Shown here: one piece after another, positions 1 through 43,918 of the stretch | How the letters are laid out: every line of letters begins with the position of its first letter | Numbering within the stretch: position 1 is the first letter of the stretch | From: an uncultured Anaerolineaceae bacterium | Lineage (GTDB): Bacteria > Chloroflexota > Dehalococcoidia > Tepidiformales > Tepidiformaceae | Direction: 5' to 3' | Length of the DNA: 43,918 nt | Assembly: GCA_964448165.1 (NCBI GenBank) | Contig: CAYUVT010000001.1 | Span: 10,351 to 54,268 of the forward strand | Program-made: the position numbers and the translations under genes | The notes under the pieces: model-generated | Told to the model about the DNA's origin: nothing | The model's input: only the letters and a program-made list of their open reading frames with translations | Databases searched by the model: none

Positions 1-689
1 ATGTCGATCAGCGCTCCGGTGAAGATAAGGATGCCCATCCCCACCATCACGCCGCCCGAGACACGTTCGACCGCGACATAGTGGCGAGCGAGGAAGTGTC
101 GCAATGTACCGAGGCGTTCGAACGCGAGGGCGGCGCCGAGGTGCGGGACGGCCATGCCCAACGCGAACGCCGAGAGCAGAGCAACCCCCAGCCAGAAGTC
201 GCCGAAGACGACCACGCTGGTGAGGATGGCGCCGAGCACCGGTCCGATGCAGGGCGTCCACGCGACCGACTAGGTCGCGCCGACAAGGAACGACCGCGTG
301 TACCCCGGCGCTGCGGTCTGGCCGACACGAAGCTCGAATGACCGCTGGAGTGCGGGCACCCGAAACACCCCCATCTGGACCAGGCCGAAGGCGATGACGA
401 TCGTGCCGCCGACCTTGAACAGTTGCGAGCGGATATCGGTCAGCGCGTAACCGGCGAAGCTCAGCCCGGCGCCGATCACCACGAACACCAGCGAGAACCC
501 GGCCACGTAGACGAGCGCGTGCGTCAGTCGCACCCGGCGCGAGGCGGACTGGGCTTCGACGCCTGCAAGATGCGCAAGGAACGCCGGCGTCATCGCGAGG
601 CAGCAGGGCGAGAGCGTGTTCACGGCCCCGGCCACGAACGCGAGTGTGAGCCCTGGGGCGGCGCGGTCGAACCCGAGGATCCAGTCCAT
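1..689 (-). pseudogene. ccdA: CcdA/DsbD-family cytochrome c biogenesis thiol-disulfide transporter with in-frame TAG at 270-272; 3' end runs off the window
   Basis: ORF 270-743 (likely start ATG 689, MDWILGF...) gives a TM protein with NTLSPCC. Reading on in the same frame past the TAG gives SVAWTPCIGPVLGAILTSVVVFG...GILIFTGALID, the second conserved CcdA half (WTPCxGP). The start ATG overlaps the upstream TGA (TGATG). Confidence 0.8.
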
Positions 690-1378
690 CAGCGGCAGGC
701 CCCCGGGTCGTGGTTGCCGGCCCGGATCCCCGCGACGATGCAACGCGCGATATCGGGATCGAGTTGCCCGATCCGGTGGTCGCGGATGATCCCCTGCTCA
801 TCGAGGAAAAAGGTCTCGGGGAGTCCCCTGAGCTTGTACGAGCCGGTGACCTCCCCGTACCTGTCGAGCGGCGTGGGGTAGTTGACCGAGAAATTGTTCA
901 CGAACTCCCGAGCGATGTCGGCTGATTCGTAGTAGTTGACTCCCAGGATCTGCGCGCTGTCACCCCACTCAGCCTGGAGCGCGACCAGGTCTGGCGTCTC
1001 CTTCCGGCAGGGGACGCACCACGTGGCCCAGAAGTTAATGACGACGGGCCGCCCTCGGAATTCCTCCAACCGGATCATCTGGCCTCCGAGGTCCAACAGA
1101 TGGAACCCTGGGGCAGGCTCCCCGAGCTTGGGCGCTCCTTCTCCTGTCGAGCCGAGGTTCAGCGAGGAGTACTCGCCCCCGATCGACGGCGCGGTCGGCG
1201 CGGCATTGATCTCCCGGAACATCTGCACCGCGACAATCCCGGCAACCACAGCGGCGATCGCCAGCACCGGGATGACAAGGTCGCGGAGCACGTTTCGACC
1301 GCGACGCTCGGCGGCTTCGTTGGTCTCCGGCGGATCCGGTTCATCGAGCCAGCCGCCGTCCTTGCGGTCGTCGTCCAC
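689..1378 (-). CDS. TlpA/ResA-like membrane-anchored thioredoxin (thiol:disulfide oxidoreductase)
   Basis: ORF 689-1459: TM segment VIPVLAIAAVVAGIVAV, then a thioredoxin fold with FWATWCVPCRKE. In-frame GTG 1378 lies 8 nt after the upstream stop with GGAG before it; ATG 1459 is the alternative start. Confidence 0.85.
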   Translation of the reverse strand: MDDDRKDGGWLDEPDPPETNEAAERRGRNVLRDLVIPVLAIAAVVAGIVAVQMFREINAAPTAPSIGGEYSSLNLGSTGEGAPKLGEPAPGFHLLDLGGQMIRLEEFRGRPVVINFWATWCVPCRKETPDLVALQAEWGDSAQILGVNYYESADIAREFVNNFSVNYPTPLDRYGEVTGSYKLRGLPETFFLDEQGIIRDHRIGQLDPDIARCIVAGIRAGNHDPGACR

Positions 1379-1385
1379 TTCTGCG

Positions 1386-2396
1386 CTACTCCGAAGCCCA
1401 CGTCGCGCCGCCGTCCTTGCTGCGGAAGACGTGTCCCGCGCGGTCGCTTTGAACCGCAACTACTGTGACGTCCACCGGGTCTGCCGGGCTAACCGCGACG
1501 ATCAGCACCTGGCCCCCTCCGGGCACGGCACGCTCCTGCCACGATGCGCCGCCATCTGTGGACTGGTAGAGCACGTCCTCTCCGCCTGCGTAGACCACAT
1601 TGGGGTCGCTGGCGGAGGCAGCAACAGCCATCGAGCCTGGCGCCCGGCCGTTTGTGGCAGCGAATTTCATCCCACCGTCGTCGCTACGGAGGATGCCGCT
1701 CTGCATGCTCGCTGCATAAACGCGCCCGCCAGGTCCTGCACTCAGGCCCATCACGTCGCCCGGCAGATTGGTTGCGCCCGGGGTCCACGTGGTCCCGCCG
1801 TCGTCACTGCGGTAGAGCCCGAAGCGGACCACGTAGGCATAAACCCGGTTCGGGTCGTCCGGGGCGGCAGCGAGGCCGTGGACATCGGTGGCCGGCAGAT
1901 CCGGGGTAATCCGCTCCCACGTCCGGCCTCCGTCCGCGCTCTTGAAAAACGTGTCATGGCCGGCGGCAAGGACTGTGTTGCCCCCTGGACCGGCGAAGGC
2001 CATCCCCATCGCGTCGTCGGTTTCACCCGAGAGGTTCGTCGTGAGCCAGGTCCGGCCACCATCCGTGCTCTGGAGGACGCCGCCGTGATGCCCATAGAGC
2101 ACGAGGTTCGGATCAACCGGGCTTAGCGCCATCGAGTGAAAGTCGTTCGTCCTGATCTGCGACAGCTCCCCGCCCGCCCCGGAGCCGGACGCAGCGTTGC
2201 TGGCCGGTTCGCCTGCCTCAGATCCGCCGCTCGAGGAGGCAAGTCGTATCCCCACGACGACGGCCACGGCGAGGATGACGATGCCGGCGGCACCGAGCCA
2301 GAGCCACGGCCGTGACCGCTCGGCCGGGCGATTCGCCTGCCGCCGCGCGGCGCGCCGTTCGGCATTCGTGGCGGTCCGATAGCGCCGCGCGCTCAC
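1386..2396 (-). CDS. Membrane-anchored BNR/Asp-box repeat beta-propeller protein (Ycf48/sialidase-like)
   Basis: Six Asp-boxes (STDGGRTW, SADGGRTW, SDDGGTTW, SDDGGMKF, STDGGASW, SKDGGATW) follow one TM (WLWLGAAGIVILAVAVVVGI). In-frame GTG 2396 overlaps the upstream stop (GTGA). The rest of long ORF 1386-2738 overlaps the next gene. Confidence 0.75.
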   Translation of the reverse strand: MSARRYRTATNAERRAARRQANRPAERSRPWLWLGAAGIVILAVAVVVGIRLASSSGGSEAGEPASNAASGSGAGGELSQIRTNDFHSMALSPVDPNLVLYGHHGGVLQSTDGGRTWLTTNLSGETDDAMGMAFAGPGGNTVLAAGHDTFFKSADGGRTWERITPDLPATDVHGLAAAPDDPNRVYAYVVRFGLYRSDDGGTTWTPGATNLPGDVMGLSAGPGGRVYAASMQSGILRSDDGGMKFAATNGRAPGSMAVAASASDPNVVYAGGEDVLYQSTDGGASWQERAVPGGGQVLIVAVSPADPVDVTVVAVQSDRAGHVFRSKDGGATWASE

Positions 2397-2758
2397 GAGG
2401 CGGCCCGGGAAGCTGCGGTGGAGGCTGTGGGGGCGGTCGGCACCTCGGCGCTCTCGACGGTGCTCGCAGAAAGCTCCAGCTCGAGCCGCTGCTCCTCTAC
2501 CCTGAGCGCCGCGAGGCGCGCGCGCGCGACTTCCACCGGGCCTTCGCTCTCGGAGTGGTGGCTTGACACGCTGGCGCCCGTGCCGTGGCCCCGCATCGCG
2601 AACATCATGACCCCCATCGAGAGCGGGCAGGCCGCCAGCAGGAGCAGAGGCAGGACAGCGAGGGTGGCCCCAGGGGCGAACACCAGGATCGCGACTCCTA
2701 CCGCCGCCAGCCCCGCCAGGACCTTCCAGTTGAAGCACATACCGAGCGCGTGACGCAT
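2393..2758 (-). CDS. DUF2933-like small membrane protein with His-rich tail
   Basis: ATG 2758 is preceded by GAGGAGG. MCFNWKVLAGLAAV...LLLLAACPLSMGVMMFAMRGHG resembles DUF2933 proteins of metal-resistance loci. First gene of the DUF2933-BNR-tlpA-ccdA string, which is joined by overlapping stops and starts. Confidence 0.65.
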   Translation of the reverse strand: MRHALGMCFNWKVLAGLAAVGVAILVFAPGATLAVLPLLLLAACPLSMGVMMFAMRGHGTGASVSSHHSESEGPVEVARARLAALRVEEQRLELELSASTVESAEVPTAPTASTAASRAAS

Positions 2759-2775
2759 TCCCGGCCTCCTCGTGT

Positions 2776-2794
2776 TACTACAGGATCTGTCGTA
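2776..2794. promoter_or_regulatory. Operator-like dyad S1: TACTAC-N7-GTCGTA between divergent DUF2933 operon and sco1
   Basis: Read directly. It overlaps TAGAAT (2793-2798, + strand -10 candidate) and follows TATTCT on the minus strand. Spacer is 7 nt, unlike the other sites. Confidence 0.5.
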
Positions 2795-2916
2795 GAATAC
2801 GGTTACGTCTGCGGGGATGCAACAGCACCAACCCGCTCCGCCCGCACCCGAGCAACCGCGATGACCTGTGGCGGGCCGCGTGGACCGATCTCGAGGAACC
2901 ACGCTGGAGGCGTCTG

Positions 2917-3552
2917 GTGGCCCGACTTCCCCTGTTCAGGCTCACGGGCGGGAGAGCGTTGCCCGTCGTGCTCATCCTGGGCGCATCGCTGCTCGCGCTG
3001 ACAGCGGCCTCGTGCGGAGATGACGAGGCCAGGCCGCTGGAAGTCACCTTCGGCGACGAGGGTGTCGTGATCAACGGCGAGCGATGGCCTTACCAGGGCG
3101 CCGCGATGTCGCGCGAGATCCCGATGCCGGAATCACGTTGCTCTATGTGGGCTACACGAACTGCGACGACATCTGTCCGACCCACATGGCCATGATCGCG
3201 AGAGCGCTCGACGAGCTTCCTCCCGAGGTTCGCACCCGGGTGAGGGTAATCTTCATCACGGCCGATCCCGAACGCGACACGCCGGCGACGCTTCGCGAGT
3301 GGCTGGATCGCTTCGATGCGTCGTTCATCGGGCTGACGGGCGACCCTGAGGCCCCTTGTGAAGGTCCAGGAGGCGCTCGGCATGAACCCGGCGGCTGTCG
3401 CCCTGCCTGCCGACGAGGACTATGAGCTGAACCATGCTGCCTACGTGCTCGCCTTCCCGGCGGGTAGTCCCACCGCGTTGATCGCTTATCCGGACGGCAC
3501 GCTGGCCCAAGCCTATCGCGAGGACCTCCAGACGCTCGCGGCCGAGGATTAG
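2917..3552 (+). pseudogene. SCO1/SenC copper chaperone lipoprotein, frame broken twice (or two sequencing indels)
   Basis: Three ORF pieces. 2917-3195 has the lipoprotein signal LLALTAASC. 3084-3425 has LLYVGYTNCDDICP, FITADPERDTP and FIGLTGDPEA. 3358-3552 has VKVQEALGM...YELNHAAYVLAF. Frame changes near G-run 3096-3098 and back at C-run 3352-3355; removing one C restores GLTGDPEALVKVQEALG. Confidence 0.75.
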
Positions 3553-3680
3553 CACAACCAAGCGCTCGCCCCCGGTCTTGGTCGTCGTGCGAACTGCCGA
3601 GACTGCACGATTGGCGAACAGGCCGCCGAGTTGTTCGGACGCGGGCTGCGAGGTCGGCGCCGCCATCGTGCCGGAAGATC

Positions 3681-4364
3681 TCAAGAGACTCGCTCGGCGA
3701 CCACCACGTCCCGGTCGAGGTATTCACCGGGGCCGCCACCGTCCAGGTAGGCCCGGAAGCGGCCCCCGCAGGTGATCAGCGTGATCCATTCGGCCCCAGC
3801 GGGCTTCTCAGGCGCGGAGATGAGATCGCCCATGGGGATCGTCGTGACGTCGTAGCGCTGCTTCCGGAACACGCGATAGCGGTACTCCTGACCGTTCGCC
3901 ATAAGGACCGCGACCTCGTCGCCGGGCTCGAGCTTGGAGAGATTGAAGAAAGGCCCGCGGATGTTCGGCCAGTAGTCGACATGGGCGGAGAACAAAGCGT
4001 TGCCCAACCACCCGGGCCGGTCGTAGATGCCGTACCAGCCGACCTTGAGCGGGTCCTTCGGCACGTCGAGCTGGTTCTCGCCCGGGATCAGGCCGATGTT
4101 CTCGATGCCCGCGTCAACCTCGAACCGGGGGATCCGGAACCCGACGACCTCCCCGGCGAACGGCTCGGGAGTGGCGGTCGCAGTGGCCTCCTCGGGGACG
4201 ACGACGATGGGAGTGGACACCGCGCCCGCGGTCGTGGGCACGTCGAACGCGGCGAGCGGAGCGACGGCCTCGGGTTCGCCGGAGCGCGTGGCGCCGAACG
4301 CCCAGACGAGGAAGGCCAGCCCGGCCAGGAACGAAGCGACAGTGAGCAGGCGGAAGCGGCTCAT
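3681..4364 (-). CDS. Sortase-family transpeptidase (class F-like), membrane anchored
   Basis: MSRFRLLTVASFLAGLAFLVW anchor, LFSAHVDYW (His), TLITCGG (Cys), RDVVVAERV (Arg). ATG 4364; the ORF extension to 4454 crosses operator S2 and is unlikely to be translated. Confidence 0.8.
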   Translation of the reverse strand: MSRFRLLTVASFLAGLAFLVWAFGATRSGEPEAVAPLAAFDVPTTAGAVSTPIVVVPEEATATATPEPFAGEVVGFRIPRFEVDAGIENIGLIPGENQLDVPKDPLKVGWYGIYDRPGWLGNALFSAHVDYWPNIRGPFFNLSKLEPGDEVAVLMANGQEYRYRVFRKQRYDVTTIPMGDLISAPEKPAGAEWITLITCGGRFRAYLDGGGPGEYLDRDVVVAERVS

Positions 4365-4366
4365 CG

Positions 4367-4383
4367 TACTACGTATCGTAGTA
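4367..4383. promoter_or_regulatory. Operator-like dyad S2: TACTAC-N5-GTAGTA, 2 nt upstream of sortase ATG
   Basis: Perfect 6+6 palindrome read directly. No room for a Shine-Dalgarno, so the sortase mRNA may be leaderless or near-leaderless. Confidence 0.65.
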
Positions 4384-4468
4384 TCTGTTCGGGCTCCCGC
4401 CAATTCCACGAGGTGGCCAGTGCGGGTTCGATCGGACCCCGAAGTCTGCCCCACATGGGAGGGTGATG

Positions 4469-4485
4469 CACGACAACGTGTAGTA
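4469..4485. promoter_or_regulatory. Operator-like dyad S3: cACGAC-N5-GTAGTA upstream of lipoprotein gene
   Basis: One mismatch (C for T at position 1); 32 nt upstream of GTG 4517. Confidence 0.5.
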
Positions 4486-4516
4486 GATTGGTGGCACCGC
4501 CTCCGAGGAGAGCCAC

Positions 4517-4966
4517 GTGGGCATCCAGGCCGGCCGTGTTCGCTTTATCTTAGGCGCAGCAGTCGTCGCAGCCTCCGCGGTCATCCTCGCCGGGTGCGTT
4601 AACCACGGTGACGACGCTACGCCCACGCCTGACACCACCAGCCCGCGTGCCGTCGTCGAGCGATTCTTTCACTGGTACGTGAGCGAGCGAAACCTCGGAC
4701 GCGACCCGATGGCCCGGTCGGCCCTCCAGGCGAACGCGGACGTGACGCAAGAGTTCATCTCATCAATGGAGGCCGTAGCCGCGGGCGGGCGCGACCCGAT
4801 GTTGTGTTCCGGGGAGATCCCTCACGCCTTCACCGTTGGTGAGCCAGAGGTGTCCGGCACGGCGGCCCGCGTCACCGTAGGCGGCAACCTTGCGGCCTGG
4901 AGGATTGACCTCAGGCAGGCAAGTTCGGTCTGGCGCATCACAGCTGTCACCTGCGCCGTCGGGTGA
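4517..4966 (+). CDS. Lipoprotein of unknown function (DUF3828-like FxWY motif)
   Basis: GTG 4517 after GGAGGAG; signal peptide with lipobox ILAGC; FFHWYV motif. Confidence 0.6.
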   Translation: MGIQAGRVRFILGAAVVAASAVILAGCVNHGDDATPTPDTTSPRAVVERFFHWYVSERNLGRDPMARSALQANADVTQEFISSMEAVAAGGRDPMLCSGEIPHAFTVGEPEVSGTAARVTVGGNLAAWRIDLRQASSVWRITAVTCAVG

Positions 4967-5339
4967 GAGAGCGTCGGGCTACGCCCGCGCTTTTCGGGAT
5001 CACCGGTTCCCTGACCCGGATTGGCGATGCCTGGTTTTCCTCAGTTGGACGGCGATTCAGGTCGATGCGACCACGACGCCGTGCGGCGAGCCCCTGTGCC
5101 GCGATGAGGAGCCAAAGCAGCCCGCTTGGGACCGTGACCACCGCGGAGACGGTCAATCCGAGGGAGGCATAGGTGACCGAGAACAGCAGGAGCAGGACGC
5201 CGGTCGGCAAGCTCGTGAGCACGGGCGGCTTCGCGCTGCCGAGGGCCGTTGGCAGGAGAGAGGCGAAGAACACGATCGCCCCGACGGTGAAGACGAGATC
5301 CTGCCACGATGCCAAGATACCTCCTCCCACCCACGTCAC
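4947..5339 (-). CDS. Small multi-TM membrane protein, unknown function
   Basis: GTG 5339 overlaps the M50 stop (GTGA). Three hydrophobic helices (VFTVGAIVFFASLL, GVLLLLFSVTYASLGL, GLLWLLIAAQGL). The basic tail may be over-extended. Confidence 0.45.
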   Translation of the reverse strand: MTWVGGGILASWQDLVFTVGAIVFFASLLPTALGSAKPPVLTSLPTGVLLLLFSVTYASLGLTVSAVVTVPSGLLWLLIAAQGLAARRRGRIDLNRRPTEENQASPIRVREPVIPKSAGVARRSLTRRRR

Positions 5340-6499
5340 GTCCCACTCGGCCCGTCCGCGCCGTCCGTGGATGGCTGGTCCGGTGCGACGGCGCCCGCAA
5401 GTTGCACGCGGTCGAGGAGCTCCCGGCGGGTGATCAGACCCACCATCCGCCCGTCCGCGAGCACCGGAACCTGGTTGAGCCGGCCATCACCGAGCAGGTG
5501 AAGGACATCGAGCGCCGACGTGTCCGTTGAAACCGTTACGACCTTCTCGCGAGGGGTCATGATGCGCTGTGCAGGCGTGGTACTCCATTCGGCACGCGGC
5601 ACGCGCTGGACGTCCGTCACCGTCAGGATGCCGAGGACCGCGCCGCCGTTCGCGACCATCACCGCCCGTTCCCCCTTCTCCACGATGTAGCTGTCGACCA
5701 CCTCCTGCACCGGCATTCCTGGCGGGACGCTGACGAAGTCGTCGTGCATGAGGTTCCGGGCGCGAAGTGGGCGGAGGATCGTGTCGAGTTGCAGCTGCGC
5801 AGATTCGCCGCGGGCCGCGCCGAGGAGGAACCAGCCGATGAAGCCAAACCAGATGCCGTTCCAAAGGAATCCGTTGAGGACGAACACGAACCCGATGCCC
5901 ATCAGGCCGTAGGCGAACACTTCTCCAACCCCCGCCGCGGTGCTCGTGGCGCGCCGAAAGCTACGCGTGCGACCCCAGACGATCGAACGGAGGACGCGAC
6001 CGCCGTCCAGGGGGAAACCCGGCAGGAGGTTGAACACGCCGAGAAGAAGGTTGACGGCGGCCAGGTAGCCGAAGATCGCCTCGACTTTCTCGTTGCTGGC
6101 ACCGGCCGTAATAGCGACCACGCCGGCGATGGCCGCGATGACCAGGCTCGTTGCCGGACCCACCACGGCGATGGCGAACTCCGTGCGTGCGGTTTCCGGC
6201 TGGCGCGCCAGCTGAGAAACGCCCCCAAAGATGAAGAGTGTGATACGCGGCACCGGCACACCGCGACGAATCGCAACGAGCGCATGCGCCAGCTCGTGAA
6301 TAAGCACCGTGACGAATAAGAGGACGGCCGCGGCCACGCCCACCAGCCAGTAGGCAGTCGTGCTCCACTCTTTGTAGTGGTCGGGGAAGACGCCATCGGC
6401 GAGCGTCCACGAAAGAAGCGCGACGATCAGCAGCCAGGAGAAGTGGATGTTGATGTCAATGCCGGCGAGCCGGCATACGCGGAAAGTGGTCCCGTGCAT
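5336..6499 (-). CDS. Site-2 protease family M50 metalloprotease with C-terminal CBS pair
   Basis: HELAHALVA (HExxH), NLLPGFPLDGGRVL (NxxPxxxLDG), then two CBS-like repeats (AVLGILTVTDV, RMVGLITRREL). Confidence 0.9.
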   Translation of the reverse strand: MHGTTFRVCRLAGIDINIHFSWLLIVALLSWTLADGVFPDHYKEWSTTAYWLVGVAAAVLLFVTVLIHELAHALVAIRRGVPVPRITLFIFGGVSQLARQPETARTEFAIAVVGPATSLVIAAIAGVVAITAGASNEKVEAIFGYLAAVNLLLGVFNLLPGFPLDGGRVLRSIVWGRTRSFRRATSTAAGVGEVFAYGLMGIGFVFVLNGFLWNGIWFGFIGWFLLGAARGESAQLQLDTILRPLRARNLMHDDFVSVPPGMPVQEVVDSYIVEKGERAVMVANGGAVLGILTVTDVQRVPRAEWSTTPAQRIMTPREKVVTVSTDTSALDVLHLLGDGRLNQVPVLADGRMVGLITRRELLDRVQLAGAVAPDQPSTDGADGPSGT

Positions 6500-6611
6500 C
6501 GGCTATCCGACTTCCACTGGGCGTTCATCGGCGAGCGGCGTATCCTGAGCCGGCGATTGGGGGCTCAACCTTTCTCCCTCTACGCCGGAGCCCTGGAGCG
6601 GCCCAGGCGAC

Positions 6612-6628
6612 TACTACACGATATAGTA
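6612..6628. promoter_or_regulatory. Operator-like dyad S4: TACTAC-N5-aTAGTA upstream of the M50 gene
   Basis: One mismatch. On the minus strand it overlaps TACTAT (-10 candidate), about 110 nt upstream of ATG 6499. Confidence 0.5.
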
Positions 6629-6799
6629 CAAACGCTCGTGGGCCGACGGCCGAATGGACCCAGGTTCGCAGGTCATCCGGGCGATCCTCCGCGCGAGCCG
6701 GGCTGCCTGAGGTTGAATGCCCGTTGATGGCGACTGGGCGATATTCGCGGCGCCCAAACCGGCCTTGAAGAACGACTCAGAGGGATGCGAGGGTCCCCG

Positions 6800-7615
6800 C
6801 TACATCAGGAGGTGGGAGGTGCCTACCGCCGCGCCGACCGCGACCAGGTGAGCGACCACAGCGGGCAGGACCAGTCCCGCGGCGAGGGCGAGAAAGCTGC
6901 GCGTTGGAGCTTGCGGGAGGGGCGTCTCGGGGTGAACGAGGCGCGTTAGACGAAGCTCGACGTTCGCTCCGGTGACGCCAGCGGCCGCGGAATGGGCCGG
7001 CGGCAAGGCTGCGGCGGCAATCGCCTCGAAGAGCTCGCGACGGCGCGCGCCATTGCGGATGGCATAGTCGTCCGCTTCGCACTCTGTCCGGAGCGTCTCG
7101 GTCTCAACCGCATTGGCCACCCAGGGCAGAAACGGGAACGCCCGGCCAGTTGCCCGCAGCAGCAGTCTCCAGAGCACGTCCCTGTTCAGCTGGTGCGCCC
7201 GTTCGTGCAGAAGCGCCGCGCGCAACTCGGCATAGCCTAGTTCCCGCTCAGCCCCCTGGCTCACGAAGACTGTGGGCCGCAGCCCACCAGCCGTAAAGAT
7301 CACGATTGCATCCGAAGGAAGCACGCGGTAGTACAGGCCGTCAAGGCGAGCGGGCGTGCTGGTCCGCGTGAGCTGCCGGAGATCGCCGACTCCGCGTGCT
7401 GTCCGGATCAAAGAAAAAAGGAACCCGGCCGCCGGCAGGGCAGACACCAGCGCGAGCGTCAGGAACCCGAAGACCCGCGGGTGCGAGAACTCGATCGAAA
7501 GGTTGGAGAGCCCAGCGGCATAGAGGTGTGTGACCGCGGGATGGACCGTCGCCACCGGCGCAAGCATCAGCGCGACCGCGAGGGCCAGGAGCGCGAGCCG
7601 GCTGCCGCGGCTCAC
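6800..7615 (-). CDS. BlaR1/MecR1-type M56 membrane metalloprotease lacking a sensor domain
   Basis: TM helices plus LLHERAHQLNRD (HExxH). Only 271 aa, so no C-terminal penicillin-binding domain. Start overlaps the repressor stop by 4 nt. Confidence 0.85.
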   Translation of the reverse strand: MSRGSRLALLALAVALMLAPVATVHPAVTHLYAAGLSNLSIEFSHPRVFGFLTLALVSALPAAGFLFSLIRTARGVGDLRQLTRTSTPARLDGLYYRVLPSDAIVIFTAGGLRPTVFVSQGAERELGYAELRAALLHERAHQLNRDVLWRLLLRATGRAFPFLPWVANAVETETLRTECEADDYAIRNGARRRELFEAIAAAALPPAHSAAAGVTGANVELRLTRLVHPETPLPQAPTRSFLALAAGLVLPAVVAHLVAVGAAVGTSHLLM

Positions 7616-8022
7616 GGATCGATGTCCGTCAGGTGGGCCCTGAGCTGAGCCAGGAACGTCGGGTTGAGTCGTTCGGCCTCCAGCAGGAAGGCCGAGAGGC
7701 CGGCATCGCCAAGCTTCACCATCGCGCCCGCCAGGAATTCCCCACGGCGCTCGGAGAACTGCTCACGCGACATTGTCGGTGCGTACACGTGCGCTTTCCC
7801 CTCGCCGCGGCGCGCAACGAGGCCCTTTTTGTGCAGGCGCTGCAGGACCGTAAGGATCGTGGTGTAAGCGAGACCTCTCGGATTACCGACCTCCGCGAAT
7901 ACCTCAGGGGTGGCTAATTCGCCCTTGTCCCACAACGCCGCAAGGACCTGTGCCTCGAGCTCGCCAACGGATATCGACTGTGCAGGCTCTTTCTCCGGGT
8001 TCATGACCTCATCGTAAGGCAT
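7612..8022 (-). CDS. BlaI/MecI/CopY-family winged-helix transcriptional repressor (no Cys)
   Basis: ATG 8022 after AGGAGGAGG. GELEAQVLAALWDKGELATPEV...LAYTTILTVLQRLHKKGLVARR...HVYAP is the family signature. The CopY C-terminal CxCx4CxC motif is absent. Confidence 0.9.
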   Translation of the reverse strand: MPYDEVMNPEKEPAQSISVGELEAQVLAALWDKGELATPEVFAEVGNPRGLAYTTILTVLQRLHKKGLVARRGEGKAHVYAPTMSREQFSERRGEFLAGAMVKLGDAGLSAFLLEAERLNPTFLAQLRAHLTDIDP

Positions 8023-8117
8023 GTCCTCCTCCTGCTGGACGGCCCACTTGGTACACGGGGAATTGGCCACTCGACCGTAGCCGCGGCACCGATCCCGGCT
8101 CACGCTAACGATGGTGA

Positions 8118-8134
8118 TACGACGGGGCGTAGTA
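8118..8134. promoter_or_regulatory. Operator-like dyad S5: TACGAC-N5-GTAGTA between repressor gene and divergent SHOCT/cupredoxin genes
   Basis: Matches the consensus perfectly. Overlaps TAGTAT (+ strand -10 candidate); about 95 nt upstream of the repressor ATG, so a likely autoregulatory site. Confidence 0.65.
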
Positions 8135-8262
8135 TTGCATGACGATGCCCGAGGCGGCTCGTCTTGTGCGGCCTTGTGCCGGCCCCGGCGAGCCGCATCA
8201 ATGCGGCGCGCGGACGGCCGCCGGGCAGAGCAAGCGCCGATCGCCGCGAAAGGAGCAGTTGC

Positions 8263-8487
8263 ATGTGGGGAGCACACGAGGGAATGGGATGGTGGATGCT
8301 GTTCGGTGGCGTTTTCTGGGTGTTATTCATCGTGACCTTGGTGTACCTGTTCACGAGCGCATTCGACCGCAGCTCTGGCACGACGGAGACACGATCAGAC
8401 ACACCACTGGAGATCGCGAAGCGCCGGCTCGCAGCCGGCGAGATCTCCCATGAGGAGTTCGACCGGCTGCGCGAGAAGCTTCGCTAG
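8263..8487 (+). CDS. SHOCT-domain small membrane protein
   Basis: ATG 8263 after AAAGGAG. MWGAHEGMGWWMLFGGVFWVLFIV TM segment, then the C-terminal SHOCT motif LEIAKRRLAAGEISHEEFDRLREKL. Confidence 0.75.
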   Translation: MWGAHEGMGWWMLFGGVFWVLFIVTLVYLFTSAFDRSSGTTETRSDTPLEIAKRRLAAGEISHEEFDRLREKLR

Positions 8488-8551
8488 GCCTGGGTCGCAG
8501 CAGCGGCGGATCGTCAGCGTGCCGGAGAGACCGGCAAGGGAGTAGTGACAG

Positions 8552-9010
8552 ATGCAATCCACAGGGACAGCGACACCGGGCCAGCAGCGAGCGCTCGTCT
8601 TGCTGGCCGTCGTACTGCTCCTCGGCATGCTGGTCGGGATCGCTGGCATGGCCATGTGGATGGCCGCCGCATGGCCCGGCGGCTGGGGCTTCGACCACAT
8701 GAACAGGATGATGGGCGGAGGGGGACGCGACAGCTCGCGCGACACGGCTGTACAGGGTTCGTTGGCCGAGACCATCAACATCGAGGACTTCGCCTACTCC
8801 CCCGGTAACCTTGAGGTGCCCGTGGGGGCGAGCGTGACCTGGATCAACCGCGACAGCGCGCCGCACTCGGCAACTGACCGGGACGGCTCCTGGGACACGG
8901 GGCTCCTGGCGCAGGGAGAGCGGGCCACGCTCGTCTTCGACGCACCCGGCACCTTCGACTACTACTGCACCGTGCACCCGAACATGAAGGCGCAGCTCGT
9001 TGTGCGTTAA
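8552..9010 (+). CDS. Membrane-anchored type-1 copper (cupredoxin/plastocyanin-like) protein
   Basis: TM anchor, Met/His-rich linker (FDHMNRMMGGGG), and cupredoxin ligands APHS...YYCTVHPNM (H, C, H, M). Confidence 0.85.
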   Translation: MQSTGTATPGQQRALVLLAVVLLLGMLVGIAGMAMWMAAAWPGGWGFDHMNRMMGGGGRDSSRDTAVQGSLAETINIEDFAYSPGNLEVPVGASVTWINRDSAPHSATDRDGSWDTGLLAQGERATLVFDAPGTFDYYCTVHPNMKAQLVVR

Positions 9011-9332
9011 GACGGACCAAGCCGCTCATCAATTGAAGGGGGCGCCCGTGAGGACACGAACCAGACCGCCGAGGTCCGAGCTTCTGTCAGGGACCGATGA
9101 ATCTGCCTGCCTGGTCGTCGAGCACGTGGGCGGAGCGACGGTGACCCAGTATGAGCCGGACATGAATGCCAAAGGTCAGGGTAGGGTAGGGATCCGGTCC
9201 GGGTTCGCACGATCGAGCTTTGGCGGCGATTGAGATGACTCCCATCTATGCGCTTGCGGCGGGCGCGGATTCGGCCATGCTGGCCAGCTTCGCGGCGCAT
9301 CGTCACCCGGTGAGGCAGGTCCGGAGTTCCCA

Positions 9333-10304
9333 ATGAAACGGGTTGCCGTGCTAACCAGTGGCGGCGACGCGCCCGGGATGAACGCTGCGATACGCGCCGT
9401 CGTGCGGAGCGGCATTCACAATGGTTGGGAGCTGGTCGGCGTGCGACGTGGCTACGCCGGGCTCATGTCCGGCGAGTTCGTGCCGCTCCGTGCGAGGGAT
9501 GTCGGCGGGATCATCCACCAGCCAGGGACCATGCTCGGGAGCGCTCGAGCCGCTGGCTTCAGGACCGCCGAAGGGCGTGAACAGGCCATCGAGCAGCTGG
9601 ACTCTCACGGGATCGGCGGGCTGGTAGTGATCGGGGGCAACGGCTCGCAGGCGGGCGCCGCGGCACTTAGTGAGCTGGGCGTAGCTGTGGTTGGAATCGC
9701 GTCGACGATCGACAACGACCTCCATGGATCGGATCAGAGTATCGGGGTGGACACGGCGCTGAACATTGCGCTTGAAGCGCTCGATCGTTTGAGAGCTACT
9801 GCTTCATCCCACGAACGCGCTTTCCTTGTCGAAGTCATGGGCCGCGATTGCGGATATCTCGCGCTCGTCGCAGCTATCGCCGGTGGGGCGGAGGCTGTCG
9901 TCATCCCGGAAGTCGATCGCGACCCGGATTCCGTCGTGCAGGAGCTACAGGCGGCGTACGAGCGGGGCAAGTCCCACGGGCTGGTCGTAGTCGCTGAGGG
10001 AGCGAGGTATGACGCGGAGGCGATCGCGCGGCACGTCAGGGAGCACCAGGATCAGGTCGGCTTCGAGCTGCGCGTGACGAAGCTCGGGCATGTCCAGCGC
10101 GGCGGAACTCCCACCGTCTTCGACCGATTGCTGGCCACCCAGCTCGGTGCCGCCGCCATCGACCAGCTCCATCTCGGCGCCGCTGGCAGACTCGTCGGCA
10201 TCCTCGGCGGGCGAGTTGCCACGACCCCGCTTGGCGAGGTTGCGAGCAAGACGAAGGAGCTCGACCACGGCCTGCTTGAACTGGCCCGCGTCCTCGCAGA
10301 CTGA
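9333..10304 (+). CDS. pfkA: ATP-dependent 6-phosphofructokinase
   Basis: MKRVAVLTSGGDAPGMNAAIRAVVR, IGGNGS, TIDNDL, MGRDCGYLAL; 323 aa. Confidence 0.95.
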   Translation: MKRVAVLTSGGDAPGMNAAIRAVVRSGIHNGWELVGVRRGYAGLMSGEFVPLRARDVGGIIHQPGTMLGSARAAGFRTAEGREQAIEQLDSHGIGGLVVIGGNGSQAGAAALSELGVAVVGIASTIDNDLHGSDQSIGVDTALNIALEALDRLRATASSHERAFLVEVMGRDCGYLALVAAIAGGAEAVVIPEVDRDPDSVVQELQAAYERGKSHGLVVVAEGARYDAEAIARHVREHQDQVGFELRVTKLGHVQRGGTPTVFDRLLATQLGAAAIDQLHLGAAGRLVGILGGRVATTPLGEVASKTKELDHGLLELARVLAD

Positions 10305-10429
10305 GGGGAGGCGCGCCGCTGCTTACCCGGCCTGAGCCCGCAAACCTGCGGCACACGCTGGTGCTTCGGGGTCTGGCGCCCGTTCGCGAACCCAATCCTT
10401 CACTGACCGTCCACTGCCACGGACGCTTC

Positions 10430-10446
10430 TACGACTTATCGTCGTA
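10430..10446. promoter_or_regulatory. Operator-like dyad S6: TACGAC-N5-GTCGTA
   Basis: Perfect palindrome, 30 nt upstream of ATG 10476, followed by GAGAGGAG. Confidence 0.65.
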
Positions 10447-10475
10447 CGAAGAGATCCCCCCGAGAGGAGCAACCA

Positions 10476-10805
10476 ATGCTTCACCTGATCATCCGGCCGT
10501 TCATCCGGCTGCTGGCCACGAGCCCGGAGATCGAGCGGCTCCCCTTCGTGCAACGGCCGCGGACTATGGCCGCGACCTGGGCCGGGCTCCTCGTCTGCAA
10601 GGTCGGGGCAATGGTCCTGCTGTCGCCCGCGATCGGGGCAGAGCTATTCGTCGCGACGCTTGTCGCTGGGATCGCTGCGACGTACGTCCGCTTCGGCCTG
10701 GGGCGGTCAATCGAAAGGGTCAATGGGGCCACGACGAGCCGTGGTTCGAAGGCGACCAGCATCACCCAGTCGGCGAACCCACTCGCTTCGCCCGTGCGGG
10801 CGTAA
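10476..10805 (+). CDS. Hypothetical membrane protein
   Basis: Strong SD and operator upstream; hydrophobic core TWAGLLVCKVGAMVLL...FVATLVAGIAATYV. The C-terminal third looks low-complexity. An antisense ORF (10481-11059) shares wobble positions, so the 3' end is uncertain. Confidence 0.4.
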   Translation: MLHLIIRPFIRLLATSPEIERLPFVQRPRTMAATWAGLLVCKVGAMVLLSPAIGAELFVATLVAGIAATYVRFGLGRSIERVNGATTSRGSKATSITQSANPLASPVRA

Positions 10806-10959
10806 CTGCCGATGACGTAGGGGCCCTCCGGCATCTTCCCACGATCTGGGGCACATCGAGCCAAGTACCCGGTTGTGCGGAGAATCCGGCGACTCCTTCT
10901 CGCTGGAAACGGCCTCGCGGCGGTCATGCTGGCCGCCCAGGAAGGTGAGCGAATCGGCA

Positions 10960-12801
10960 TCACAGTGCATACGCGTGCTCGACGTATTGTTGCGCCATGC
11001 GATGCGCGTTGAAGAACGAACCATTGATGGCGATTGTCTGCTTCATGATGCGTGTCCACACGTCTGGGGTGCCGTAAAAGGCAGGCAGGACCGCATCCTC
11101 CAGCTTCGCGTATAAGTCCGCGCTGTCCGCGCGATCGGCCTCCTCCCCGTCCAAGGGATCGACCGCACCGATGGACCAGCCGGTGACACCCTCGACGTGA
11201 CCCTCACGCCACCAGCCATCGAGCACGCTGAGGCTCGGCACCCCGTTCAGCGCCGCCTTCATCCCTGAAGTCCCGGAGGCTTCGAGGGGCCGCAGCGGCG
11301 TATTCAGCCACACGTCGGCGCCGGCGGTGAGCTTGAGCGCGAGATCGAGGTCGTAGCCCTCGAGATACACGACGGGGAACTCTGCTCCGAGCCGTTCGGC
11401 GAAGGCCAGGACCTCGCGGATGACCTCCTTGCCTCCGCCGTCGTCCGGGTGGGCGATGCCCGCGAACACGAGCTGGAAGGGGCGGGTGCGCGCTATGGCG
11501 CGCAGGCGCTCGATGTCGCGAAAGATGAGGGTCGGACGCTTGTAGGCGGTTGCCCTCCGTGCGAAGCCGATGGTGAGGATGTTCGGATCCAGCCGGGCGC
11601 CGGCGCGGATCTCGGTTTCCTTGAGCAACGCACCCTTGGCTGCCACGTGGGCCGCCTTCAGTTCGGCATCTGGGAGCGCTGTCGCATTGCGGAGCATCCA
11701 GGGGTCGCTTCGCCAGCCGGGGATACGCCGGTCGAACAGCGCCTGGATGGGGCGGCTGGTCCACCGCTGCGAGTGCACGCCGTTCGTGATCTGATGGATC
11801 TCGTACTCGGGGAACATCGAACTCGAGACTTCGCGGTGGCGAAGGGCGACGCCGTTCACGTAGTGGCTGAGGTTCAGGGCGAGCGCCGTCATGTTGAGGT
11901 CGCCGCTCCCGGCCAGCATCTCCAGGACGGAGTCGTCGATGAAGCCCGGCAGGAGGTCGTGCAGCAGTGCACGGTCAAAGCGGTCGTGCCCGGCGGCGAC
12001 CGGGGTGTGCGTGGTGAACACGCAGCGACGACGTACGTCAGCGAAGTCCCACTCGCCGCCGCTCGCCACGCGCTGGCGCAGCAACTCCACCGGGACGAGA
12101 GCCGCGTGACCCTCGTTGAGGTGGAAGGTGGTCAGGCCGCTGCAGCCCAGAGCCTGGAGCAAGCGAACACCACCCAGCGCCAGCACGATCTCCTGCGCCA
12201 GCCGGTAGCGACGATCACCTCCGTAGAGGTGGTCTGTCAGCGTGCGGCTCCAGGCATCGTTCTCGGGATGATCCGTGTCGAGGAGGACGAGTGGCACGAC
12301 GTGCTCTCCAGACCCGACGAACGACGTTTGCCACCCGCCGACGTGGACGTCCTGGCCTTCGACCTGGACGGTGGTCTCGACTGGGAGTCGCTGGAGGGAC
12401 GCTTCAGGCGACCAGGGGGAGCGCTCGTCCTCCTGTGCTCCGTCCCGAAGGCGTTGTTTGACATACCCCATGTGGTGGACGAGCGAAACGCCAACCACGG
12501 CCACGCCGAGGTCGGCGCAGGCCTGCAGGTGGTCGCCGGCGAGGACGCCGAGGCCGCCGGCATAGGTCGGCGCGTTGGACCGGAACGCCACCTCCATCGA
12601 GAAGTACGCGACGCGGACGGAGGACCATGCGAGCGGGACTGCCGCGGTTCCAGGTCGACCGTAGGCGGCGCCGCGTCGCTCGAACTGGCGCCTGCAGAAC
12701 TCCGAGCAGAAGAAGAAGGTCTCGCCGTCCCTCTCCACTGGCAGCGCCGCCGCGGACTCGATCGGCATCTGGCAGACCGGGTCGGTGACTGTCATGCTCA
12801 A
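10960..12801 (-). CDS. glgP: Alpha-glucan phosphorylase (GT35) with N-terminal YHS/TRASH-like metal-binding domain
   Basis: N-terminus DPVCQMPIE...GETFFFCSEFCRRQFE. The core has FSMEVA...YAGGLGVLAGDHL and the PLP-lysine motif EASGTSGMKAALNGVPSLSVLDGWW. Confidence 0.9.
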   Translation of the reverse strand: MSMTVTDPVCQMPIESAAALPVERDGETFFFCSEFCRRQFERRGAAYGRPGTAAVPLAWSSVRVAYFSMEVAFRSNAPTYAGGLGVLAGDHLQACADLGVAVVGVSLVHHMGYVKQRLRDGAQEDERSPWSPEASLQRLPVETTVQVEGQDVHVGGWQTSFVGSGEHVVPLVLLDTDHPENDAWSRTLTDHLYGGDRRYRLAQEIVLALGGVRLLQALGCSGLTTFHLNEGHAALVPVELLRQRVASGGEWDFADVRRRCVFTTHTPVAAGHDRFDRALLHDLLPGFIDDSVLEMLAGSGDLNMTALALNLSHYVNGVALRHREVSSSMFPEYEIHQITNGVHSQRWTSRPIQALFDRRIPGWRSDPWMLRNATALPDAELKAAHVAAKGALLKETEIRAGARLDPNILTIGFARRATAYKRPTLIFRDIERLRAIARTRPFQLVFAGIAHPDDGGGKEVIREVLAFAERLGAEFPVVYLEGYDLDLALKLTAGADVWLNTPLRPLEASGTSGMKAALNGVPSLSVLDGWWREGHVEGVTGWSIGAVDPLDGEEADRADSADLYAKLEDAVLPAFYGTPDVWTRIMKQTIAINGSFFNAHRMAQQYVEHAYAL

Positions 12802-12831
12802 TCGCCTCCCCCGACTCCTTCTTGCGGTACG

Positions 12832-13416
12832 TCAGGCCGAAGCGGGCGAGGCTGTCGAACGGGCGGCGTGAGCCCGCGGGCCGATCAGCACGACCGGGAG
12901 GGGCGATTGCCGCATGACCTCCTCGGCGACGCTGCCCACGAGCGTATGCCTGATGCCGCTGCGTCCGTGGGTCCCCATCGCGATCGCGTCCGCGCCCAGG
13001 GCCTTGGCCGTCTCAAGGATGGCCTCCGCCGTGCGGTCGGAGAAATCGACGTGGATCGAGGCGCCTGCCCCCGCCAGGTCTCGAGCCGCTACCTGCCGCA
13101 GGTAGTCCTCTCGCTCGGATCGCGCCCGGGCAAGCGCTTGTCCCCGGTATTCGACAGTCATCGGCCGTTGATCCCCGACGGCGGCTCTGAGCCCGCCATA
13201 CTGGTCGCCACCGACCGCGGGGATGTGGCCTGGCTCTGTCCCCTCAGGCTCAAGAAACTCGGCGGAGCTCGACCGCTCGGCACGGCTATGAACCTCGTCG
13301 GGGTGAATCACCGAGAGAAGATGGACTTCCATCGTACCCGCGCGCGCCCAGGTCTCCATCGCGCGGGCCGCGCTCTCGCCGATCTCACTCATATCCAAGG
13401 CGACCAGGACTCGCAT
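12832..13416 (-). CDS. Universal stress protein (UspA family)
   Basis: ATG 13416 after AGGAGG. MRVLVALDMSE...GADAIAMGTHGRSGIRHTLVGSVAEEVMRQSPLPVVLI. Confidence 0.85.
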   Translation of the reverse strand: MRVLVALDMSEIGESAARAMETWARAGTMEVHLLSVIHPDEVHSRAERSSSAEFLEPEGTEPGHIPAVGGDQYGGLRAAVGDQRPMTVEYRGQALARARSEREDYLRQVAARDLAGAGASIHVDFSDRTAEAILETAKALGADAIAMGTHGRSGIRHTLVGSVAEEVMRQSPLPVVLIGPRAHAARSTASPASA

Positions 13417-13426
13417 GGCGAACCTC

Positions 13427-13654
13427 CTATAATTTGCTCGATCCCGTGTCGGCTGCAGCTGGAGGCGCGGCGGCTTCGGCCTCGCGCGCCGGGGCCGCTG
13501 CCGGTTGGGCGACAGGGTCGGTCTCGGCCAGTAGTTCCTTCTCCGCTGCGAGCCAGTCGTCGAGGTCGTGTCCGTCCGCGCAGCCACGCGCACAGTAGAG
13601 CTCGTACGCGCGTCGCTCGATCGCGCTCGGATCGACGAAAAGGTTCTCCGGCAT
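13427..13654 (-). CDS. DUF2934-family small protein with CARGC (CxxxC) variant
   Basis: RRAYELYCARGCADGHDLDDWLAAE matches the DUF2934 core (RAYxxW/YxxRG...D..DWxxAE). The ATG overlaps the upstream TGA (TGATG). Confidence 0.75.
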   Translation of the reverse strand: MPENLFVDPSAIERRAYELYCARGCADGHDLDDWLAAEKELLAETDPVAQPAAAPAREAEAAAPPAAADTGSSKL

Positions 13655-13872
13655 CAGCTTGCCCTCCTCCCTGGCATCGGGCTTATCGGTGTCTCGGCCC
13701 CGGGTAGAGCAGGGCTCGGGTCAGCCGGCGCCTGGAGCGCTTGTTCGCGGCAGGCTCGGCAGCGGCTGCGCATGGCGCGCCCGGATGCGACATCGACGAT
13801 CCAGGCGGCCGGGTGACCGCACGCGCCCCGGCGCTCGTTCCGTGAATCCTCACACCTGGGCACCTCCGGCAC
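13654..13872 (-). CDS. Small hypothetical protein (paralog of the N-terminal part of 33690-34190)
   Basis: GHPAAWIVDVASGRAMRSR aligns with GHKERVAWVVDLASRRIVRVD of the other locus. It has the same position relative to a DUF2934 gene and an N4 dyad. Start is uncertain (GTG 13872 or 13863). Confidence 0.3.
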   Translation of the reverse strand: MPEVPRCEDSRNERRGACGHPAAWIVDVASGRAMRSRCRACREQALQAPADPSPALPGAETPISPMPGRRAS

Positions 13873-13898
13873 CCAATCCCGACGCGCCGCCTGAAGTC

Positions 13899-13914
13899 TA
13901 CGACGGACGTAGGA
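13899..13914. promoter_or_regulatory. Operator-like dyad S7: TACGAC-N4-GTAGgA
   Basis: One mismatch. Heads the minus-strand string small ORF-DUF2934-USP-YHS-GlgP. Confidence 0.5.
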
Positions 13915-14046
13915 GGACGACAATTGAACATCGCGGGGACGGAGGACACGTCCGAATGCTCCGCCGCGAGGGGGCCGGGTGGACCAACTCCGACGGCCAC
14001 GGGGCAACGGCGTGGCACTGCGAGCTGATAACACCTTCGGCCCGGC

Positions 14047-14904
14047 TCAGGGCTGCGTCCGGACCAGCAGCACGGGTCTGTCCGCCGCCCGCATGACCGC
14101 GTCTGCGGTGCTTCCGAGGGCCAGGCGGCGCACGCCCCCGCGCCCGTGCGTGCCCATCACGATGATCCCGCATCCATGCCGGTCCGCGTAGTCGAGGATC
14201 ACGTCGAGCGGGCGCCCTTCGGCGACCGAGTGTGTCTCACCAGGGTGTTCTACTGCCCCGAGATACTCTTCGGCCCAGGCGGTCAGCTGTTCGCGGGCGT
14301 CATCTATGCCATAGGCGGGCCAGGGCATGCCGATCTGGCCGAGCAGGTCGACGGCCCGCAGCAGGTGGATCTCGGCGCCGAGCGCGGCCGCTAGATCGCG
14401 GGCTTCCGCCAGGGCAAGCTCCGCCGTAGCCGAGCCGTCGAGCGGCACGAGAATGCGAGCGACCGGGGGGCGACTCGAGGCGGGATGGACCACGAGCGCA
14501 GATCGTGTCGCCGTGCGGATCAGGGAGTCGGCGATGCTGCCCATGGTGAAGCGACGGAGGCCGCCGCGGCCGTGCGTCGTCAACGCCACAAGCCGAACGT
14601 CGAGCTCATCGACTGCGGCACGCAGCTCCGACTGGACGTGTCCTGAACGAACTTCCTCCGTCACAGCCACCCCAGCGAGGTCCGCCCGCTGAGCGACCCG
14701 ACGGAGGTAGGACCGAAGCTCCCCTTCGACCGCTCCGGCCACCGGCCGGTGATGAAGTGCCACTCGCTCCAACACGTGGTGGCCAGCGTCCCACACCGTC
14801 AGGAGCTTCACGGAACAGTCGTACGCGCGGGCGAGGTACGCAGCCCAGGGAAGCGCCTCCTCAGCCAGCGTCGACTCGTCCAGCGGTACCACGATCGTCG
14901 GCAT
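14047..14904 (-). CDS. Tandem-domain universal stress protein
   Basis: Two USP repeats, each ending in a G-2x-G-9x-G(S/T)-like motif (TTHGRGGLRRFTMGSIAD; GTHGRGGVRRLALGSTAD). Confidence 0.85.
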   Translation of the reverse strand: MPTIVVPLDESTLAEEALPWAAYLARAYDCSVKLLTVWDAGHHVLERVALHHRPVAGAVEGELRSYLRRVAQRADLAGVAVTEEVRSGHVQSELRAAVDELDVRLVALTTHGRGGLRRFTMGSIADSLIRTATRSALVVHPASSRPPVARILVPLDGSATAELALAEARDLAAALGAEIHLLRAVDLLGQIGMPWPAYGIDDAREQLTAWAEEYLGAVEHPGETHSVAEGRPLDVILDYADRHGCGIIVMGTHGRGGVRRLALGSTADAVMRAADRPVLLVRTQP

Positions 14905-14925
14905 GCCTTCTCGTCTCCTCGGGAC

Positions 14926-15612
14926 TCAGCCGGCGGGAGTGGTCGGTGAACTTCGCGACGTCGCCCGCAGGAGGCGCCCGATGAGCGCGGCAACCACCGC
15001 CAGGACGGCCGCGAGCAGCCACACCCACAGGTCGACGATGATCCACGCGAGCCACCCGACCGTGACAGCGCCGAGGACGAGGAGGGCGACGCTGGCGATA
15101 TCCCTCCCGCGCCGGCCGGCGCGTTTCCAGAGCCACGGCCCGAGCCACCCGTCGGCGCCGTACTTCCCGGCTCCGCTCCCCAGGAAGACGATGGCGAGCC
15201 CGAGCACGACGAACGGCGGATTCGTCGAAGAGGTGCCCGACCAGAGGAAGGCGAGGTTCATCGCCACCCCAGCCAGCGCTGCCGGGCGAGTGAGGACGCC
15301 AGCGATCAGGGCCACCCCGACAAGCAGCTCGCCGTAAGCGACGAGGTAGGCCAAGGCCTCGGTGTTCGGGAGGAAGACCCGATCGATGAGGTCGTGCCAC
15401 CAGTGCGGGACCTCCGGGTGCGGCCCCTGGGTCGACTTCGCGATCGCGCCATTGAGGAATCCCTCCACGGCCGCGCCGGTCGGGCTTGCCGTCCAGCCAG
15501 AATCGCCGATCTTCTCCCAGGCGCCGCGCACCCACTCGATCCCGAGGATCAGCCGGATGAAGAGCCATGCCGCAGGGGTGAATGTTCGCAACTCCTGTCT
15601 GGTGAATCGCAT
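14926..15612 (-). CDS. DoxX/DoxD-like integral membrane protein
   Basis: ATG 15612 after GAAGGAGG. IRLILGIEWVRGAWEK...YGELLVGVALIAGVLTRPAALAG pattern typical of the DoxX family; extra C-terminal TM helices. Confidence 0.55.
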   Translation of the reverse strand: MRFTRQELRTFTPAAWLFIRLILGIEWVRGAWEKIGDSGWTASPTGAAVEGFLNGAIAKSTQGPHPEVPHWWHDLIDRVFLPNTEALAYLVAYGELLVGVALIAGVLTRPAALAGVAMNLAFLWSGTSSTNPPFVVLGLAIVFLGSGAGKYGADGWLGPWLWKRAGRRGRDIASVALLVLGAVTVGWLAWIIVDLWVWLLAAVLAVVAALIGRLLRATSRSSPTTPAG

Positions 15613-15658
15613 CTGCGCCTCCTTCCTGAGACGGGTTACTTCGCCATCGACCCACCCG

Positions 15659-16497
15659 TCAGGTGACGCTCTTCGAAGGGGAACGTGTCGAACGATCGGC
15701 AGTGACGAGGCGGGCGCGTTTGCCCATGTACTCCACCCGCGAGATGAGGTTCACACGTGCCGCCCGCTTGTGATCGCCTCGAACAACCACCCAGGGCGAC
15801 TGGGGCTGTGTGTCCCGCGCAGCATATCGTCGCGGGCCTCGGTGTAGGCCGACGACTTCTCGATCGCAAGGTCGTCGATGGGGCTCAGCCTCCACTGCTT
15901 GAGGGGGTTCGTCTTGCGGTCGCGAAGGCGGCGCTCCTGTTCCTCGCGCGTGATGACGAGGTAGTACTTGAAGAGGCCGATCCCGGCGCGGATGAGCAGC
16001 TCCTCGAACTGCGCGACATCGCGCATGAACGCCTCGTACCCGGTCTGCGAGCAGCACCCCATGACGCGTTCGACACCGGCCCGGTTGTACCAGCTGCGAT
16101 TGAAGACGACGATCTCGCCGGCCGCTGGCAGATGCGCCACGTAGCGCTGGAAGTACCAGGAGGCGGTGTCCCTATCAGCCGGCTTGCCCAGGGCGACGAC
16201 CCTGGTCTCGCGCGGACTGAGATGCTGGACGAAGCGCTTCGCCACGCCGTCCTTGCCGGCGGCATCCCTTCCTTCAAGCACTACGAGGAACCGGGCGGCG
16301 CCGATGCTGCAGCAATCGCGCTGGAGCTTCACGAGTTCGACCTGCAGCTCGCGGAGCGCCTTCCGGTACCCGCCACTATTGCCTGTCTTGGCGGAGTGCT
16401 CGTCGGTACGCACTCGCTTGCGCGACGGCTCCGTCGCTCTCACTTCGCTCCCTTGGGACGTTGCCGTTGTGGATTTCTCAGTCATCGGGGACCGCAC
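15659..16497 (-). pseudogene. ppk2: Polyphosphate kinase 2, apparent -1 frameshift near 15814-15816 (or sequencing indel)
   Basis: ORF 15751-16497 has GRDAAGKDG, FNRSWYNRAGVERVMG and EEQERRLRDRKTNPLKQWRLSPID, then ends in non-family sequence. The conserved tail DTQPQSPWVVVRGDHKRAARVNLISRV continues in ORF 15659-16057. Adding one G to the GGG run joins them. Confidence 0.85.
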
Positions 16498-16663
16498 CCC
16501 TGCAGCGCGCGCCCCTCGCGCCGCTCACGATGGCGACCGTCAGGGGCCAGGTGATGAACGGCCCAGACAGACGACCAGGGAGGCTCCAGCGCTGCATGCC
16601 ACCATCAGCATGCGAATTCGCGGCAACGCCGCCGGACCCGTGACCGTGCTCCATTTGTTCCAT
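16478..16663 (-). CDS. His-rich leader mini-ORF (61 codons), translationally coupled to ppk2
   Basis: MEQMEHGHGSGGVAANSHADGGMQRW... The ATG shares its A with the dyad S8, and GGAG in the dyad spacer serves as SD. Its stop overlaps the ppk2 ATG 16485 (ATGACTGA). Confidence 0.45.
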   Translation of the reverse strand: MEQMEHGHGSGGVAANSHADGGMQRWSLPGRLSGPFITWPLTVAIVSGARGARCRGAVPDD

Positions 16664-16678
16664 ACGACCTCCGTCGTA
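16663..16678. promoter_or_regulatory. Operator-like dyad S8: TACGAC-N4-GTCGTA
   Basis: Perfect palindrome; the spacer on the coding (minus) strand is GGAG. Confidence 0.65.
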
Positions 16679-16952
16679 GTTTACAGCCGAAGGTCGAGCA
16701 GCATCCCCCGCGGCCACCAGGGCCGAAGCCCGCTCAACCGCTGGCCGCTCGCAGGCCAGCGAAGGGTTGGTCGTACCGTGCGGACGATGGAACTGTCCAG
16801 TGCGACCACGGAGGCCCACCCCACATGTCTCACCCGCACAGCGGCACCTCGATCTCGGAGTCACGCGCTGGAACGCTTGGTCATGCCACGCCTCCTCCTG
16901 CTGGCTGGGGGGCCGAACGGCCTCAGCCGCGTCGCCAAGCCTATCGTTGGCG

Positions 16953-16969
16953 TACGACTTGTAGTAGTA
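16953..16969. promoter_or_regulatory. Operator-like dyad S9: TACGAC-N5-GTAGTA upstream of cytochrome b
   Basis: GTAGTAGTA allows N2 or N5 registers. It overlaps TAATAT (16968-16973, -10 candidate), about 95 nt before ATG 17062. Confidence 0.6.
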
Positions 16970-17061
16970 ATATGCCCGTCCGGTAGCGTGCGTCTGCCGC
17001 CGTCGTGCGCAGGGGCGCCGGGGCGTTCGGACGGGAGCGGGAGTGAAGGAAGGTCCGGTCG

Positions 17062-18159
17062 ATGACACAGCAAGCGACGGATCCCGATGGCGGCCGAGTG
17101 TGGCGCTGGATTGACTCGCGGCTGGGGCTAGGGAGCCTCGCCTATCCGATCCCCGCCCATGCGAATAACGTCCTCTACACGCTCGGGGGCATCACTCTCT
17201 TCGGCATCCTCGTCCTGGTCGGCAGCGGGATCTACCTCACCCAGTTCTACCACCCCGACCCCACCCAGGCGCGAGAGAGCATCGCCTACATCATCACCAC
17301 CGCCCGACTCGGCGAGTACGTCCGCGGGCTGCACTTCTGGATGGCGAACCTCGTGGCGATCACCCTCCTCCTGCACCTCGTGCGGGTCTTCGCCACCGGG
17401 CGCCACGGGAGCTGAACTGGGTCGTCGGCGTCGGGCTGCTCGGTGTCATGCTTCGGCCTCGTCTTCACGGGGACGGTCCTCAAGTGGGACCAGGAAGGCT
17501 GGGAGGCACTCCAGCACAACCAGGAGGTCGGCGAGCTGCTCGGCGGCGCCGGCGTCTGGTTCACGCCAGAGTTCACCGACAGTACCCCGATCCTGGATCG
17601 GCTCTTCATCGCGCACATCGCGATCCTCCCGTTCTTGCTCGGAGGCCTCGCGCTGGTCCACATGCTGCTCGTGAAACACCACGGCATCTCGGCGCGGCCG
17701 GGCGAAGCGATCACCCACCCCGGGCACACGGATGCGCGCGAGGCAATGGAGCGCGAAGGCTACCGACCCTTCACGAGCCACCTGGTTCACATCGTGGGCT
17801 GGGGTCTCGTGGTAGCGGCGGCGGGCAGCCTCCTGGCCTTGGTCTTCGGGGCACCCCTCGGGGAGATCATCGACCCCAGCGAGGAGAAGACGAAGCCGCT
17901 CTGGATGTTCCTGCCCCTCTATCCGTTCGAGGACTGGTTTGGCATCAGAGCGCTGCTCTGGCTGCCGGTCGTCGCCCTCGTGGTGCTCGCGGCCGTGCCA
18001 TGGATCGACCGGTTCAGGTCGAGCGCGCTGCGGCCCCGCGCGCCGCTTCTCGTCGCTGGTATCGCCATCATCCTGGCGCTGGTCGGGCTTGGCATCTACG
18101 GACAAGTCTCCGCGCCTGCCGAGCACGTGCCGGGGGTTGAGGAGGAGAACACGGGATGA
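17062..18159 (+). pseudogene. Cytochrome b (b6 plus subunit IV-like fusion), frame broken twice within about 50 nt (or two sequencing indels)
   Basis: ORF 17062-17415 has helix B with HFWMANLVAITLLLH and ends RVFATGRHGS*. PRELNWVVGVGLLGV is in another frame (17400-17447). ORF 17443-18159 resumes with FGLVFTGTVLKWDQEGW and helix D AHIAILPFLLGGLALVH. The shifts lie at G-run 17398-17400 and near 17451. Confidence 0.85.
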
Positions 18160-18365
18160 GGCTGCTCGGCACGTTTGTTGTCCTGCTCGCCGTCGGCAGC
18201 GGCGCCCTCACCGTTGCCTGGGAGAGCCTCGCGCAGGCCGGCAACGGGCGGGTGACCGATTCAGTCGCCGGCCTGGCGGGCGGTGCCATTGCCTTGATCT
18301 CCCTGGTCCTCCTTTGCCGCATCGTGTACCGCGTTTCGCGGCCCACGCGACCCGAGGGATTGTAG
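18156..18365 (+). CDS. Small two-TM membrane protein
   Basis: ATGA overlap with the cytochrome b stop; two hydrophobic helices. Confidence 0.45.
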   Translation: MRLLGTFVVLLAVGSGALTVAWESLAQAGNGRVTDSVAGLAGGAIALISLVLLCRIVYRVSRPTRPEGL

Positions 18366-18367
18366 AG

Positions 18368-18877
18368 ATGCGAACGCTCGCGGCCATCGCCGTCCTCGTT
18401 GCGATTGGACTGCTCCCCGGCACTGTGGCCGCGCACGGTGACTCCACCGTCGCGGTAGCCGGGCATCCTCATGCAGATGGGCCGATTGAGGTAGAGGGAA
18501 GCGATTTCGAAGCCAACGAGGTCGTAACGCTCCAGCTGCGCAAGCAGGGGCAGGCGCCGGTGCTTCTGGGCTCGGTCCCGGTCGAGCCTGACGGCACATT
18601 CGAAGTAACGCTCCACGTGCCGGCGGAGGTGCGTCCAGGTCTCTACGAGCTTGTCGCCAATGCAGGGGACGAAAGCACGTCGGCGGAGGCGACGATTCTC
18701 GAGCCCCCGGGTGGGGCTATCTCGGGCTCCGGTGGGCCTCCGCTCGAAGACATCAGCAACGATCGGCCCGTGGCGGAGACTGCGGCCCTGGCAGTCGTCA
18801 CCGCCACCGTGGCCGCGGCAGGCGCAGGCATCATCCTGCTTGGCCACCGGAAGAGGCCACGTCCCTTCACGTCCTAA
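18368..18877 (+). CDS. Secreted Ig-like-fold protein with N-terminal His cluster and C-terminal hydrophobic anchor plus basic tail
   Basis: Signal peptide ...GTVAA/HGDSTVAVAGHPHADG. Beta-rich domain (IEVEGSDFEANEVVTLQL...PGLYELVA). C-terminus PVAETAALAVVTATVAAAGAGIILLGHRKRPRP. Confidence 0.6.
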   Translation: MRTLAAIAVLVAIGLLPGTVAAHGDSTVAVAGHPHADGPIEVEGSDFEANEVVTLQLRKQGQAPVLLGSVPVEPDGTFEVTLHVPAEVRPGLYELVANAGDESTSAEATILEPPGGAISGSGGPPLEDISNDRPVAETAALAVVTATVAAAGAGIILLGHRKRPRPFTS

Positions 18878-18958
18878 ACAGCCGAGACGTCCAGATGGAC
18901 TCCGGACACCGCCCCGATCGGCCTCCGCGAGCGCTGCCCCACGCTGGTATAGTCCGCC

Positions 18959-18974
18959 TACTACGGAGGTAGTG
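18959..18974. promoter_or_regulatory. Operator-like dyad S10: TACTAC-N4-GTAGTg, 5 nt after extended -10 TGgTATAGT (18945-18953)
   Basis: Read directly; spacer GGAG doubles as SD for GTG 18975. Paralogous to S11. Confidence 0.6.
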
Positions 18975-19235
18975 GTGCAACGACACGAGCATGATGACGA
19001 AGCGGGTCCCGAGCCACGGCGGTGGCTCAAGGGCGGGGCCACTCAAAGGAGGTCAGCAGTGCATCGGAAGCCAGCAACGCGATTAGGGAGCGACGCGGGG
19101 TGGCTCTGGCGTGCTATCCGCGGGCTGCTCGTTGGTATCGGGACGCCTATGGAGCCTCTCCCTATACCGATCGAGATTGACCGGACGGGCGATGTCGACA
19201 GTGAGGCGCTCCGGCGCGACCAGAGCCGCTGGTAG
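18975..19235 (+). CDS. Fusion of a truncated His-rich leader with a paralog of ORF 24428-24625
   Basis: VQRHEHDDEAGPE... matches the start of 24259-24405. The TM helix and stop are missing, and the frame runs into VHRKPATRLGSDAGWLWRAIRGLL...PIPIEIDRTGDVDSEALRR (own AAGGAGG plus GTG at 19059). That part is about 40 percent identical to 24428-24625. Confidence 0.45.
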   Translation: MQRHEHDDEAGPEPRRWLKGGATQRRSAVHRKPATRLGSDAGWLWRAIRGLLVGIGTPMEPLPIPIEIDRTGDVDSEALRRDQSRW

Positions 19236-19575
19236 CGACGTTCGAGTGTCCTAACCAGGGCAGAGAGAGGAGAGACGGGTAGCTCGAAAACGAGGGACCA
19301 GAAGATGAATCCGCTGAGAAACCAGCGTGGGACGACCCGAGCGTCTGGTCCGCGTCTCGAGGCGTCTGCTACGGTCGTGGGCCTGGTACTTCTTTGCTCG
19401 TGGCCAGCGACGCATTGTGGTGGGCGGTCACCCTTGAGATCGCAGCGACCGCCATCGGCATTGAATTCATCTGCACGGGCCTCAAGCGCTAATGCTGGCA
19501 GCATCAATGCGAGCGATGGCGTGGACGACGGCCTGGCGAAGCGCCGTGGGCTGCCAAACGACGAGGAGAAGGCTA

Positions 19576-20715
19576 ATGAGGATTGCGGTCATAGCCCCGC
19601 TCGTTGAGGCTGTCCCTCCGGAGCGTTACGGCGGCACAGAGCGTGTGGTGTCGGTTCTGACGGAGGAACTGGTGAGGCGGGGCCACCAGGTCACACTGTT
19701 CGCCAGCAGTGATTCCCGGACGAGCGCCGAGCTGATTTCCTCCGGGCCAAGGTCCTTGCGCGTGAACGGAGACGACCTCCTGCCTGCCGCATGGACGCTC
19801 TTGCAGCTTTCGGACGTGTTCGCATCGGCCAGCGAGTTTGACATCATCCACAATCACGTTGACTGGCCGGCCTTTCCATTCGCCCGGCTGGCGGCCACGC
19901 CAACGGTCTCAACCATGCACGGCCGCCTGGACCTACCATCCATCCGCAACACGTTTGGCCGCTTTCCCGAGCAACCGCTGGTCTCCATCAGCAGGGCGCA
20001 GAGCGAGTACCTGCCCGGCGCGAACTGGCTGGCGACCGTCCACAACGGAATAGCGCTGGATCACTTCCATTTCCAGCGGGAGCCAGGCGACTATCTGGTC
20101 TTCCTTGGACGGATCAGCCCCGAAAAGCGGCCTGACCGAGCAATCGAGATCGCCGGCCGTGCCGGCATGCGGCTCGTCATAGCGGCAAAGGTCGACCCCG
20201 TGGACAGGGACTACTACGAGTGCGAGATCGCGCCGCTGGTTCACCGTTCGCCCTGGGTCGAATTCATCGGCGAAGTGGACGAGGCCGAGAAAGACGAGCT
20301 TCTCGGCCACGCCTATGCCTATCTGTTTCCCATCGACTGGCCAGAGCCGTTCGGCCTTACCATGGTGGAGGCGATGGCGACGGGCACGCCCGTCATCGCC
20401 GCTCGCGCGGGCTCGGTCCCCGAGGTCGTGCACGACGGCGTGACCGGTTTCATCTGTGACGACACGGTCGAAATGGCAAGGGCGGTTGAGGACGTGAGTC
20501 GCCTGAACCGCGCTTCCTGCCGTTTGCGAGTAGAGCAGTGCTTCTCCGCTCAAGCCATGACGGACGGCTATGAGGCGGTGTACCGCCGCCTGGCCGGTCG
20601 TGACCGGCGGGCCTCGGGCCAGCTGTTCGCCGGCACCCGGGTGAATGGCGCTGCGAGCCCGGCCGTGGCTGAGGCGGGCCATCCAGCTGCAATCCTGATG
20701 GACGATCAGCAATGA
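19576..20715 (+). CDS. Family 4 (GT-B, group 1) glycosyltransferase
   Basis: ATG 19576 after GAGGAGAAGG. MRIAVIAPLVEAVPPERYGGTERVV...; C-terminal EPFGLTMVEAMATGTPVIA (EX7E region). Confidence 0.9.
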   Translation: MRIAVIAPLVEAVPPERYGGTERVVSVLTEELVRRGHQVTLFASSDSRTSAELISSGPRSLRVNGDDLLPAAWTLLQLSDVFASASEFDIIHNHVDWPAFPFARLAATPTVSTMHGRLDLPSIRNTFGRFPEQPLVSISRAQSEYLPGANWLATVHNGIALDHFHFQREPGDYLVFLGRISPEKRPDRAIEIAGRAGMRLVIAAKVDPVDRDYYECEIAPLVHRSPWVEFIGEVDEAEKDELLGHAYAYLFPIDWPEPFGLTMVEAMATGTPVIAARAGSVPEVVHDGVTGFICDDTVEMARAVEDVSRLNRASCRLRVEQCFSAQAMTDGYEAVYRRLAGRDRRASGQLFAGTRVNGAASPAVAEAGHPAAILMDDQQ

Positions 20716-20736
20716 GCTTCGCGATGAGGGGGCCCT

Positions 20737-23094
20737 TTGCTGGCTCGGGCCAGCCGCCGCCCCTCCGCCATCGCGGGAGGTGGAACCATAGCTCGACAGC
20801 GTTCAATCGATGATCTCCTGGCACCACCCTCCGACCCGTCCTGGTTTCTTGACGAGGATGGCTATGAGCCGGCCCTGGAGCACGAGGTGGAGTCCCGATT
20901 CGCCGTAGGCAACGGCTTCCTCGGCGTGCGGGGATCGCTGGAACAGCCCACGCGGTTTTCCCGGCCCCGGACCTATGTGGCGGGATTGTTCGTTGGATCG
21001 GAAGCTCGGCCGCCCGTTCCAGAACTGGTCTCGGCGCCAGACTGGCTGCGGCTGCGCGTGCTGGTCGACGGAGAGGAGCTCTCTCTCGAAGACGGTCAGA
21101 CGCTCGATCACGGCCGGACGCTCGACTTTCGCAGGGGTGTGCTGCACAGCCGACTGGAACAACGAGCTCAATCCGGCGTCACCGTTCGAGTCCGCGGCCT
21201 GCGGTTTGCATCGCTGTCAGAGCGGGTAGTGGCAGTCCAGCTCCTTGGGATTGACGTGGACAGGCCGGCACGGCTGCGCCTCGAACTCGTCCCGGGCCAA
21301 AGCTCCGAGGCCCTTGAGGTGAGGAGCCGCGGATCGGGCATAGCAGTCTACGCGCTCCGAAAACGGCCGGATCGACTGGCCATCGGCTCGAGGTCGCTCC
21401 TGCAGGTGGACGGCACCGCCCTCAGTAGCTCCGGCGCGGAGCCAGGACCTATGAGCTGGTCCTGGGATGCCAGGCCCGGACGCGGAGCCCGTTTCTCGCG
21501 GATTGTGGCCTTCGCCCGCGCCGAGTCGGAAGAGGCGGCCGCTCGCCGAGCAAGCGCGCACCTGGCAGCATCACCGGACGACCTCCGACGACGGTACGGC
21601 CGACACGTTGCGACCTGGCGCAGGCGCTGGTTGGAGAGCGATGTCCTCATCGAGGGTGATGAGGCGAGCCAGAAGGCGGTTCGCTTCGCAATCTATCATT
21701 TGATCAGCGCCGCGAACCCTGACGACGATCATGTCTCGGTGGGTGCAAGGGCGCTCAGCGGCGACGCCTACAAGGGCCACGTGTTTTGGGACACGGAGAT
21801 CTTCCTTCTACCGTTCTACACGTTCACCTGGCCGAAGGCGGCGCGCGCCATGCTCATGTACCGCTATCACACCCTGCCCGCAGCGCGCGCAAAGGCGGCG
21901 CACCTGGGTTACCGAGGTGCGCTCTATGCCTGGGAATCTGCCGACACCGGCGCGGAGACCACACCGCCTTTCGCCCTCGGGCCACAGCGACAGGTCATCT
22001 CTATCCGGTCCGGCGTCCTGGAGCACCATATCAGCGCCGATGTTGCTTACGCCGTTTGGCAGTACTGGCAGGCGACGGCCGACAGCGCCTTTCTGATCGC
22101 GGCCGGGGCTGAGATCCTCCTGGAAACGAGCCGCTTCTGGGCGAGCCGCGCTCTGCTGGAGGCTGATGGCCGGTACCACATCCGCGGCGTCATCGGGCCC
22201 GACGAGTACCACGAAGGCGTCGACGATAACGCCTACACGAACGTCATGGCCGCCTTCAACATCGAATGCGCCCTGGAAGCAGCGGCGCTCCTCAGGCGAC
22301 GATGGCCAGCTCCTTGGAGAGAGCTCAGCTCGCGCCTCGCGCTCACCGAGCAAGAGCTCGCTCTCTGGCGCGAGGTGCAAGAAGGACTGGTCACGGGTTT
22401 CGATGCGAGCACAAACCTGTTCGAGCAGTTCAAAGGGTTCTTCTCTCTGGAGCAGGTAGACCTCCGAGCTTACGCCAGCCGCACGGCACCTATGGATGTC
22501 GTGCTCGGGCCGGAGCGCACGCAGCTCTCGCAGGTGATTAAGCAGGCCGACGTTGTGATGTTGCTGGCCTTGCTCCGCGATCGTTATGAGCGGGCCGTGC
22601 ACGAGGCCAATTTTCGCTTCTACGAATCGCGGACTGGCCATGGCAGCTCACTCAGCCCACCCGTACACGCCGTCGTCGCGGCCCGACTGGGAGAGGTGGA
22701 CCTGGCCAAGCGGTTCTTCGACGAAAGCGCCGCGATCGATCTCGACGACACGATGGGAAACGCGGCCGGCGGCGTCCACATCGGCGCCCTGGGCGGGCTC
22801 TGGCAGGCCGCCGTCCTCGGCTTCGCCGGCCTTGAGCTTGAGAAGGGCGGCCTCCGGTTGCACCCGCACCTGCCGCCCGGCTGGCGGACACTGAGCTTCC
22901 CCGTCCAATGGCGCGGCAGGCTTGTTCGAGTCGAGGTAGAAGCGGAGGCGAAGCGCCTCTGCGTGAAGCTCGAGCGCGGCCAGCGAATGGAGATTAGCAT
23001 CGGCCCCTTGCGGCGCCGTCTTGAACCCGACAAGGGTCTCTCATTCGTGCAGGTCACAGATGGAAGCTGGGAGGAGGCCGCGCATGGCGGCTAA
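20737..23094 (+). CDS. GH65 glycoside hydrolase/phosphorylase (trehalose/maltose/kojibiose phosphorylase family)
   Basis: ESRFAVGNGFLGVRG, YKGHVFWDTEIFLLPF and ALYAWESADTGAETTP are typical GH65 blocks. The start (TTG 20737) is uncertain. Confidence 0.9.
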   Translation: MLARASRRPSAIAGGGTIARQRSIDDLLAPPSDPSWFLDEDGYEPALEHEVESRFAVGNGFLGVRGSLEQPTRFSRPRTYVAGLFVGSEARPPVPELVSAPDWLRLRVLVDGEELSLEDGQTLDHGRTLDFRRGVLHSRLEQRAQSGVTVRVRGLRFASLSERVVAVQLLGIDVDRPARLRLELVPGQSSEALEVRSRGSGIAVYALRKRPDRLAIGSRSLLQVDGTALSSSGAEPGPMSWSWDARPGRGARFSRIVAFARAESEEAAARRASAHLAASPDDLRRRYGRHVATWRRRWLESDVLIEGDEASQKAVRFAIYHLISAANPDDDHVSVGARALSGDAYKGHVFWDTEIFLLPFYTFTWPKAARAMLMYRYHTLPAARAKAAHLGYRGALYAWESADTGAETTPPFALGPQRQVISIRSGVLEHHISADVAYAVWQYWQATADSAFLIAAGAEILLETSRFWASRALLEADGRYHIRGVIGPDEYHEGVDDNAYTNVMAAFNIECALEAAALLRRRWPAPWRELSSRLALTEQELALWREVQEGLVTGFDASTNLFEQFKGFFSLEQVDLRAYASRTAPMDVVLGPERTQLSQVIKQADVVMLLALLRDRYERAVHEANFRFYESRTGHGSSLSPPVHAVVAARLGEVDLAKRFFDESAAIDLDDTMGNAAGGVHIGALGGLWQAAVLGFAGLELEKGGLRLHPHLPPGWRTLSFPVQWRGRLVRVEVEAEAKRLCVKLERGQRMEISIGPLRRRLEPDKGLSFVQVTDGSWEEAAHGG

Positions 23095-23938
23095 GCGCGC
23101 TCATCAGAAAATTGTCGTTGCCTGGGATGGATCGCAGCCGTCTGCTACTACGTTCCCGCTTGCCAACATCGTGGGTTCGCAGTTGGGCGCTGACGTCGAG
23201 ATCCTCCACGTCCTCGAGCCGGGAGCTTCCCCCGAGGAGTTTGCCGCGGCTGTACGCAAAGTCGGGCTCGACGGTCTGGAAGCTTCCATGCTTCGTGTCG
23301 AAACCGGCGATGTTGTGCAGACGATCCTCGCCGCGGCGGAGGAGCCAGACGTCGCCCTTGTGGTCCTGACCACCCATGTCACGGCCATCAAGGAGGGCCG
23401 GCACCTCGGCTCTGTAGCGCGGGCGGTGGTCCTCGGGACAGAAAAACCGGTTCTGCTCGTCCGTCCGGAGGCGCCAGCGAGCCGCGGTGAGATGCGACGC
23501 CTCCTGCTGCCAGCGGACGGCACGCCGAAGACGGCGATAGCGCTGGGACCCGCGACGGAGTTGGCCCGGCGCCTGGGCGCGGCGCTCGACCTGCTCTATG
23601 TCGCCGGGCCGCGAACACAGGTGCCTGACGAACGGGGCAGCATTCGCGCCCCCCGCTACGTGGACCAGCAGCAACACGAGTGGCCGAGTTGGGCTGACGA
23701 GGTCGGCGATCGCCTGGCACGGTCCTGCGCAAGCTGCCCCCCGGAGGTTCAAGTACAGGTGTTCTTGGCCCAGGGCAACATCAGCGCGGAGATCGAAAAC
23801 TTCGCCATTCAGCATAGCTCGGATGCGATCGTCCTCGTGCGTCGCAGCCGCTTGCAGGCTGGCCGGGCGCGGACACTGCGCTCATTGCTCGAGCGGGCAC
23901 CCTGCCCAGTGCTGATATTGAGCGGGCCCGAGGATTAG
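23084..23938 (+). CDS. Tandem-domain universal stress protein
   Basis: ATG 23084 after GGGAGGAGG, overlapping the GH65 end by 11 nt. Two USP repeats (KIVVAWDGS...; RLLLPADGT...). Confidence 0.85.
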   Translation: MAAKRAHQKIVVAWDGSQPSATTFPLANIVGSQLGADVEILHVLEPGASPEEFAAAVRKVGLDGLEASMLRVETGDVVQTILAAAEEPDVALVVLTTHVTAIKEGRHLGSVARAVVLGTEKPVLLVRPEAPASRGEMRRLLLPADGTPKTAIALGPATELARRLGAALDLLYVAGPRTQVPDERGSIRAPRYVDQQQHEWPSWADEVGDRLARSCASCPPEVQVQVFLAQGNISAEIENFAIQHSSDAIVLVRRSRLQAGRARTLRSLLERAPCPVLILSGPED

Positions 23939-24241
23939 CGCCCCAAGCGCGCTGTCAGGTCGGGCTCGCCCAGACGGATTGAATGCCCAGACGACGCGCA
24001 ATGATCGCCGGGACCGAGTGACGCCGCCAGGGACGGGAGCCGGACACCGCAGCCCGGATGGAGGATTCAGATCGAGGGGGCAGGGCAGCATCGGCTGCGA
24101 CGGGCGTGATCATCATCCTGCTTTGGGCGCCGTCGTTCGGCATATCCCCTGCCATCGTGAGCCCCCGAAACGTCCATCCGGGCCTGGGGGTAAGGACCGA
24201 TCGGCCTCCGCAGAGGTTGGCGCACGCTGCTATAGTGAACC

Positions 24242-24257
24242 TACTACGGAGGTAGTT
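24242..24257. promoter_or_regulatory. Operator-like dyad S11: TACTAC-N4-GTAGTt, 5 nt after extended -10 TGcTATAGT (24228-24236)
   Basis: Read directly; spacer GGAG doubles as SD for GTG 24259. Confidence 0.6.
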
Positions 24258-24258
24258 G

Positions 24259-24405
24259 GTGCAACCACACGAGCACGATGCGACAGAGGGCAAGGCCGGT
24301 CCCATGGACCATGGCGGGGGCGTTAAGGGCCTGCTTCTCATGGCGCTGTGTTGCCTCCCGATGATCGCTATCGCGGTCTTCGTGGTTGTCGGACTGCTCC
24401 GATGA
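24259..24405 (+). CDS. His-rich small TM peptide (48 aa) with CC-containing helix
   Basis: (M)QPHEHDATEGKAGPMDHGGGVKGLLLMALCCLPMIAIAVFVVVGLLR. SD lies inside the operator. The N-terminus is shared with 18975. Confidence 0.55.
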   Translation: MQPHEHDATEGKAGPMDHGGGVKGLLLMALCCLPMIAIAVFVVVGLLR

Positions 24406-24427
24406 CGATCAAGCAAGGAGCTGAGGA

Positions 24428-24625
24428 ATGCTTCGGAAACTCGCAAACGGGATAGCGTGCGGCCCAGGGCGGCTCTGGCGCTCAGTCCTCGGACACTTCG
24501 GCCCGATCGCCGCGCCGCCGGATGGTCGCCTTGTACCCATCGAAATCAGCGCGAGCGACGACGCCCGCCCGGAGGCGCTCTGCCGACGGGAGGATGAGCT
24601 TGATTGGGGCCACCACAGGCGATAG
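24428..24625 (+). CDS. Conserved hypothetical 65-aa protein (paralog of 19059-19235)
   Basis: ATG after AAGGAG. Shares GxLWR...PIEI...EAL positions with the other copy while the DNA has diverged, which argues for protein coding. Confidence 0.5.
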   Translation: MLRKLANGIACGPGRLWRSVLGHFGPIAAPPDGRLVPIEISASDDARPEALCRREDELDWGHHRR

Positions 24626-24659
24626 CCGGCGGGAGGCCAGCCACCAAGGAGCCACGAAA

Positions 24660-24956
24660 ATGAATGACAGACAGACTAATCTCGGGCCGCTGGAGCGGCT
24701 GGTGCGCGTCGCGGGAGGGGCTTTGCTCGCGACCGTGGGCGTGGTCCTTTTCGTGGCCGCAGATCCCTCGTGGTGGGTGGCGACGACCGAGGTCGCAGCC
24801 ATCCTTCTCGGCATCGATTTCGTCTACACGGGCGTCACGGGCTATTGCCCGCTTTACCACAGGCTCGGCTGGAGCACGCTCCGCCGCTCGCCGACCGTGG
24901 CGCCTCGCTCGGCACCGGGAGCAGAAGCGAAGCCGCCGGCATCCCTGCGCCGCTAG
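24660..24956 (+). CDS. DUF2892 (YgaP-like) membrane protein
   Basis: ATG after AAGGAG. NLGPLERLVRVAGGALL...GIDFVYTGVTGYCPLYHRLGWST is the DUF2892 signature. Confidence 0.8.
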   Translation: MNDRQTNLGPLERLVRVAGGALLATVGVVLFVAADPSWWVATTEVAAILLGIDFVYTGVTGYCPLYHRLGWSTLRRSPTVAPRSAPGAEAKPPASLRR

Positions 24957-25000
24957 CCGCGAATGAAAACCGGGCTAGCCACTCACTGGGAGGTGAACAG

Positions 25001-25249
25001 ATGGCTCGTGTGAAGGTGGTCATGCCGGTCTTCGATCTCTCCTGCGGGGGAGGGGGCTCCCGGCTCGTGGAGCACGTTATCAGGAAGCTGCCGGGCGTCG
25101 CGGACGTTTACGTCAACCCTGCCACCGAGATGGCATACGTTGAGTACGATCCGTCTGGCCTCACCCCAGAGCAAATCGGCGAAGCGATCGCCGAGGCAGG
25201 CTACAAGACCTCGTTGCCGGCTCGGGTGCTGCGAAAGACGGACTCCTGA
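25001..25249 (+). CDS. HMA-fold (ferredoxin-like) protein with degenerate metal site (single Cys, no CxxC)
   Basis: ATG after GGAGG. VKVVMPVFDLSCGGGGSRLVEHVIRKLPGVADVYVNPATEMAYVEYDP...IGEAIAEAGY follows the HMA beta-alpha-beta-beta-alpha-beta pattern, but GMTCxxC is replaced by LSCGGGG. Confidence 0.7.
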   Translation: MARVKVVMPVFDLSCGGGGSRLVEHVIRKLPGVADVYVNPATEMAYVEYDPSGLTPEQIGEAIAEAGYKTSLPARVLRKTDS

Positions 25250-25268
25250 CCGCATATCCGCGCGTCGA

Positions 25269-25727
25269 CTATCTCGCGGTCCGTGGGTCGATCCCTTCGA
25301 GCAGCCCCCTGGGCACACAGGCGCAACAGGCTGAGGATAGCTCGGCATCCGTCCGGGCGAGGAGTTCTTCAAGCACAATCCGCGCACGGTGACGGGCTTC
25401 ATCGCCGGCAAGGCTTGCCAGCGGGTCCTCTCCGCCGAGGGTGCGGTCCCCGCCCCCGGTTGTTTGCACCGACGACATCACCCAGCCAAGGAAGAGCTCG
25501 CTGTCGATCAGCGGGTCTGGCGTTCCCGGTCCGCAGCGCAGGCACCAGACGAGGTCGTCGGGCACGCAGCCGCACAGCGAGTCCGCAAGCTCTTGTGGGA
25601 GAACGTAGGCCAGTCCCTGCAACACACCCTGGAGGAGATGCTCAGCCTGAGCCTGTTCCCTGAGCGACAAGCGTCGCTGCACGGCTGCAACGAGATCATC
25701 GCCTTTTGGCGCCCCGTTCGACGTCAT
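25269..25727 (-). CDS. Cys-rich hypothetical protein (weak DUF2267-like repeats)
   Basis: Start overlaps the korB stop by 4 nt. Contains CGCVPDDLVWCLRCGPG and ACCACVP clusters. Confidence 0.45.
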   Translation of the reverse strand: MTSNGAPKGDDLVAAVQRRLSLREQAQAEHLLQGVLQGLAYVLPQELADSLCGCVPDDLVWCLRCGPGTPDPLIDSELFLGWVMSSVQTTGGGDRTLGGEDPLASLAGDEARHRARIVLEELLARTDAELSSACCACVPRGLLEGIDPRTAR

Positions 25728-26590
25728 CGGAACTGCGCCTTCAGTTTGTCAAAACGAGCACGGGAGGGCCGGGGACGTCCCACGAGGGGCCCGGCCGAGA
25801 GCGCCGGAAGCTGGGCTTCGTAGGGCGGCACGCCCTCCTCCTTGAAGATGATGCCGATCGGGATACGCTCTCCCCATTCCTGGCTGACGGCCTGGGCAGC
25901 GCCGCGGTCGTGCGCCTGATGACCGGTCTCTTCCAGTTTGTAAAGGCGCTCGCGGTACCAGTCGTAGGTGTTGATCCGGTTGAAGACCACGCAGGGCTGG
26001 AGCACGTCGACCAGCGCGTACCCTGGGTGTCGAATCGCCTGCTGCATGAGCCCGGAGAGATGCTGGGGCTCCCCCGCGAACGCGCGGGCGACGAAGGTCG
26101 CGCCCATGGCTAGCGCGAGCGCGACAGGGTTAATCGCGTGTTCGATAACCCCTTCCGGCGAGGTCGTGGTCACCCTGCCCCGGGGCGTCGTTGGGGAATA
26201 CTGGCCCTTGGTCAGGGCGTAGATCTGGTTGTCCTCGACGATGTGGGTGATGTCGGGATTGCGCCTGGCGGTGTGGATGAAATGGTTGCCCCCGATGCCG
26301 TAGGCGTCGCCATCGCCATCGACGACAACCACGTGCAAGGCGTGGTTCGCGAGCTTCGCGCCGGTCGCGACGGCCAGGGGCCGCCCGTGGATCGTCATAA
26401 ACCCGTTCACGCGCATGTAGTCTGGGAGCTTGCTGCCGCAGCCGATGCCCGAGACGACAAGTGCTTCGTGGGGGGCGATCCCGAGCTCCGCAAAGGCGTG
26501 CTTCAGCGCGCTCAGGATGCCGAAGTCCCCGCAGCCCGGGCACCAGGTCGGCTTCACGGGCAGGTCGAACTCTTCCCGCCGGTCAGACAT
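25724..26590 (-). CDS. korB: 2-oxoacid:ferredoxin oxidoreductase beta subunit
   Basis: MSDRREEFDLPVKPTWCPGCGDFGILSAL... and the TPP-binding GDGD...GGNH region. The ATG overlaps the korA stop (ATGTCTGA). Confidence 0.9.
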   Translation of the reverse strand: MSDRREEFDLPVKPTWCPGCGDFGILSALKHAFAELGIAPHEALVVSGIGCGSKLPDYMRVNGFMTIHGRPLAVATGAKLANHALHVVVVDGDGDAYGIGGNHFIHTARRNPDITHIVEDNQIYALTKGQYSPTTPRGRVTTTSPEGVIEHAINPVALALAMGATFVARAFAGEPQHLSGLMQQAIRHPGYALVDVLQPCVVFNRINTYDWYRERLYKLEETGHQAHDRGAAQAVSQEWGERIPIGIIFKEEGVPPYEAQLPALSAGPLVGRPRPSRARFDKLKAQFR

Positions 26591-28397
26591 TGACACCCAC
26601 CTCAGTTTCCGCCGGTAGCGGTTGTTCGCCGGGCTCCACGTGTACATCGTTCTCGCCCGCGAGGACGCGCCGAACCCCGGCGACGATGTCGCTCGGCGCG
26701 AAGGGACGGCCGTCGTAGCTAAGAATGCGGCCATCAAGCTGGTGCCCGGTCATCATCCGGATGAGCTTCGCGAGCTGCCCGGTGAAGTTCTGCTCGACGC
26801 CAATGGTCAGCCCCGCCGAAGCCAGGGCCTGCGAGGCGGCGTCGCTCGGGAACGGCCAGAGGTCGGAGAAATGCAGGACGCCCACGGGTGCATCGCCCTC
26901 GCTGAGGAGGGCCGCTGCCTCACGCGCCGCGCCTAACGTCGAGCCCCAGCAGACGAGCGTGAGCCTCGGCTGATCCGGACCGTAGCGGGTTGGGGGGCGG
27001 ATCGAGTCGTGCAGCGCCGTCTCCTCTTTGCGCATGCGTTTGCGCATCATCGCGACGCGAGTGTGCACGTCCTCGGTGATGTGGCCCTCTTCGGTGTGTT
27101 CGTCGCTTGGCGCCGAGAACACCCCGCCCGGTCGTCCCGGGAGCGCCCGTGGTGAAATCCCGGACGGAGTGATCGCGAAGCGCCGGTACCCTTCACCGAG
27201 GGTATCCGGCGCTTTTCCGTTGAGCAGGCTCCCGCGGTCGATCGCGACCGAAGCGAAACCGAGGGTCTCAGGGTCCGCCGTCTGGAGGCTTCCCGCCAGG
27301 AAGAGATCGCTCAACACGACCACGGGGCACTGGTAGCGATCGGCGAGGTTAAAGGCCCGCCAGCCGGCCTCGAAACACTGCTCGACGGTGCCCGGCGCCA
27401 GGACGATACGCGGGAACTCTCCCTGCCCGGCATGGATCGCGAAGAGGAGGTCCGCCTGCTCCGTGCGTGTCGGCAGCCCCGTCGACGGTCCACCGCGCTG
27501 GACATCGACGATCACCACGGGCACTTCGGCCATGCCCGCCAGCCCCAGGGCCTCGACCATCAACGAGAGGCCGCCGCCCGATGTGGCTGTCATTGCCCGG
27601 GTGCCGGCGAACCCCGCACCGATCGCCATGCACACGGCCGCGATCTCGTCTTCGGCGTGCTTCGCGACGATACCTTCCTTTGATCCGATAGCTGCCAGAT
27701 ACTCGAGGATGGTCGTGGCCGGGGTCATCGGGTAGGCGGCGATGAACCCGCAACCCGCAGCCACGGCACCGAGTGCGAGGGCGTGGTTGCCGTGGAGCAG
27801 CAACCTTCGCTTAGCGTCGCCGGGTGGGACCCGCCACGCTGGATCGGGGAATGCGCGGGCGGCAAAGCGCCAAGCCTCGTGCATGACGGCCAGGTTCGTC
27901 CGGACGACATCTGGTCCTTTGGCGGCGAACTCTTCCCGGATCACCGCGTTGAGGCCCGCGACCGGGAACCCGATCACCCCGGCCAGCGCGCCCAGTCCCG
28001 CGATGTTCGTCATCACGCGGCTGCCGTGGTCCGCGGCGATCCCGGTCATCGGTACCGGCATGGGGCGGAGGTCACGCGATCGCAGCCCGAGCTCATCGAC
28101 GGCCAACGAGGCGTCGTAGATCACGCCGCCGCCGGGCGCCAGCCTGTCCGTGTGGACCTCGACCGTCTCGCGCGTGAAGGCGAGGAGCAGGTCCGGTGGG
28201 TCGCGTTGGGCCTGTCTGGGCTCCGCGCTCGCACGCACCTGGTAGAAGTTGTGTCCACCGCGAATCCGCGATCGGAAATCCTGGGTCCCAAAGACGTGGA
28301 GGCCTCGGCGCGCGAGGGCCCGCGAGAGCGCCGCCCCAACCGATTCGATGCCCTGGCCGGCGTCACCACCGATGCGGATGCTCAGGTCATTGGTCAT
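26583..28397 (-). CDS. korA: 2-oxoacid:ferredoxin oxidoreductase alpha subunit (gamma-alpha fusion type)
   Basis: ATG 28397 after GGAGG. N-terminus IRIGGDAGQGIESVG (gamma domain), then GNHALALGAVAAGCGFIAAYPMTPAT and the rest of the alpha domain. Confidence 0.9.
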   Translation of the reverse strand: MTNDLSIRIGGDAGQGIESVGAALSRALARRGLHVFGTQDFRSRIRGGHNFYQVRASAEPRQAQRDPPDLLLAFTRETVEVHTDRLAPGGGVIYDASLAVDELGLRSRDLRPMPVPMTGIAADHGSRVMTNIAGLGALAGVIGFPVAGLNAVIREEFAAKGPDVVRTNLAVMHEAWRFAARAFPDPAWRVPPGDAKRRLLLHGNHALALGAVAAGCGFIAAYPMTPATTILEYLAAIGSKEGIVAKHAEDEIAAVCMAIGAGFAGTRAMTATSGGGLSLMVEALGLAGMAEVPVVIVDVQRGGPSTGLPTRTEQADLLFAIHAGQGEFPRIVLAPGTVEQCFEAGWRAFNLADRYQCPVVVLSDLFLAGSLQTADPETLGFASVAIDRGSLLNGKAPDTLGEGYRRFAITPSGISPRALPGRPGGVFSAPSDEHTEEGHITEDVHTRVAMMRKRMRKEETALHDSIRPPTRYGPDQPRLTLVCWGSTLGAAREAAALLSEGDAPVGVLHFSDLWPFPSDAASQALASAGLTIGVEQNFTGQLAKLIRMMTGHQLDGRILSYDGRPFAPSDIVAGVRRVLAGENDVHVEPGEQPLPAETEVGVNV

Positions 28398-29688
28398 CGA
28401 GTGCCTCCGAAACTTGCTCGCGAGCGAGGATGGGTGGGTCAGCCGTTGCAGTTGCGGCCGCGGAGGCCTGACTCGACGCGAGCCAGGCGAAACTGACCGC
28501 GGCCATTGCGACGAGGGCAGCTGAAGCGAACAGCACCGCGTTGAACTCGCCGCTGCCAACGGACCAGCCGAGCACCGCCGGGGCGACCACGGCACCGGCC
28601 TCGCCGGCGACGCGATAGGCGCCGGCACCCAGCGTGCGCTGCGGCCCAGGCAACGCGTCAGCAAGGTGCGCCGCCGGAGCTGGCCCGGTCAGACCGCCGG
28701 CCACGCCCAGGAGCAGTGCGGCGATGAGGAATTCAACGTAACTGTCGCTAACCGCCAGCAAGGCCAACGCCACCGCGATCCCCGCGCCTCCGGGCAGGAT
28801 CGCCGCCTTCCGGCCGAATCTGTCAGCCAGCAATCCAGCCGGGTAGAAGACGGTGAGCGACGCGAATCCTGCCAACGCCAGCGCGAACCCGATCTCACCC
28901 GGACCGAGCCCGAGACGCCGGGCGCCGATGAACGGCACCGCGACAAGCTGCGTGCCGATCCGAGAAAACGCCAGGGCAAAGGCAAGGAACCAAAGCGGTA
29001 GGAGGTTGCGTGCGGCGAGAACCTGCCACGATCGTTGCCCTCCGTTGGCCAGGTCGCCGGCGGAGCCGGCGGCCGACTGAATCGGCCGGTTGAGGGCGAG
29101 ATGCAACCAGATGGCAGTGATGCCTGCGATCGCTGCATACAGGACGAAGAGGGTACGGACGCCGAACTCGCCCCCAACAAGGCCTCCCAGGAGAGGCCCG
29201 AGGGCGGCGCCCGCGAGCGCTGCCGCCTGGTACGAGCCGAGCGACCGCCCCGCCTTCCGTTCAGGCGCACCCGAGAGGACGAGGCCCGTGCTGGCCGTTG
29301 CCGAGCTCCCGGCCATCGCGCCTTCGACCATGCAGAAGGCCGCGAGCGTCCAGAATCCGCCCGCGACCGCGCACAGCAGGGCGGCCGGAACGGTGACCGC
29401 CGGACCGGTGACGAGCAGGCGCCGATGGCCGATCCGAGTCGCCAGCCAGGCCGCAGGCAACGCCACAAGGAGCCTCGTCGCCGCAAAGGCTGCGATGAGC
29501 AGCCCCACCAGGGTGGCCGTCCCGCCGAGGGATTCGGCATAGGACGGAAGGATCGGGACGACGAGCCCCATACCGAGGGTGGAGAGGGCCGCGCTCCCGT
29601 TGAGGGCGAGTTGCTGAGGCGACACGTGAAAAGCCCGCGGACCCGGATGCGGAATCGCCGTCTGGATGCCATCGAGCGGGAGCCTCAC
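28387..29688 (-). CDS. MFS transporter
   Basis: About 12 TM helices; the [29 protein letters not shown] loop is typical of MFS_1. GTG 29688 overlaps the ATPase stop (GTGA). Confidence 0.85.
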
Positions 29689-32201
29689 GGGGCGTGGCTT
29701 CCATGAGCCTGCGCCGCGATCGCACCCGTCGCGGTCATCGCAGGCTCTGGCCGCATGCGAGAGAGGCCCGGAAGCTGCGTCCGCTTCAGGAGGAGCGCGT
29801 TGAGCGCGACCAGCAGTGAGCTGCCCGCCATGGACAGAGCCGCGATCTCGGGGCGGAGCAGCAGCCCAATGGCCGGGTAGAACACGCCAGCCGCAATCGG
29901 AAAGGCGATCGTGTTGTAGCCCACCGCCCAGACGAGGTTCTGCTTCATCTTCCGCACGGTCGCGCGGCTCAGGGCGATGGCGCCGATGACGTCGAACGGA
30001 TCGCTTTTCATGAGGACAACGTCGGCGGTCTCCATCGCGACATCCGTCCCGGCGCCGATGGCGATGCCGACGTCGGCCTGGGCGAGCGCGGGCGCGTCGT
30101 TGATGCCGTCCCCGACCATCGCCACCAGCTTGCCCTCGCCCTGCAGTTCCTTGACCTTGTCGGCCTTCTGCCCCGGCAGCACCTCGGCGAAGACGGTCTT
30201 GATGCCCAGCTCGCCGGCGATGCGTTCGGCAGTGGCACGGTTGTCGCCGGTGAGCATCGCCACCTGCACGCCGAGCCGCGTCAGGTCTGCCACAGCCTGG
30301 CGGGAGTTGGGCCGGATGGCGTCGGCGATGGCGATGATGCCCGCGGGCTGACCGTCCAGCGCCGCGTAGACGACCGTGCGGCCGGCGCCCTCGAGGGCCG
30401 CACCACGCTCGCCGAGCCCGTCGAGCGCCACCGCATTGTCGCGCAGCAGCTTCCGGTTGCCGACCAGCACGGTGTGGCCGTCAACGGTCGCACGCAACCC
30501 ATGCCCCGGCACGGCCTCGAACGAGGACGGTTGCGACACCGCAAGGCCGCGCTCCCTGGCGTGATCGACGACCGCCTGGGCCAGCGGGTGCTCGCTCGAC
30601 TGCTCGGCCGACGCGACAAGGCGGAGGAGCTCGGACTCCGCCACCGGGTTCCCGGCAGCGGCAACCTCGACGACCCGCGGCTTGCCTTCGGTGAGCGTCC
30701 CCGTCTTATCGAAGATGATCGCCTGCACTTTGCTGGCTTGCTCCAGTGCGGTCGCGTTCTTGTAGAGGATCCCATTCAGGGCGCCGAGGCCGGTGCCCAC
30801 CATGATCGCCGTCGGTGTCGCAAGGCCGAGGGCATCGGGGCACGCGATGATCACCACGGTGATCGCGAGCGTTAGCGCAAAGACCACGTCTTCGTTGCCG
30901 GGGAAATACCACGCGAGGAATGTTGCCGTGCCAAAGATCACGGCGGCCGCCACCAGCCACTGCGAGGCGCGATCCGCAAGCCGCTGCGCCGGCGCCTTGG
31001 AGTTCTGGGCCGCCTGGACCAGCTTCACGATCTGCGCGAGCGCCGTTTCCGCACCCACCCGCGTCGCGCGGAAGCGGAACGTGCCGGTCGTGTTGATCGT
31101 GGCGCCGATCACGCTGCCGCCGGGCTCCTTCTTCACCGGCAGGCTTTCGCCCGTGATCATCGACTCATCGACGCTCGATTCCCCGTCGACAACCACCCCA
31201 TCCACCGGGATCTTGTCGCCGGGCCTGATCAGGACGATGTCGTCGAGAAGGACCTCCGATGTGGGGACCTCGACGGGCTGGCCGTCACGGATGACGGTCG
31301 CTTTCGCCGGCGCCAGGTCGAGCAGGGCGCGGATCGCATCGGACGCCCCGGCCCTCGCGCGCATCTCCATCCAGTGCCCGAAGAGGACAAACGCAAGGAG
31401 GACCACCGAGGCTTCGTAGAAGACCTCCGAGTCGAAGAAAAACGTGGCGCCGACGCTGAACGCGTAGCCAGCGCCGACGGACAGGGAGACGAGCACGGAC
31501 ATGTCGAGGATGCCATGGCGAAGCGAGCGGGATGCCCCGACGAAAAACATCTGGCCGCCCCAAAAGACAGCGGGCGTCGAGAGGATGAAGAGGAGGATGT
31601 CGTTGGACATGCCGAACGGTGTCGGAATGTCGAGGTCGAAGACATCCGTGAAGAGGGGCGAGTAGAGGAAGACGGGAATCGCGAGCAGGAACGTGAGCCA
31701 GAAGCGGTTGCGCATATCCCGCACCATCGACTCCATGCTCATACCCGCTCCGTGGCCCATCCCATGCGCCATCTGGGCCATCTCGCCGGCGGCCGCGCCT
31801 GTTGCAGCCTCTTCATGGCCGGCATGCATGTCATGGGCAACCGGCTCGAACTCCACCGCTGTTGAGGCGGGCGGCGTATGACCGGCATGAGGTGCTGGCG
31901 CCCCGGCCTCCGGGCCAGCGGCGTGCGCCTTGCCCCCGTGGGGGGCCGCTACGATTTCCGCATCCGGCGCACACACGTGGCGCGGCACCACCTCTCCGCC
32001 GCAGTGGTAGCCGCACTGCTCGATCATGCCCCTGATCTCGGCTTCGCTGATGCGTTCGTCGTCGAACCCGACGACGACCGTGCCGCTCAGGTAGTTCGCG
32101 TTGGCGTGGTGGATCCCCGCGGCGCGGCGGAGAAACGTCTCCAGCGCCGGGCCCGAGCTGCCCCCAAGCAACCCGCGTGCCTCAAGGACCACCTCCTTCA
32201 C
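29685..32201 (-). CDS. P1B-type heavy-metal ATPase, CopB-like (His/Met-rich N-terminus) with atypical CPD in TM6
   Basis: [23 protein letters not shown]6 reads [13 protein letters not shown] rather than CPC or CPH. The N-terminal HMA-like fold lacks CxxC ([12 protein letters not shown]), and the linker is His/Met-rich (HDMHAGH...[16 protein letters not shown]). Confidence 0.9.
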
Positions 32202-33400
32202 GACCGGACTCCATGCTGCTGCTCAGGGGTCGGCACCGGCTCTGCCGGCTCCTCCGCACCCGTGAAGCCGACCTCCATGAACTGCGACCGCGCGGCACGG
32301 ACGGCCTCGATGGCCGGGTGCGGGACGTCCGGCCCAAACTCGTGGGTGATGGGTCGCGTTGTCGCGGGCAGGAACGCCTTCATGACGCCGAGCGCAGCGT
32401 CGGTCTTCGCCATCGAGCGCGAACCGTCGCTCTCGAGACCCGTCAGGGCGCGGATGCAGTCGATCGTCTCCGGGATAACGATCGACTCGTTGTGCACCTG
32501 GAAAGTGAGGTAGACCTCCCGCTCGTCGGCGGCGAGCGCGTCCTCCCAGACGGCCACCTCCCACATATCACCCCGTGGTCGCCCGAGATCGCGCATGAGC
32601 TCGATGACCGAGTTGAGCGCGACGAGGCCGTCGGCCGAGCGCACGAAGGCAACCCGCGGCTCGTCCCAGAGCGCATCGCGCAGCTCGGCCAGCTGTACCG
32701 GCCGCGTGGTCTCGACCATCGCGAAGTGGATGTGGCTGAGATTGTAGGGGCCGGCGCCGGCCATCGTCGTGATGTCCAGGTCCGGGATCACGGTCTGGGC
32801 GTCCGGACCCTGGTGGCTCGGCACCTTCGTCTCCGGGATAACAGTGTTGATCATCCCGGCCTGGTGCGACTCCCATGGGTCCGTGCCGCGGCGCAGGAGG
32901 ACCGCGCGGGCACGCTTGACCCAGCCGTGGCGATGCAGCGCGTGCATCACGCGGGTGAGAGCCGTGGTGTTGCACGAGACGACGCGTGCGAAGTCTCGCC
33001 CGACGGCCCCGGCGTAGTTCGCCTGGGCGACGAACGAATAGCCGATGAGCTCGTGCTTCTCACCACCCTGGAAGATCCCCTTCACACCGGCCTGCTCGTA
33101 ACGCTGCTTGTTGAGGGCGGCGACCTTCTTCGGCGCGCAATCGACGACGACGTCGCTCTCGCGGAGGAGGTCGTCGAGCACACCGGCAACAGGGATGCCG
33201 GCGGCCTCCATCTCCGCCCGGCGCTCTGGTAGGGAGGCGTAGACGGGGTAACCGCGCTCCACCGCCACCCGAATGCGGTAGTCGGAGACGATATCGGCGA
33301 CGCCCGCGAGCGCCATGTCCTCTTGCAGCGCGATGGCATCGGCGACGCGCTTCCCGATGACACCGTAGCCGTTCACGGCTACCCGAATTGTCTTCGTCAT
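32198..33400 (-). CDS. gap: Type II (archaeal-type) phosphorylating glyceraldehyde-3-phosphate dehydrogenase
   Basis: ATG 33400 after [24 protein letters not shown] (Rossmann), catalytic [12 protein letters not shown], and a C-terminal extension of about 60 aa. The stop overlaps the ATPase ATG (ATGA). Confidence 0.8.
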
Positions 33401-33445
33401 GCCTGGTCCTTCCTGTGCTGGCCGGGGGCCCTGGTGCTGGCAATG

Positions 33446-33461
33446 TACTACGGTGGTCGTA
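33446..33461. promoter_or_regulatory. Operator-like dyad S12: TACTAC-N4-GTCGTA upstream of gap-ATPase operon
   Basis: Matches the consensus perfectly; 46 nt upstream of ATG 33400. Confidence 0.65.
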
Positions 33462-33689
33462 TCGTCTCCATCGCGACGCCGGCCCGTTACCCGGATCCAG
33501 CCGCACCGAACGCTGGGCGCTACAGATCCGGCCCGTCGCAATCGACTCAGCGGATGTGGGTTCCTCCGCGCCGAACGCGAGCTGCCGACCGTCGCACGCC
33601 AGCCGCGCCGGTGGGCAGCAAGTGCCGGGCCGTTCCTGGCAGTGCGCCGGCCGCTGCCTCCCTCCCACCGGCTCGCCAGGGCGCGCGGA

Positions 33690-34190
33690 TCAGTCCGAAC
33701 CTGGCTCGCCCACTCGAGCAGGCTCAGCCTCCTGCGGAGTCGCATCCTCGATCCGGGCCTCCGACCGAAGCTGCCTCTCGGCTTCGAGCCAGTCGTCGAC
33801 ATCCAGCCCATCGACGCACCCGCGGGCGCAGTAGATGGCGTATGCCCGGTCCTCTATCTGGCTCCTATCAAAGGGGCCCGCATCCTTCTGTGGTTTGCTC
33901 ACTGACTCACTCCTGTCCTGATTTTGGTGCTGGTGCCGGCCAACGAGGATCGAGCGAACATCCCCGTCAGGCAGCTTCTGCGGTGCGGCCCGAGCGCGCG
34001 CCATAGTCGGCAAGTCAAGGCCGGCCGGCCATTCCTTGCGGCATGGGGTGGTCCCTGCGTCGGCAGGTAGCGGGGCCAGAACCGCATCGACGCGGACTAT
34101 GCGGCGCGACGCCAGGTCGACGACCCAGGCCACACGCTCCTTGTGGCCCAACGCCGTCGCGGACTGCTGCTGCTGCGAAGCGTCACTCAT
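33690..34190 (-). CDS. Hypothetical protein with C-terminal DUF2934 (CARGC variant); possibly two genes read as one
   Basis: ATG 34190 after GGAGG. C-terminus DRAYAIYCARGCVDGLDVDDWLEAE. An internal AGGAG plus GTG at 33902 could start a separate 70-aa DUF2934 protein, as in locus 13427-13872. Confidence 0.6.
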   Translation of the reverse strand: MSDASQQQQSATALGHKERVAWVVDLASRRIVRVDAVLAPLPADAGTTPCRKEWPAGLDLPTMARARAAPQKLPDGDVRSILVGRHQHQNQDRSESVSKPQKDAGPFDRSQIEDRAYAIYCARGCVDGLDVDDWLEAERQLRSEARIEDATPQEAEPARVGEPGSD

Positions 34191-34231
34191 GCGTAGCCTC
34201 CATCTGGATGCACGGCCGCACGCCGTCAGTC

Positions 34232-34247
34232 TACTACATCCGTCGTA
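34232..34247. promoter_or_regulatory. Operator-like dyad S13: TACTAC-N4-GTCGTA in divergent intergenic region
   Basis: Matches the consensus perfectly; lies between ATG 34190 (minus) and ATG 34371 (plus). Confidence 0.65.
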
Positions 34248-34370
34248 GCACCATGGGAGAAGCGGGCGCCCGTGTCACCGCCCAATCGGCCCCACCTGGA
34301 GGGGCCATCCGTCCCAACTCGGGGCCAGCCGACTTGTCGGCCGCCGACATGTCTGCGACCCTTGCCCGCG

Positions 34371-34880
34371 ATGGCAACGCTCCGCCAAGCTCAGCAGGGA
34401 ATCTTGCCCTCCCGCCAGGACCTGATCCTGCTGCGGACGGCACTGGGTGCGTTCACACCCGGCGCGTGGATTGCGGCGCTCCTGGCGGGCCTCCTCGTGC
34501 TCCTCGCCATCGGCGGCACGACGGCAATCTTCGAGAATGACTTCTTCCGGCGCATGACGCCTGTCCGGCCGCAGGACTATGTGTTCTGGCTGCTCAGCGC
34601 CCTCCTTGTGGGGCTCCTGGCAGGGACATTCGTGGTCTCACGCGCCACCGAGCACGCGGGCAAGGCGGCAGCCGGCGGGTTCTTCGCCGACATTGCCGTC
34701 GGTTGCCCCATCTGCAACAAGATCGTCGTGGCCGCCATCGGTTCCTCCGGGGCCCTGACCTTCTTCGGTCCGCTCCAGCTCTTCATCGGCATAGGCTCCG
34801 TCGGCCTGCTCGCCGTCGCGCTGATCCTGCGCGCGCGGACCATCGCGGGCGTCTGCCCGGTCCCGTCGCCCGCCGTCTAG
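34371..34880 (+). CDS. Four-TM membrane protein with intramembrane CPIC (CxxC) and C-terminal CPVP
   Basis: ORF 34272-34880; ATG 34371 precedes the first TM. FADIAVGCPICNKIVVAAIG places a CxxC inside TM3. No family name recognised. Confidence 0.6.
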   Translation: MATLRQAQQGILPSRQDLILLRTALGAFTPGAWIAALLAGLLVLLAIGGTTAIFENDFFRRMTPVRPQDYVFWLLSALLVGLLAGTFVVSRATEHAGKAAAGGFFADIAVGCPICNKIVVAAIGSSGALTFFGPLQLFIGIGSVGLLAVALILRARTIAGVCPVPSPAV

Positions 34881-34962
34881 CTGGAGACCGCACCGGATCC
34901 GATCGCACGTACCGTACCGGTCGGCCTAACTGAGCAACTTGGCCGTGCTGTTGCCACCGACG

Positions 34963-36360
34963 TTAGCCGATGCAACAGGTCATTACCGAGACGTCGCGGG
35001 TGAAGGCCTGCGCAGCAAGCTTTATCGCCTCCGAGTACGTCGGAAAGACGTGCACCGTGTCGATAATGTCGTAGATGCTGAGGCCGTGCCGGATCGCCAG
35101 CGTGGCCTCGTGGATGATCTCGGCGGCATTGGTGCCGCATGCGTACGCGCCACGGACGCGGTTATCCCGGTCGATGGTGAGCTTCACCGCACCCACGGTG
35201 TCCTTCACGGCCATCGCCCTGGGGACCTGGGAATACTGAACCGTGCGGCAGTTGCAGTAGCCGGTGCGGGCCATCGACTCGGCTTCCGTCAGCCCGACGC
35301 CGGCCAGTTGGGGTGAGGTGAAGACTGCCCAGGGCACGGCATCGTAGTTCAATGAGTCGCGCCGGCCGTCAAGCGCGTTGGCAGCGGCCAACGCCCCTTC
35401 CTTGGCCGCCACGGTTTCCAGCGGCATGCGCCCGGTCACGTCACCGGCCACCCAGAGGCCGTGACCGGCCTCGTACCAGTTCGTGGTCTCGATGAATCCC
35501 GTCCTGGTCACCCGTCCACTCGCGTTCTCGAGGCCCAACTCCTCGGTGTTCGCCCGAATGCCTGTCGCCACCAGGATGGCGTCGGCCTCGAAGCAATCGC
35601 TGGCCTGCGGCCCGCACACGACGGTCTTCGGTGGTCCTGGCTGGACCCGTTCGATGCGCATGCCCGTTCGGACCGTGATCCCTTCGGCTTCGAGGGCCTC
35701 CTGCAGGACCGCCGCGATCTCCGGTTCGGCCTTCGGGACGATCTGCGGCAGTGCCTCGAGGACCGTCACCTGAGAGCCGAAGCGGGCGAAGACCTGGGCG
35801 AACTCCAGGCCCAGCGGCCCGCCGCCGATCACGACGAGCTTCCCGGGTGCCTCGTCGAGTTGGAGCGCTTCAACGTTTGTAAGGTAGCCGGCGTCCGCGA
35901 GGCCGGGGATCGGCGGGATGCTGGCCTGGCTGCCCGTAGCGACCAGGATGTGGCGGCCTTCGATCACCTCGCCGCCAACGTCGACTTTCCCCGGCGCGAC
36001 GATGCGGCCCCGGCCCTCCCGGAAGTCCACATGGTCGAGCGACCGGAGGACCTCCTCATAGTTCCGGTGACGAAGGCCTGCTACGAGGGCGTCCTTCTCC
36101 TCGCGAGCGGCTTTGACCGAGAAGTGGCCGTTCGGGCTCGCCGGATGCACCGAGTCGAAGGCGGAGCGCCTGGTCGCCACCAGTGCCTCGGCGATTCCGA
36201 GCAGGTGCTTGGACGGCACGCAGCCAACATTGACGCAGGTGCCGCCGAGCGGCAGCCCCGCGTTGACCATCAGCGCTGTCGCGCCCAGGTCGTTCGCTTT
36301 CGTGGCAGCTGCGAAGGCGGCTGCCCCTCCGCCGATGATCACGAGATCGTAGGCAGTCAC
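34963..36360 (-). CDS. merA: Mercuric reductase (core enzyme, no NmerA domain)
   Basis: DLVIIGGGAAAFAAA, redox-active GGTCVNVGCVPSK, C-terminal vicinal Cys MTCCIG. Confidence 0.9.
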   Translation of the reverse strand: MTAYDLVIIGGGAAAFAAATKANDLGATALMVNAGLPLGGTCVNVGCVPSKHLLGIAEALVATRRSAFDSVHPASPNGHFSVKAAREEKDALVAGLRHRNYEEVLRSLDHVDFREGRGRIVAPGKVDVGGEVIEGRHILVATGSQASIPPIPGLADAGYLTNVEALQLDEAPGKLVVIGGGPLGLEFAQVFARFGSQVTVLEALPQIVPKAEPEIAAVLQEALEAEGITVRTGMRIERVQPGPPKTVVCGPQASDCFEADAILVATGIRANTEELGLENASGRVTRTGFIETTNWYEAGHGLWVAGDVTGRMPLETVAAKEGALAAANALDGRRDSLNYDAVPWAVFTSPQLAGVGLTEAESMARTGYCNCRTVQYSQVPRAMAVKDTVGAVKLTIDRDNRVRGAYACGTNAAEIIHEATLAIRHGLSIYDIIDTVHVFPTYSEAIKLAAQAFTRDVSVMTCCIG

Positions 36361-36818
36361 ACTGGCACCTCCGATTGGGGTTGGATGGACTCGGGCTCAC
36401 GGTCGACGATCCCGACGCAGTCACAGGGATTGAGCGTGAGCAGGCGGTGATCGTCGGGCTCGATGCCGCGGAGCCCGGCCGCGAGCGAGGCCAGCTGTTG
36501 CTCCGCTCTTTCGAGCTCACGTAGCCGCGCCTGGACTCTGGTCACGAGGCCGTCAGTCGCGTCGATCAGCGCTTCGCGCATCTCCCGGCAGCTGCCGTCG
36601 TGGTAGATACGAATCAGCGTCGACATCTCCGCCAGCGAGCAGCCCAGCTCCCGTAGCCGTCGCGCGAACCGGAGGGTTTCCAGGTGTTGGTCGCTGTACT
36701 CGCGGTACCCGCTCGTACCACGAGGCACGGCGGGGAGGACACCGGCCCGCTCGTAGTAGCGGATGGTGTCGGCTGAGAGGCCGGAGGCGTCCGCTGCATC
36801 TCGAATCTTCAATGGCAT
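36357..36818 (-). CDS. merR: MerR-family metal-responsive activator (Hg-type Cys pattern)
   Basis: IRDAADASGLSADTIRYYERAGVL HTH. Cys in DGSCREM and, after the coiled coil, NPCDCVG. The stop overlaps the merA start by 4 nt. Confidence 0.85.
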   Translation of the reverse strand: MPLKIRDAADASGLSADTIRYYERAGVLPAVPRGTSGYREYSDQHLETLRFARRLRELGCSLAEMSTLIRIYHDGSCREMREALIDATDGLVTRVQARLRELERAEQQLASLAAGLRGIEPDDHRLLTLNPCDCVGIVDREPESIQPQSEVPV

Positions 36819-36824
36819 GGTGCC

Positions 36825-36855
36825 AGCGTAAACATTGGAGTAACTCCAAGGTCAA
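36825..36855 (-). promoter_or_regulatory. MerR-type promoter: TTGACC, 19-bp spacer with perfect dyad, then TACGCT; leaderless merR
   Basis: Minus strand: TTGACC (36855-36850), 19-nt spacer holding TTGGAGT-a-ACTCCAA (36835-36849), TACGCT (36830-36825), then 6 nt to ATG 36818. Confidence 0.7.
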
Positions 36856-36947
36856 GTGGCTGCCTAAGGAGGTGCGCACCGCCGGTATGCCCGCGCCAGC
36901 TTCCGCGGTCGGGTTTGCGGCATCAGATGCCGAAGTGGATACTTCAC

Positions 36948-36963
36948 TACGACGTGCGTAGGA
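36948..36963. promoter_or_regulatory. Operator-like dyad S14: TACGAC-N4-GTAGgA upstream of FAD oxidoreductase
   Basis: One mismatch; the right half merges into GGAGGAG. Confidence 0.5.
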
Positions 36964-36990
36964 GGAGATGACTGGCTACCACCCGCGGGA

Positions 36991-38211
36991 GTGTCGGGCA
37001 TGTTCGCCGCCAGGGGGCTGGTCGAGACAGTGAAAGAGCCACCCTCAAGTCAAAACGCCGGAGCGCCGGGCGGCTCACCGGTTAGCATCGTTGGGGCCGG
37101 ACCGGCCGGACTGGCCGCAGCCATCGCGGTCACGCGGGCCGGGGGGACGGCACGCGTTTTCGAGCAGCACGGGGACGTTGGCGGGCGATTCCACGGCGAT
37201 TTCCAGGGACTCGAAAACTGGACGTCCAGGACCGACATCCTGGACGAGCTGACAGCTATGGGGGTCGAACCCCGTTTCGACCACACTCCGTTCAAAGAGT
37301 TTGTCGTCTTCGACCTCCGCGGTCGCGACTACGTCTGCCGTTCGGCCCGCCCGCTCTTCTACATCGTTCGGCGCGGGGCGGAGCCGGGCACCCTGGACCA
37401 GGGCCTCAAGGCGGTCGCTATCGAGCAGGGCGTCGAAATCCGTTTCAACGAGCGTGTCGAGAGTCTGCCCGAGGGCGGGATCGTCGCCCATGGGCCGCGC
37501 CGGGCCGACGGCATCGTCGTAGGCCAGGTGTTCGACACCGATGCCCCGAACGGAGCGTTCGGCATCGTCTCAAACGACATCGCGCCGTATGGCTACGCCT
37601 ACCTCCTCGTGTGCAACGGCCGGGCTACCCTAGCCACCTGCATGTTCGCGGACTTCCACAATGAGCGGAAGTATCTCGACCGAGCGTCCCGCTTCTTTGA
37701 ACAGCACGTGGGAGTTCGGGTGGAGCAAGCGCGGCCCTTCGGCGGCTTCGGGAACTTTGCACCGGACACACCCCTGCGCCGGGGCAGGCTGCTCTACGCC
37801 GGGGAGGCGGCCGGTCTGCAGGATGCGCTCTTTGGTTTCGGCATGCGCCTGGCGATGCTCTCGGGACACCTCGCCGGCAAGGCCATCGTGCGCGGACAGG
37901 CGGAGTCGTACGAGGTTGCGGTGGCGAAGCGGATCACGCCCTTGCTAAAGGCAAGCGCGACGAACCGCTACCTGTTCGAACTCCTTGGGGCACGCGGCCA
38001 ACGGTACCTCATGCGGTGGGCGTCTCGCTCCGACGACATCGGCGGCTGGTTCCACCGGAACTACTATGCCCGGGGGCGGACACGATTGCTCTATCCGTGG
38101 GTTCGTTGGCGCCGCTCCCGCCAGCCCATCCAGCCCGCGCACGTCCGCGAGGACTGCGACTGCACGTGGTGCCGTTGCCAACACGAGCAGCAAGGACTCG
38201 CGGTCACCTGA
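36991..38211 (+). CDS. FAD-dependent oxidoreductase (geranylgeranyl-reductase-like fold) with Cys-rich C-terminus
   Basis: VSIVGAGPAGLAAAIA dinucleotide motif, GEAAGLQD, C-terminal CDCTWCRC. Start is GTG 36991 or ATG 37000. Confidence 0.8.
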   Translation: MSGMFAARGLVETVKEPPSSQNAGAPGGSPVSIVGAGPAGLAAAIAVTRAGGTARVFEQHGDVGGRFHGDFQGLENWTSRTDILDELTAMGVEPRFDHTPFKEFVVFDLRGRDYVCRSARPLFYIVRRGAEPGTLDQGLKAVAIEQGVEIRFNERVESLPEGGIVAHGPRRADGIVVGQVFDTDAPNGAFGIVSNDIAPYGYAYLLVCNGRATLATCMFADFHNERKYLDRASRFFEQHVGVRVEQARPFGGFGNFAPDTPLRRGRLLYAGEAAGLQDALFGFGMRLAMLSGHLAGKAIVRGQAESYEVAVAKRITPLLKASATNRYLFELLGARGQRYLMRWASRSDDIGGWFHRNYYARGRTRLLYPWVRWRRSRQPIQPAHVREDCDCTWCRCQHEQQGLAVT

Positions 38212-38288
38212 GGCGGTGCCGGTCGACCGCCAACTGCTCCGCGCACCGTGCTGGTAAGGGCGGACCGGATCCGTGGGCGCCGGCCGCC

Positions 38289-41279
38289 TCAGGCGCCAAT
38301 GTACCGCTTCGGGTCAGCCATGAACTTGTCGTGGCAGGCCTGTGAGCAGAAGTAGTAGGTCTTACCCTCGTGCTCCATTCTTGCCGCGGCGGTGTCCGGG
38401 TCGATGTCCATCCCGCAGACCGGGTCCTTGACGGTGGTTGGGGTTGCCATGTCGCTACCTCCCGGGTCAAATGTTGCTTCGCGTGTTGCTTCGCGCACCT
38501 CGACGGTGGGCGCCGAGATGGCATGGCTGCTGGTTGGTCCCGCGAGCGGCGGGACGCGGTAGGTCCTGAGCCGGTTGGCGTTGGCCACAACGGAGAGCGA
38601 GCTGAGCGCCATCGCGCCGGCGGCGATAATGGGGCTCAACTGCCACCCCAGGAACGGATAGAGCACGCCGGCCGCCACCGGGATGCCGACGGTGTTATAG
38701 AAGAATGCGAAGAACAGGTTCTCGCGGATGTTTCGCATCGTGCTCCGGCTCAGCGAGACGGCCGTGACCACGCCTTTGAGCTCACCTGAGATAAGGGTGA
38801 TGTCCGCCGCTTCGATGGCGACATCCGTCCCGGTGCCAATGGCGAAGCCGACGTCCGCCTGGGCGAGGGCGGGCGCATCGTTTATCCCATCTCCCACCAT
38901 GCCGACGAGCTTGCCCTCGTCCTGGAGCCGGCGGACTTCGAGGGCCTTGTCCTCGGGCAGGACCTCCGCAAGGACTCGGCCGATACCCACCTCCCGTGCG
39001 ATCGCCTCCGCGGTCCGCCGGTTGTCCCCGGTGATCATGACCACCTCGAGCCCGAGCTTCTGGAGCGCGGCGACGGCGGACCGGGAATCGTCCTTCACGG
39101 TGTCCGCGACCGCGACCAGCCCGGCCGGCGCTTCGTCGACGGCGACGAGCATCGGCGTCTTGCCTTCGCCGGAGAGGCGCTCGGCGTCCGATTCGAGGGT
39201 CGCGACATCGAGCCCGGCATCGGCCAGGAGCCGCCGGTTGCCTACGAGCAGGCGATGGCCGTCCACCGCGACCCGTATCCCTTTGCCGGTGATCGACTCG
39301 AAGTCGGACGACTCGGTGAGGTGCAGGTCGCGGTCTTCGGCTCCTCGCACGATGGCCTGGGCGAGGGGATGCTCGGACGAACGCTCCGCCGAGGCAACGA
39401 GCTGAAGGAACTCGGCCTCGGCAAGTCCATTGCGGACGACGATGTCGGTCAGCGCTGGCTGGCCGCGGGTGATTGTTCCCGTCTTGTCCAGGATCACGGT
39501 CTCGAGCTTGTGTGCCGTCTCCAGCGCCTCGGCGGAACGGATGAGGATGCCGTTCTCGGCGCCCTTGCCCGTACCCACCATGATGGAGAGCGGTGTGGCC
39601 AGGCCGAGCGCGCAGGGGCAGGCGATGATCAGCACCGAGACGGCACTCACCAGGGCGAACGTGAACACCGGATCCGACCCGAAGTCGTACCAGACCACGA
39701 AGGTGGCGATAGCGATGAAGATGACGGCCGGCACGAAATAGCTGGCGGCCAGGTCGGCGAGGCGCTGGATGGGCGCCTTCGAACCCTGGGCCTGCTCCAC
39801 CAGACGGATGATCTGAGAGAGCATTGTGTCCTTGCCGACCCTGGCAGCGCGGAAGCGAAAGGCGCCCGTCTGGTTGATGGTTGCACCGATGACGGTGTCC
39901 CCCGCCTCCTTGGTGACGGGCAGCGACTCGCCGGTGACCATGGATTCGTCGATGCTGGAGCGCCCCTCGACGATCTCTCCGTCCACCGGGATCTTCTCGC
40001 CCGGGCGCACGAGCACCACGTCCCCGGGCACAACGTCCTCGATTGGCACCTCCTCCTCCCGGCCATCGCGGATCACCCGGGCCGTCTTCGCCTGCAGGCC
40101 GATGAGCTTGCGGATCGCCTCGCCGGTGCCGGCTTTGGCGCGCGCTTCGAGCAGGCGTCCGAGGAGGATGAGCGTGAGGATGACACCGACCGCCTCGTAG
40201 TAGACCTCGCGCAGGTCCTCGGGGAGGAGACCCGGCGCGGCGGTCACGATCAGGCTGTAGGTGAAGGCCGCGATCGTCCCGACCGTGATCAGGGTGTTCA
40301 TGTCGGCGGTGCGATTGCGGAGGATGAGCCAGCCAGTGCGGTGGATCGGCCAGCCGGTGTAGGCCATTACCGGGGCGATGAGCGCGAGCTGGAACCAACG
40401 GTTGAGCAGGAAGTCGGGGATGGAATCGACGCCGAATAGTTCATGGAGCATCACCGTTGCCGCGACGGGCGTCGTGAGAATCGCCCCGAAAGCCACGCGC
40501 CGCGTCAGGTCACGGATCTCGGCCTGGCGGGCGAGCGCTTCGGCGTCCTCGGTCTCCTGCGAGCCCGGCTCGGTGCGCTCTCGGACCCTGTAGCCCGACG
40601 ACTCGATGGCTGACTTCATCTCCGCCACCGAGACCTGCTCGGGGTCGAATGTCACGGTCACCCGCTCTGCGGCGTAGTTCACGTCCACGCGGTCAATGCC
40701 CGGGAGTTGCTCGACAAACGACTCGATGTTCGTGACGCATGTCGGACAGGTGACACCTCCGCCAATCAGCGCGAACTCCACTTGTGCGAGCTCGCCGATC
40801 TCGACCGTCGGGCCTACGCCGACCGCCTTCGCGACCTCGTGCGTGTGGCCGTCCTCCGCGCCGGTGATCGGCGTAGCATCCGCGGCCGGCGCGTCGCCGG
40901 CCATGGCTCCCTCCACGACGATCGTGCCGTGCACCATGTTCATACCGCACGCGAAACCGAACTGCCCCGCGCGGTCCGGCGTGAACTCGACCGATGTCTT
41001 CTGGAATGCCGGGAGCGATTTACTGATCCGGAAGTCCGGGAAAACCACACGGGAGGTGCAGTCGCTGCCTTCCTGGCGGTCGAAGATGAGACGTACCGGG
41101 ACGCCCTGCTGGACATGGATCAGGCTGGGCGAGTAACCGCCCTTGACGGTGACCTCGACCTCCTGGACGCCCCCGCGGAGCTCCGCCCGGCGGGCTTGCT
41201 TTGGCCCGAAGAAGAACCAAGCCAGGAGGGCGATGATGCCGGCGGCCCCGGCGGTTACGAGGATCTCGTCGACGCTCAT
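38289..41279 (-). CDS. copA: Cu(I)-exporting P1B-1 ATPase with TM plus cupredoxin-like domain, HMA domain and C-terminal YHS/TRASH domain
   Basis: ATG 41279 after AAGGAGG. N-terminal TM, then [11 protein letters not shown]...[25 protein letters not shown]; TM6 [13 protein letters not shown]; DKTGTIT; [11 protein letters not shown]-terminus DPVCGMDID...[12 protein letters not shown]. Confidence 0.95.
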
Positions 41280-41379
41280 CGGCTCTGCCTCCTTACCCTG
41301 TAGACCTTGTCTTCGGTCGACTCCTTCGGTCCCGTCGCTCAATCGGACGAGAACGGACACGCCTCGGGCCCTTCCATCG

Positions 41380-41396
41380 TACTACCCCAGGCCGTA
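41380..41396. promoter_or_regulatory. Operator-like dyad S15: TACTAC-N5-GcCGTA upstream of copA
   Basis: One mismatch; about 100 nt upstream of ATG 41279. Confidence 0.45.
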
Positions 41397-41441
41397 CCAA
41401 CACCGTTCCCGCCATCGCGCGGCCGGCCGGGCGAAGGTGTG

Positions 41442-42188
41442 CTAGCCGCGGGAGCGGCGGACGAACACGGCCATTGTCGCCGCGGCCAGCAAAACCACCC
41501 ACGCGGAGGCGGCGCCGAGCGCTACCCAGTCATCGCCGCTCCCGGAGAAAGCCGCATCGATGGCGAACCGAGTGCCGCCGAAGCCCGGGAGGAGTTGCAT
41601 CCAGAGGGGCTGGTCGCCGGAGATGAACATCGGGTCCTGGAAGATGCCCACGTCCATCATCGGGATGAAGAACATGAGGTACGCCCCGCCCAGCTTCCCG
41701 AAGACCAGCGAGATCAACGCGCCGATGAAGCCGTACGCGATCGCCACCAGGACGTTCGCTGCCAGGAATGCCAGGGAGTCACCGGGCCGGAGGTTGATGA
41801 GCGCCGTGGCGACGCTTAGCCCCGCAACGGCAACCGCCATCACCGCGATCATCAACAGCCGCGCGACTGCCACCCTTGCCGCCGGTACACCGGCGACCAC
41901 CAGCCGCTGGTCGGCGCGGCTGGCCTCGAGCATGACGAACAGGCCGGCGACTCCGGCGAGAAACGCCGCCGTGATCGGGGGCATGATGGCGAGATGAACG
42001 TCGGGCTGCCCGATGCTCAGTGCGACCCGCTCCCCGCCCGACCGCACGAAGACGGTCAGGTCCGCGGGCGCAGTGGTGTAGTACGAGAGCGTGATGAAGA
42101 GGGGCGGTACCACCACCAGGAGGATCACCAGCAACGGCGTCCGCGCATACTGCCGCATCAGGGTGGCCGCGAGCCCGGCGGCGCTCAT
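41442..42188 (-). CDS. ABC-2-type transporter permease
   Basis: Six hydrophobic helices; start overlaps the upstream permease stop by 4 nt. Confidence 0.65.
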   Translation of the reverse strand: MSAAGLAATLMRQYARTPLLVILLVVVPPLFITLSYYTTAPADLTVFVRSGGERVALSIGQPDVHLAIMPPITAAFLAGVAGLFVMLEASRADQRLVVAGVPAARVAVARLLMIAVMAVAVAGLSVATALINLRPGDSLAFLAANVLVAIAYGFIGALISLVFGKLGGAYLMFFIPMMDVGIFQDPMFISGDQPLWMQLLPGFGGTRFAIDAAFSGSGDDWVALGAASAWVVLLAAATMAVFVRRSRG

Positions 42189-42895
42189 CCGCTCCTCCGG
42201 ACGTGCGCCAGGCCGGCCCCACCCAGCAGGATCAGCATGTACACCACCGCCCAGCCGTAGCGCAGACGGTCGACGTCCTCGGTGAGCGCTGCATCGACTG
42301 CGATCTGGGAGGGATGGTGGAGCGGGAACAGGCTGGGCCAGAAGCCAGTGGCCCCTCCGAGCGGGCCGGCCACAAAGGCGTCCAGCATGAACACGAGGAG
42401 GATGATGAACGACCCTTCTAGGTCGCCATCGACGAAGAACGCAAGCGTCGCTCCGACCGCTTCGTACGCGAGGGCACCAACGACGACTGCGAGCCAGAGG
42501 TCAATCGGGCTGGCGATGTCCTGGGTCAGGAGCACGACGAGGAAGCCCACCGTTCCGCTCCCGACGCCAAGGACGGCGCCCGCGAGCGCATGCGTCGCGT
42601 AGAGGGCCGGCCGCCCGAGCCCCGCGATGAGGAGCCGGTCATCGGCCTGCCGGCTCGCCCGCAGCAGGAAGAAGGCGGCGGATGAGGACAGCAGCGCTGC
42701 CGCCCAGACTGCGCCGATCGCGGAACCCGACCGTTCGCCCAGGTTTCCGCCGAGGACGCCCGAGAACGTGGCGATGGCGCTGCTCAGGCCGAGCACGAAC
42801 AGCGGTGGCAGGATGAGCAAGAGCGCGATGTTGACCGGCTGCCGGGCATACTGCCGCCCCGTGGCTTTGAGCGTTTCGACCGTCGGCGTGGCCAC
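42185..42895 (-). CDS. ABC-2-type transporter permease
   Basis: Multi-TM paralog of the neighbouring permease, located directly after the ATPase gene. Confidence 0.65.
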   Translation of the reverse strand: MATPTVETLKATGRQYARQPVNIALLLILPPLFVLGLSSAIATFSGVLGGNLGERSGSAIGAVWAAALLSSSAAFFLLRASRQADDRLLIAGLGRPALYATHALAGAVLGVGSGTVGFLVVLLTQDIASPIDLWLAVVVGALAYEAVGATLAFFVDGDLEGSFIILLVFMLDAFVAGPLGGATGFWPSLFPLHHPSQIAVDAALTEDVDRLRYGWAVVYMLILLGGAGLAHVRRSG

Positions 42896-42897
42896 CG

Positions 42898-43590
42898 CTA
42901 GCGAGCCTCGGGTGCGAGAAGTCCGTCGCGGAGCTCAAGGATGCGGTCGAAGTGGCCTCGCTCCTGGATGAAGTGCGAGATGATGAGGATGGTCGTCCCG
43001 GCTGCCCGGAGCCCATCGGCGATTCCCCAGAACGCCTGGTACGTCTCCCAGTCGAACCCGGAGTATGGCTCGTCAAGCAGGAGAAGCGTCGGCGAGTGCA
43101 GGAGTGCGACCGCAAGGTTGAGCTTCTGGCGGGTACCTCCCGACAGGTTCATGACGAGCTCGCCACGGAACCGGACAAACCCGAGCTGCCCGTACAGGCG
43201 TCTCGATTGCTCCCGGATGGCCTCGTCCTCAAGCCCGTAGGCGTGACCGAACAGCCTAAGCGTCTCGTCACAGCTGAGCCGGTCGTAGAGCATCGGGATC
43301 TGCGGGCAGTAGCCCAGGCGGCCGCCGATCGCGACGGTCCCGGCGTCCGGCTTCAGCGAACCCGCGATGATCCGCATGAGGACGCTCTTGCCGGACCCGT
43401 TCTCCCCGACGAGGCCAACCATCGTGCTGGGCGCCAATTCGAAGGACACGCCACGCAGCACGCGGTTCACCCGCCTCCGCGGCCAGATCCCGCGCGCGAA
43501 GGCCTTGTGCACCCCGCTGACGGTAAGGGTGCTGCCCACAGCGACCGCAGGCGCTTGCCCGACCCCGCTGCTGGCTCCGCCTTCGGTCAC
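42898..43590 (-). CDS. ABC transporter ATP-binding protein
   Basis: Walker A GENGSGKS, signature LSGGTRQKL, Walker B LLLLDEP. GTG 43590 overlaps the pckA stop (GTGA). Confidence 0.9.
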   Translation of the reverse strand: MTEGGASSGVGQAPAVAVGSTLTVSGVHKAFARGIWPRRRVNRVLRGVSFELAPSTMVGLVGENGSGKSVLMRIIAGSLKPDAGTVAIGGRLGYCPQIPMLYDRLSCDETLRLFGHAYGLEDEAIREQSRRLYGQLGFVRFRGELVMNLSGGTRQKLNLAVALLHSPTLLLLDEPYSGFDWETYQAFWGIADGLRAAGTTILIISHFIQERGHFDRILELRDGLLAPEAR

Positions 43591-43918
43591 GTCTGCGGCC
43601 CCGCGGCAGCCACCTCCGCCGGAACCTCGGCGAGACGAAGGATGTTCTGCCGAAACTTACCCACGAGGTCGCGAGCCTGGCGGTCGTAGGCGTCCTGGTC
43701 GGCCCAGGTCGCGCGCGGATGGAGAACGCCATCGGGGACGCCCGGCACGACACTGGGAACGTCGAAGCCGAATACCGGGTCTATTGCGACGGGTGCACTC
43801 TCAAGCGACCCGTTGAGCGCGGCGTTCAACATCGCGCGCGTATAGGCAAGCTTGATTCGCGAGCCGATGCCGTACGGTCCCCCGGTCCATCCCGTGTTGA
43901 CGAGCCAGAGGCCCGGCC
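43587..43918 (-). CDS. pckA: Phosphoenolpyruvate carboxykinase (ATP), C-terminal part; 5' end outside window
   Basis: Reverse translation to the window edge reads PGLWLVNTGWTGGPYGIGSRIKLAYTRAMLNAALNG...DPVFGFDVP, the conserved PEPCK(ATP) C-terminus. Confidence 0.85.
   Translation of the reverse strand, partial: PGLWLVNTGWTGGPYGIGSRIKLAYTRAMLNAALNGSLESAPVAIDPVFGFDVPSVVPGVPDGVLHPRATWADQDAYDRQARDLVGKFRQNILRLAEVPAEVAAAGPQT

Follow-up and report, generated by a model that had tools for sequence, protein, structure and literature searches.

A repeated 16-17 bp dyad in a Chloroflexota copper/mercury, envelope and carbon-reserve island agrees with the operator of Mycobacterium-type BlaI repressors

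RESULTS

Genes and dyads of the locus

The stretch of DNA analysed here (the window, 43,918 nt) derives from an uncultured Anaerolineaceae bacterium of the Chloroflexota (Tepidiformaceae; assembly GCA_964448165.1, contig CAYUVT010000001.1, positions 10,351-54,268, forward strand). It belongs to an island of ∼57 kb that carries copper/mercury, cell-envelope and carbon-reserve genes in this uncultivated host. A dyad of the form TACKAC-N4/5/7-GTMGTA recurs in the window, and a pattern scan recovered all 15 copies listed in an earlier sequence-only reading, with the same coordinates, spacers and mismatch counts. The dyads, the genes behind them and the regulatory gene pair are as follows.

1-2758, minus: DUF2933, BNR/Ycf48-like, TlpA-like thioredoxin and CcdA, the first four genes of an operon
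2776-2794: perfect N7 dyad, TACTAC-aggatct-GTCGTA, 17 nt upstream of ATG 2758 (minus) of the operon DUF2933-BNR-TlpA-CcdA-BlaI-2-BlaR-2
4367-4383: perfect N5 dyad, 2 nt upstream of the sortase ATG 4364 (minus)
4469-4485: N5 dyad, one mismatch, 31 nt upstream of GTG 4517 (plus) of a 149-aa putative secreted protein
6612-6628: N5 dyad, one mismatch, 112 nt upstream of a gene for a site-2 protease (M50-CBS; start 6499, minus)
6800-7615, minus: blaR-1, 271-aa membrane zinc metalloprotease without a sensor domain
7612-8022, minus: blaI-1, Penicillinase_R-family winged-helix repressor of 136 aa
8118-8134: perfect N5 dyad, between the divergent blaI-1/blaR-1 (ATG 8022, minus) and SHOCT-cupredoxin (plus) genes
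10430-10446: perfect N5 dyad, 29 nt upstream of a 109-aa membrane-protein gene (10476, plus)
13899-13914: N4 dyad, one mismatch, 244 nt upstream of DUF2934-Usp-(YHS)glycogen phosphorylase (minus)
16663-16678: perfect N4 dyad, overlapping the 5' end of a His-rich ORF of 61 aa that lies upstream of PPK2-DoxX-Usp (minus)
16953-16969: perfect N5 dyad, 92 nt upstream of cytochrome b genes (17062, plus)
18959-18974: N4 dyad, one mismatch, abutting a His-rich ORF that begins with GTG and lies upstream of GT4-GH65-Usp (plus)
24242-24257: N4 dyad, one mismatch, abutting a His-rich membrane peptide, with YgaP-like TM and HMA (CopZ-like) proteins encoded next (plus)
33446-33461: perfect N4 dyad, 45 nt upstream of a GAPDH-like/P-type ATPase/MFS/KorA/KorB operon (start 33400, minus)
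34232-34247: perfect N4 dyad, between genes for a DUF2934 protein (ATG 34190, minus) and a CPxC membrane protein of 169 aa (34371, plus)
36948-36963: N4 dyad, one mismatch, 36 nt upstream of an FAD protein (37000, plus) and 129 nt upstream of merR/merA-like (36818, minus)
41380-41396: N5 dyad, one mismatch, 100 nt upstream of a cupredoxin-HMA-P1B-ATPase-YHS gene (start 41279, minus)

The operon preceded by the N7 dyad ends with BlaI-2 (137 aa) and BlaR-2 (311 aa, PF05569), both located immediately outside the left end of the window. The 2776 dyad also adjoins a plus-strand SCO1-like gene that is frameshifted. The series of dyads continues past both window ends, with at least six further copies in the adjoining DNA, giving at least 21 across the island.

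Enrichment and placement of the dyads

Matches with at most one mismatch number 15 against ∼0.1 expected, bearing out the extreme enrichment claimed previously; dinucleotide shuffles yielded 0.05 (N4) plus 0.04 (N5) chance matches and shuffles preserving local composition 0.16. The G+C content of 0.65-0.70 likewise agrees with the earlier description of the DNA as one-third A+T. Matches with two mismatches occur at chance level (4 observed, 3.96 expected), so the set of sites is sharply bounded.

By public gene calls the non-coding share of the window is 12.5%, and all 15 site centres fall outside genes (P ∼3e-14), which confirms the non-coding placement. The stronger statement that no dyad occurs in coding DNA is true of the centres but not to the letter, as a further one-mismatch N5 match, probably due to chance, lies at 39673 within a P-type ATPase gene, and site 16663 covers the start codon of the called 61-aa ORF. 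Of 23 intergenic gaps that reach 40 nt or more, 13 contain a dyad; those without one are mostly intra-operon or between convergent genes, the clear exception being the 322-nt gap upstream of PFK (9011-9332). Two thirds of the dyads (10/15) have a start codon no more than 50 nt away. Overlap with -10-like hexamers was seen by eye, sites 18959 and 24242 lie 5 nt 3' of the extended -10 elements TGgTATAGT and TGcTATAGT, respectively, and the spacer of 16663 contains the Shine-Dalgarno sequence GGAG; a sigma-70 scan of positions 1-20000 returned no canonical promoters.

The BlaI-1/BlaR-1 pair

As the sequence-only reading had proposed, a Penicillinase_R product is encoded at 7612-8022 with a dyad in its own upstream region, and assignment of the sites to the BlaI/MecI/CopY family as operators is supported by a Pfam profile search (PF03965, 81.9 bits), by the closest solved structure (2G9W, Mycobacterium tuberculosis (Mtb) BlaI; E 9e-11, PDB search) and by the match of the dyad to the Mtb BlaI motif. 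The recognition helix of BlaI-1 reads R-G-LAYTTILTVLQRL, of which LAYTT(V/I)(M/L)(T/A)V is common to BlaI-1 and Mtb BlaI, and R49, L51-T55, R62, L63 and K66 are invariant over both paralogue families and Mtb BlaI. In the HMMER alignment the Phe of 'VLNF' in Staphylococcus aureus BlaI pairs with F112 of BlaI-1, in 'GLSAFLLEAE'; we take the BlaR1 cut of S. aureus BlaI to be N101|F102.

The two genes are translationally coupled, with a 4-nt overlap between the blaI-1 stop and the blaR-1 start, and their order is kept in all four genomes whose gene calls were inspected. BlaR-1 carries HERAH at 137-141, with H137, E138, H141 and E178 invariant among orthologues, and no metal-binding cluster was seen in its sequence. 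Over the HExxH core, a seven-orthologue profile aligns with both S. aureus BlaR1 (8EXP, E 1.2e-3) and HtpX (E 3e-4). BlaR-1 itself scores 19 bits against PF05569 (M56), under the Pfam cut-off of 31, which counts against the interpretation preferred below.

Conservation in relatives

Conservation at orthologous promoters, named beforehand as a test, was found: an N5 dyad precedes the blaI-1 orthologue in 8/8 Chloroflexota loci, roughly 95-200 nt from its start. Each relative locus has 2-7 dyads where 0.02-0.22 are expected. Among 78 metagenome loci picked by the BlaI helix alone, 41 have a dyad within 400 nt upstream. Orthologous targets that retain the dyad include sortase, cytochrome b, PEPCK/HAD-GH65, cupredoxin and a 73-75-aa protein with UbiB. 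In locus L027, a dyad at 12029 precedes sortase (start 12049) in the arrangement seen at window 4367, and an N5 dyad at 6860 lies ∼100 nt upstream of cytochrome b. Perfect N7 dyads stand at the equivalent place in L027 (12808), L031 (7464) and L032 (7161), and this spacing precedes the BlaI-2 operon in every case found.

DISCUSSION

Identity of the dyad-binding factor

Our results show that the repeated dyad is real and agrees with the operator of a Mycobacterium-type BlaI repressor. The experimentally derived ChIP-seq motifs of Mtb BlaI (Rv1846c) are tctACGACaccgtGTAGTAGac and TACtACacngtGTaGTA, with 14 sites underlying the motif (Minch et al. 2015, PMC4301838, supplementary file 5), and the Rv1846c promoter itself contains TACTAC-tcgct-GTCGTA. 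We consider it probable, at roughly 0.78, that the Rv1846c-type BlaI subfamily uses the dyads as operators, as predicted from sequence, with 8118 the predicted autoregulatory operator of blaI-1/blaR-1. The number of operators, at least 21, is far more than in the BlaI regulons on record and counts against this interpretation, which also needs either one dimer accepting both N4 and N5 or another paralogue for the N4 sites.

The earlier interpretation was correct as to an operator of the BlaI/MecI/CopY family and a repressor with its own upstream site, but its analogy with CopY and the cop box does not stand. A CopY/CopR-like copper sensor, which would bind Cu(I) and then leave a cop-box-like operator, shares the Pfam family PF03965 with BlaI-1 and would suit the many copper genes behind the dyads and the copper-related neighbours kept in relatives. 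However, BlaI-1 is without any cysteine and so lacks the C-terminal CxC...CxC metal site that defines such sensors, its nearest characterised relative is Mtb BlaI rather than CopY, and its pairing with a BlaR-like protease makes proteolysis, not metal binding, the expected switch. The cop box KACAnnTGTM is not enriched in the window (1 against 0.66 expected), and the half-site centres are 10-13 bp apart, unlike those of TACAnnTGTA. A Cu(I) sensor of this type is contradicted at the level of sequence and is very improbable. It is just as hard to credit that another DNA-binding protein uses the dyad, be it the MerR-family regulator encoded at 36357-36818 or some factor not linked to the locus, and that the closeness of blaI is coincidental: a merR gene is present in the window, but the dyad equals the ChIP-seq motif of Mtb BlaI, accompanies blaI where merR was not called (L026-L028) and does so in 41/78 unrelated metagenome loci. 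Least probable of all is an RNA element, a 5'-UTR hairpin hiding the Shine-Dalgarno sequence or stabilising the mRNA. Three sites at small-ORF genes (16663, 18959 and 24242) would indeed fold with -7 to -9 kcal/mol and GGAG in the loop; other sites fold weakly (-2 to -3 kcal/mol), the K and M positions show no covariation (6/15 pairable), several dyads overlap or precede a likely -10 or serve divergent genes, and there were zero Rfam family matches. We read the dyad as a protein site rather than an RNA element.

One regulon or several

That the island forms a single regulon, as previously suggested, is unproven, since a second BlaI/BlaR pair adjoins the window and three spacing classes are kept promoter by promoter. 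It is possible, though we would put it clearly short of even odds, that there are two or three regulons in which BlaI paralogues share the TACKAC half-site and sort targets by spacer length, with N5 belonging to BlaI-1, N7 to BlaI-2 and N4 to either or to a third paralogue. BlaI-2/BlaR-2 shares the half-site and probably reads the N7 operator before its own operon. The helix is invariant, but the residue after TVL is Q in BlaI-1 and V, T or S in BlaI-2, and the turn that follows also differs. Spacing is kept at orthologous promoters (N5 at blaI-1, 8/8; N7 at the BlaI-2 operon, 4/4; N4 at PEPCK, 3/3), the BlaI-2-centred locus L032 has the N7 dyad alone in 20 kb, and in the wider family the spacing at a lineage's own promoters is N4, N5 or N6. 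In and beside the window, N4 is found at all Usp, carbon-reserve and central-metabolism operons and N5 at envelope operons, with both classes at copper-related operons. Sorting by spacer fits less well with L027, which retains the N7 dyad yet has no BlaI-2 after CcdA on that contig, and with L002 and L004, where blaI-1 orthologues have a start-abutting N4 dyad plus an N5 dyad. Moreover, a flexible dimer could tolerate the 1-bp difference between N4 and N5, and a third paralogue was not found in the window.

Proposed mechanism and signal

For this host we infer binding, repression, proteolysis and the kind of signal. If the dyads are BlaI operators, a BlaI-1 dimer would place one winged-helix domain on each TAC(G/T)AC half-site. 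The operators appear to sit on, or immediately 3' of, the -10 element, transcription start or ribosome-binding region, so that occupancy would prevent initiation at 15 or more operons in the window and six or more beside it. BlaR-1, with its HExxH...E core but no extracytoplasmic sensor, would be expected to cut the BlaI-1 dimerisation helix upon a membrane or envelope signal; the repressor would then be released and the whole island derepressed, blaI-blaR included (negative autoregulation). Judged from gene content, copper, thiol or envelope stress is the most likely signal. Copper and mercury genes are abundant behind the dyads and conserved neighbours in relatives are copper-related, but about half of the dyad operons carry carbon-reserve, energy or Usp genes; metal stress, read from gene content alone, is plausible but unproven.

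Comparison with known systems

The closest counterpart is the non-canonical BlaIR of mycobacteria (Mtb Rv1846c/Rv1845c and the M. abscessus orthologue), which has the LAYTT(V/I)(M/L)xVLQRL helix in a Penicillinase_R winged helix, in Mtb the operator TAC(G/T)AC-N5-GT(A/C)GTA with a site at its own promoter, and an M56-type protease partner without a penicillin-binding sensor domain (PMC13492132). Targets in membrane/energy metabolism are also shared, ATP synthase being one in Mtb (PMC12565901) and energy metabolism being a target in M. abscessus (cited in PMC13492132). The present system differs from Mtb BlaI in phylum (Chloroflexota, not Actinomycetota), in low protein identity beyond the DNA-binding domain, in having three conserved spacings and two adjacent BlaI/BlaR pairs, and in its copper/mercury resistance, envelope, carbon-reserve and central-metabolism targets; beta-lactamase and ATP synthase were not seen. 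A 2009 ChIP-chip study by Sala reportedly placed Mtb BlaI at five loci genome-wide, whereas here at least 21 operators lie within ∼57 kb.

BlaI-BlaR1 of S. aureus and Bacillus licheniformis and MecI-MecR1 share the fold family, a dimeric repressor and a dyad at its own promoter; in S. aureus the neighbouring zinc-protease gene (8EXP) has an HExxH core that aligns with BlaR-1, and the dimerisation-helix Phe aligning with the reported BlaI cleavage site is conserved in BlaI-1. These systems differ in their TACA/TGTA operator with a short spacer (PMC7253601), in the C-terminal beta-lactam sensor domain of BlaR1/MecR1 (PMC13492132), absent from BlaR-1, and in regulons of one or two beta-lactam-resistance operons. 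CopY/CopR of Firmicutes belongs to the same Pfam family and likewise controls a P1B copper ATPase, but CopY senses Cu(I)/Zn(II) via C-terminal CxC motifs and binds RNYKACANNTGTMRNY (PMC7253601). Clostridium thermocellum BlaI_0696/BlaI_1845 is similar in autoregulation and in a 5-nt-spaced inverted repeat, GTCTAT-N5, of different half-site sequence, and it controls 1-3 operons and requires paired dyads (PMC8457756), in contrast to the single dyads before more than 20 operons here. CenR of C. difficile CenIR is likewise a BlaR without the transpeptidase domain (PMC13492132). The kind of system is already known; it is the copy number that stands out, giving an unusually large local regulon.

Number and placement of the dyads

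Direct search of the window for the dyad TAC(G/T)AC-Nx-GT(A/C)GTA (TACKAC...GTMGTA, where Nx is the spacer) recovered all 15 sites of the sequence-only reading, with the spacers and mismatch counts that it had reported. The N4 form has seven matches with at most one mismatch (0.05 expected), the N5 form has eight (0.04 expected) and the N7 form occurs as a single perfect copy at 2776; shuffles preserving local composition give 0.16 expected matches at up to one mismatch, the G+C content of the window being 65–70% throughout. Matches with two mismatches are at chance level in the window (4 versus 3.96 expected), so the dyad family is sharply bounded, and no weak sites were added.

All 15 site centres fall within the non-coding 12.5% of the window (P about 3e-14), as defined by public gene calls for the source contig, which bears out the placement in non-coding gaps proposed earlier. 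The accompanying claim that coding DNA holds no dyad stands for these 15 sites, but one extra one-mismatch N5 match is found at 39673, inside a large P-type ATPase gene, where it is probably a chance occurrence. A dyad is present in 13 of the 23 intergenic gaps of at least 40 nt, and dyad-free gaps are mostly within operons or between convergent genes. The clear exception is the 322-nt gap at 9011–9332, before the phosphofructokinase (PFK) gene, which has neither a dyad nor an Rfam match; it is among the largest dyad-free gaps and the only such one directly upstream of a gene start.

The dyad is a DNA element for a protein and not an RNA hairpin. The hairpin reading was rejected on the observations that the K and M positions vary independently and are pairable in only 6 of the 15 sites, that the folding of most sites is weak (−2 to −3 kcal/mol) and that the window has no Rfam match. 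Oriented towards the gene that follows, most sites fit one of two arrangements, in which the dyad either lies ∼5 nt after a −10-like hexamer or continues from its 3′ half-site into a TAnnnT hexamer; an extended −10 element (TGnTATAGT, at 18945 and 24228) is found ahead of sites 18959 and 24242. A start codon lies within 50 nt of 10 of the 15 sites and abuts three of them. Such geometry would be that of a repressor occluding a promoter or start site, although the overlap of dyad and −10 element rests on reading the sequence, since a scan of 1–20000 for consensus sigma-70 −35/−10 promoters gave no canonical promoter (1.6 expected). Promoters in this interval apparently depend on a −10 or an extended −10 element.

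The BlaI-1 repressor and the putative protease BlaR-1

The candidate regulators within the window are encoded by two adjoining genes:

7612–8022, minus strand: blaI-1, 136 aa, Penicillinase_R winged helix (PF03965, E = 5.5e-23, 81.9 bits against a cut-off of 22.6)
6800–7615, minus strand: blaR-1, 271-aa membrane protein with HERAH, whose start overlaps the blaI-1 stop by 4 nt

The assignment of the repressor to the BlaI (Penicillinase_R) family, made at first from the sequence alone, proved right: the PF03965 match is joined by a structural match and a motif match. The solved structure closest to BlaI-1 is 2G9W, M. tuberculosis BlaI (Rv1846c), with which it has the recognition helix in common (LAYTTILTVLQRLHKKGLV versus LAYTTVMAVLQRLAKKNLV in the alignment). 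BlaI-1 conforms to the mycobacterial-subfamily helix pattern R-x-LAYTT(V/I)(M/L)(T/A)VLQRL, and R49, L51, A52, Y53, T54, T55, R62, L63 and K66 are invariant in 11 sequences including the M. tuberculosis protein. ChIP-seq motifs for Rv1846c are tctACGACaccgtGTAGTAGac and, in the palindromic mode, TACtACacngtGTaGTA, and the Rv1846c promoter contains TACTAC-tcgct-GTCGTA (Minch et al. 2015, PMC4301838, supplementary file 5). The N5 dyad of the window is this published operator, TAC(G/T)AC-N5-GT(A/C)GTA, and the motif itself is already known and not new; the N4 and N7 variants, both present in the window, are in contrast undescribed for Rv1846c. Site 8118, 95 nt before the ATG of blaI-1, is the predicted autoregulatory operator, and a ribosome-binding site, AGGAGGAGG, lies ahead of the gene.

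Gene calls for the window's species and for the relatives L026, L027 and L028 give the order blaI-1 then blaR-1 in all four genomes. BlaR-1 is a putative M56 gluzincin (HExxH plus a downstream Glu). It scores 19 bits against Pfam M56 (PF05569), under the cut-off of 31, and for BlaR-2 (the putative protease of a second pair just left of the window) the precomputed annotation lists an unmarked PF05569 match (E at most 1e-5). Residues H137, E138, H141 and E178 are invariant in seven BlaR orthologues and paralogues, and a profile of these sequences aligns across the zinc site with S. aureus BlaR1 (8EXP, E = 1.2e-3) and with HtpX, an M48 protease (E = 3e-4), the alignment to S. aureus BlaR1 spanning only residues 189–256 of 602. 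A conserved Phe in the dimerisation helix of BlaI-1, where signal-dependent proteolysis may act, aligns with the Phe of the cleavage site reported for S. aureus BlaI.

Two better-known modes of action were weighed. In CopY/CopR, a C-terminal CxC...CxC forms the Cu(I)/Zn(II) site (PMC7253601). The analogy to CopY drawn in the sequence-only reading was not borne out: BlaI-1 has no cysteine and hence no such site, the cop box KACAnnTGTM matches the window once (3168, within an ORF) versus 0.66 expected, and direct metal sensing in the manner of CopY is rejected on these two grounds. Canonical BlaR1 and MecR1 carry a C-terminal penicillin-binding (transpeptidase-like) sensor domain, whereas Pfam and precomputed annotations give no sensor-domain match in BlaR-1 (271 aa) or BlaR-2 (311 aa). 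Canonical BlaI–BlaR1 and MecI–MecR1 also control a beta-lactamase or PBP2a gene; no beta-lactamase or PBP family is among the Pfam matches of window proteins or the precomputed flank annotations.

Conservation in relatives and in the wider family

The window comes from an uncultivated Chloroflexota lineage, and the genomes nearest to it are labelled Chloroflexi, Dehalococcoidia and Tepidiformales. It lies within the 161,680-bp JGI contig Ga0498930_0000296 (JGI 3300061720) and recurs at 99.98–100% identity in Logan assemblies of several other runs; samples in which the strain occurs include the SRR348312xx runs and DRR538838. An N5 dyad is found roughly 95–200 nt before blaI-1 in eight of eight genomes (the window, L001–L004 and L026–L028), whose orthologous BlaI-1 proteins are 55–72% identical, and related loci contain 2–7 dyads each versus 0.02–0.22 expected. 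Conservation in orthologous promoters, on which the idea of a regulon depended in the sequence-only reading, is observed for the sortase, where the dyad abuts the ATG (window, L027), cytochrome b (window, L027), the divergent PEPCK / HAD-GH65 promoters (L016, L017, L027), a 73–75-aa protein adjoining UbiB or a P-type ATPase (L016, L026, L031) and cupredoxin (L028, L029).

A wider scan covered 80 metagenome loci (L036–L115) for which the sole criterion was that they encode LAYTT[VI][ML]TV. Among the 78 testable loci, 41 have a dyad within 400 nt upstream; N5 predominates (33 perfect sites in 544 kb), with N4 or N6 in particular lineages. Within this LAYTT-helix subfamily the half-sites of the autoregulatory dyad are unchanged and the spacer is N4, N5 or N6 by lineage, examples from lower-G+C organisms being TACTACaattGTAGTA and TACTACaatggtGTAGTA. 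Metagenome loci of 9–20 kb hold 0–3 sites, compared with 2–7 in close relatives and 15–16 in the window, and the abundance of sites is therefore a local expansion specific to this Chloroflexota clade.

Extent and variability of the island

Across the window and both flanks there are at least 21 sites in about 57 kb, a lower bound as the right-hand boundary was not reached. The flanking matches are:

Right flank (L016): N4 site before PEPCK / HAD-GH65
Right flank (L016): N5 site before a 151-aa gene
Right flank (L016): N5 site between the 73-aa gene with UbiB and a NicO-type metal permease (334-aa NicO-like protein)
Left flank (L029): perfect N4 site before ccsA
Left flank (L029): perfect N5 site
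Left flank (L029): one-mismatch N5 site before a second cupredoxin
Left flank (L029): one-mismatch N7 match near the preceding left-flank sites

The last 4.5 kb of L029, which encodes a methyltransferase, unknown genes and a DnaG-like primase, contains no further N4, N5 or N7 site.

Strain-level variation suggests that the island is an accessory, variable region. Beyond the right end, an IS3-family transposase in one assembly occupies the place of a multicopper oxidase in another (L016 3006–4207, L017 1722–3032), and the Usp gene at 12832–13416 is split in some assemblies (L006/L010/L034). At window position 270, one base differs from the JGI contig copy (L007), and this introduces an in-frame stop into ccdA (DsbD_TM), a 241-aa ORF in other assemblies. 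The SCO1/SenC-like gene at 3084–3552 (plus strand), intact as a 156-aa ORF in strain L020, is by comparison broken by a 1-bp insertion, alongside a 3-bp deletion, and is probably a pseudogene in the window's strain. Cytochrome b (17062–18159, plus strand) is split into 117-aa and 238-aa ORFs in all assemblies of the species and is one 368-aa gene in the relative L027.

A second BlaI/BlaR pair and the spacer classes

No second BlaI was found inside the window by tblastn; loci extending it leftwards encode one:

L007 18056–19397 and L029 10001–11342: BlaI-2 (137 aa) and BlaR-2 (311 aa, PF05569), just beyond window position 1

The pair closes an operon behind the N7 site (start 2758) that encodes DUF2933, a BNR/Ycf48-like protein, a TlpA-like thioredoxin, CcdA, BlaI-2 and BlaR-2, and is followed by ResB and CcsA (cytochrome c biogenesis) and then the second cupredoxin. 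BlaI-1 and BlaI-2 share only 31% identity; the invariant R-x-LAYTT start of the helix is retained in BlaI-2, but the Q of TVLQRL and the next turn differ. A perfect N7 dyad precedes the BlaI-2-type operon in four of four genomes (window, L027, L031, L032), and in L032 it is the only N4–N7 site in 20 kb. From centre to centre, the half-sites are separated by 10, 11 and 13 bp in N4, N5 and N7, respectively, which would place the N7 half-sites on a clearly different helix face, and a dedicated paralogue is therefore an attractive explanation. However, L027 has the N7 site without BlaI-2 at that position.

A sorting of N4 and N5 sites by function is suggestive. N4 sites precede every Usp-containing operon, PEPCK, the GAPDH-Kor operon, merR / FAD and ccsA, and N5 sites precede sortase, the site-2 protease, blaIR / SHOCT-cupredoxin, cytochrome b, the CopA-like ATPase and the 73-aa / UbiB / NicO genes. 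Metal genes are split, with the HMA (CopZ-like) operon and the second P-type ATPase behind N4.

Target genes

Metal and thiol genes behind dyads encode a pair of P1B ATPases (cupredoxin, HMA and YHS domains being present in one), cupredoxins, an HMA chaperone, DUF2933, His-rich small membrane peptides, MerR and a MerA-like reductase (whose orthologue adjoins MerB in L032), TlpA/CcdA and the frameshifted SCO1. Envelope genes behind dyads are sortase, the M50 site-2 protease and a secreted 149-aa protein. The reserve and energy genes are PFK, YHS-glycogen phosphorylase, GT4/GH65, PPK2, a GAPDH-like gene, KorAB, cytochrome b, DoxX and three to four Usp. Taken as a whole, the functions of the island are copper and mercury detoxification, envelope maturation, polyphosphate, glycogen/trehalose turnover, PEPCK, GAPDH, 2-oxoacid:ferredoxin oxidoreductase and four Usp genes. 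A copper/envelope core of the regulon is likely, because SHOCT, cupredoxin, PCYCGC, the YHS-ATPase, a YHS-bearing MacB/FtsX transporter, Lgt, sortase and TlpA/CcdA stay with blaI-1 in relatives. The single metal-stress regulon proposed from the sequence alone is not established, and the BlaI-1 and BlaR-1 sequences contain no feature pointing to the signal.

Two of the encoded proteins are unusual domain fusions. The glycogen phosphorylase (10960–12795, minus strand) has an N-terminal YHS metal-binding domain, and a P1B ATPase (38289–41279, minus strand) combines N-terminal cupredoxin-like and HMA domains with a C-terminal YHS; an ABC ATPase of the relative L026 has YHS too. Three small ORFs without a Pfam match have His-rich beginnings, MEQMEHGHG... 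(16478–16663, minus strand), VQRHEHDDE... (18975–19235, plus strand) and VQPHEHDATEGK... (24259–24405, plus strand). In all three, the Shine-Dalgarno GGAG is within the N4 operator spacer and the start codon abuts the operator; the 48-aa His-rich ORF ends in a Cys-Cys transmembrane helix.

Comparison with known systems

We tentatively propose, at a probability of about 0.3, that a sensor-less BlaR-type switch is the master control of a ∼57-kb stress-survival island of more than 20 operons, in which two BlaI/BlaR pairs partition their targets by a spacer code, with N5 for the envelope, N4 for metabolic and Usp genes, N7 for BlaI-2's own operon and copper-related genes split between N4 and N5. 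The conserved spacing classes may separate the two paralogous repressors, and the island is a natural setting in which to see cleanly whether a difference in spacer length is enough to keep apart the regulons of paralogues with a shared half-site.

BlaI and BlaR are textbook beta-lactam switches. Most BlaR homologues, however, lack a domain that senses the antibiotic and have neither known signals nor known targets (PMC13492132); for one sensor-less system of this kind, the island supplies an extensive list of targets that is conserved and has sharp limits. The genes on it suggest a response in which copper, thiol and envelope stress is tied to the metabolism of carbon reserves and energy, echoing the link of mycobacterial BlaI to ATP synthase or energy metabolism. 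The arrangement of blaI-1/blaR-1 is that known as 'non-canonical BlaIR' from M. tuberculosis, M. abscessus and, as CenIR, C. difficile (PMC13492132). The system is a further case of the known Rv1846c-type BlaI/BlaR; what sets it apart is how many operators it has and how densely they lie, together with its target set and its conserved spacing classes.

Follow-up and report, generated by a model that had tools for sequence, protein, structure and literature searches.

Which signal releases a BlaI-family repressor whose membrane protease partner carries no penicillin-binding domain, and does its release require one protease or two? The question is raised by a 43,918-nucleotide stretch of Chloroflexi DNA (hereafter the window) in which a repressor–protease gene pair lies beside the gene for a site-2-type protease with two CBS domains (M50-CBS). 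A first-pass annotation had read the pair as a proteolytic de-repression switch, guessed at metal or thiol stress as its signal, and combined both proteases into a cascade. The analysis described here favors a single-protease switch of the PetR/PetP type known from Synechocystis.

The Repressor–Protease Pair

The pair consists of two overlapping genes:

7612–8022, minus strand: 136-aa winged-helix repressor resembling BlaI/PetR, free of Cys and of transmembrane segments (Pfam PF03965)
6800–7615, minus strand: 271-aa membrane zinc protease of the M48/M56 superfamily, PetP-like, with three transmembrane helices and without a penicillin-binding domain

The repressor matches the Pfam family Penicillinase_R with E = 1.5e-23, and its ATG is preceded by the ribosome-binding site GGAGGAGGA. 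Among proteins of solved structure, its best match is M. tuberculosis BlaI (2G9W, 9e-11), and in the alignment F112-L113 coincides with the BlaI cleavage site N101-F102. The TGA stop of the repressor gene and the GTG start of the protease gene share four nucleotides (GTGA).

The protease harbors HERAH at residues 137–141 and ends within its last transmembrane helix; therefore, it has no penicillin-binding domain. Its Pfam M56 match, at 19 bits, is below the cut-off of 31, and many of its homologues have a precomputed PF05569 match. In a structure search with its AlphaFold model (pLDDT 84.6), S. aureus BlaR1 ranks first (probability 1.00, TM 0.46), followed by the M48 proteases ZMPSTE24, Ste24, and HtpX. 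The description of a BlaR1-like M56 protease translationally coupled to the repressor thus stands. The catalytic residues H137, E138, H141, E178, and D182, as well as R222, are present in 50 of 50 representatives of a ~268-aa subfamily. Three non-catalytic histidines, His25 (46/50), His30 (39/50), and His256 (47/50), are conserved nearly as well as the catalytic site and are placed at the predicted outer membrane face, where, judging from residue conservation, they form a candidate metal site. The earlier label “sensor-less” is correct as regards the penicillin-binding domain; however, given these histidines, the protease may not be devoid of a sensor.

In 21/21 Chloroflexi loci, the two genes are kept together, their coding regions either overlapping or lying close to one another. 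The window sequence itself shows the four-nucleotide overlap, which is also present in the gene tables of L001, L003, and L120–L124. The closest long relative, L120, has an M56 protease 80% identical to that of the window and the same gene order apart from a missing M50-CBS gene. Outside the Chloroflexi, M56 genes are preceded by a BlaI homologue in other phyla as well. Among cultured relatives, plasmids of Rhodococcus and Mycobacterium carry BlaI amid copC, ccdA, tlpA, and P-type ATPase genes, and in Rhodococcus the plasmid BlaI is accompanied by an annotated M56 protein. This constant pairing, together with the lack of metal-binding Cys in the repressor, supports the earlier view of the pair as a proteolytic switch.

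The Operator and Its Distribution

A 6-5-6 dyad, TAC[G/T]AC-N5-GT[A/C]GTA, occurs in 6–7 copies in the window, compared to 0.01–0.11 expected by chance (4 observed vs 0.01 expected with at most one mismatch; 7 vs 0.11 with at most two). The boxes, listed as unstranded where no strand is assigned, and the genes they precede are as follows:

8118–8134, unstranded: operator box TACGACGGGGCGTAGTA, lying between blaI and the divergently oriented SHOCT-cupredoxin operon
8164–8487, plus strand: SHOCT membrane protein, divergent from blaI and sharing its operator
8552–9010, plus strand: plastocyanin/amicyanin-type cupredoxin, same divergent operon as the SHOCT gene
6612–6628, unstranded: operator box TACTACACGATATAGTA, read as TACTATATCGTGTAGTA along the gene strand, 113 nt ahead of the M50-CBS start
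4469–4485, unstranded: operator box, with the lipoprotein-like gene 32 nt downstream
4517–4966, plus strand: lipoprotein-like gene, regulon member
4367–4383, unstranded: perfect operator box TACTACGTATCGTAGTA, followed closely by the likely sortase ATG at 4364
3681–4364, minus strand: class F sortase-like gene, regulon member (Pfam Sortase)
10430–10446, plus strand: perfect palindromic box TACGACTTATCGTCGTA
10476–10805, plus strand: small ORF behind the preceding box
16953–16969, plus strand: box ahead of the cytochrome b gene
17047–18159, plus strand: cytochrome b gene, disrupted in the window
41380–41396, minus strand: weaker, imperfect box 20 nt upstream of the large ATPase start
38289–41360, minus strand: P1B copper ATPase with cupredoxin, HMA, and YHS domains

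The dyad noticed earlier at 6612 is thus one of the enriched copies. Across 24 pair-bearing sequences (the window and 23 loci), 75 boxes were found in 379 kb; control loci totalling 526 kb contained none. In 19/24 related loci, blaI has a box no more than 350 nt upstream, and the genes behind boxes across the 24 include blaI, cupredoxins, YHS and PCYCGC genes, cytochrome b, and the sortase/lipoprotein pair. Boxes also precede P1B copper ATPases (L003, L017, L020, and L123), the cupredoxin and SHOCT-PCYCGC genes of L123, and a multicopper oxidase gene in L001.

Several arrangements recur. The divergent SHOCT-cupredoxin/blaI layout is found in L001, L005, L008, L010, L012, L120, and L124. In L121, a cupredoxin gene is also located upstream of blaI, but extra ORFs intervene and the upstream region has no Pfam SHOCT match. 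The double-box layout of the sortase and lipoprotein genes is repeated in L120, as is the box ahead of the small ORF; the sortase-like gene scores below the NCBIfam class_F_sortase cut-off. Orthologues of the lipoprotein-like gene have a box ahead in 5/6 loci, and cytochrome b is behind a box in 3/3. Orthologues of the large ATPase directly follow blaI-M56 in L018 and, in L014, follow blaI-M56 behind a box and a DoxX gene. The box at the window's own large ATPase is imperfect, a point against the switch proposed below.

The earlier suggestion that mercury genes belong to the same regulon is not supported: merR-merA are served by a regulator of their own, and no box was found ahead of them in the window and related loci.

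A Probable Copper-Triggered Switch

On this basis, the pair at 6800–8022 is probably a PetR/PetP-type copper-triggered, repressor-degrading switch wired to copper-handling genes. A Cys-free BlaI-family dimer would bind the dyad and shut off its own operon along with a dispersed set of copper-handling genes. In the window, its targets would be the SHOCT-cupredoxin operon, the sortase/lipoprotein pair, cytochrome b, and the small ORF, with the large Cu-ATPase as a probable further member; relatives would add more P1B ATPases, YHS and PCYCGC genes, and a multicopper oxidase. The co-translated three-helix zinc protease, with its catalytic domain predicted in the cytoplasm, would be activated by copper at the outer ends of its transmembrane helices, for which His25, His30, and His256 are candidate ligands. 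The activated protease would then degrade the repressor, and the regulon would be induced. Copper is the most likely form of the metal signal guessed at earlier, as the operator marks copper-handling genes in many genomes.

The sortase, lipoprotein, M50-CBS, and cytochrome b genes of the regulon have no obvious copper link, an observation that counts against a copper switch.

A switch of the same design that responds to envelope, thiol/disulfide, or respiratory-chain stress, a kind of signal put forward for other BlaIR systems lacking the sensor domain, is possible but clearly less probable than one responding to copper. Approximately 94% of M56 proteins lack a transpeptidase (beta-lactam-binding) sensor domain, with most of their signals unknown. 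The mycobacterial pair, which includes the solved protein most similar to the repressor, is tied to energy metabolism. Sortase, cytochrome b, a TlpA-like redoxin, CcdA, and ResB are likewise found among the regulon and its neighbors. However, many genomes have boxes immediately ahead of P1B Cu-ATPase, cupredoxin, multicopper oxidase, YHS, and PCYCGC genes, the operator agrees with that of the copper-responsive PetR, and the conserved His cluster fits metal binding.

The M50-CBS Protease

The site-2-type protease and its coupled partner are encoded as follows:

5336–6499, minus strand: M50 site-2-type protease with CBS pair (Pfam M50 3.3e-22, 2x CBS)
4947–5339, minus strand: small membrane protein, 4-nt GTGA overlap with the M50 stop

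Both were described accurately in the first-pass annotation, and the active-site motifs HELAH and NLLPGFPLDG are intact. The small membrane protein has 73–77% identical homologues in other genomes; in L001 and L005, its homologue directly follows M56 with no M50 gene between.

The gene-neighborhood comparison proposed with the cascade sets M50-CBS apart from the pair. While the pair is constant, M50-CBS is found within 10 kb of it in only 4/21 informative loci, adjoining it in the window, L124, and L010 and lying 4 kb away in L012. It is missing from this range in the other 17, including L120. Conversely, none of the 83 loci fetched through M50-CBS relatives (80 metagenome loci and L117–L119) holds a BlaI/M56 pair. 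The metagenome relatives adjoin universal stress protein genes, and in the L001 genome the M50-CBS gene is 58 kb from the pair in a housekeeping context. All four linked copies keep a dedicated box of one flavor, TACT[A/C]T-N5-GTAGTA, and are 76–98% identical, compared to 51–69% for M56 at the same loci. M50-CBS copies of L117 and L118 (80–82% identical) are located elsewhere with decayed boxes.

Because it has its own operator box, M50-CBS is an output downstream of the repressor. It is most likely a facultative regulon member, an optional target of the switch rather than one of its components. Together with the small membrane protein, it would constitute variable cargo brought under the shared operator in some lineages, with a plausible role in membrane-protein processing or quality control under metal stress.

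A role for M50-CBS as a third, feedback component, which clears or resets activated M56 intramembranously or processes another membrane-bound regulon product, is improbable. The dedicated box and the unusual conservation of the linked copies are in its favor, but most pair-bearing genomes have no linked copy, and the similar L117 and L118 copies sit elsewhere and carry decayed boxes.

The cascade, in which M56 cuts first and M50-CBS second in the manner of site-1 and site-2 proteases and de-repression depends on the two cuts together, is more improbable still. The adjacency described above and the link of the S2P Rip1 of M. tuberculosis to copper resistance speak for it. Against it are the 17 loci without a nearby M50-CBS, the 0/83 reverse count, and the distant L001 copy. 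Furthermore, a gene with its own box would be repressed until the switch had already fired, a soluble repressor without a transmembrane segment does not need an intramembrane cut, and no second protease is described for PetR/PetP.

Least likely of all is direct metal sensing by the repressor, in the manner of CopY, with the protease as a mere accessory. Repressor and CopY are members of one family, and the CopY model (TIGR02698) is the top NCBIfam match, but the repressor's score of 38.6 is far below the equivalog cut-off of 121.95. In agreement with the first-pass annotation, the CopY CxCx4CxC site is absent: among its 136 residues the repressor has no Cys and only three scattered His. It is also invariably paired with the protease.

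Comparison with Known Systems

BlaI/BlaR1 and MecI/MecR1 of Staphylococcus aureus and Bacillus licheniformis likewise combine a repressor with a membrane zinc protease for proteolytic de-repression, and the window protease shares with BlaR1 the HExxH and a downstream Glu/Asp motif. In contrast to BlaR1/MecR1, it has three helices instead of four and no penicillin-binding sensor domain, and the regulon has no beta-lactamase target. That most BlaR-like proteins lack a sensor domain is already recognized in the literature. M56 partners of this kind are found in mycobacterial BlaI/BlaR (Rv1846c/Rv1845c), C. difficile CenIR, and P. aeruginosa PvmSR. Other such systems respond to apparently non-metal signals, a point against copper here; the genes controlled by these three serve energy metabolism, the cell envelope, or virulence, and no copper-gene regulon has been reported for them. 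M. tuberculosis BlaI has a similar dyad as its operator.

CopY/TcrY of Firmicutes belong to the same winged-helix family and also repress copper ATPase genes. However, CopY senses Cu(I) directly via its C-terminal CxCx4CxC, binds a TACAnnTGTA box, and has no protease partner, whereas the window repressor has no Cys and falls below the CopY equivalog cut-off. M50-CBS resembles SpoIVFB of B. subtilis and the Rv2625c-type of M. tuberculosis, in which an M50 core with HExxH and NxxPxxxxDG is followed by a C-terminal CBS pair. Unlike other CBS-domain M50 proteases, it has a BlaI-type operator ahead of its gene, in a few Chloroflexi genomes only.

Of the known systems, PetR/PetP (Slr0240/Slr0241) of Synechocystis sp. 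PCC 6803 comes closest; there, PetR degradation requires PetP and copper together (Garcia-Canas et al. 2021; bioRxiv 10.1101/2020.07.31.226407). In E. coli extracts, PetR is degraded given PetP and copper; PetR lacks the CopY copper sites, and its authors judged direct copper sensing by it unlikely (bioRxiv 10.1101/2020.07.31.226407). The copper dependence of PetR/PetP is thus experimental, whereas the present pair is known from sequence and is likened to it by description and operator. The similarities are several. Both repressors are BlaI/CopY-family factors without CopY copper sites, both protease starts overlap the repressor stop codon, both proteases belong to the M48/M56 superfamily with a cytoplasmic HExxH domain and no C-terminal sensor, and both regulons include a plastocyanin-type cupredoxin. 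The PetR operator core is GAC-N5-GTC (bioRxiv 10.1101/2020.07.31.226407), and the petE promoter sites in supplementary dataset 2 of that paper, TA[C/T]GAC-N5-GTC[A/G]TA, form the same 6-5-6 dyad; half-sites in the window and its relatives are TACGAC or TACTAC, compared to TA[C/T]GAC for PetR.

There are also salient differences, the first of which counts against the PetR/PetP reading. PetP is predicted to span the membrane four times and conserves Met53/Met58 in an outer loop, where the three-helix window protease has no Met and instead conserves His25/His30/His256. The host is a non-photosynthetic Chloroflexi MAG rather than a cyanobacterium. The PetR regulon comprises four genes and no copper-resistance genes, whereas the boxes here mark P1B ATPases, multicopper oxidase, YHS/PCYCGC genes, sortase, and in some genomes M50-CBS. 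The first-pass annotation knew of no BlaI/M56 control of copper genes; PetR/PetP is exactly such a precedent, and therefore a BlaI/M56 pair that controls copper-related genes is already known.

The Repressor and Its Protease Partner

The pair consists of two genes:

7612–8022, minus strand: BlaI-family repressor, 136 aa, Pfam Penicillinase_R (PF03965)
6800–7615, minus strand: M48/M56 membrane protease, 271 aa, with a HERAH motif and a fold match to BlaR1

The repressor scores 83.8 bits against PF03965 (cut-off 22.6, E = 1.5e-23), which places it, by its N-terminal winged helix, in the BlaI/MecI/CopY family, and its matches in the PDB are the BlaI proteins of M. tuberculosis, B. licheniformis, and S. 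aureus, as well as MecI. The first-pass annotation had described it as a BlaI-type repressor devoid of the CopY CxCx4CxC copper site, and both parts of this description hold: the protein harbors neither cysteines nor transmembrane segments and reaches 38.6 bits against the CopY/TcrY model TIGR02698, below the equivalog cut-off of 121.95. A ribosome-binding site, GGAGGAGGA, precedes the start codon. The G+C content of the window is 67%, and its proteins find their best matches in MAGs of Dehalococcoidia and Tepidiformaceae-type Chloroflexi.

The GTG start codon of the protease overlaps the TGA stop codon of the repressor as GTGA (7612–7615). The HERAH motif occupies residues 137–141, and an alignment of 27 homologues shows no variation at H137, E138, H141, D146, E178, and D182; H137, E138, H141, E178, and D182 are likewise invariant in 50 subfamily sequences, so that the M56 zinc motif is complete. 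The protein falls below the gathering cut-off of Pfam PF05569 (M56) (19 bits vs. 31), and its family profile is closer to HtpX (M48, 4.6e-5) than to BlaR1 (0.056). Its AlphaFold model (pLDDT 84.6, pTM 0.80) matches first S. aureus BlaR1 (8EXP; probability 1.00, TM 0.46), followed by ZMPSTE24, Ste24, and HtpX. The enzyme is best described as a member of the M48/M56 superfamily, like PetP of the Synechocystis PetR/PetP system. Its hydrophobic helices, three in total, span residues 4–29, 47–72, and 239–271. A penicillin-binding (transpeptidase-like) sensor domain was not found in the protein, which stops at residue 271, in or just past the last helix; since nothing lies beyond that helix, the sensor is absent, and the earlier picture of a short protease coupled to the repressor and devoid of a penicillin-binding sensor domain is confirmed.

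Candidate Metal-Sensing Residues

Among 1.84 billion representative proteins searched (E ≤ 1e-30), 53 clusters belong to the ~268-aa protease subfamily. Among 50 representatives, all of which retain the catalytic residues, His25 is found in 46, His30 in 39, and His256 in 47. His25 and His30 are located at the end of helix 1, and His256 lies 17 residues into the last helix. Since the repressor can be reached only from the cytoplasmic side, where the protease domain must then be located, all three histidines would be disposed toward the outer face. We propose His25, His30, and His256 as a candidate metal-sensing site, a concrete candidate for the means by which a BlaR-type protease lacking the sensor domain could perceive its signal. 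Many subfamily representatives (P0182–P0232; window residues 256–268) also harbor a cysteine ~10 residues beyond His256, still within the last helix (AHxLxxxGxxC). This cysteine, absent from the window's own clade, may bind metal in addition to the histidines or in their place.

The Putative Operator Box and a Probable Copper Regulon

The putative operator of the repressor is a 6-5-6 dyad, TAC[G/T]AC-N5-GT[A/C]GTA, found in the window at the following positions:

4367 and 4469: two boxes, between sortase and lipoprotein genes
6612: box ahead of the M50-CBS gene
8118: box TACGACGGGGCGTAGTA, between blaI and a divergent SHOCT–cupredoxin operon
10430: box TACGACTTATCGTCGTA, ahead of a small ORF
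16953: box ahead of cytochrome b
41380: weaker box, 20 nt upstream of the start codon of a P1B ATPase gene (cupredoxin, HMA, and YHS domains)

The dyad at 6612, noted already in the first-pass annotation, is thus one copy of a box family. TACTA-N7-TAGTA occurs four times in the window at ≤1 mismatch (0.01 expected), and the 12-base dyad occurs seven times at ≤2 mismatches (0.11 expected). The dyads were found by pattern search; a seeded inverted-repeat finder missed them because their arms are too short. The operator of mycobacterial BlaI may resemble this dyad. A promoter and terminator scan of positions 4200–8600 gave no promoter-like sites and terminators not above chance, and is uninformative on transcription units.

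Loci from other genomes, metagenomes, and plasmids carry L numbers here. The 24 pair-bearing sequences (the window and 23 Chloroflexi loci, 379 kb) contain 75 boxes; the control loci, 526 kb retrieved by way of M50-CBS relatives, contain none. Every Chloroflexi locus has the repressor gene immediately ahead of the M56 gene, and blaI is preceded by a box in 19 of the 24. Boxes are also found ahead of P1B ATPases (L003, L017, L020, and L123), a multicopper oxidase (L001), a cupredoxin (directly) and a SHOCT–PCYCGC pair (both in L123), cytochrome b (3/3 loci), and the lipoprotein gene (5/6). P1B ATPases adjoin the pair also in L011, L013, L014, L018, and L021 and lie ≤10 kb from it in Vulcanimicrobiota and Deltaproteobacteria loci. 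Large assemblies in which the pair occurs include GCA_016191435.1 and GCA_016234445.1. These placements of boxes suggest that the boxes mark a copper-homeostasis regulon in Chloroflexi, whose regulation by the pair we infer.

TACTAT-N5-GT[A/C]GTA boxes flank BlaI/M56 pairs in MAGs of Acidobacteriota, Proteobacteria, and Deltaproteobacteria, as well as on a Rhodococcus plasmid (L026, 10622; L027, 2130 and 3680; L035, 9122; L036, 9055 and 10584; L127, 7405). This operator type therefore reaches well beyond Chloroflexi.

A tblastn search of plasmids with the repressor identifies BlaI genes within copper-resistance islands of cultured Actinomycetota; the M56 protein as query gave no match in plasmids. 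In Rhodococcus pseudokoreensis R79 (plasmid NZ_CP070615.1, 241775–243111), BlaI and M56 genes are located between ccdA–peroxiredoxin–glutaredoxin–copC and tlpA–DUF3105–DUF305. In Mycobacterium lentiflavum, the BlaI gene is flanked by copC and a P-type ATPase, and the incomplete gene table of the plasmid lists no M56 gene beside it. Meiothermus taiwanensis has BlaI and M48 protease genes near a heavy-metal ATPase. The Rhodococcus and Mycobacterium relatives, ~38% identical at the repressor, provide culturable hosts for testing the general idea.

Mercury Genes and Other Genes of the Window

The mercury genes were initially counted among the targets of the BlaI/M56 pair:

36357–36818, minus strand: merR
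34963–36360, minus strand: merA

The two overlap by 4 nt, and MerA scores 481.6, above the TIGR02053 equivalog cut-off of 454.45. No BlaI-type box is found near merR–merA in the window, so that the mercury module stands apart and has a regulator of its own; its inclusion in the regulon is not supported.

Two genes of the window are disrupted. The cytochrome b gene (17047–18159, plus strand) has an in-frame TGA at 17413–17415, and its conserved RAPRELNWVVGVGLL motif is read in another frame at roughly 17395–17450. These two compensating frameshifts relative to the intact L005 orthologue point to a pseudogene or an assembly error. The CcdA/DsbD_TM gene (3–743, minus strand) has an in-frame TAG at 270–272, where the L120 and L121 orthologues encode tyrosine (VGAT*SVAWTPC in the window vs. 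VGATYSVAWTPC). Two unusual fusions are also encoded: in one (38289–41360, minus strand), a P1B copper ATPase bears a cupredoxin domain at its N terminus, an HMA domain, and a YHS domain at its C terminus; in the other (10960–12801, minus strand), a glycogen-phosphorylase-like protein bears a YHS domain at its N terminus.

The M50-CBS Protease

Downstream of the pair lie two further genes:

5336–6499, minus strand: M50 site-2 protease with a CBS pair (PF02163, 79.4 bits; PF00571, 65.9 bits, two stretches)
4947–5339, minus strand: small membrane protein, in GTGA overlap with the M50 gene

Both had been recognized from the outset, including their coupling. The M50 motifs are intact (HELAH at residue 68 and NLLPGFPLDG at residue 157), and the gene is 300 bp from that of the M56 protease. 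The small membrane protein, which like the M56 protein is matched by no NCBIfam model, has no Cys, no His, and Met only as initiator. It directly follows M56, with no M50 gene, in L001 (10948–11235) and L005 (10953–11195), and thus tracks the pair rather than the M50 protease.

The M50-CBS protease is best read as an optional, lineage-specific output of the regulon and not as a second signalling step. It adjoins the pair in the window, L124, and L010 and is 4 kb off in L012 (4 of 21 loci with enough downstream sequence); seen from the M50 side, linkage to the pair is found in 0 of 83 loci, and the 80 metagenome loci among them, fetched via M50-CBS relatives, contain no BlaI, M56, or box. At E ≤ 1e-60, the M50-CBS family itself runs to at least 6,960 proteins. 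The M56 protein of L120, the closest long relative, is 80% identical to that of the window, and the genes flanking the pair on either side follow the window's order (SHOCT and cupredoxin on one; lipoprotein gene, sortase, BNR protein, redoxin, and CcdA on the other), with M50-CBS and the small membrane protein missing from the otherwise matching order. Copies 82% and 80% identical occur away from the pair in L117 and L118, and the L001 genome has one 58 kb from it, on a contig stretch with RNase HII, TatA, and SecDF genes. All four linked M50 genes have a TACT[A/C]T-N5-GTAGTA box 90–150 nt upstream.

The promoters of the L117 (~6030–6060) and L118 (~2800–2830) copies are homologous, and their boxes are decayed: the L118 remnant, TACCATACGCGGTAGTC, is two mismatches from the M50-type box and that of L117 four, which hints that regulation was lost after relocation. 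L120 contains a second, different pair (12896–14237; BlaI, 137 aa, and M56, 311 aa) between CcdA and ResB; these genomes thus hold several BlaI/M56 systems, one of them within a cytochrome c maturation cluster.

Another role for the M50-CBS protease, which we regard as improbable, is that of a third component of the switch, recruited in this Chloroflexi lineage: once induced by the switch, it would cleave the activated M56 sensor or another membrane-bound product of the regulon. If true, M50-CBS would afford a protease-on-protease reset or a second processing step, undescribed for BlaI/BlaR systems. The first-pass annotation had placed both proteases in a cascade that relieves repression, with adjacency of BlaI, short M56, and M50-CBS expected to be conserved. 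This cascade is not upheld: the linkage is sporadic, and the soluble repressor, having no membrane anchor, requires no intramembrane cut. A gene behind the repressor's operator would be expressed only once the switch has fired, and M50-CBS is thus best read as optional cargo of the regulon. In M. tuberculosis, the PDZ-type site-2 protease Rip1 is needed for copper resistance, by a different route, so that a copper-induced intramembrane protease acting as an effector is not implausible. A dormancy-type regulon containing M50-CBS, paralleled by Rv2625c beside universal stress protein genes, is rejected, since M50-CBS has a BlaI-type box and the stress-protein, PPK2, and PFOR genes of the window do not.

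More distant M50-CBS relatives adjoin genes for universal stress proteins or YHS-type glycogen phosphorylases (L044–L046, L056, L070, L104, and L113), and the same gene types occur in the window at 10960–14904 and 23021–23938. This suggests a stress-related neighborhood of M50-CBS that is independent of BlaI/M56.

Comparison with Known Copper Switches

Bacterial copper efflux is usually assigned to regulators of the CueR, CsoR, CopY, and CusRS/CopRS types. PetR/PetP represents a fifth copper logic, copper-activated proteolysis of a BlaI-type repressor, only for the cyanobacterial plastocyanin/cytochrome c6 swap. With moderate confidence, we favor a PetR/PetP-like, copper-activated protease switch that controls a copper-homeostasis regulon; M50-CBS would be an output specific to the lineage. 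The core of the original proposal, a proteolytic metal switch, is thus likely, with copper the best candidate signal given the boxes at copper genes and the PetR/PetP precedent; the cascade, the inclusion of the mercury genes, and the claim of novelty are not supported.

PetR is a BlaI/CopY-family factor without the CopY copper sites, and petP, which overlaps the petR stop codon, encodes an M48/M56 protease without the BlaR sensor domain; degradation of PetR needs PetP and copper together (Garcia-Canas et al. 2021, bioRxiv 10.1101/2020.07.31.226407). The operator core is GAC-N5-GTC (bioRxiv 10.1101/2020.07.31.226407), and petE promoters carry TACGAC-AGATT-GTCATA, TATGAC-AACTT-GTCGTA, and similar sequences, i.e., TA[C/T]GAC-N5-GTC[A/G]TA (bioRxiv 10.1101/2020.07.31.226407, supplementary dataset). 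The likeness is judged from the published description and these promoter sequences. The window shares the arrangement of a BlaI-family factor devoid of Cys and a sensor-less M48/M56 protease, with the stop codon of the first gene overlapping the start of the second, as well as the 6-5-6 dyad, although some of its half-sites are TACTAC. A cupredoxin would also be under control of the box (at 8118 here, directly in L123), as plastocyanin is in the PetR system. PetR/PetP has thus overtaken the statement that no such BlaI/M56 control of copper genes is known.

However, several salient differences exist. Four helices are predicted for PetP, whose outer TM2–TM3 loop contains two conserved methionines proposed as copper ligands, and the PetR regulon comprises four genes, none for copper resistance (bioRxiv 10.1101/2020.07.31.226407). 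In contrast, the window protease has three helices and lacks Met throughout residues 25–46, harboring conserved histidines instead, and boxes of the window type mark a copper-homeostasis regulon. According to a 2023 review, which leaves open what BlaR homologues do in heterotrophs, PetR/PetP drives no copper-homeostasis response; a literature search on BlaI/BlaR control of copper ATPases returned nothing besides PetR/PetP. In a 2026 survey, only ~6% of M56 proteins have a transpeptidase sensor and 96% have a BlaI gene nearby, making the sensor-less pair the rule and not the exception.

Differing in wiring, candidate ligand residues, and topology, the window system is a variant of the PetR/PetP kind. 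The same logic is suggested for whole Chloroflexi copper-homeostasis regulons that include P1B ATPases, a multicopper oxidase, cupredoxins, and YHS and PCYCGC proteins, and, by gene neighborhood, it may also operate in Vulcanimicrobiota, Deltaproteobacteria, and Actinomycetota. The principle is already published with PetR/PetP; what is new is its proposed extension beyond cyanobacteria to regulons of copper resistance, together with the candidate histidine sensor site.

What the first reader, a model, noticed from the sequence alone, without database searches (positions are those of the whole stretch)
10960..12801. YHS/TRASH metal-binding domain fused to an alpha-glucan phosphorylase
The first ~45 residues (DPVCQMPIESAAALPVERDGETFFFCSEFCRRQFE) have the YHS/TRASH Cys pattern. 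The same pattern is seen at the C-terminus of copA in this window (DPVCGMDID...[12 protein letters not shown]). The rest is a complete GT35 phosphorylase with the PLP-lysine motif.

The gene ends an operon headed by dyad 13899 (small ORF, DUF2934, USP, GlgP). A metal-sensing module on a glycogen-mobilising enzyme would link storage-glucan breakdown directly to metal status.
Basis: partly seen in the sequence, partly recalled or inferred. Interest (0 to 1): 0.6.

Follow-up and report, generated by a model that had tools for sequence, protein, structure and literature searches.

The report
Metal-binding domain fused to glycogen phosphorylase
A glycogen-degrading enzyme in this genome really does carry a small cysteine-rich metal-binding domain at its front end; the same fusion recurs in many uncultured bacteria, often beside copper pumps, which suggests but does not prove that metal (probably copper) status controls the breakdown of stored sugar.

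Summary
ORF 10960-12801(-) encodes an N-terminal YHS/TRASH domain (Pfam above cut-off; Asp-Cys...Cys-x3-Cys) joined by about 17 residues to a complete short alpha-glucan phosphorylase (TIGR02094, with the PLP lysine). The start codon (ATG 12795, GGAGG 9 nt upstream) lies before the Cys motif.

The fusion is a conserved subfamily, not a one-off. More than 100 protein clusters and 83 metagenome contigs carry it. Asp, three Cys and one Met are invariant while the rest of the domain drops to about 30% identity.

In this genome it is an accessory second phosphorylase. The housekeeping long GlgP sits beside glgA elsewhere. No ortholog was found in 23 congeners or in 300 genomes of the phylum.

It ends a tight DUF2934-USP-GlgP unit. 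That unit lies behind a TACKAC-N4-GTMGTA dyad, which also precedes copA and the BlaI/CopY-type repressor.

Elsewhere, copper P1B-ATPase genes sit directly next to YHS-GlgP and in the same direction in at least five contigs. Cupredoxin and FtrD-like genes recur too.

The best reading is a metal (probably copper) responsive regulatory module, at 0.45. The main rival is a structural zinc finger. No paper searched describes this fusion. Earlier scan notes on this same window described the dyad regulon; none treated this protein.

The parts
10960..12801 (-). YHS-GlgP coding sequence. The ORF is listed from TTG 12801; the likely start is ATG 12795, giving 611 aa; the stop codon is 10960-10962.
   Evidence: The 94%-identical homolog P0002 is 611 aa and begins MTVTD.
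12805..12809 (-). Shine-Dalgarno GGAGG, 9 nt before ATG 12795
   Evidence: sequence read
12667..12789 (-). YHS/TRASH domain, residues 5-45. Putative ligands are D7, C10, C32 and C36; M12 is also invariant.
   Evidence: Pfam. Genome-wide Pfam search gives 40.1 bits. Invariant columns. Fold matches.
12613..12666 (-). Linker, residues 46-63; lower model confidence and poorly conserved outside the near clade
   Evidence: pLDDT 64-70; alignment
10966..12612 (-). Alpha-glucan phosphorylase core (TIGR02094), residues 64-612
   Evidence: structure model pLDDT above 90 over most of the core; Foldseek TM 0.85 to 9L6I
11257..11259 (-). Codon of K515, the pyridoxal-phosphate lysine in EASGTSGMK
   Evidence: invariant column K515
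12832..13416 (-). Universal stress protein gene, directly upstream and co-transcribed by geometry (36-nt gap)
   Evidence: Pfam Usp; start read
13427..13654 (-). DUF2934 gene, first Pfam-annotated gene of the unit (10-nt gap to USP)
   Evidence: Pfam; sequence
13899..13914 (.). Dyad TACGACGGACGTAGGA, one mismatch to TACKAC-N4-GTMGTA, in the 392-nt gap upstream of the unit
   Evidence: The same motif family lies before the repressor gene (8118), copA (41380) and others.

Best explanation
This is a genuine, conserved two-domain enzyme. A minimal pyridoxal-phosphate alpha-glucan (glycogen or maltodextrin) phosphorylase carries an N-terminal YHS/TRASH domain on a short linker.

Inferred: the YHS domain binds one thiophilic metal ion, most likely Cu(I), through Asp7, Cys10, Cys32 and Cys36, possibly with Met12. 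It acts as a regulatory input. Metal occupancy changes how the small domain sits against the catalytic core or the oligomer, and so changes phosphorolysis.

In this genome the enzyme is an accessory isoenzyme. It is made together with a universal stress protein and a DUF2934 protein. The transcription unit lies behind the same BlaI/CopY-type operator that precedes copA and the repressor gene.

Glucan mobilisation, feeding the neighbouring PfkA and glycolysis, would therefore be tied to metal stress twice: at transcription and at the enzyme.

Shown: the fusion, its start codon, ligand invariance, the fold, the accessory status, operator sharing, and recurrent adjacency to copper ATPases. Inferred: metal binding, which metal it is, and any effect on activity.
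For: Fusion and start codon.

Subfamily size:
- 106 of 107 near homologs keep the first Cys; F31, C32, F35 and C36 are invariant.
- 83 metagenome stretches match the fusion-spanning DNA pattern.
- 68 called ORFs of about 600-625 aa carry the motif at the extreme N-terminus.

Ligands: across 64 N-termini that share only 26-45% identity with this one, the invariant residues are exactly D, C, M, F, C, C. These include the Asp + 3 Cys proposed as ligands by Linder 2015 and Ettema 2003 (PMC4626032).

Precedent: the YHS domain of the M. phlei adenylyl cyclase confers a specific, EDTA-reversible activation by Cu2+ (PMC4626032).

Origin: the core-only tree puts 62 of 64 YHS+ rows in one group (SH-like support 93). 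Two further fusions, L008 and L064, sit elsewhere, so the fusion arose or was acquired more than once.

Context here:
- Dyad 13899 belongs to a motif family of 8 N4 sites (1.25 expected) and 8 N5 sites (0.04 expected). These sites precede the repressor gene, copA and others.
- The window holds two TIGR01511 copper ATPases.

Context elsewhere:
- Copper-type P1B ATPases (TIGR01511 above cut-off) lie directly adjacent and co-directional in L176, L184, L191 and L218.
- In L008 the order is CopA, Cupredoxin_1, YHS-GlgP. These five contigs span three lineages.
- Cupredoxin_1 genes occur in 10 loci and FtrD-like genes in 6.
- Any metal-type neighbour occurs in 19 of 87 YHS+ loci (557 kb), against 8 of 76 YHS-less control loci (890 kb).

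Accessory status: the long GlgP lies beside glgA on contig C7. There is no ortholog in 23 congeners. There is none in 300 genomes of the phylum, a tally that includes the unpublished genome G077 as one negative. There is no DNA synteny with congeners.
Against: No metal-binding or activity data exist for any member.

The closest solved YHS relatives are the phenol hydroxylase alpha subunit, L24e and the toluene monooxygenase alpha subunit. In these the site is structural, or empty according to PMC4626032.

Copper-ATPase adjacency is about as frequent for YHS-less short phosphorylases: 7 of 76 loci against 8 of 87. The neighbourhood therefore speaks for the enzyme family, not specifically for its YHS domain.

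One YHS-GlgP subclade sits in USP / phosphoketolase / HtrA / Mg-ATPase islands, mostly without copper genes.

Loci are related to one another, so the counts are descriptive and not a test.

This protein has Gln where at least 90% of homologs have Gly after the first Cys.

The model gives no information on docking of the domain.
Confidence: 0.45

Rival explanations
1. Structural zinc finger. The YHS/TRASH domain binds Zn permanently. It only stabilises the minimal enzyme or mediates its oligomerisation, standing in for the N-terminal helical domain that longer TIGR02094 enzymes have. There is no sensing.
For: The best sequence and fold matches among solved structures are the phenol hydroxylase PHN domain (E 1e-5; Foldseek prob 1.0, TMq 0.66), L24e and the MYM TRASH finger. 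The TRASH family is classed among treble-clef structural zinc fingers (PMC4999995). The enzyme lacks the accessory domains of ScGP (aligned only to 109-709 of 852), so a small stabilising module is plausible. Most short-type relatives work without any N-terminal domain, so the extra domain need not be regulatory.
Against: The ligand set is Asp + 3 Cys with an invariant Met, not the four-Cys set I recall (from memory, not checked here) for structural Zn sites. Core-only relatives of about 550 aa are abundant, so the core does not need a stabiliser. Recurrent adjacency to copper ATPase and cupredoxin genes, and the shared operator, are unexplained by a purely structural role.
Confidence: 0.3
2. 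Thiol/redox switch. The Cys3 site, with or without Zn, is oxidised under oxidative or copper-induced thiol stress, or reduced under hypoxia. This toggles the phosphorylase as part of a general stress or dormancy programme.
For: Neighbours here are USP proteins (four in the window), PfkA, PPK2, a GH65 phosphorylase and CBS-domain proteins. A whole subclade lies in USP-phosphoketolase-HtrA-MgtA islands. PfkA recurs near YHS-GlgP in four other contigs.
Against: In the only tested YHS enzyme, copper acted by reversible binding and not by oxidation (PMC4626032). Nothing in the sequence separates a redox switch from a metal switch. The invariance of Asp and Met is not expected for a pure disulfide switch.
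Confidence: 0.15
3. Interaction or delivery module. The YHS domain docks onto a partner (a copper ATPase, a chaperone or a cupredoxin), or it buffers or hands over Cu(I). The phosphorylase is merely the carrier.
For: Several neighbouring copper ATPases carry their own YHS domains (L172, L178, L184, L012, L031), as does this window's CopA. TRASH relatives include metallochaperone-like proteins (PMC4999995).
Against: There is no evidence of any partner. A 550-aa enzyme is an odd carrier for a chaperone function. The fusion is kept in lineages with no copper gene nearby.
Confidence: 0.1

Closest known systems
YHS-domain adenylyl cyclase of Mycobacterium phlei (Linder 2015, PMC4626032)
   Same: A YHS domain with the Asp + 3 Cys set is fused by a short linker to a cytosolic enzyme. 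The domain is required for specific, reversible activation by copper.
   Different: There the domain is C-terminal and the enzyme is a class III cyclase. Here it is N-terminal on a GT35 phosphorylase. No biochemistry exists for the phosphorylase fusion.
Segatella copri glycogen phosphorylase ScGP, 'clade 2' GP (PDB 9L6I; PMC12912991)
   Same: It is the nearest solved homolog of the catalytic part (phmmer E 2e-85, Foldseek TMq 0.85, 32% identity). It belongs to the same non-canonical GP branch as TIGR02094. Its regulation is by accessory features and oligomeric state, not by phosphorylation.
   Different: ScGP has 852 aa with an N-terminal alpha-helical domain and a C-terminal beta-sheet domain. 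It forms pentamers and AMP-induced decamers. The window protein aligns only to residues 109-709, lacks both domains and has YHS instead.
Phenol hydroxylase alpha subunit PHN (PDB 2INP) and toluene monooxygenase alpha subunits; ribosomal protein L24e
   Same: These are the solved proteins whose YHS/TRASH segment matches the N-terminal domain best by profile (E 1e-5 to 0.06) and by fold.
   Different: In those proteins the segment is an internal or stand-alone structural element with no known sensing role. According to PMC4626032 no metal is seen in the toluene-4-monooxygenase domain.
YHS domains of copper P1B-ATPases (e.g. this window's CopA, 38289..41360)
   Same: Same Pfam family and the same DPVCGM...FCS..C signature. 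They occur in the same genome and the same dyad regulon.
   Different: They sit on a membrane pump, usually beside HMA domains. Their own role is also unproven.

Membership tests
YHS domain (Pfam PF04945) / TRASH | Match to the family HMM above the curated cut-off | tested here: met
   35.4 bits against a cut-off of 30.3, residues 5-45; 40.1 bits in the genome-wide search
YHS domain (Pfam PF04945) / TRASH | Cys pattern C-x19-22-C-x3-C (Ettema 2003), with a conserved Asp three residues before the first Cys (Linder 2015) | tested here: met
   D7, C10-x21-C32-x3-C36 read. D, C, C, C are invariant in 64 diverse fusion N-termini.
YHS domain (Pfam PF04945) / TRASH | Small beta-hairpins-plus-helix (treble-clef-like) fold resembling solved members | tested here: met
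   The model of residues 4-58 has pLDDT 84-88 over the domain. The top Foldseek matches are PHN 2INP, L24e, ToMO/T4mo alpha and MYM TRASH 2DAS. Probabilities reach 1.0 but E-values are only 0.07-0.5 because the domain is tiny. The profile against PDB gives PHN at E 1e-5.
YHS domain (Pfam PF04945) / TRASH | Binds a transition metal | not testable with these tools
   Needs ICP-MS or metal titration of purified protein.
GT35 alpha-glucan phosphorylase, TIGR02094 branch | Full-length match to the family model above cut-off | tested here: met
   523.4 bits against 191.7, model positions 1-599 of 600
GT35 alpha-glucan phosphorylase, TIGR02094 branch | PLP-binding lysine and conserved catalytic motifs | tested here: met
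   K515 in EASGTSGMK, HLNEGH, TTHTP and RR..YKR are all invariant or at least 90% conserved in 107 homologs
GT35 alpha-glucan phosphorylase, TIGR02094 branch | Phosphorylase two-domain fold | tested here: met
   AF2 model has mean pLDDT 89.2. Foldseek gives 9L6I/20YR at E 1e-46 and TMq 0.85, then classical GPs.
GT35 alpha-glucan phosphorylase, TIGR02094 branch | Phosphorolysis of alpha-1,4-glucan; substrate preference (glycogen versus maltodextrin) | not testable with these tools
   Enzyme assay needed. The Thermococcales MalP equivalog model scores far below its cut-off (396 against 1500).
ScGP-type 'clade 2' GP architecture (PMC12912991) | N-terminal alpha-helical domain and C-terminal beta-sheet domain | tested here: not met
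   The alignment covers only residues 109-709 of the 852-aa chain. The window protein ends with the core.
Copper-sensing YHS enzymes (works-like comparison, not a sequence family) | Metal-dependent change in catalytic activity that requires the YHS domain | not testable with these tools
   There is only contextual support: a shared operator with copA and copA adjacency in L008, L176, L184, L191 and L218.

The most novel reading that the evidence does not exclude
A widespread and old clade of minimal glycogen phosphorylases is switched directly by Cu(I) binding to an N-terminal YHS domain. Copper islands in many phyla would then carry their own metal-gated fuel-mobilising enzyme. Together with spare glycolytic enzymes such as PfkA, it would keep substrate-level ATP and reductant supply going when copper disables iron-sulfur-dependent metabolism.
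Probability: 0.3. Interest if true: 0.7.

Novelty: new variant of a known kind. Interest (0 to 1): 0.55.

Why it matters
Known controls of glycogen phosphorylases are phosphorylation, AMP and sugar-phosphate allostery, HPr binding and oligomeric state. A metal-binding input domain would be a further, untested mode.

The fusion is common in environmental bacteria and some archaea. It has escaped annotation: sources name these proteins simply 'alpha-glucan family phosphorylase'.

Its repeated placement beside copper pumps, cupredoxins and stress proteins points to a link between metal stress and use of carbon reserves. A simple enzyme assay could test this.

It would also give a second biochemical test case for the poorly understood YHS domain.

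Tried and rejected
Complex prediction (YHS residues 1-62 against core 63-613, with Zn riding along) scored 0.00, which is no verdict. I draw nothing from it.

The contigs of the closest protein hits (P0002, P0003, P0010 and others) could not be fetched, so I used a DNA pattern scan of metagenome contigs instead.

The profile search through the genome search reports only the best local stretch, so it cannot by itself show absence of YHS. I rechecked all loci with a local HMM built from the YHS columns.

L015's tblastn alignment from residue 6 is not a YHS domain; it has no Cys motif.

I first read the dyad as CTACG-N5-CGTAG and suspected a MerR operator, because a copy lies next to merR. I rejected this. 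The merR promoter has its own perfect dyad TTGGAGTaACTCCAA at 36838-36852. The 13899 site fits the TACKAC-N4-GTMGTA family.

The consensus promoter and terminator scan of 10300-14150 found nothing, which is uninformative for this GC-rich organism.

The Synechocystis copper transcriptome shows glgP repressed by high copper (PMC4182526). That is a different, canonical enzyme and is not comparable.

The representative-library search is dominated by gene fragments, so it gives only a rough lower bound for the number of fusion clusters.

I did not verify the organism's taxonomy. 'Chloroflexi' comes from an earlier scan note.
Full report
WHAT IS THERE

The minus-strand ORF 10960..12801 has two parts.
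- Residues 5-45 match the Pfam YHS domain above its curated cut-off (35.4 against 30.3 bits). A genome-wide search gives 40.1 bits.
- Residues 64-612 match NCBIfam TIGR02094, 'alpha-glucan family phosphorylase'. The match covers 599 of 600 model positions at 523 bits.

The cysteines are spaced C10-x21-C32-x3-C36, the TRASH pattern, with Asp7 three residues before the first Cys.

The listed TTG (12801) is probably not the start.
- ATG 12795 has GGAGG 9 nt upstream.
- It gives a 611-aa product like the 94%-identical homolog P0002.

An internal Met12 exists, and some database gene calls of homologs begin there. However, Asp, Pro, Val and Cys before it are conserved at the protein level in all complete homologs. 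The domain is therefore translated.

The large plus-strand ORF 11449..13707 is an antisense artefact of the 67% G+C content.

THE CATALYTIC PART

The PLP lysine (K515 in EASGTSGMK) and the other family motifs are invariant.

The AlphaFold model is confident: mean pLDDT 89.2, and above 90 over most of the core.

The nearest solved structure is the Segatella copri glycogen phosphorylase 9L6I (TMq 0.85, 32% identity). That enzyme has an N-terminal helical domain and a C-terminal beta-sheet domain, and it is regulated through pentamer-decamer assembly (PMC12912991).

The window protein aligns only to residues 109-709 of it and has neither domain. It belongs to a 'core-only' type of about 550 aa that is common in genomes, here with YHS added.

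THE YHS PART

- A separate model of the N-terminus (pLDDT 84-88 over the domain) finds the solved YHS/TRASH members as its best structural matches. These are the phenol hydroxylase alpha subunit 2INP, L24e, the toluene monooxygenase alpha subunits and the MYM TRASH finger.
- A profile of 64 fusion N-termini finds the same proteins by sequence (PHN at E 1e-5).
- Across those 64 N-termini, which share only 26-45% identity with this one, the invariant positions are D, C, M, F, C, C. These are the Asp and three Cys proposed as metal ligands (PMC4626032), plus a Met and a Phe.

This is strong purifying selection on the site itself.

HOW COMMON IS THE FUSION

- The protein search returned 8000 relatives. 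The best 120 (56-94% identity, full coverage) are nearly all fusions.
- 106 of 107 aligned sequences keep the first Cys.
- A DNA pattern spanning both domains (FC[ST][ED]FC, 26-35 codons, YF[ST]ME) hits 83 metagenome stretches. In 68 of the 80 loci fetched a fusion ORF was called, about 600-625 aa where complete, with the motif at the extreme N-terminus.
- In the 50%-identity representative library, at least 24 of the top 150 representatives have one alignment spanning YHS and the start of the core.
- Named carriers include Dehalococcoidia, Blastocatellia, Thermoanaerobaculia and Vicinamibacterales. Others are Ignavibacteriales, Brocadiaceae, a deltaproteobacterial MAG and Bathyarchaeota.
- A tree of the core alone puts 62 of 64 YHS-bearing rows in one group (SH-like 93). 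Two of the five 'YHS-less' rows inside it are contig-end truncations.
- L008 and L064 fall among YHS-less enzymes, so the fusion arose or was transferred more than once.
- No paper in the searchable library mentions YHS together with a phosphorylase.

STATUS IN THIS GENOME

- The assembly has a second, long (about 870 aa) TIGR02094 phosphorylase beside glgA on contig C7, and glgB on C6.
- All 23 congeneric genomes searched have only the long form.
- In 300 genomes sampled from the phylum, only this genome's match includes the YHS region. That tally includes the unpublished genome G077 as one of the negatives.
- The 9 kb around the gene has no DNA-level synteny in congeners.

The YHS enzyme is therefore an accessory isoenzyme, probably acquired. 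Its sister is P0003 at 65-67% identity.

LOCAL CONTEXT

The gene is last in a tight minus-strand unit: DUF2934 (13427..13654), USP (13416..12832), then GlgP, with gaps of 10 and 36 nt.

The dyad 13899-13914 lies in the 392-nt gap upstream. It matches TACKAC-N4-GTMGTA with one mismatch.
- The N4 form occurs 8 times (at most 2 mismatches) against 1.25 expected.
- The N5 form occurs 8 times (at most 1 mismatch) against 0.04 expected.
- Sites lie before the BlaI/CopY-family repressor gene (8118), copA (41380), the ppk2 unit (16663), the GAPDH / copper-ATPase / KorAB unit (33446), and the membrane-protein gene just downstream of GlgP (10430).

I confirmed the Pfam identities of these genes. Both P-type ATPases of the window pass the copper-ATPase model TIGR01511.

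Earlier scan notes on this window read the repressor-protease pair as a PetR/PetP-like copper switch. I confirmed the dyads and the gene identities but not the copper trigger.

The window also holds four USP genes, PfkA, PPK2 and a GH65 phosphorylase. The unit could therefore equally be called part of a general stress programme.

CONTEXT ELSEWHERE

In 87 YHS-GlgP loci (557 kb):
- Copper-type P1B ATPases occur in 8.
- They are directly adjacent and co-directional in L176, L184, L191 and L218.
- In L008 the order is CopA, Cupredoxin_1, YHS-GlgP in a tight row.
- Cupredoxin_1 genes occur in 10 loci and FtrD-like genes in 6, usually in one upstream ABC/FtsX cluster.
- The Ignavibacteriales genome has ten YHS matches, eight of them, including its YHS-GlgP, on one contig.
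- Overall 19 of the 87 loci hold a metal-type neighbour. This compares with 8 of 76 longer control loci (890 kb) around YHS-less relatives.

Three cautions apply.
- Loci are related to one another, so these are descriptive counts.
- Copper-ATPase adjacency alone is as frequent in the controls (7 of 76). Several of those control ATPases carry YHS domains (L012, L031).
- One YHS-GlgP subclade lies in islands of USP, phosphoketolase, HtrA and an MgtA-type ATPase (TIGR01524), mostly without copper genes.

PfkA recurs near the fusion in four further contigs.

HOW IT MOST LIKELY WORKS

My preferred reading (0.45) is that the YHS domain is a metal-responsive input, most likely for Cu(I), on an accessory phosphorylase.

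For it:
- The ligand set (Asp, three Cys, an invariant Met) suits a thiophilic ion better than a classic four-Cys zinc site. This is an inference from general coordination chemistry.
- A YHS domain has been shown to turn on an adenylyl cyclase specifically and reversibly with copper (PMC4626032).
- The gene neighbourhoods point the same way.

A physiological rationale would be that copper damages iron-sulfur enzymes, so cells fall back on glycolysis from stored glucan. This is my inference, not a result.

Rivals:
- The main rival (0.30) is a permanent structural zinc finger, as in the closest solved relatives.
- A thiol redox switch (0.15) fits the USP-rich stress context.
- A partner-docking or copper-handover role (0.10) is possible.

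Nothing computed here tells which metal binds, or whether it activates or inhibits.

VERDICT

It is a new variant of known kinds (GT35 phosphorylase plus YHS domain) and of moderate interest.

Noticed in passing
L012, L029, L031, L057, L079, L080 (genome-contig loci): Short TIGR02094 phosphorylases without a YHS domain also sit within 6 kb of CPx-type heavy-metal ATPases. In L012 and L031 the ATPase itself carries one or two N-terminal YHS domains, and L035 has a 64-aa YHS protein nearby. The enzyme family as a whole seems to travel with copper pumps.
   Followed up: partly
L169, L199, L203, L204, L209, L214, L178, L195 (metagenome loci): A conserved island holds USP, an unknown 417-aa protein, phosphoketolase (XFP), HtrA, a small membrane protein, YHS-GlgP, an MgtA-type P-type ATPase, a MerR-family regulator and an ABC-2-like permease. 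It looks like a stress or low-energy survival module.
   Followed up: partly
L160, L164, L179, L187, L200, L157, L151 (metagenome loci): A second conserved context lies upstream of YHS-GlgP on the same strand: an FtrD-like membrane Fe-S protein, FtsX/MacB permease, ABC ATPase, a Cupredoxin_1 protein and an unknown protein of up to 222 aa (many calls shorter).
   Followed up: partly
G340 contig C57, about 37-99 kb (genome of L001, Ignavibacteriales MAG): Eight YHS-domain matches lie within about 60 kb. They include the YHS-GlgP, an 899-aa ATPase-sized frame and several 68-150-aa frames. HMBD and FtrD-like genes lie next to the phosphorylase.
   Followed up: partly
window 13898-13917 and 36947-36966: The two sites share CTACGACGnnCGTAGGAGGA on the plus strand (18 of 20 bases). 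The dyad runs straight into a Shine-Dalgarno-like GGAGGA. At 13898 that orientation is antisense to the GlgP unit.
   Followed up: no
window 36838-36852: A perfect 7-1-7 dyad TTGGAGTaACTCCAA lies just upstream of the merR-family gene 36357..36818(-). That gene is followed by a pyridine-nucleotide disulfide oxidoreductase (34963..36360), a MerA-like pair.
   Followed up: partly
window 9333-10304 and L166, L167, L173, L201: A PfkA gene with a nearly identical N-terminus ([25 protein letters not shown]...) lies near YHS-GlgP both in the window (convergent, 650 nt away) and in four unrelated metagenome contigs.
   Followed up: partly
G000 contig C7, 4273-9183: The housekeeping glgA and the long (874-aa frame) TIGR02094 phosphorylase lie side by side. 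This long form is the one shared by all 23 congeners.
   Followed up: yes
L161, L164, L167 (metagenome loci): A 90-98-aa protein resembling a CBM48/AMPK-type glycogen-binding module (GGFNNWD...RYEYRF) recurs downstream of YHS-GlgP. This is judged by eye only, with no HMM run.
   Followed up: no

Follow-up and report, generated by a model that had tools for sequence, protein, structure and literature searches.

The window analysed here, a 43,918-nt stretch of DNA, comes from a Dehalococcoidia-like bacterium and forms an island of copper/mercury-resistance and stress genes (Table 1), a gene content that bears out the metal-related setting proposed for its dyads in the initial annotation. It encodes a predicted 136-residue repressor that belongs to the Penicillinase_R family (E 1.5e-23, 83.8 bits against a cut-off of 22.6) and whose best solved structure by sequence is 2G9W (E 9e-11). 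The stop codon of its gene overlaps, as GTGA, the start of a gene for a membrane protein without a sensor domain, which carries an HERAH motif at residue 137 and hydrophobic segments at residues 4-29, 47-72 and 239-271. This protein matches the peptidase families M56 (19 bits, cut-off 31) and M48 (15.8 bits, cut-off 20.3) weakly in both cases.

Table 1. Genes, dyads and promoter elements in the window, in order of position (SD, Shine-Dalgarno sequence; N4 and N5, dyads with a spacer of four or five nucleotides)
Feature	Position	Strand	Remarks
N5 dyad	4367-4383		2 nt 5' of sortase gene ATG
N5 dyad, one mismatch	4469-4485		divergent intergenic region shared with the 4367-4383 dyad
N5 dyad	6612-6628		5' of M50/CBS peptidase gene; kept in L098
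Predicted HExxH membrane protease, sensor-less, PetP/BlaR1-like	6800-7615	-	GTG start overlaps repressor TGA stop
BlaI/CopY/PetR-family winged-helix repressor	7612-8022	-	Pfam Penicillinase_R, PF03965
N5 dyad, probable autoregulatory operator	8118-8134		between repressor gene and divergent SHOCT/cupredoxin genes
N5 dyad, TACGAC-TTATC-GTCGTA	10430-10446		5' of 10476 ORF; kept in L098
N4 dyad, spacer GGAC	13899-13914		kept in L099
ppk2 (PPK2 domain)	15751-16485	-	Pfam PF03976, E 7.6e-74
mini-ORF1, 61 codons, status uncertain	16478-16663	-	stop overlaps ppk2 ATG by 8 nt
Putative operator dyad 1 (N4), TACGAC-GGAG-GTCGTA	16663-16678	-	GGAGG is the SD for ATG 16663
N5 dyad	16953-16969		5' of (split) cytochrome b operon; kept in L098, L099
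Extended -10 (TGgTATAGT), predicted locus-2 promoter	18945-18953	+	5 nt 5' of dyad 2; read from sequence
Putative operator dyad 2 (N4), TACTAC-GGAG-GTAGTG	18959-18974	+	paralogue of dyad 3
Degenerate duplicate of small48 start	18975-19235	+	DNA alignment with locus 3
GT4 glycosyltransferase, GH65 phosphorylase, USP	19492-23938	+	Pfam; now downstream of locus-2 promoter/operator
Extended -10 (TGcTATAGT), predicted locus-3 promoter	24228-24236	+	
Putative operator dyad 3 (N4), TACTAC-GGAG-GTAGTT	24242-24257	+	
small48, 48-aa single-TM protein, first cistron of operon	24259-24405	+	six close homologues and 18 representative clusters
Rest of small48 operon	24428-25249	+	Pfam; gene order conserved in L001-L012
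65-aa protein (elsewhere given as 66-aa second gene)	24428-24625	+	
YgaP-like/DUF2892 TM protein	24660-24956	+	Pfam
HMA-domain protein	25001-25249	+	Pfam
N4 dyad	33446-33461		45 nt 5' of GAPDH-like gene
N4 dyad	34232-34247		between divergent genes, DUF2934 protein and unknown
N4 dyad	36948-36963		between merR and flavoprotein gene
N5 dyad, one mismatch	41380-41396		just 5' of cupredoxin-HMA-P1B-ATPase-YHS gene

At least 14 sites of the form TAC(G/T)AC-N4/5-GT(C/A)GTA mark promoter regions over this 44-kb island. Allowing up to one mismatch over the whole window, we found seven sites matching TACNAC-N4-GTNGTA where 0.12 were expected, and the N5 version occurs eight times in the window against an expectation of 0.19; both counts are far above chance. 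N3 dyads are absent, and N6 is at chance level with one site. N5 dyads are also conserved 5' of the genes for repressor homologues, at six independent metagenome or MAG loci (L098, L104, L106, L107, L108 and L109). The motif excess, the family of the repressor and this conservation together support the proposal that the dyads are operators. The three TAC(G/T)AC-GGAG-GT(C/A)GT dyads that had first drawn attention were recovered at exactly the positions in Table 1, each with a start codon after it. At dyad 1 the ATG overlaps the last two bases and opens an ORF reading MEQMEHGHGSGG...; at dyad 2 a GTG comes next, at 18975, and opens VQRHEHDDE...; dyad 3 is followed by TTG at 24256 and GTG at 24259, and the ORF consists of VQPHEHDATEGKAGPMDHGGG and a LLMALCCLPMIAIAVFVVVGLLR helix. 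Dyad 1 is kept in relatives (L098-L100), there with a GGGG spacer, and dyad 3 is kept 5' of the small48 orthologues in L001, L011, L012 and L098. As loci 2 and 3 are duplicates of one another (paralogues with 75% identity over about 540 nt), the three GGAG dyads amount to only two independent occurrences in the window.

From these observations, we consider it probable that the three GGAG dyads are N4 operators of the window's repressor, which would be co-transcribed with the predicted sensor-less protease, and that the RNA hairpin which each dyad can form is a by-product. A close parallel is PetR/PetP of Synechocystis sp. PCC 6803 (Slr0240/Slr0241). PetR is likewise a BlaI/CopY-family repressor lacking the CopY cysteine motif, and PetP, to which the predicted protease of the window would correspond, is an M48/M56 HExxH membrane protease without a beta-lactam sensor domain, encoded by an overlapping downstream gene; the stop/start overlap described for petR-petP matches the GTGA seen here, and in both systems a cupredoxin gene of the plastocyanin family lies nearby and the regulon is copper-related. 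The invariant core of the PetR site, GAC-N5-GTC (bioRxiv 10.1101/2020.07.31.226407), is contained in TACGAC-N5-GTCGTA. The two systems differ in that the present host is non-photosynthetic and Dehalococcoidia-like, that its regulon, with about 14 sites in 44 kb, is by far the larger one and includes Cu/heavy-metal ATPases, USPs and carbohydrate genes, that N4 sites form an additional class, and that operators here would lie at +1 with the SD inside rather than between -35 and -10. By analogy with PetR/PetP, the protease would probably degrade the repressor on copper or a related metal or thiol stress, derepressing all sites; this candidate signal is suggested by the analogy and by gene content.

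Other members of the family fit the same general picture. BlaI_0696 of Clostridium thermocellum binds 6-bp inverted repeats 5 nt apart (PMC8457756). The BlaI/BlaR pair of Mycobacterium tuberculosis (Rv1846c/Rv1845c), which supplies the 2G9W structure, resembles the present pair in its sensor-less BlaR partner and in a regulon that reaches past beta-lactamase, and differs in phylum and target genes. Its BlaI motif is reportedly of the TAC(G/T)AC...GT(A/C)GTA type, as Sala et al. are said to have described in 2009. CopY of Enterococcus hirae, Lactococcus and Streptococcus belongs to the same protein family as the window repressor and uses a short promoter-proximal dyad to repress an operon for a copper P-type ATPase (PMC11672702), but its half-sites are TACA/TGTA and a C-terminal CxCx4CxC motif makes it a direct sensor of Cu(I)/Zn(II). 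We ruled out that the window repressor is CopY proper, a direct copper sensor: its score against the CopY_TcrY model (TIGR02698) is 38.6 bits, below the cut-off of 121.95, and its predicted sequence contains no cysteine and so no C-terminal CxCx4CxC/CxC site (C-terminus ...LAQLRAHLTDIDP).

The canonical spacing, in this regulator clade as in PetR, is N5, and the three GGAG sites are N4 variants, none of which contains the GAC-N5-GTC core; this speaks against their being bound by the window's repressor. Could the two spacings be two regulons, with N4 sites bound by a paralogous BlaI-family regulator that is encoded elsewhere in the genome and prefers a spacing one base shorter? N4 and N5 are each independently enriched, in distant relatives the repressor genes mostly have N5 dyads nearby and N4 occurs at few genes only, and N4 spacers are G-rich (GGAG, GGAC, GGTG, GGAT, GTGC) whereas N5 spacers are not. 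However, the half-site consensus is identical for both spacings, and the part of the window's ORFs that was run against Pfam held no second Penicillinase_R gene. The operator of small48 itself switches among relatives: it is N4 with GGAG in five lineages and N5 in L009 and L010 (TACTAC-GGGAG-GTCGTA). Since the same gene carries N4 or N5 according to lineage, one regulator for both spacings is indicated, and we regard separate regulons as unlikely. The repressor encoded in the window would thus bind the N4 sites as well.

The position of the dyads relative to the promoters suggests how such operators could act. A simple sigma-70 scan detected no promoter at any of the three loci, and the transcription start positions given here are taken from the extended -10 reading only. 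The element TGnTATAGT is common to loci 2 and 3 and to the small48 orthologues in L001, L011 and L012; as it lies 5 nt 5' of the dyad at loci 2 and 3, transcription would start at about the second dyad base. The operator would then occupy +1 to +16 at these two loci, bound repressor would block RNA polymerase, and the 5' UTR would consist of little but the operator, with the start codon directly after the dyad. Given this proximity there is no other room for an SD, which must lie in the spacer; the spacer differs in sequence from site to site and is presumably ignored by the repressor, and here it would supply GGAG(G) 5-6 nt before the start codon. That the SD resides in the operator spacer, as the initial annotation had it, is upheld by the fact that GGAG is the only SD available to the start codon that follows, and the layout is found again in relatives and in another gene family. 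The latter encodes a 75-aa 'MMxVCC' membrane protein, is divergent from the repressor homologues and has its start 3 nt past an N5 dyad; in three lineages whose spacers differ, the 3' end of the spacer and the G of the half-site together read GGAG or GAGG.

It might be objected that transcripts start in or just after the dyad and are leaderless or nearly so, in which case GGAG would reflect operator preference or shared ancestry and would not be an SD. The best -10 candidate of locus 1, TAAACT, extends over the first dyad base; if it is used, the transcript begins within the spacer and has GGAG at its very 5' end. There and in L107 a -10-like hexamer abuts the dyad in this way. Many dyads also have an ATG within 0-5 nt without an SD, as at the sortase gene (4367), and TA+nnAT after the dyad is itself readable as a -10 box. 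Nevertheless, GGAG/GAGG is found in spacers specifically when the start of a real gene follows within 0-6 nt, and this holds for two unrelated families with different spacers, whereas spacers elsewhere vary freely; the conserved extended -10 before the small48 dyad puts the whole SD into the transcript, and other genes of the window use canonical SDs. Leaderless initiation therefore seems to us quite improbable, and we retain an SD within a transcribed operator. The arrangement is tidy but ordinary. The lac O1 operator (+1 to +21) is also a transcribed palindrome that overlaps the ribosome-binding site and may fold as a hairpin without a hairpin function, and operators of this type repress by blocking RNA polymerase. 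What distinguishes the present case is a predicted UTR so short that the SD forms the central spacer of the dyad, and the occurrence of this layout in two small-protein families of one regulon.

The ORFs that follow the three dyads had been described as equivalent His-rich leader mini-ORFs. A His-rich tail is indeed conserved in the locus-3 family, but the ORFs are not equivalent: coding status differs among them, and a real conserved gene is present at locus 3 only. This is small48, a genuine conserved membrane protein of an unannotated family, without a match in Pfam (E<=1) or NCBIfam (E<=0.1). A His/Gly-rich tail (11% His and 25% Gly over 23 family members) precedes a single strong TM helix (Kyte-Doolittle maximum 2.97) with an invariant M-x-L-C-C-x-P-M (CC-x-PM); the protein scores 83 bits against its own family HMM, and its pN/pS is 0.22-0.35 for the whole protein, with 0-0.24 for the TM part. 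Vicinal cysteines in a TM helix are also found in mercury transporters of the MerF/MerT type, which small48 resembles in its invariant CC followed by x-P, in the HMA protein alongside and in the merR-merA genes of the window. We rejected membership of the MerT/MerF families themselves, since there is no Pfam/NCBIfam match; with 48 residues and one TM helix the protein is also much shorter, and the likeness is at the level of the motif. Plausibly, small48 handles thiophilic metals.

What stands at locus 2 is a decayed copy of locus 3 without the membrane helix. The small48 N-terminus remains, the TM helix is deleted (about 74 nt), and the frame reads through into a paralogue of the second gene of the operon. 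This paralogue starts with a GTG at 19059 behind an SD of its own, and its 58-aa product is 37% identical to the 65-aa protein of locus 3 (E 8e-9). The whole duplicate segment is absent from MAG contig L098. The GT4-GH65-USP insertion is likewise absent from L098 and is present in L001; the duplicated promoter and gene start of locus 2 would now drive these genes.

The locus-1 ORF is unrelated to the other two and evolves neutrally. Its database matches are identical copies only; relative to L098 it shows 3 synonymous and 8 non-synonymous changes (pN/pS 0.86, equal in all three frames, with control genes at 0.27-0.31), its GC content by codon position (.68/.60/.74) shows no coding pattern, and it has neither a TM segment nor significant similarity to small48 (family HMM E 0.15). 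Conservation of the peptides in relatives, which the initial annotation had named as a test of its idea, thus holds for the locus-3 protein but does not extend to mini-ORF1, which shows no purifying selection. The proposed 8-nt overlap with ppk2 (ATGACTGA, 16478-16485) was confirmed, and a 91%-identical orthologue that begins with MTEKSTTAT supports ATG 16485 as the ppk2 start; ppk2 is 3'-frameshifted relative to its 288-aa orthologue P0008. Mini-ORF1 resembles leader peptides and uORFs such as trpL, hisL and ermCL in being a short ORF directly 5' of, and overlapping, a structural gene, and departs from them in lacking conservation at the peptide level, while neither of the other two ORFs is a leader. 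It contains no regulatory codon run, and no terminator or antiterminator was found for it. It is probably non-functional as a peptide, and the coupling of ribosomes to ppk2 may be all that its translation achieves. The intergenic region that holds dyad 1 also holds the N5 dyad of the cytochrome b operon.

These results bear on the suggestion that each dyad is a dual switch, at once a DNA operator and an RNA hairpin gating the SD, with the three His-rich peptides as metal-sensing leaders. That a hairpin can form is predicted both in context and for the isolated 16-mers (-5.1, -4.6 and -6.8 kcal/mol), which fold better than shuffled sequences (z about -3.3 to -3.5); the SD in the spacer is conserved, the end of mini-ORF1 reaches over the ppk2 start, and in a relative the frame of mini-ORF1 remains open, with zero indels as against two in the 230 nt upstream. 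Specific support for translational control did not emerge, however. These energies are modest, and that of the L009 orthologue is only -2.5 kcal/mol; when folded in context, the sequences do not outperform shuffled ones (z -0.03 to -1.2), and the variable fourth position of the half-sites is complementary in only 6 of 14 window sites. No alternative structure, Rfam match or terminator-like site (16400-19300) was found, and given the predicted transcription starts the left arm of the hairpin may be partly or wholly untranscribed. As for the peptides, the locus-3 ORF encodes a conserved membrane protein, locus 2 is a gene remnant, and the neutrally evolving locus-1 peptide has lost one His (H8D) in a relative. 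We therefore judge a dual switch very improbable; the hairpin, weak and unconserved, looks like a by-product of operator symmetry.

The arrangement as a whole fits the known BlaI/CopY/PetR type of repressor and operator, and it is the small48 family that was previously unannotated. The neighbourhood is also conserved in a different phylum: a Rhodococcus plasmid groups BlaI, M56, GAPDH, a heavy-metal ATPase, DUF2892 and a CC-x-PM protein that scores 33 bits against the family HMM; no TACNAC dyads were found at this syntenic locus. Tentatively, and as a possibility that we rate well short of probable, we propose that a proteolytic metal switch, consisting of a sensor-less BlaR/PetP-type protease and a BlaI/PetR-type repressor, operates outside cyanobacteria over a large copper/mercury and dormancy-like Dehalococcoidia regulon, with similar gene sets on Rhodococcus plasmids. 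N5 operators and SD-bearing N4 operators might grade its response, and its first products might be unannotated small membrane proteins with vicinal cysteines and His/Gly-rich tails that serve thiophilic metals. Directly 3' of the N4 dyad at 36948-36963, a GGAG is followed by a Cys-rich ORF of 21 codons (MTGYHPRECRACSPPGGWSRQ, then a stop codon).

Three perfect or near-perfect inverted repeats in the window share one layout, in which two half-sites enclose the spacer GGAG and a start codon follows directly. All three sites, and the peptides that the initial annotation read from them, were confirmed (loci 1 to 3). Allowing up to one mismatch, TACNAC-N4-GTNGTA occurs at 7 sites in these 43.9 kb of 67% GC DNA (0.12 expected) and the version with a 5-nt spacer, N5, at 8 (0.19 expected); a spacing of three gives no site and a spacing of six gives one, which is chance level. 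The three GGAG sites and some 11 further dyads lie in promoter regions, one N5 dyad being placed 20 nt upstream of the GTG start of a P1B-type ATPase gene. For a single BlaI/PetR-type repressor, some 14 sites within 44 kb make an unusually dense regulon. Away from start codons the spacers differ freely (GGTG, ATCC, GTGC, TTATC, GTATC and others). A single ~540-nt segment is present in two paralogous copies (75% identity), one at locus 2 and one at locus 3, so the independent GGAG cases in the window number two, not three. Many dyads are also followed within 2-5 nt by an ATG, which opens a very short ORF (4, 12 or 21 codons) or an SD-less gene start (the sortase gene); the TA that closes the dyad, together with nnAT, can also be taken for a -10 box (TACGAT, TAATAT, TATTAT).

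Coordinates of the features discussed, in the window unless another sequence is named
Feature	Coordinates	Strand	Description
Dyad 1 (locus 1)	16663-16678	minus	TACGAC-GGAG-GTCGTA, start codon directly after
Dyad 2 (locus 2)	18959-18974		TACTAC-GGAG-GTAGTG, start codon directly after
Dyad 3 (locus 3)	24242-24257		TACTAC-GGAG-GTAGTT, start codon directly after
Further dyads (~11)	4367-4383, 4469-4485, 6612-6628, 8118-8134, 10430-10446, 13899-13914, 16953-16969, 33446-33461, 34232-34247, 36948-36963, 41380-41396		TAC(G/T)AC-N4/5-GT(C/A)GTA
ATGs past dyads	16972, 36968, 8139, 34253		
ATGs past dyads	41377, 4364	minus	
mini-ORF1 (locus 1)	16478-16663	minus	ORF before ppk2
ppk2 3' end	15636-16057		frameshifted
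Locus 2	18975-19235		decayed small48 copy
small48 (locus 3)	24259-24405		real gene
Duplication	18880-19610 vs 24160-24960		
Repressor	7612-8022	minus	Penicillinase_R
petR-like/petP-like region	6800-9010		
YHS fusion	10960-12801	minus	
Cytochrome b ORFs	17062-17415, 17443-18159		117 aa, 238 aa
HMA-domain protein	25001-25249		SCGGGGS
merR-merA	34963-36818	minus	
P1B-type ATPase	38289-41360	minus	1023 aa
MMxVCC genes	L106 ~9540-9770, L107 4038-4265, L109 ~940-1170	minus	~75 aa, two TM, His-rich C-terminus
Rhodococcus rhodochrous plasmid NZ_CP120357.1 (L112)	120802-132921		gene set mirrors window

One ORF of the window encodes a winged-helix repressor of the Penicillinase_R (BlaI/MecI/CopY) family (E 1.5e-23), whose nearest solved structure is that of BlaI from M. 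tuberculosis (2G9W). The repressor's stop codon overlaps, as GTGA, the start codon of the next gene. That gene's 271-aa product has a HERAH motif, hydrophobic segments at the N- and C-terminal ends and weak matches to M56 and M48, and it lacks an extracellular sensor domain. Between this operon and divergent SHOCT and plastocyanin-family cupredoxin genes lies an N5 dyad (8118-8134), and N5 dyads with the same half-site sequence stand upstream of repressor homologues at six independent MAG or metagenome loci. CopY proper was ruled out because the repressor lacks the Cys motif. An early idea of a CsoR/RcnR-type operator, drawn from the pattern TAC...G-tract...GTA, was dropped in favour of the Penicillinase_R repressor with its putative autoregulatory dyad, and no window ORF submitted to Pfam matched the CsoR family (PF02583). 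The content of USPs, PPK2 and ferredoxin oxidoreductase had prompted the thought of a DosR-type dormancy regulon, which we rejected since the motif shows no evident resemblance to the DosR box.

A published counterpart is PetR/PetP of Synechocystis, in which the operator has the invariant core GAC-N5-GTC and copper triggers degradation of the repressor (bioRxiv 10.1101/2020.07.31.226407). [quoted passage not shown] The GAC-N5-GTC core is contained in the window's TACGAC-N5-GTCGTA. The published operators compared are those of PetR and of C. thermocellum BlaI, which binds 6-bp inverted repeats with a 5-nt spacing (PMC8457756). Given this spacing, the PetR core and the N5 dyads at the repressor homologues, N5 is the canonical operator here and the three GGAG sites are N4 variants of it, to be classed as variant operators and not as textbook members. 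In five lineages the orthologous promoter of the locus-3 gene, small48, has the N4 form (GGAG), and in two contigs (L009 and L010) it has the N5 form (GGGAG). For this reason we think that the same regulator probably reads both, although it is possible that a paralogous regulator reads the N4 sites instead. The petR-like/petP-like pair divergent from SHOCT and cupredoxin genes reproduces the architecture of the cyanobacterial PetRP copper switch in a Dehalococcoidia-like lineage.

At loci 2 and 3 an extended -10 element, TGnTATAGT, lies 5 nt upstream of the dyad, and it is kept, with substitutions, in three related contigs (L001, L011, L012). A scan with consensus promoter and terminator models found no sigma-70 promoters at the three loci, and the -10 assignments are therefore our reading of the conserved TGnTATAGT. 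As the usual distance from -10 to start is 7 nt, transcription at loci 2 and 3 would begin near the second dyad base; the operator would then span +1 to +16 and form the entire 5' UTR. The GGAGG ends 5-6 nt ahead of the start codon, and no other SD is present. We predict that the element is an operator of BlaI/CopY/PetR type, located at +1, with a spacer that also serves as the SD. The placement of the SD inside the spacer, noted in the initial annotation, proved to be general, since the layout recurs in a second gene family: in three contigs (L106, L107, L109) an 'MMxVCC' protein of 75 aa with two TM segments, encoded divergently from repressor homologues, starts 3 nt past an N5 dyad, and the spacers GTGGA, ATGGA and ATGAG, with the G of the half-site, each give GGAG or GAGG. 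The 'MMxVCC' gene is missing at the equivalent position of the window (8135-8261). Among the 18 representative small48 clusters, the only evidence for operator conservation comes from one protein (P0130): the residues TTTEVVV at its read-through N-terminus are those that TACTACGGAGGTAGTGGTG would specify, which may point to a retained operator. The simplest reading of an SD inside the operator is economy of space in very short leaders, with no special mechanism. What seemed an exotic arrangement is thereby made testable, and for the most part it is a conventional one: an operator at +1 for a repressor, its spacer reused as ribosome-binding site.

The proposal that the dyad also acts in RNA, as a hairpin gating the SD, found no specific support. 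The isolated dyads fold at -5.1, -4.6 and -6.8 kcal/mol, and at -4.2 to -4.8 kcal/mol when counted from the predicted transcription start; in context they fold no better than shuffles, and the hairpin of the L009 orthologue reaches only -2.5 kcal/mol. Stems near -5 to -6 kcal/mol are said, after de Smit and van Duin on ribosome-binding-site structure, to lie at the threshold of any effect. The variable fourth half-site position is complementary at 6 of the 14 window sites, about chance. TAAACT, the one hexamer at locus 1 that resembles a -10 box, extends over the dyad's first base, which may leave the left arm untranscribed there. Rfam gave no match over the whole window or in a sensitive scan of 16300-19400. 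We regard the hairpin as a by-product, which may have a minor role as a 5'-terminal stabilising stem.

The three His-rich leader peptides proposed are not of one kind; that of locus 3 is a genuine gene product. The 48-aa, single-TM small48 has six close homologues and is the first cistron in every contig long enough to show the upstream flank; it is followed in all by a 51-68-aa protein and a YgaP-like/DUF2892 protein and, where the contig extends that far, by an HMA protein. A profile search of 1.84 billion representatives returned 18 clusters (a count of at least 18, defined at 50% identity) of 38-58-aa proteins and a few longer calls, and no Pfam or NCBIfam model matches small48. In a 23-sequence alignment of the motif M-x-L-C-C-x-P-M, the M, the first Cys and the P-M are invariant, the second Cys is present in 22 and the L in 20, and 'GHG' precedes the helix in 17-18. 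Against three orthologues pN/pS is 0.22-0.35 overall, with values of 0-0.24 for the helix. Though variable in sequence, the N-terminal tails contain 11% His and 25% Gly, so the His-rich trait is real for this family. A 92-aa member (33 bits; annotated 'hypothetical') lies on a Rhodococcus plasmid between a DUF2892 gene and a heavy-metal ATPase gene, near genes for type II GAPDH, BlaI, M56, a GH65/beta-PGM-type protein and phosphoketolase. These matching neighbours place a small48-type gene set in a different phylum; the dyad was not found at this syntenic locus, and its sequence is therefore clade-specific. In the window's HMA-domain protein, SCGGGGS replaces the usual GMxCxxC metal site, leaving only one Cys.

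Locus 2 is a decayed copy of small48, in which alignment reveals a ~74-nt deletion that takes out the helix. The reading frame therefore continues into a second-gene paralogue (37% identity, E 8e-9) that has retained an SD of its own, and remnants of the third gene come after it. What is duplicated is the beginning of the small48 operon, with promoter, operator and first genes, and the two copies lie on either side of an inserted GT4-GH65-USP cassette. In L098, a MAG contig, the small48 operon comes straight after a cytochrome b-69aa-169aa operon; in the window and L001 the cassette has been inserted along with the extra promoter copy, both of which L098 lacks. The pattern suggests that a promoter was captured through duplication or recombination, and offers a worked example of a promoter and operator captured together with a gene cassette.

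At locus 1, mini-ORF1 cannot be shown to encode a functional peptide. Its homologues among 5.8 billion clusters are identical copies only, and searches of species genomes for the ppk2 locus gave only matches of at most 63% identity in unrelated phyla, uninformative on mini-ORF1. In the sole informative relative, reached through a ppk2 protein search, the frame is open with the same stop and the spacer is GGGG; 11 substitutions (3 synonymous and 8 non-synonymous, G7C and H8D included) give a pN/pS of 0.86, equal in all frames, and conservation of the peptide across relatives was thus not borne out. GC by codon position is.68/.60/.74, versus.63/.48/.84 in ppk2, and a TM segment is absent. Descent from small48 was rejected as unsupported (family HMM E 0.15 among 833 window ORFs; 342 of 500 and 350 of 2000 shuffles scored equal or higher in local DNA and protein alignments, respectively). 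The claimed 8-nt overlap of the mini-ORF1 stop with the ppk2 start is real (ATGACTGA, 16478-16485), the ATG being identified as that start by a 91%-identical orthologue that begins MTEKSTTAT. Because such an overlap is typical of translational coupling and the SD of ppk2 itself is poor, mini-ORF1 may be translated. A leader-peptide attenuator is rejected, as both conservation and, by consensus scan, a terminator are absent. Overall, what the initial annotation observed is confirmed, and its interpretation is supported in part. At its 3' end ppk2 is frameshifted relative to a 288-aa orthologue (P0008), the C-terminal ~45 residues being readable in two other frames.

In gene content the window is an island of metal and stress functions, and its nearest public genome is the Dehalococcoidia MAG GCA_023151015.1. 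It carries a merR-merA pair, MerA having a GGTCVNVGCVPSK active site and a C-terminal ...MTCCIG, with no recognisable merT or merP near it; the P1B-type ATPase, with N-terminal cupredoxin-like, HMA and C-terminal YHS domains; a second HMA-ATPase, a cupredoxin and an HMA protein; an odd fusion of a YHS domain to the N-terminus of a glycogen-phosphorylase-like protein; and four USPs, PPK2, DoxX, GT4, GH65, PFK, a GAPDH-like gene and 2-oxoacid:ferredoxin oxidoreductase. The ~14 easily recognised sites mark a PetR/BlaI-type repressor regulon in an uncultured Chloroflexota lineage, which suggests that the reach of protease-controlled BlaI-family regulators extends far past the plastocyanin switch of cyanobacteria and takes in the control of metal resistance. 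Its first interest is that, by analogy, PetRP-like proteolytic control would extend to a large metal regulon in Chloroflexota; its second is an unannotated CC-x-PM small-protein family with a His/Gly tail, which is consistently in the company of genes for DUF2892, HMA and heavy-metal ATPase proteins and has a member on Rhodococcus plasmids. A frameshift breaks cytochrome b into two ORFs in all independent assemblies of the population (L013-L017), and the gene is intact in relatives (320 aa in L098, 369 aa in L009). This split, the ppk2 frameshift and the degenerate locus 2 together suggest gene decay in the island.

Follow-up and report, generated by a model that had tools for sequence, protein, structure and literature searches.

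GAPDH has a known precedent as the partner of ArsJ. GapA, a type I GAPDH, is an in vivo target of Cu(I) in S. aureus (PMC6350627), while archaeal GAPDHs have been described as anabolic and NADP-linked (PMC12525153). The CPD motif of P1B ATPases is uncharacterised (PMC5552934). The lxa locus of B. cenocepacia contains USPs, acetate kinase, a cation ATPase and cytochrome b (PMC3721108). Here we analyse an 8.2-kb minus-strand cluster that combines a type II GAPDH and KorAB with a P1B ATPase, and the 44-kb stretch of DNA around it (hereafter the window).

The six-gene operon and its products

All six genes proposed in the initial annotation were found, in the following order:

32198..33400, minus strand: gap, type II (archaeal-type) phosphorylating GAPDH, 400 aa (NF003251)
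29685..32201, minus strand: 'CPD'-subfamily ATPase of P1B type, 838 aa
28387..29688, minus strand: MFS_1 transporter, 433 aa, present only in the closest relatives
26583..28397, minus strand: korA, 2-oxoacid:acceptor oxidoreductase alpha subunit, KorA-type, fused gamma-alpha (TIGR03710)
25724..26590, minus strand: korB, 2-oxoacid:ferredoxin oxidoreductase beta subunit, TPP domain (TIGR02177)
25269..25727, minus strand: DUF2267 protein with 7 Cys, four of them invariant (CxC..WCLRCGP)

The junctions, read from the sequence, are GTGA (4 nt) both between gap and the ATPase gene and between the latter and the MFS gene, ATGACCAATGA (11 nt) between the MFS gene and korA, ATGTCTGA (8 nt) between korA and korB, and ATGA (4 nt) between korB and the DUF2267 gene, which agrees with the stop/start overlaps proposed initially. 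The gene order is identical in one relative (L007, GAPDH identity 97%) and the same except for the lack of the MFS gene in another (L005, 87%). From the overlaps and the order kept in these relatives we infer that the cluster is probably expressed as a single translationally coupled mRNA.

The GAPDH scores 472 bits against NF003251 (cut-off 185), retains the catalytic Cys143 within the SCNTT motif and possesses a conserved C-terminal extension of ~55 aa. Type II GAPDHs had been called uncommon in Bacteria, but they are not rare: at least 564 matches were confirmed in a sample of one genome per species, and 35 plasmids carry the gene. KorA and KorB match their families with 650 bits (cut-off 483) and 363 bits (cut-off 262), respectively, and KorB retains the four Fe-S cysteines (Cys17, 20, 51 and 200). 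The DUF2267(Cys4) protein is a fixed partner of this type of KorAB, and KorA, KorB and DUF2267 form a triad conserved among both Actinobacteria and Gammaproteobacteria; in a gammaproteobacterium it is bordered by CusRS-MCO-CopB-DUF411 at one end and by HMA-GlgP-PGM-CPD ATPase at the other. As judged from gene neighbourhoods, the triad is a second conserved, copper-associated module, independent of the pair formed by GAPDH and the pump; only in the narrow Chloroflexi lineage of the window are KorAB and the MFS transporter part of the GAPDH-pump operon.

The ATPase exhibits the core motifs TGES, CPD, DKTGT, YN and MAGSS. Its N-domain is HMA-like and lacks CxxC; the protein also has a CGYHC..H.C motif, a His-rich run and a further stretch of 13 residues. 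Its description as CopB-like had to be abandoned, since TM4 carries CPD, whereas CopB has CPH. CPD, YN and M[AS]GSS are found in 18/18 ATPases at >=55% identity, which also have a Met/His-rich N-terminus in common, and by these motifs the protein is a member of a conserved, uncharacterised 'CPD' subfamily. With CPD uncharacterised as a motif, any substrate assignment is guesswork; however, the best PDB matches are by far copper pumps, and the neighbours of CPD pumps across loci include MCO, outer-membrane CopB, DUF305/CopM, YHS, HMA and ICMT. The most likely substrate for export is Cu(I).

The proximity of GAPDH and MFS genes within a resistance region recalls ArsJ: the GAPDH would make an unstable acyl product of arsenate or a similar oxyanion, which the MFS protein would export. 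We regard this reading as very improbable, since the best NCBIfam matches of the MFS protein do not include ArsJ, the transporter is missing in L005 and in all distant loci compared, no ars genes are present, and what has been conserved next to the GAPDH is the ATPase rather than the MFS protein.

A shared operator and its candidate regulator

The dyad initially noted upstream of gap is real, although a generic repeat finder did not report it, and stands 46 nt 5' of the ATG. At its 3' end the dyad overlaps a minus-strand -10-like hexamer, TACATT (33447..33442). In the orthologous loci L007, L090 and L091 the half-sites are conserved while the spacers vary (CACC, CGCC, GAGA). Copies with the consensus TAC[G/T]AC-N4/5-GT[A/C]GTA recur throughout the window:

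33446..33461: operator dyad upstream of gap, TACTACGGTGGTCGTA on the plus strand, TACGAC-CACC-GTAGTA on the minus strand, a 6-4-6 repeat with 5/6 pairs
41380..41396: N5 copy, 20 nt 5' of the second copper ATPase gene
36948..36963: N4 copy, between merR and a FAD oxidoreductase gene
34232..34247: N4 copy, divergent DUF2934/orf202 promoter region
24242..24257: N4 copy, 5' of the YgaP-HMA genes
18959..18974: N4 copy, with flanks paralogous to those of the 24242 site
16953-16969: N5 copy, PPK2/cytochrome b divergent region
16663..16678: perfect copy, TACGAC-N4-GTCGTA, same divergent region
13899..13914: N4 copy, 5' of a Usp gene
10430..10446: N5 copy, 5' of orf109
8118..8134: N5 copy, 97 nt 5' of the BlaI/CopY-family gene
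6612-6628: copy at M50-CBS
4469-4485: copy at the sortase gene
2776-2794: N7 copy at the BNR protein gene

The motif is strongly non-random: with at most two mismatches, seven N4 sites were found versus 0.46 expected; altogether there are about 16 copies (~0.5 expected, the figure of 0.46 having been computed for N4 sites), 14 of them intergenic, at 15-520 nt 5' of gene starts and mostly within ~300 nt. Since they precede both ATPase genes, USP genes, PPK2, cytochrome b and the BlaI/CopY-family gene, the whole window looks like one regulon under a common predicted operator. Other genes of the window include:

38289..41360, minus strand: second P1B ATPase, CPC type, with cupredoxin, HMA and YHS domains, same dyad regulon
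34963..36818, minus strand: merR-merA pair, MerA with CVNVGC and a C-terminal CC
25001..25249, plus strand: small HMA-domain protein with SCGGGG replacing CxxC, converging on the 3' end of the operon
24522..24956, plus strand: YgaP-like/DUF2892 membrane protein, GYCPLY
7612..8022, minus strand: BlaI/CopY-family winged-helix repressor (Penicillinase_R), candidate regulator of the dyad regulon
6800..7615, minus strand: short BlaR1-like M56 membrane protease (HERAH), candidate signal transducer

The merR gene has a palindrome of its own (TTGGAGTAACTCCAA, 36835-36849), and the trio of DUF2892, HMA and ATPase genes recurs on Rhodococcus plasmids. The probable regulator of the dyads is the island's own BlaI/CopY-family repressor acting with the M56 protease, and the predicted operator at 8118 suggests that its gene is autoregulated. 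The dyad is no dedicated metal operator: its copies are spread over the island, including those at USP, PPK2 and M50-CBS genes. In contrast to CopY, the repressor has no C-terminal Cys motif, the metal hook of CopY; for this reason, and because the regulon includes USPs, PPK2, M50-CBS and sortase, the inducer may be other than a metal.

GAPDH and copper pumps across Bacteria

A copper-type P1B ATPase was found within the fetched flank of GAPDH-II in 26 of 78 loci from species-level genomes; among the 46 loci whose flanks reach >=3 kb in both directions, the number is 17. Nine of the 26 are adjacent and on the same strand, spread over CPD, CPH and CPC types. At least 19 of 30 GAPDH-II plasmids among the matches listed encode a close CPD ATPase, against a plasmid background of 84 ATPase-bearing among 72,556. 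These counts are partly non-independent, since MAGs and related plasmids are the source of many loci, and they are phylogenetically linked, as many of the loci have additional island genes in common (ABC1 kinase, ICMT, CFA synthase, cytochrome b).

On plasmid pCETAM of Corynebacterium comes gapII lies inside a canonical copper locus, in the order two-component pair (below the heavy-metal NCBIfam cut-offs), HMA, CopB(CPH), CopM, gapII, class I aldolase, GH65-bPGM, phosphoketolase; genes for multicopper oxidase and CueP border this set at one end, and one for a four-helix copper-binding protein at the other. A Nitrospirota MAG presents another canonical copper locus, MCO-CopB...gapII-CPD ATPase. 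On alpha- and betaproteobacterial plasmids the pair is accompanied by phosphoketolase, acetate kinase, CFA synthase and thymidine-phosphorylase-like genes, and in Acidovorax and Paracoccus also by MBL hydrolase and PRPP-synthetase-like genes; apart from the pump, these neighbourhoods are devoid of copper genes. In Rubrobacter tropicus the locus comprises M50-CBS, gapII, LDH, CBS, ATPase, phosphoketolase, acetate kinase and TreT.

An identity of 75-85% across phyla and the many carriers that are conjugative plasmids point to horizontal spread, and with the recurrent island genes and linked counts they would fit GAPDH, KorAB and pump genes being hitch-hiking cargo of mobile islands, with no functional coupling. 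We consider this unlikely: the pairing survives changes of order, orientation and ATPase subfamily, stop/start overlaps between the two genes occur in several phyla, and the genes share an operator in the window. By this comparison, GAPDH-II and a copper-type pump are a mobile two-gene module, found on plasmids and copper-resistance islands in many bacterial phyla.

The same neighbourhoods bear on a role in stress-induced carbohydrate anabolism, in which the GAPDH, gluconeogenic and NADPH-using as in Archaea, would together with PEPCK feed trehalose or glucan synthesis under desiccation or osmotic stress, the pump merely sharing the island. The anabolic character of archaeal GAPDHs, the identical operator of PEPCK and bPGM-GH65 in L091, and GT4, GH65 and glucan phosphorylase within the window are in agreement with it. 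However, it leaves the tight adjacency to, or overlap with, copper pumps across phyla unexplained; besides, the neighbours PFK, phosphoketolase, acetate kinase and LDH, and a truncated PFK directly upstream of gapII in another contig, point to catabolism, and we find it even harder to credit than hitch-hiking.

Metal stress, hypoxia and dormancy

It had been proposed that GAPDH and KorAB form a metabolic arm of a resistance system. Comparative genomics supports the general idea, through the associations of GAPDH with pumps and of KorAB with copper genes (including the CusRS-MCO-CopB locus) and the shared operator, while a specific role in Hg resistance is unsupported. We tentatively favour, with a probability of about 0.45, a coupled operon in a single-regulon accessory metal/stress island that would join copper export to alternative metal-stress enzymes. 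Upon derepression the CPD pump would export copper, and alternative enzymes would be supplied for the steps of lower glycolysis and 2-oxoacid oxidation, presumably replacing the metal-sensitive housekeeping type I GAPDH and lipoate-dependent 2-oxoacid dehydrogenases. As Cys143 of GAPDH-II and the four cysteines of KorB are kept, neither enzyme is obviously metal-proof; they may additionally support repair by providing NAD(P)H or reduced ferredoxin. In the Chloroflexi lineage the GAPDH-pump module would have fused with KorA-KorB-DUF2267(Cys4) and gained the MFS gene. The spread of the GAPDH-pump module on plasmids and copper-resistance islands suggests that spare enzymes of central metabolism may travel as part of metal resistance.

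A serious rival, if a doubtful one, is a survival island of the hypoxia or dormancy type, whose inducer is not a metal. GAPDH-II, OFOR, phosphoketolase, acetate kinase, LDH, PFK and glucan phosphorylase, alongside USPs and PPK2, would allow an aerobe in growth arrest to balance its redox state and obtain a little ATP by fermentation, independently of oxygen, the pump serving ion or copper homeostasis (Cu(I) being more toxic without oxygen) or oxidase metallation. The R. tropicus locus speaks for it, as do the proteobacterial loci (including the Acidovorax and Paracoccus plasmids), which this reading fits equally well, and the three Usp genes, PPK2, M50-CBS, PFK and GH65 of the window. On the other hand, the window showed no regulator of the DosR, FNR or Anr type (the corresponding DNA motifs were compared by eye in the gap upstream region), and the pumps paired with GAPDH-II are specifically copper-type, from three subfamilies. 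In gene content the window resembles the DosR regulon and the lxa locus (PMC3721108), in both cases at the level of gene class, whereas the same modules stand within unmistakable copper loci, next to MCO, CopB, CueP, CopM and CusRS.

The operon and the families of its products

The six minus-strand open reading frames between 33400 and 25269 of the window (67% G+C) show the codon-position G+C bias of real genes, and their families were confirmed with Pfam and NCBIfam:

33400..32198, minus strand, gap, type II GAPDH, 400 aa
32201..29685, minus strand, P1B ATPase, 838 aa
29688..28387, minus strand, MFS transporter
28397..26583, minus strand, korA, passing TIGR03710
26590..25724, minus strand, korB, passing TIGR02177
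25727..25269, minus strand, DUF2267 protein, 152 aa with 7 Cys

The sequence itself gives the junctions as GTGA, GTGA, ATGACCAATGA, ATGTCTGA and ATGA, and the overlaps of 4, 4, 11, 8 and 4 nt reported in the initial annotation are all present. The genes lie on one strand with zero intergenic gaps, and their order is conserved in relatives: a closely related locus (L007, 97% GAPDH identity) has retained all six, while a Chloroflexi MAG (L005, 87% GAPDH identity) has gap-ATPase-korA-korB-DUF2267, without the MFS gene. No credible intergenic terminator was found within the operon, and a scan of 24900-34300 for sigma-70 consensus promoters returned no match. Because of the gene overlaps and the order kept in L007 and L005, the six genes are likely transcribed as a single mRNA.

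By models and motif, the first gene is assigned to the type II (archaeal-type) phosphorylating GAPDHs: it scores 471.7 bits against NF003251 (cut-off 185) and 361.5 bits against TIGR01546 (cut-off 232.9), residues 7-340 align with residues 4-336 of the Methanothermus fervidus enzyme (1CF2, E = 4e-94), and the catalytic Cys143 in VVSCNTTAL (SCNTT motif) is invariant among the aligned sequences. Its clade is very conserved, with 75-85% identity across Chloroflexota, Gemmatimonadota, Actinomycetota and others. A C-terminal extension of ~55 aa with invariant His (residues ~345-400, window 32198-32360, minus strand, FLPATT.PI.H....) is conserved in the clade and missing in the archaeal enzymes and in the ~340-aa bacterial forms. 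Bacterial type II GAPDHs had been called uncommon, a view that does not survive a scan of one genome per species, which yielded at least 564 confirmed genes, so that their occurrence is not rare. Where E. coli GapA has SCTTNC, the operon enzyme has SCNTTALT and no second active-site Cys; as a basis of metal tolerance this absence is a weak hint only, since 23 of 83 type II sequences do have a Cys at +7.

The ATPase has the features of the P1B type (DKTGT, TGES, a CPx motif in TM4 and an HMA-type N-terminus) and scores 637 bits against TIGR01525 (cut-off 346). Its motifs, namely TGES, DKTGT, CPD in TM4, YN, and MAGSS in TM6, do not permit membership in CopB (P1B-3), as the earlier label "CopB-like" would have it, because CPD and MAGSS stand instead of CPH and MSxST. 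Membership in CopA (P1B-1) was likewise rejected: the motif is CPD and not CPC, GLLGGSSGP occurs where CxxC would be, and the score against NF007952, which tests for CopA, is 547 bits (cut-off 1316); YN and MxxSS are present. The protein is ~45-50% identical to CPH and CPC pumps alike, and its best solved structural relatives are the CopA proteins of A. fulgidus and Legionella, with ZntA scoring far lower. The combination CPD / YN / M[SA]GSS recurs in all 18 of the neighbouring or related ATPases with at least 55% identity, and the N-terminus of the CPD relatives has an HMA-like fold without CxxC, the pattern C[GR][YF]HC.G..VP.H.C, His-rich repeats and a Met/His-rich segment. A single paper has noted this subtype, as clade VIc among the Cu-ATPases of rhizobia (CPD / YN / MSGSS; Cubillas et al. 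2017, PMC5552934); the TM motifs of the operon ATPase match that clade, and its plasmid matches include the pumps that the paper names from plasmids of Xanthobacter, Nitrobacter and Bradyrhizobium. Where the surroundings of CPD pumps are visible apart from gap, the neighbours are copper genes, including those for multicopper oxidase, outer-membrane CopB, DUF305, YHS, HMA and ICMT proteins. Judging from the motifs, the Met/His-rich N-terminus and these copper-gene neighbours, our best guess is that the operon ATPase exports Cu(I). The canonical CxxC copper site is missing both in its N-terminal HMA-like domain (32201-31990, minus strand, GLLGGSSGP) and in a stand-alone HMA protein of the window (25001-25249, plus strand, SCGGGG).

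KorA (650 bits against TIGR03710, cut-off 483) and KorB (363 bits against TIGR02177, cut-off 262) are classified by the subfamily models as a two-subunit 2-oxoacid:ferredoxin oxidoreductase; the equivalog model NF008820 gives 378 bits, just below its cut-off of 402. KorB comprises a TPP domain and four Cys (17, 20, 51, 200). KorA identity is 92-79% in close kin, 61-70% in a small group and ~57-60% in ordinary Chloroflexi KorA, and by this drop the operon KorA is a diverged paralogue. The DUF2267 partner, in which four Cys are invariant (CxC..WCLRCGP), may be an electron acceptor or a metal site.

Copper pumps and metabolic genes in other bacteria

According to the initial annotation, the operon would constitute a metabolic arm of metal resistance. 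The comparative data support the core of this idea, and the identification of S. aureus GapA as a proven in vivo target of Cu(I) (PMC6350627) fits it, as does a class I aldolase on plasmid pCETAM of Corynebacterium comes (L099). We put the probability that the central-metabolism isoenzymes are part of a metal-resistance system at about 0.45.

A P1B ATPase is encoded in the fetched flanks of 26 of the 78 best GAPDH-II loci, and at 17 of the 46 whose flanks reach 3 kb or more on each side; by the TM4 motif, the 26 paired loci comprise 14 CPD, 7 CPH and 5 CPC pumps, and at nine loci the ATPase is adjacent to gapII on the same strand. Type II GAPDH was found in 35 plasmid records and close relatives of the pump on 84 of 72,556 plasmids, and at least 19 of the 30 listed GAPDH-II plasmids have both genes, at distances of 0.13-24 kb. 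On several plasmids of Rhodococcus the ATPase precedes gap, with ~140 nt between them; in Chloroflexi and Nitrospirota gap comes first and the genes overlap or adjoin; in Paracoccus an SDR gene on the opposite strand separates them. That the pairing recurs in different gene orders, in different orientations and with several pump subfamilies speaks against its being purely inherited, and by this distribution we regard GAPDH-II and the pump as a mobile, cross-phylum module. That these genes only hitch-hike together is an explanation that we find improbable.

Several loci have further copper genes. A Nitrospirota MAG has the order MCO-CopB(OM)...gapII-CPD ATPase. In pCETAM, genes for a multicopper oxidase and CueP are followed by a two-component regulatory pair and then, on one strand, by HMA, CPH-type CopB, a CopM-family DUF305 protein and type II GAPDH; the opposite strand encodes the class I (metal-independent) fructose-bisphosphate aldolase (10166-11050), which adjoins gapII within this copper-resistance cluster, a GH65-bPGM fusion, phosphoketolase and a four-helix copper-binding protein. 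The MerR-like regulators near gapII in other loci all fall below the cut-offs for CueR, ZntR and MerR. An ABC1/UbiB-family kinase gene was observed next to or near gapII at 14 genome loci and on several plasmids (L097, L098, L091, L002, L096 and L103). A metagenome protein (P0037) that resembled a GAPDH-PFK fusion proved to be a truncated PFK read through into gapII, so that in another organism PFK is the gene immediately upstream of gapII. An ATP-PFK gene is also present in the window, at 9333-10304.

In Proteobacteria and Rubrobacter, the GAPDH-pump pair occurs among genes for phosphoketolase, acetate kinase, LDH, CFA synthase and nucleoside-salvage-like functions, and no other copper genes are present. 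This tells against the bypass proposed in the initial annotation and would fit a different explanation, namely that the region is a hypoxia or dormancy-type survival island, such gene content resembling that of low-oxygen survival loci (PMC3721108). [quoted passage not shown] We consider a survival island possible but somewhat doubtful.

The KorAB genes have a distribution of their own. A KorA-KorB-DUF2267 triad is found in the 61-70% group, in Ornithinimicrobium flavum, a gammaproteobacterial MAG and two metagenome contigs, and it is often followed by a gene for a NuoF-like protein. The gammaproteobacterial triad is located between CusRS-MCO-CopB-cytochrome c-DUF411 and Rieske-HMA-GlgP-PGM, with a CPD-type ATPase a few kb away. 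The Cys4 DUF2267 gene (25269-25727, minus strand; L104, L105, L106) always comes after operon-type KorAB, and in other phyla the NuoF-like protein that follows is of the FMN/[4Fe-4S] kind. A metagenome scan with DUF2267 produced two loci only, and no close KorA relatives were found on plasmids. By these neighbourhoods, the two metabolic modules are independently linked to copper loci, and in the lineage of the window they are fused.

Descriptions of the GAPDH-II/pump association and of a KorAB-DUF2267(Cys4) module in copper loci were sought in the searchable literature and not found, which for the former is absence of evidence only.

A recurrent putative operator and its candidate repressor

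The inverted repeat that had been placed over the operon is indeed there, as TACGAC-CACC-GTAGTA on the minus strand (33461..33446), but it is one of ~16 copies and thus not a dedicated operator of the gap operon. With up to two mismatches allowed, the pattern occurs at 7 distinct places in the window, where 0.46 would be expected. Searched as the half-site TAC[G/T]AC, it gives 7 sites with a spacer of 4 nt, 8 with 5 nt and one new site with 7 nt, while the other spacings have 0-3 matches, all overlapping loci already found. The sites span positions 2776-41396, with the consensus TAC[G/T]AC-N4/5-GT[A/C]GTA; 14 of the 16 are intergenic, with coding sequence making up 83% of the window, and they lie 15-520 nt (most within ~300 nt) upstream of genes. 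A generic inverted-repeat finder missed the dyad, and in distant loci GC-rich noise drowned out a simple search for recurring dyads.

Genes preceded by a site include the gap operon, DUF2934/orf202, merR/FAD-oxidoreductase, the second ATPase (at -20), YgaP-HMA, PPK2/cytochrome b, a Usp gene, M50-CBS, sortase, a BNR protein, orf109 and, at -97, a BlaI/CopY-family gene. Since sites stand upstream of all of them, the gap operon is presumably co-regulated with copper, mercury and general-stress genes, and all 44 kb of the window look like a single regulon of ~14 promoters, of which no description was found in the searchable literature. The inclusion of USPs and PPK2 likewise tells against the bypass. 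In three related loci (L007, L090 and L091) the orthologous sites have retained the half-sites and vary in the spacer, and L091 has a further site between bPGM-GH65 and PEPCK. The motif was found neither in L005 nor in any distant locus, and its regulator is for this reason taken to be lineage-specific. The DUF2934 gene (33690-34190, minus strand), with a dyad copy of its own, stands before the gap operon both in the window and in L007, L090 and L091.

Two adjoining genes make up the putative regulatory pair:

7612-8022, minus strand, winged-helix protein of the BlaI/CopY family (Penicillinase_R, 81.9 bits)
6800-7615, minus strand, short M56 membrane protease with HExxH (HERAH), without a sensor domain

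The first is a candidate dyad regulator together with its protease, and the pair may control the island by proteolytic signalling. The winged-helix protein scores 38.6 bits against CopY_TcrY (cut-off 122) and lacks the CopY Cys hook; BlaI or M56 homologues were not found in the other fetched loci. MerR is an unlikely regulator of the dyad because merR has a different palindrome just upstream, a perfect 7-1-7 repeat at 36835-36849 (TTGGAGTAACTCCAA), which is predicted to be MerR's own operator and probably serves as such. Paralogous promoter segments at 18940-19010 and 24225-24300 (plus strand; CTATAGT..TACTACGGAGGTAGT..GGTGCAAC.ACACGAGCA.GATG) each lead into a possible small ORF.

As for the other genes of the window, the second ATPase contains cupredoxin, HMA and YHS domains. 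The merA gene beside merR is, by its model score and Cys motifs, assigned as genuine: the protein scores 481.6 bits against TIGR02053 (cut-off 454.5) and has the redox-active CxxxxC in GTCVNVGCVPSK and a C-terminal Cys pair (...MTCCIG). A cupredoxin, an HMA protein with SCGGGG for CxxC, a DUF2892 protein and CcdA/TlpA are also encoded. The alpha-glucan phosphorylase (10960-12801, minus strand) is fused to a YHS domain, putatively copper-binding, as is a TreT-type trehalose synthase of Rubrobacter tropicus (L001, 1799-3232); such fusions hint at metal-linked control of carbohydrate enzymes. The cytochrome b gene (17062-18159, plus strand) is interrupted around 17405-17450, where a TGA stands in frame at 17413-17415 and the conserved PRELNWVVG is read in another frame for ~45 nt, while relatives have one intact 368-aa gene; a pseudogene, an assembly error at this place or recoding may be the cause.

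Possible target replacement and comparison with known systems

The usual accounts of copper resistance are efflux, oxidation and sequestration, and the overall setting of copper and metal resistance islands is already known. All parts come from known families; new are the cross-phylum GAPDH-II/copper-pump module, the KorAB-DUF2267(Cys4) module in copper loci and the dyad regulon. In at least seven phyla, genes of central metabolism, in two sets, accompany copper pumps on plasmids and islands, and in the genome of the window one operator is common to these genes and the pumps. We tentatively suggest, with considerable doubt, that GAPDH-II and the CPD pump are a target-replacement module. The pump would bring down Cu(I) in the cytosol, and glycolysis would go on with a GAPDH from another fold lineage that is not sensitive to copper, silver or mercury; alternatively, the GAPDH may bind copper itself and pass it on to a pump whose CxxC chaperone domain has been lost. 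In some lineages metal- or lipoate-independent isoenzymes (KorAB-DUF2267, class I aldolase) would join the module. Against the enzymes being a bypass stands the retention of Cys143 in GAPDH-II and of the four Cys in KorB. Target replacement is otherwise known from antibiotic self-resistance; were the enzymes metal-tolerant substitutes, it would extend to a metal, it would show which metabolic steps copper breaks in vivo, and islands for metal resistance would include a spare route through central carbon metabolism, controlled by a single repressor. The uncharacterised CPD subfamily of P1B pumps, the Cys4 DUF2267 partner of KorAB and the regulon with its defined operator provide handles.

The GAPDH aligns end to end with the archaeal type II enzyme 1CF2, and SCNTT is common to both. 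Archaeal GAPDHs (M. fervidus 1CF2, Sulfolobus 1B7G) are regarded as anabolic (PMC12525153), which would agree with an anabolic stress metabolism, gluconeogenic or directed to trehalose; the operon clade, unlike them, is bacterial, horizontally spread, plasmid-borne and adjoins copper pumps, and we think an anabolic role quite improbable. With CopA and CopB, the operon ATPase has in common the P1B core (TGES, DKTGT, CPx, YN(X)4P, MxxSS) and a His/Met-rich N-terminus, but at the position of CopA's second Cys and CopB's His it carries Asp, and its HMA-like domain carries CGYHC..H.C instead of CxxC; the pCETAM pump, by contrast, has CPH and MSLST. KorAB resembles the Sulfolobus-type OFOR and KorAB of M. 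tuberculosis in its fused gamma-alpha subunit and TPP/[4Fe-4S] beta subunit, and differs from them in always having a Cys4 DUF2267 gene next to it, often with a NuoF-like protein, and in occurring in copper loci.

The combination of a Penicillinase_R protein with an M56 HExxH protease, and TAC-starting inverted repeats of which one precedes the repressor's own gene, recall BlaI/BlaR1 and CopY (BlaI of C. thermocellum binds ATAGAC-N5-GTCTAT, PMC8457756); the beta-lactam sensor domain and the CxCxxxxCxC hook of those systems are missing here, and ~14 promoters would be controlled rather than one or two. Another GAPDH gene in a metal(loid) resistance operon beside a membrane transporter is that of the GAPDH-ArsJ pair, reportedly a type I GAPDH with the MFS protein ArsJ as its partner, acting in arsenate resistance (Chen, Rosen and co-workers, 2016). 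A corresponding arsenate mechanism is very improbable for the present operon, whose GAPDH is of type II and whose conserved partner is a P-type ATPase; the MFS protein is neither conserved nor ArsJ-like, the 25 best of its 36 NCBIfam matches including no ArsJ model and every listed match being far below its cut-off.
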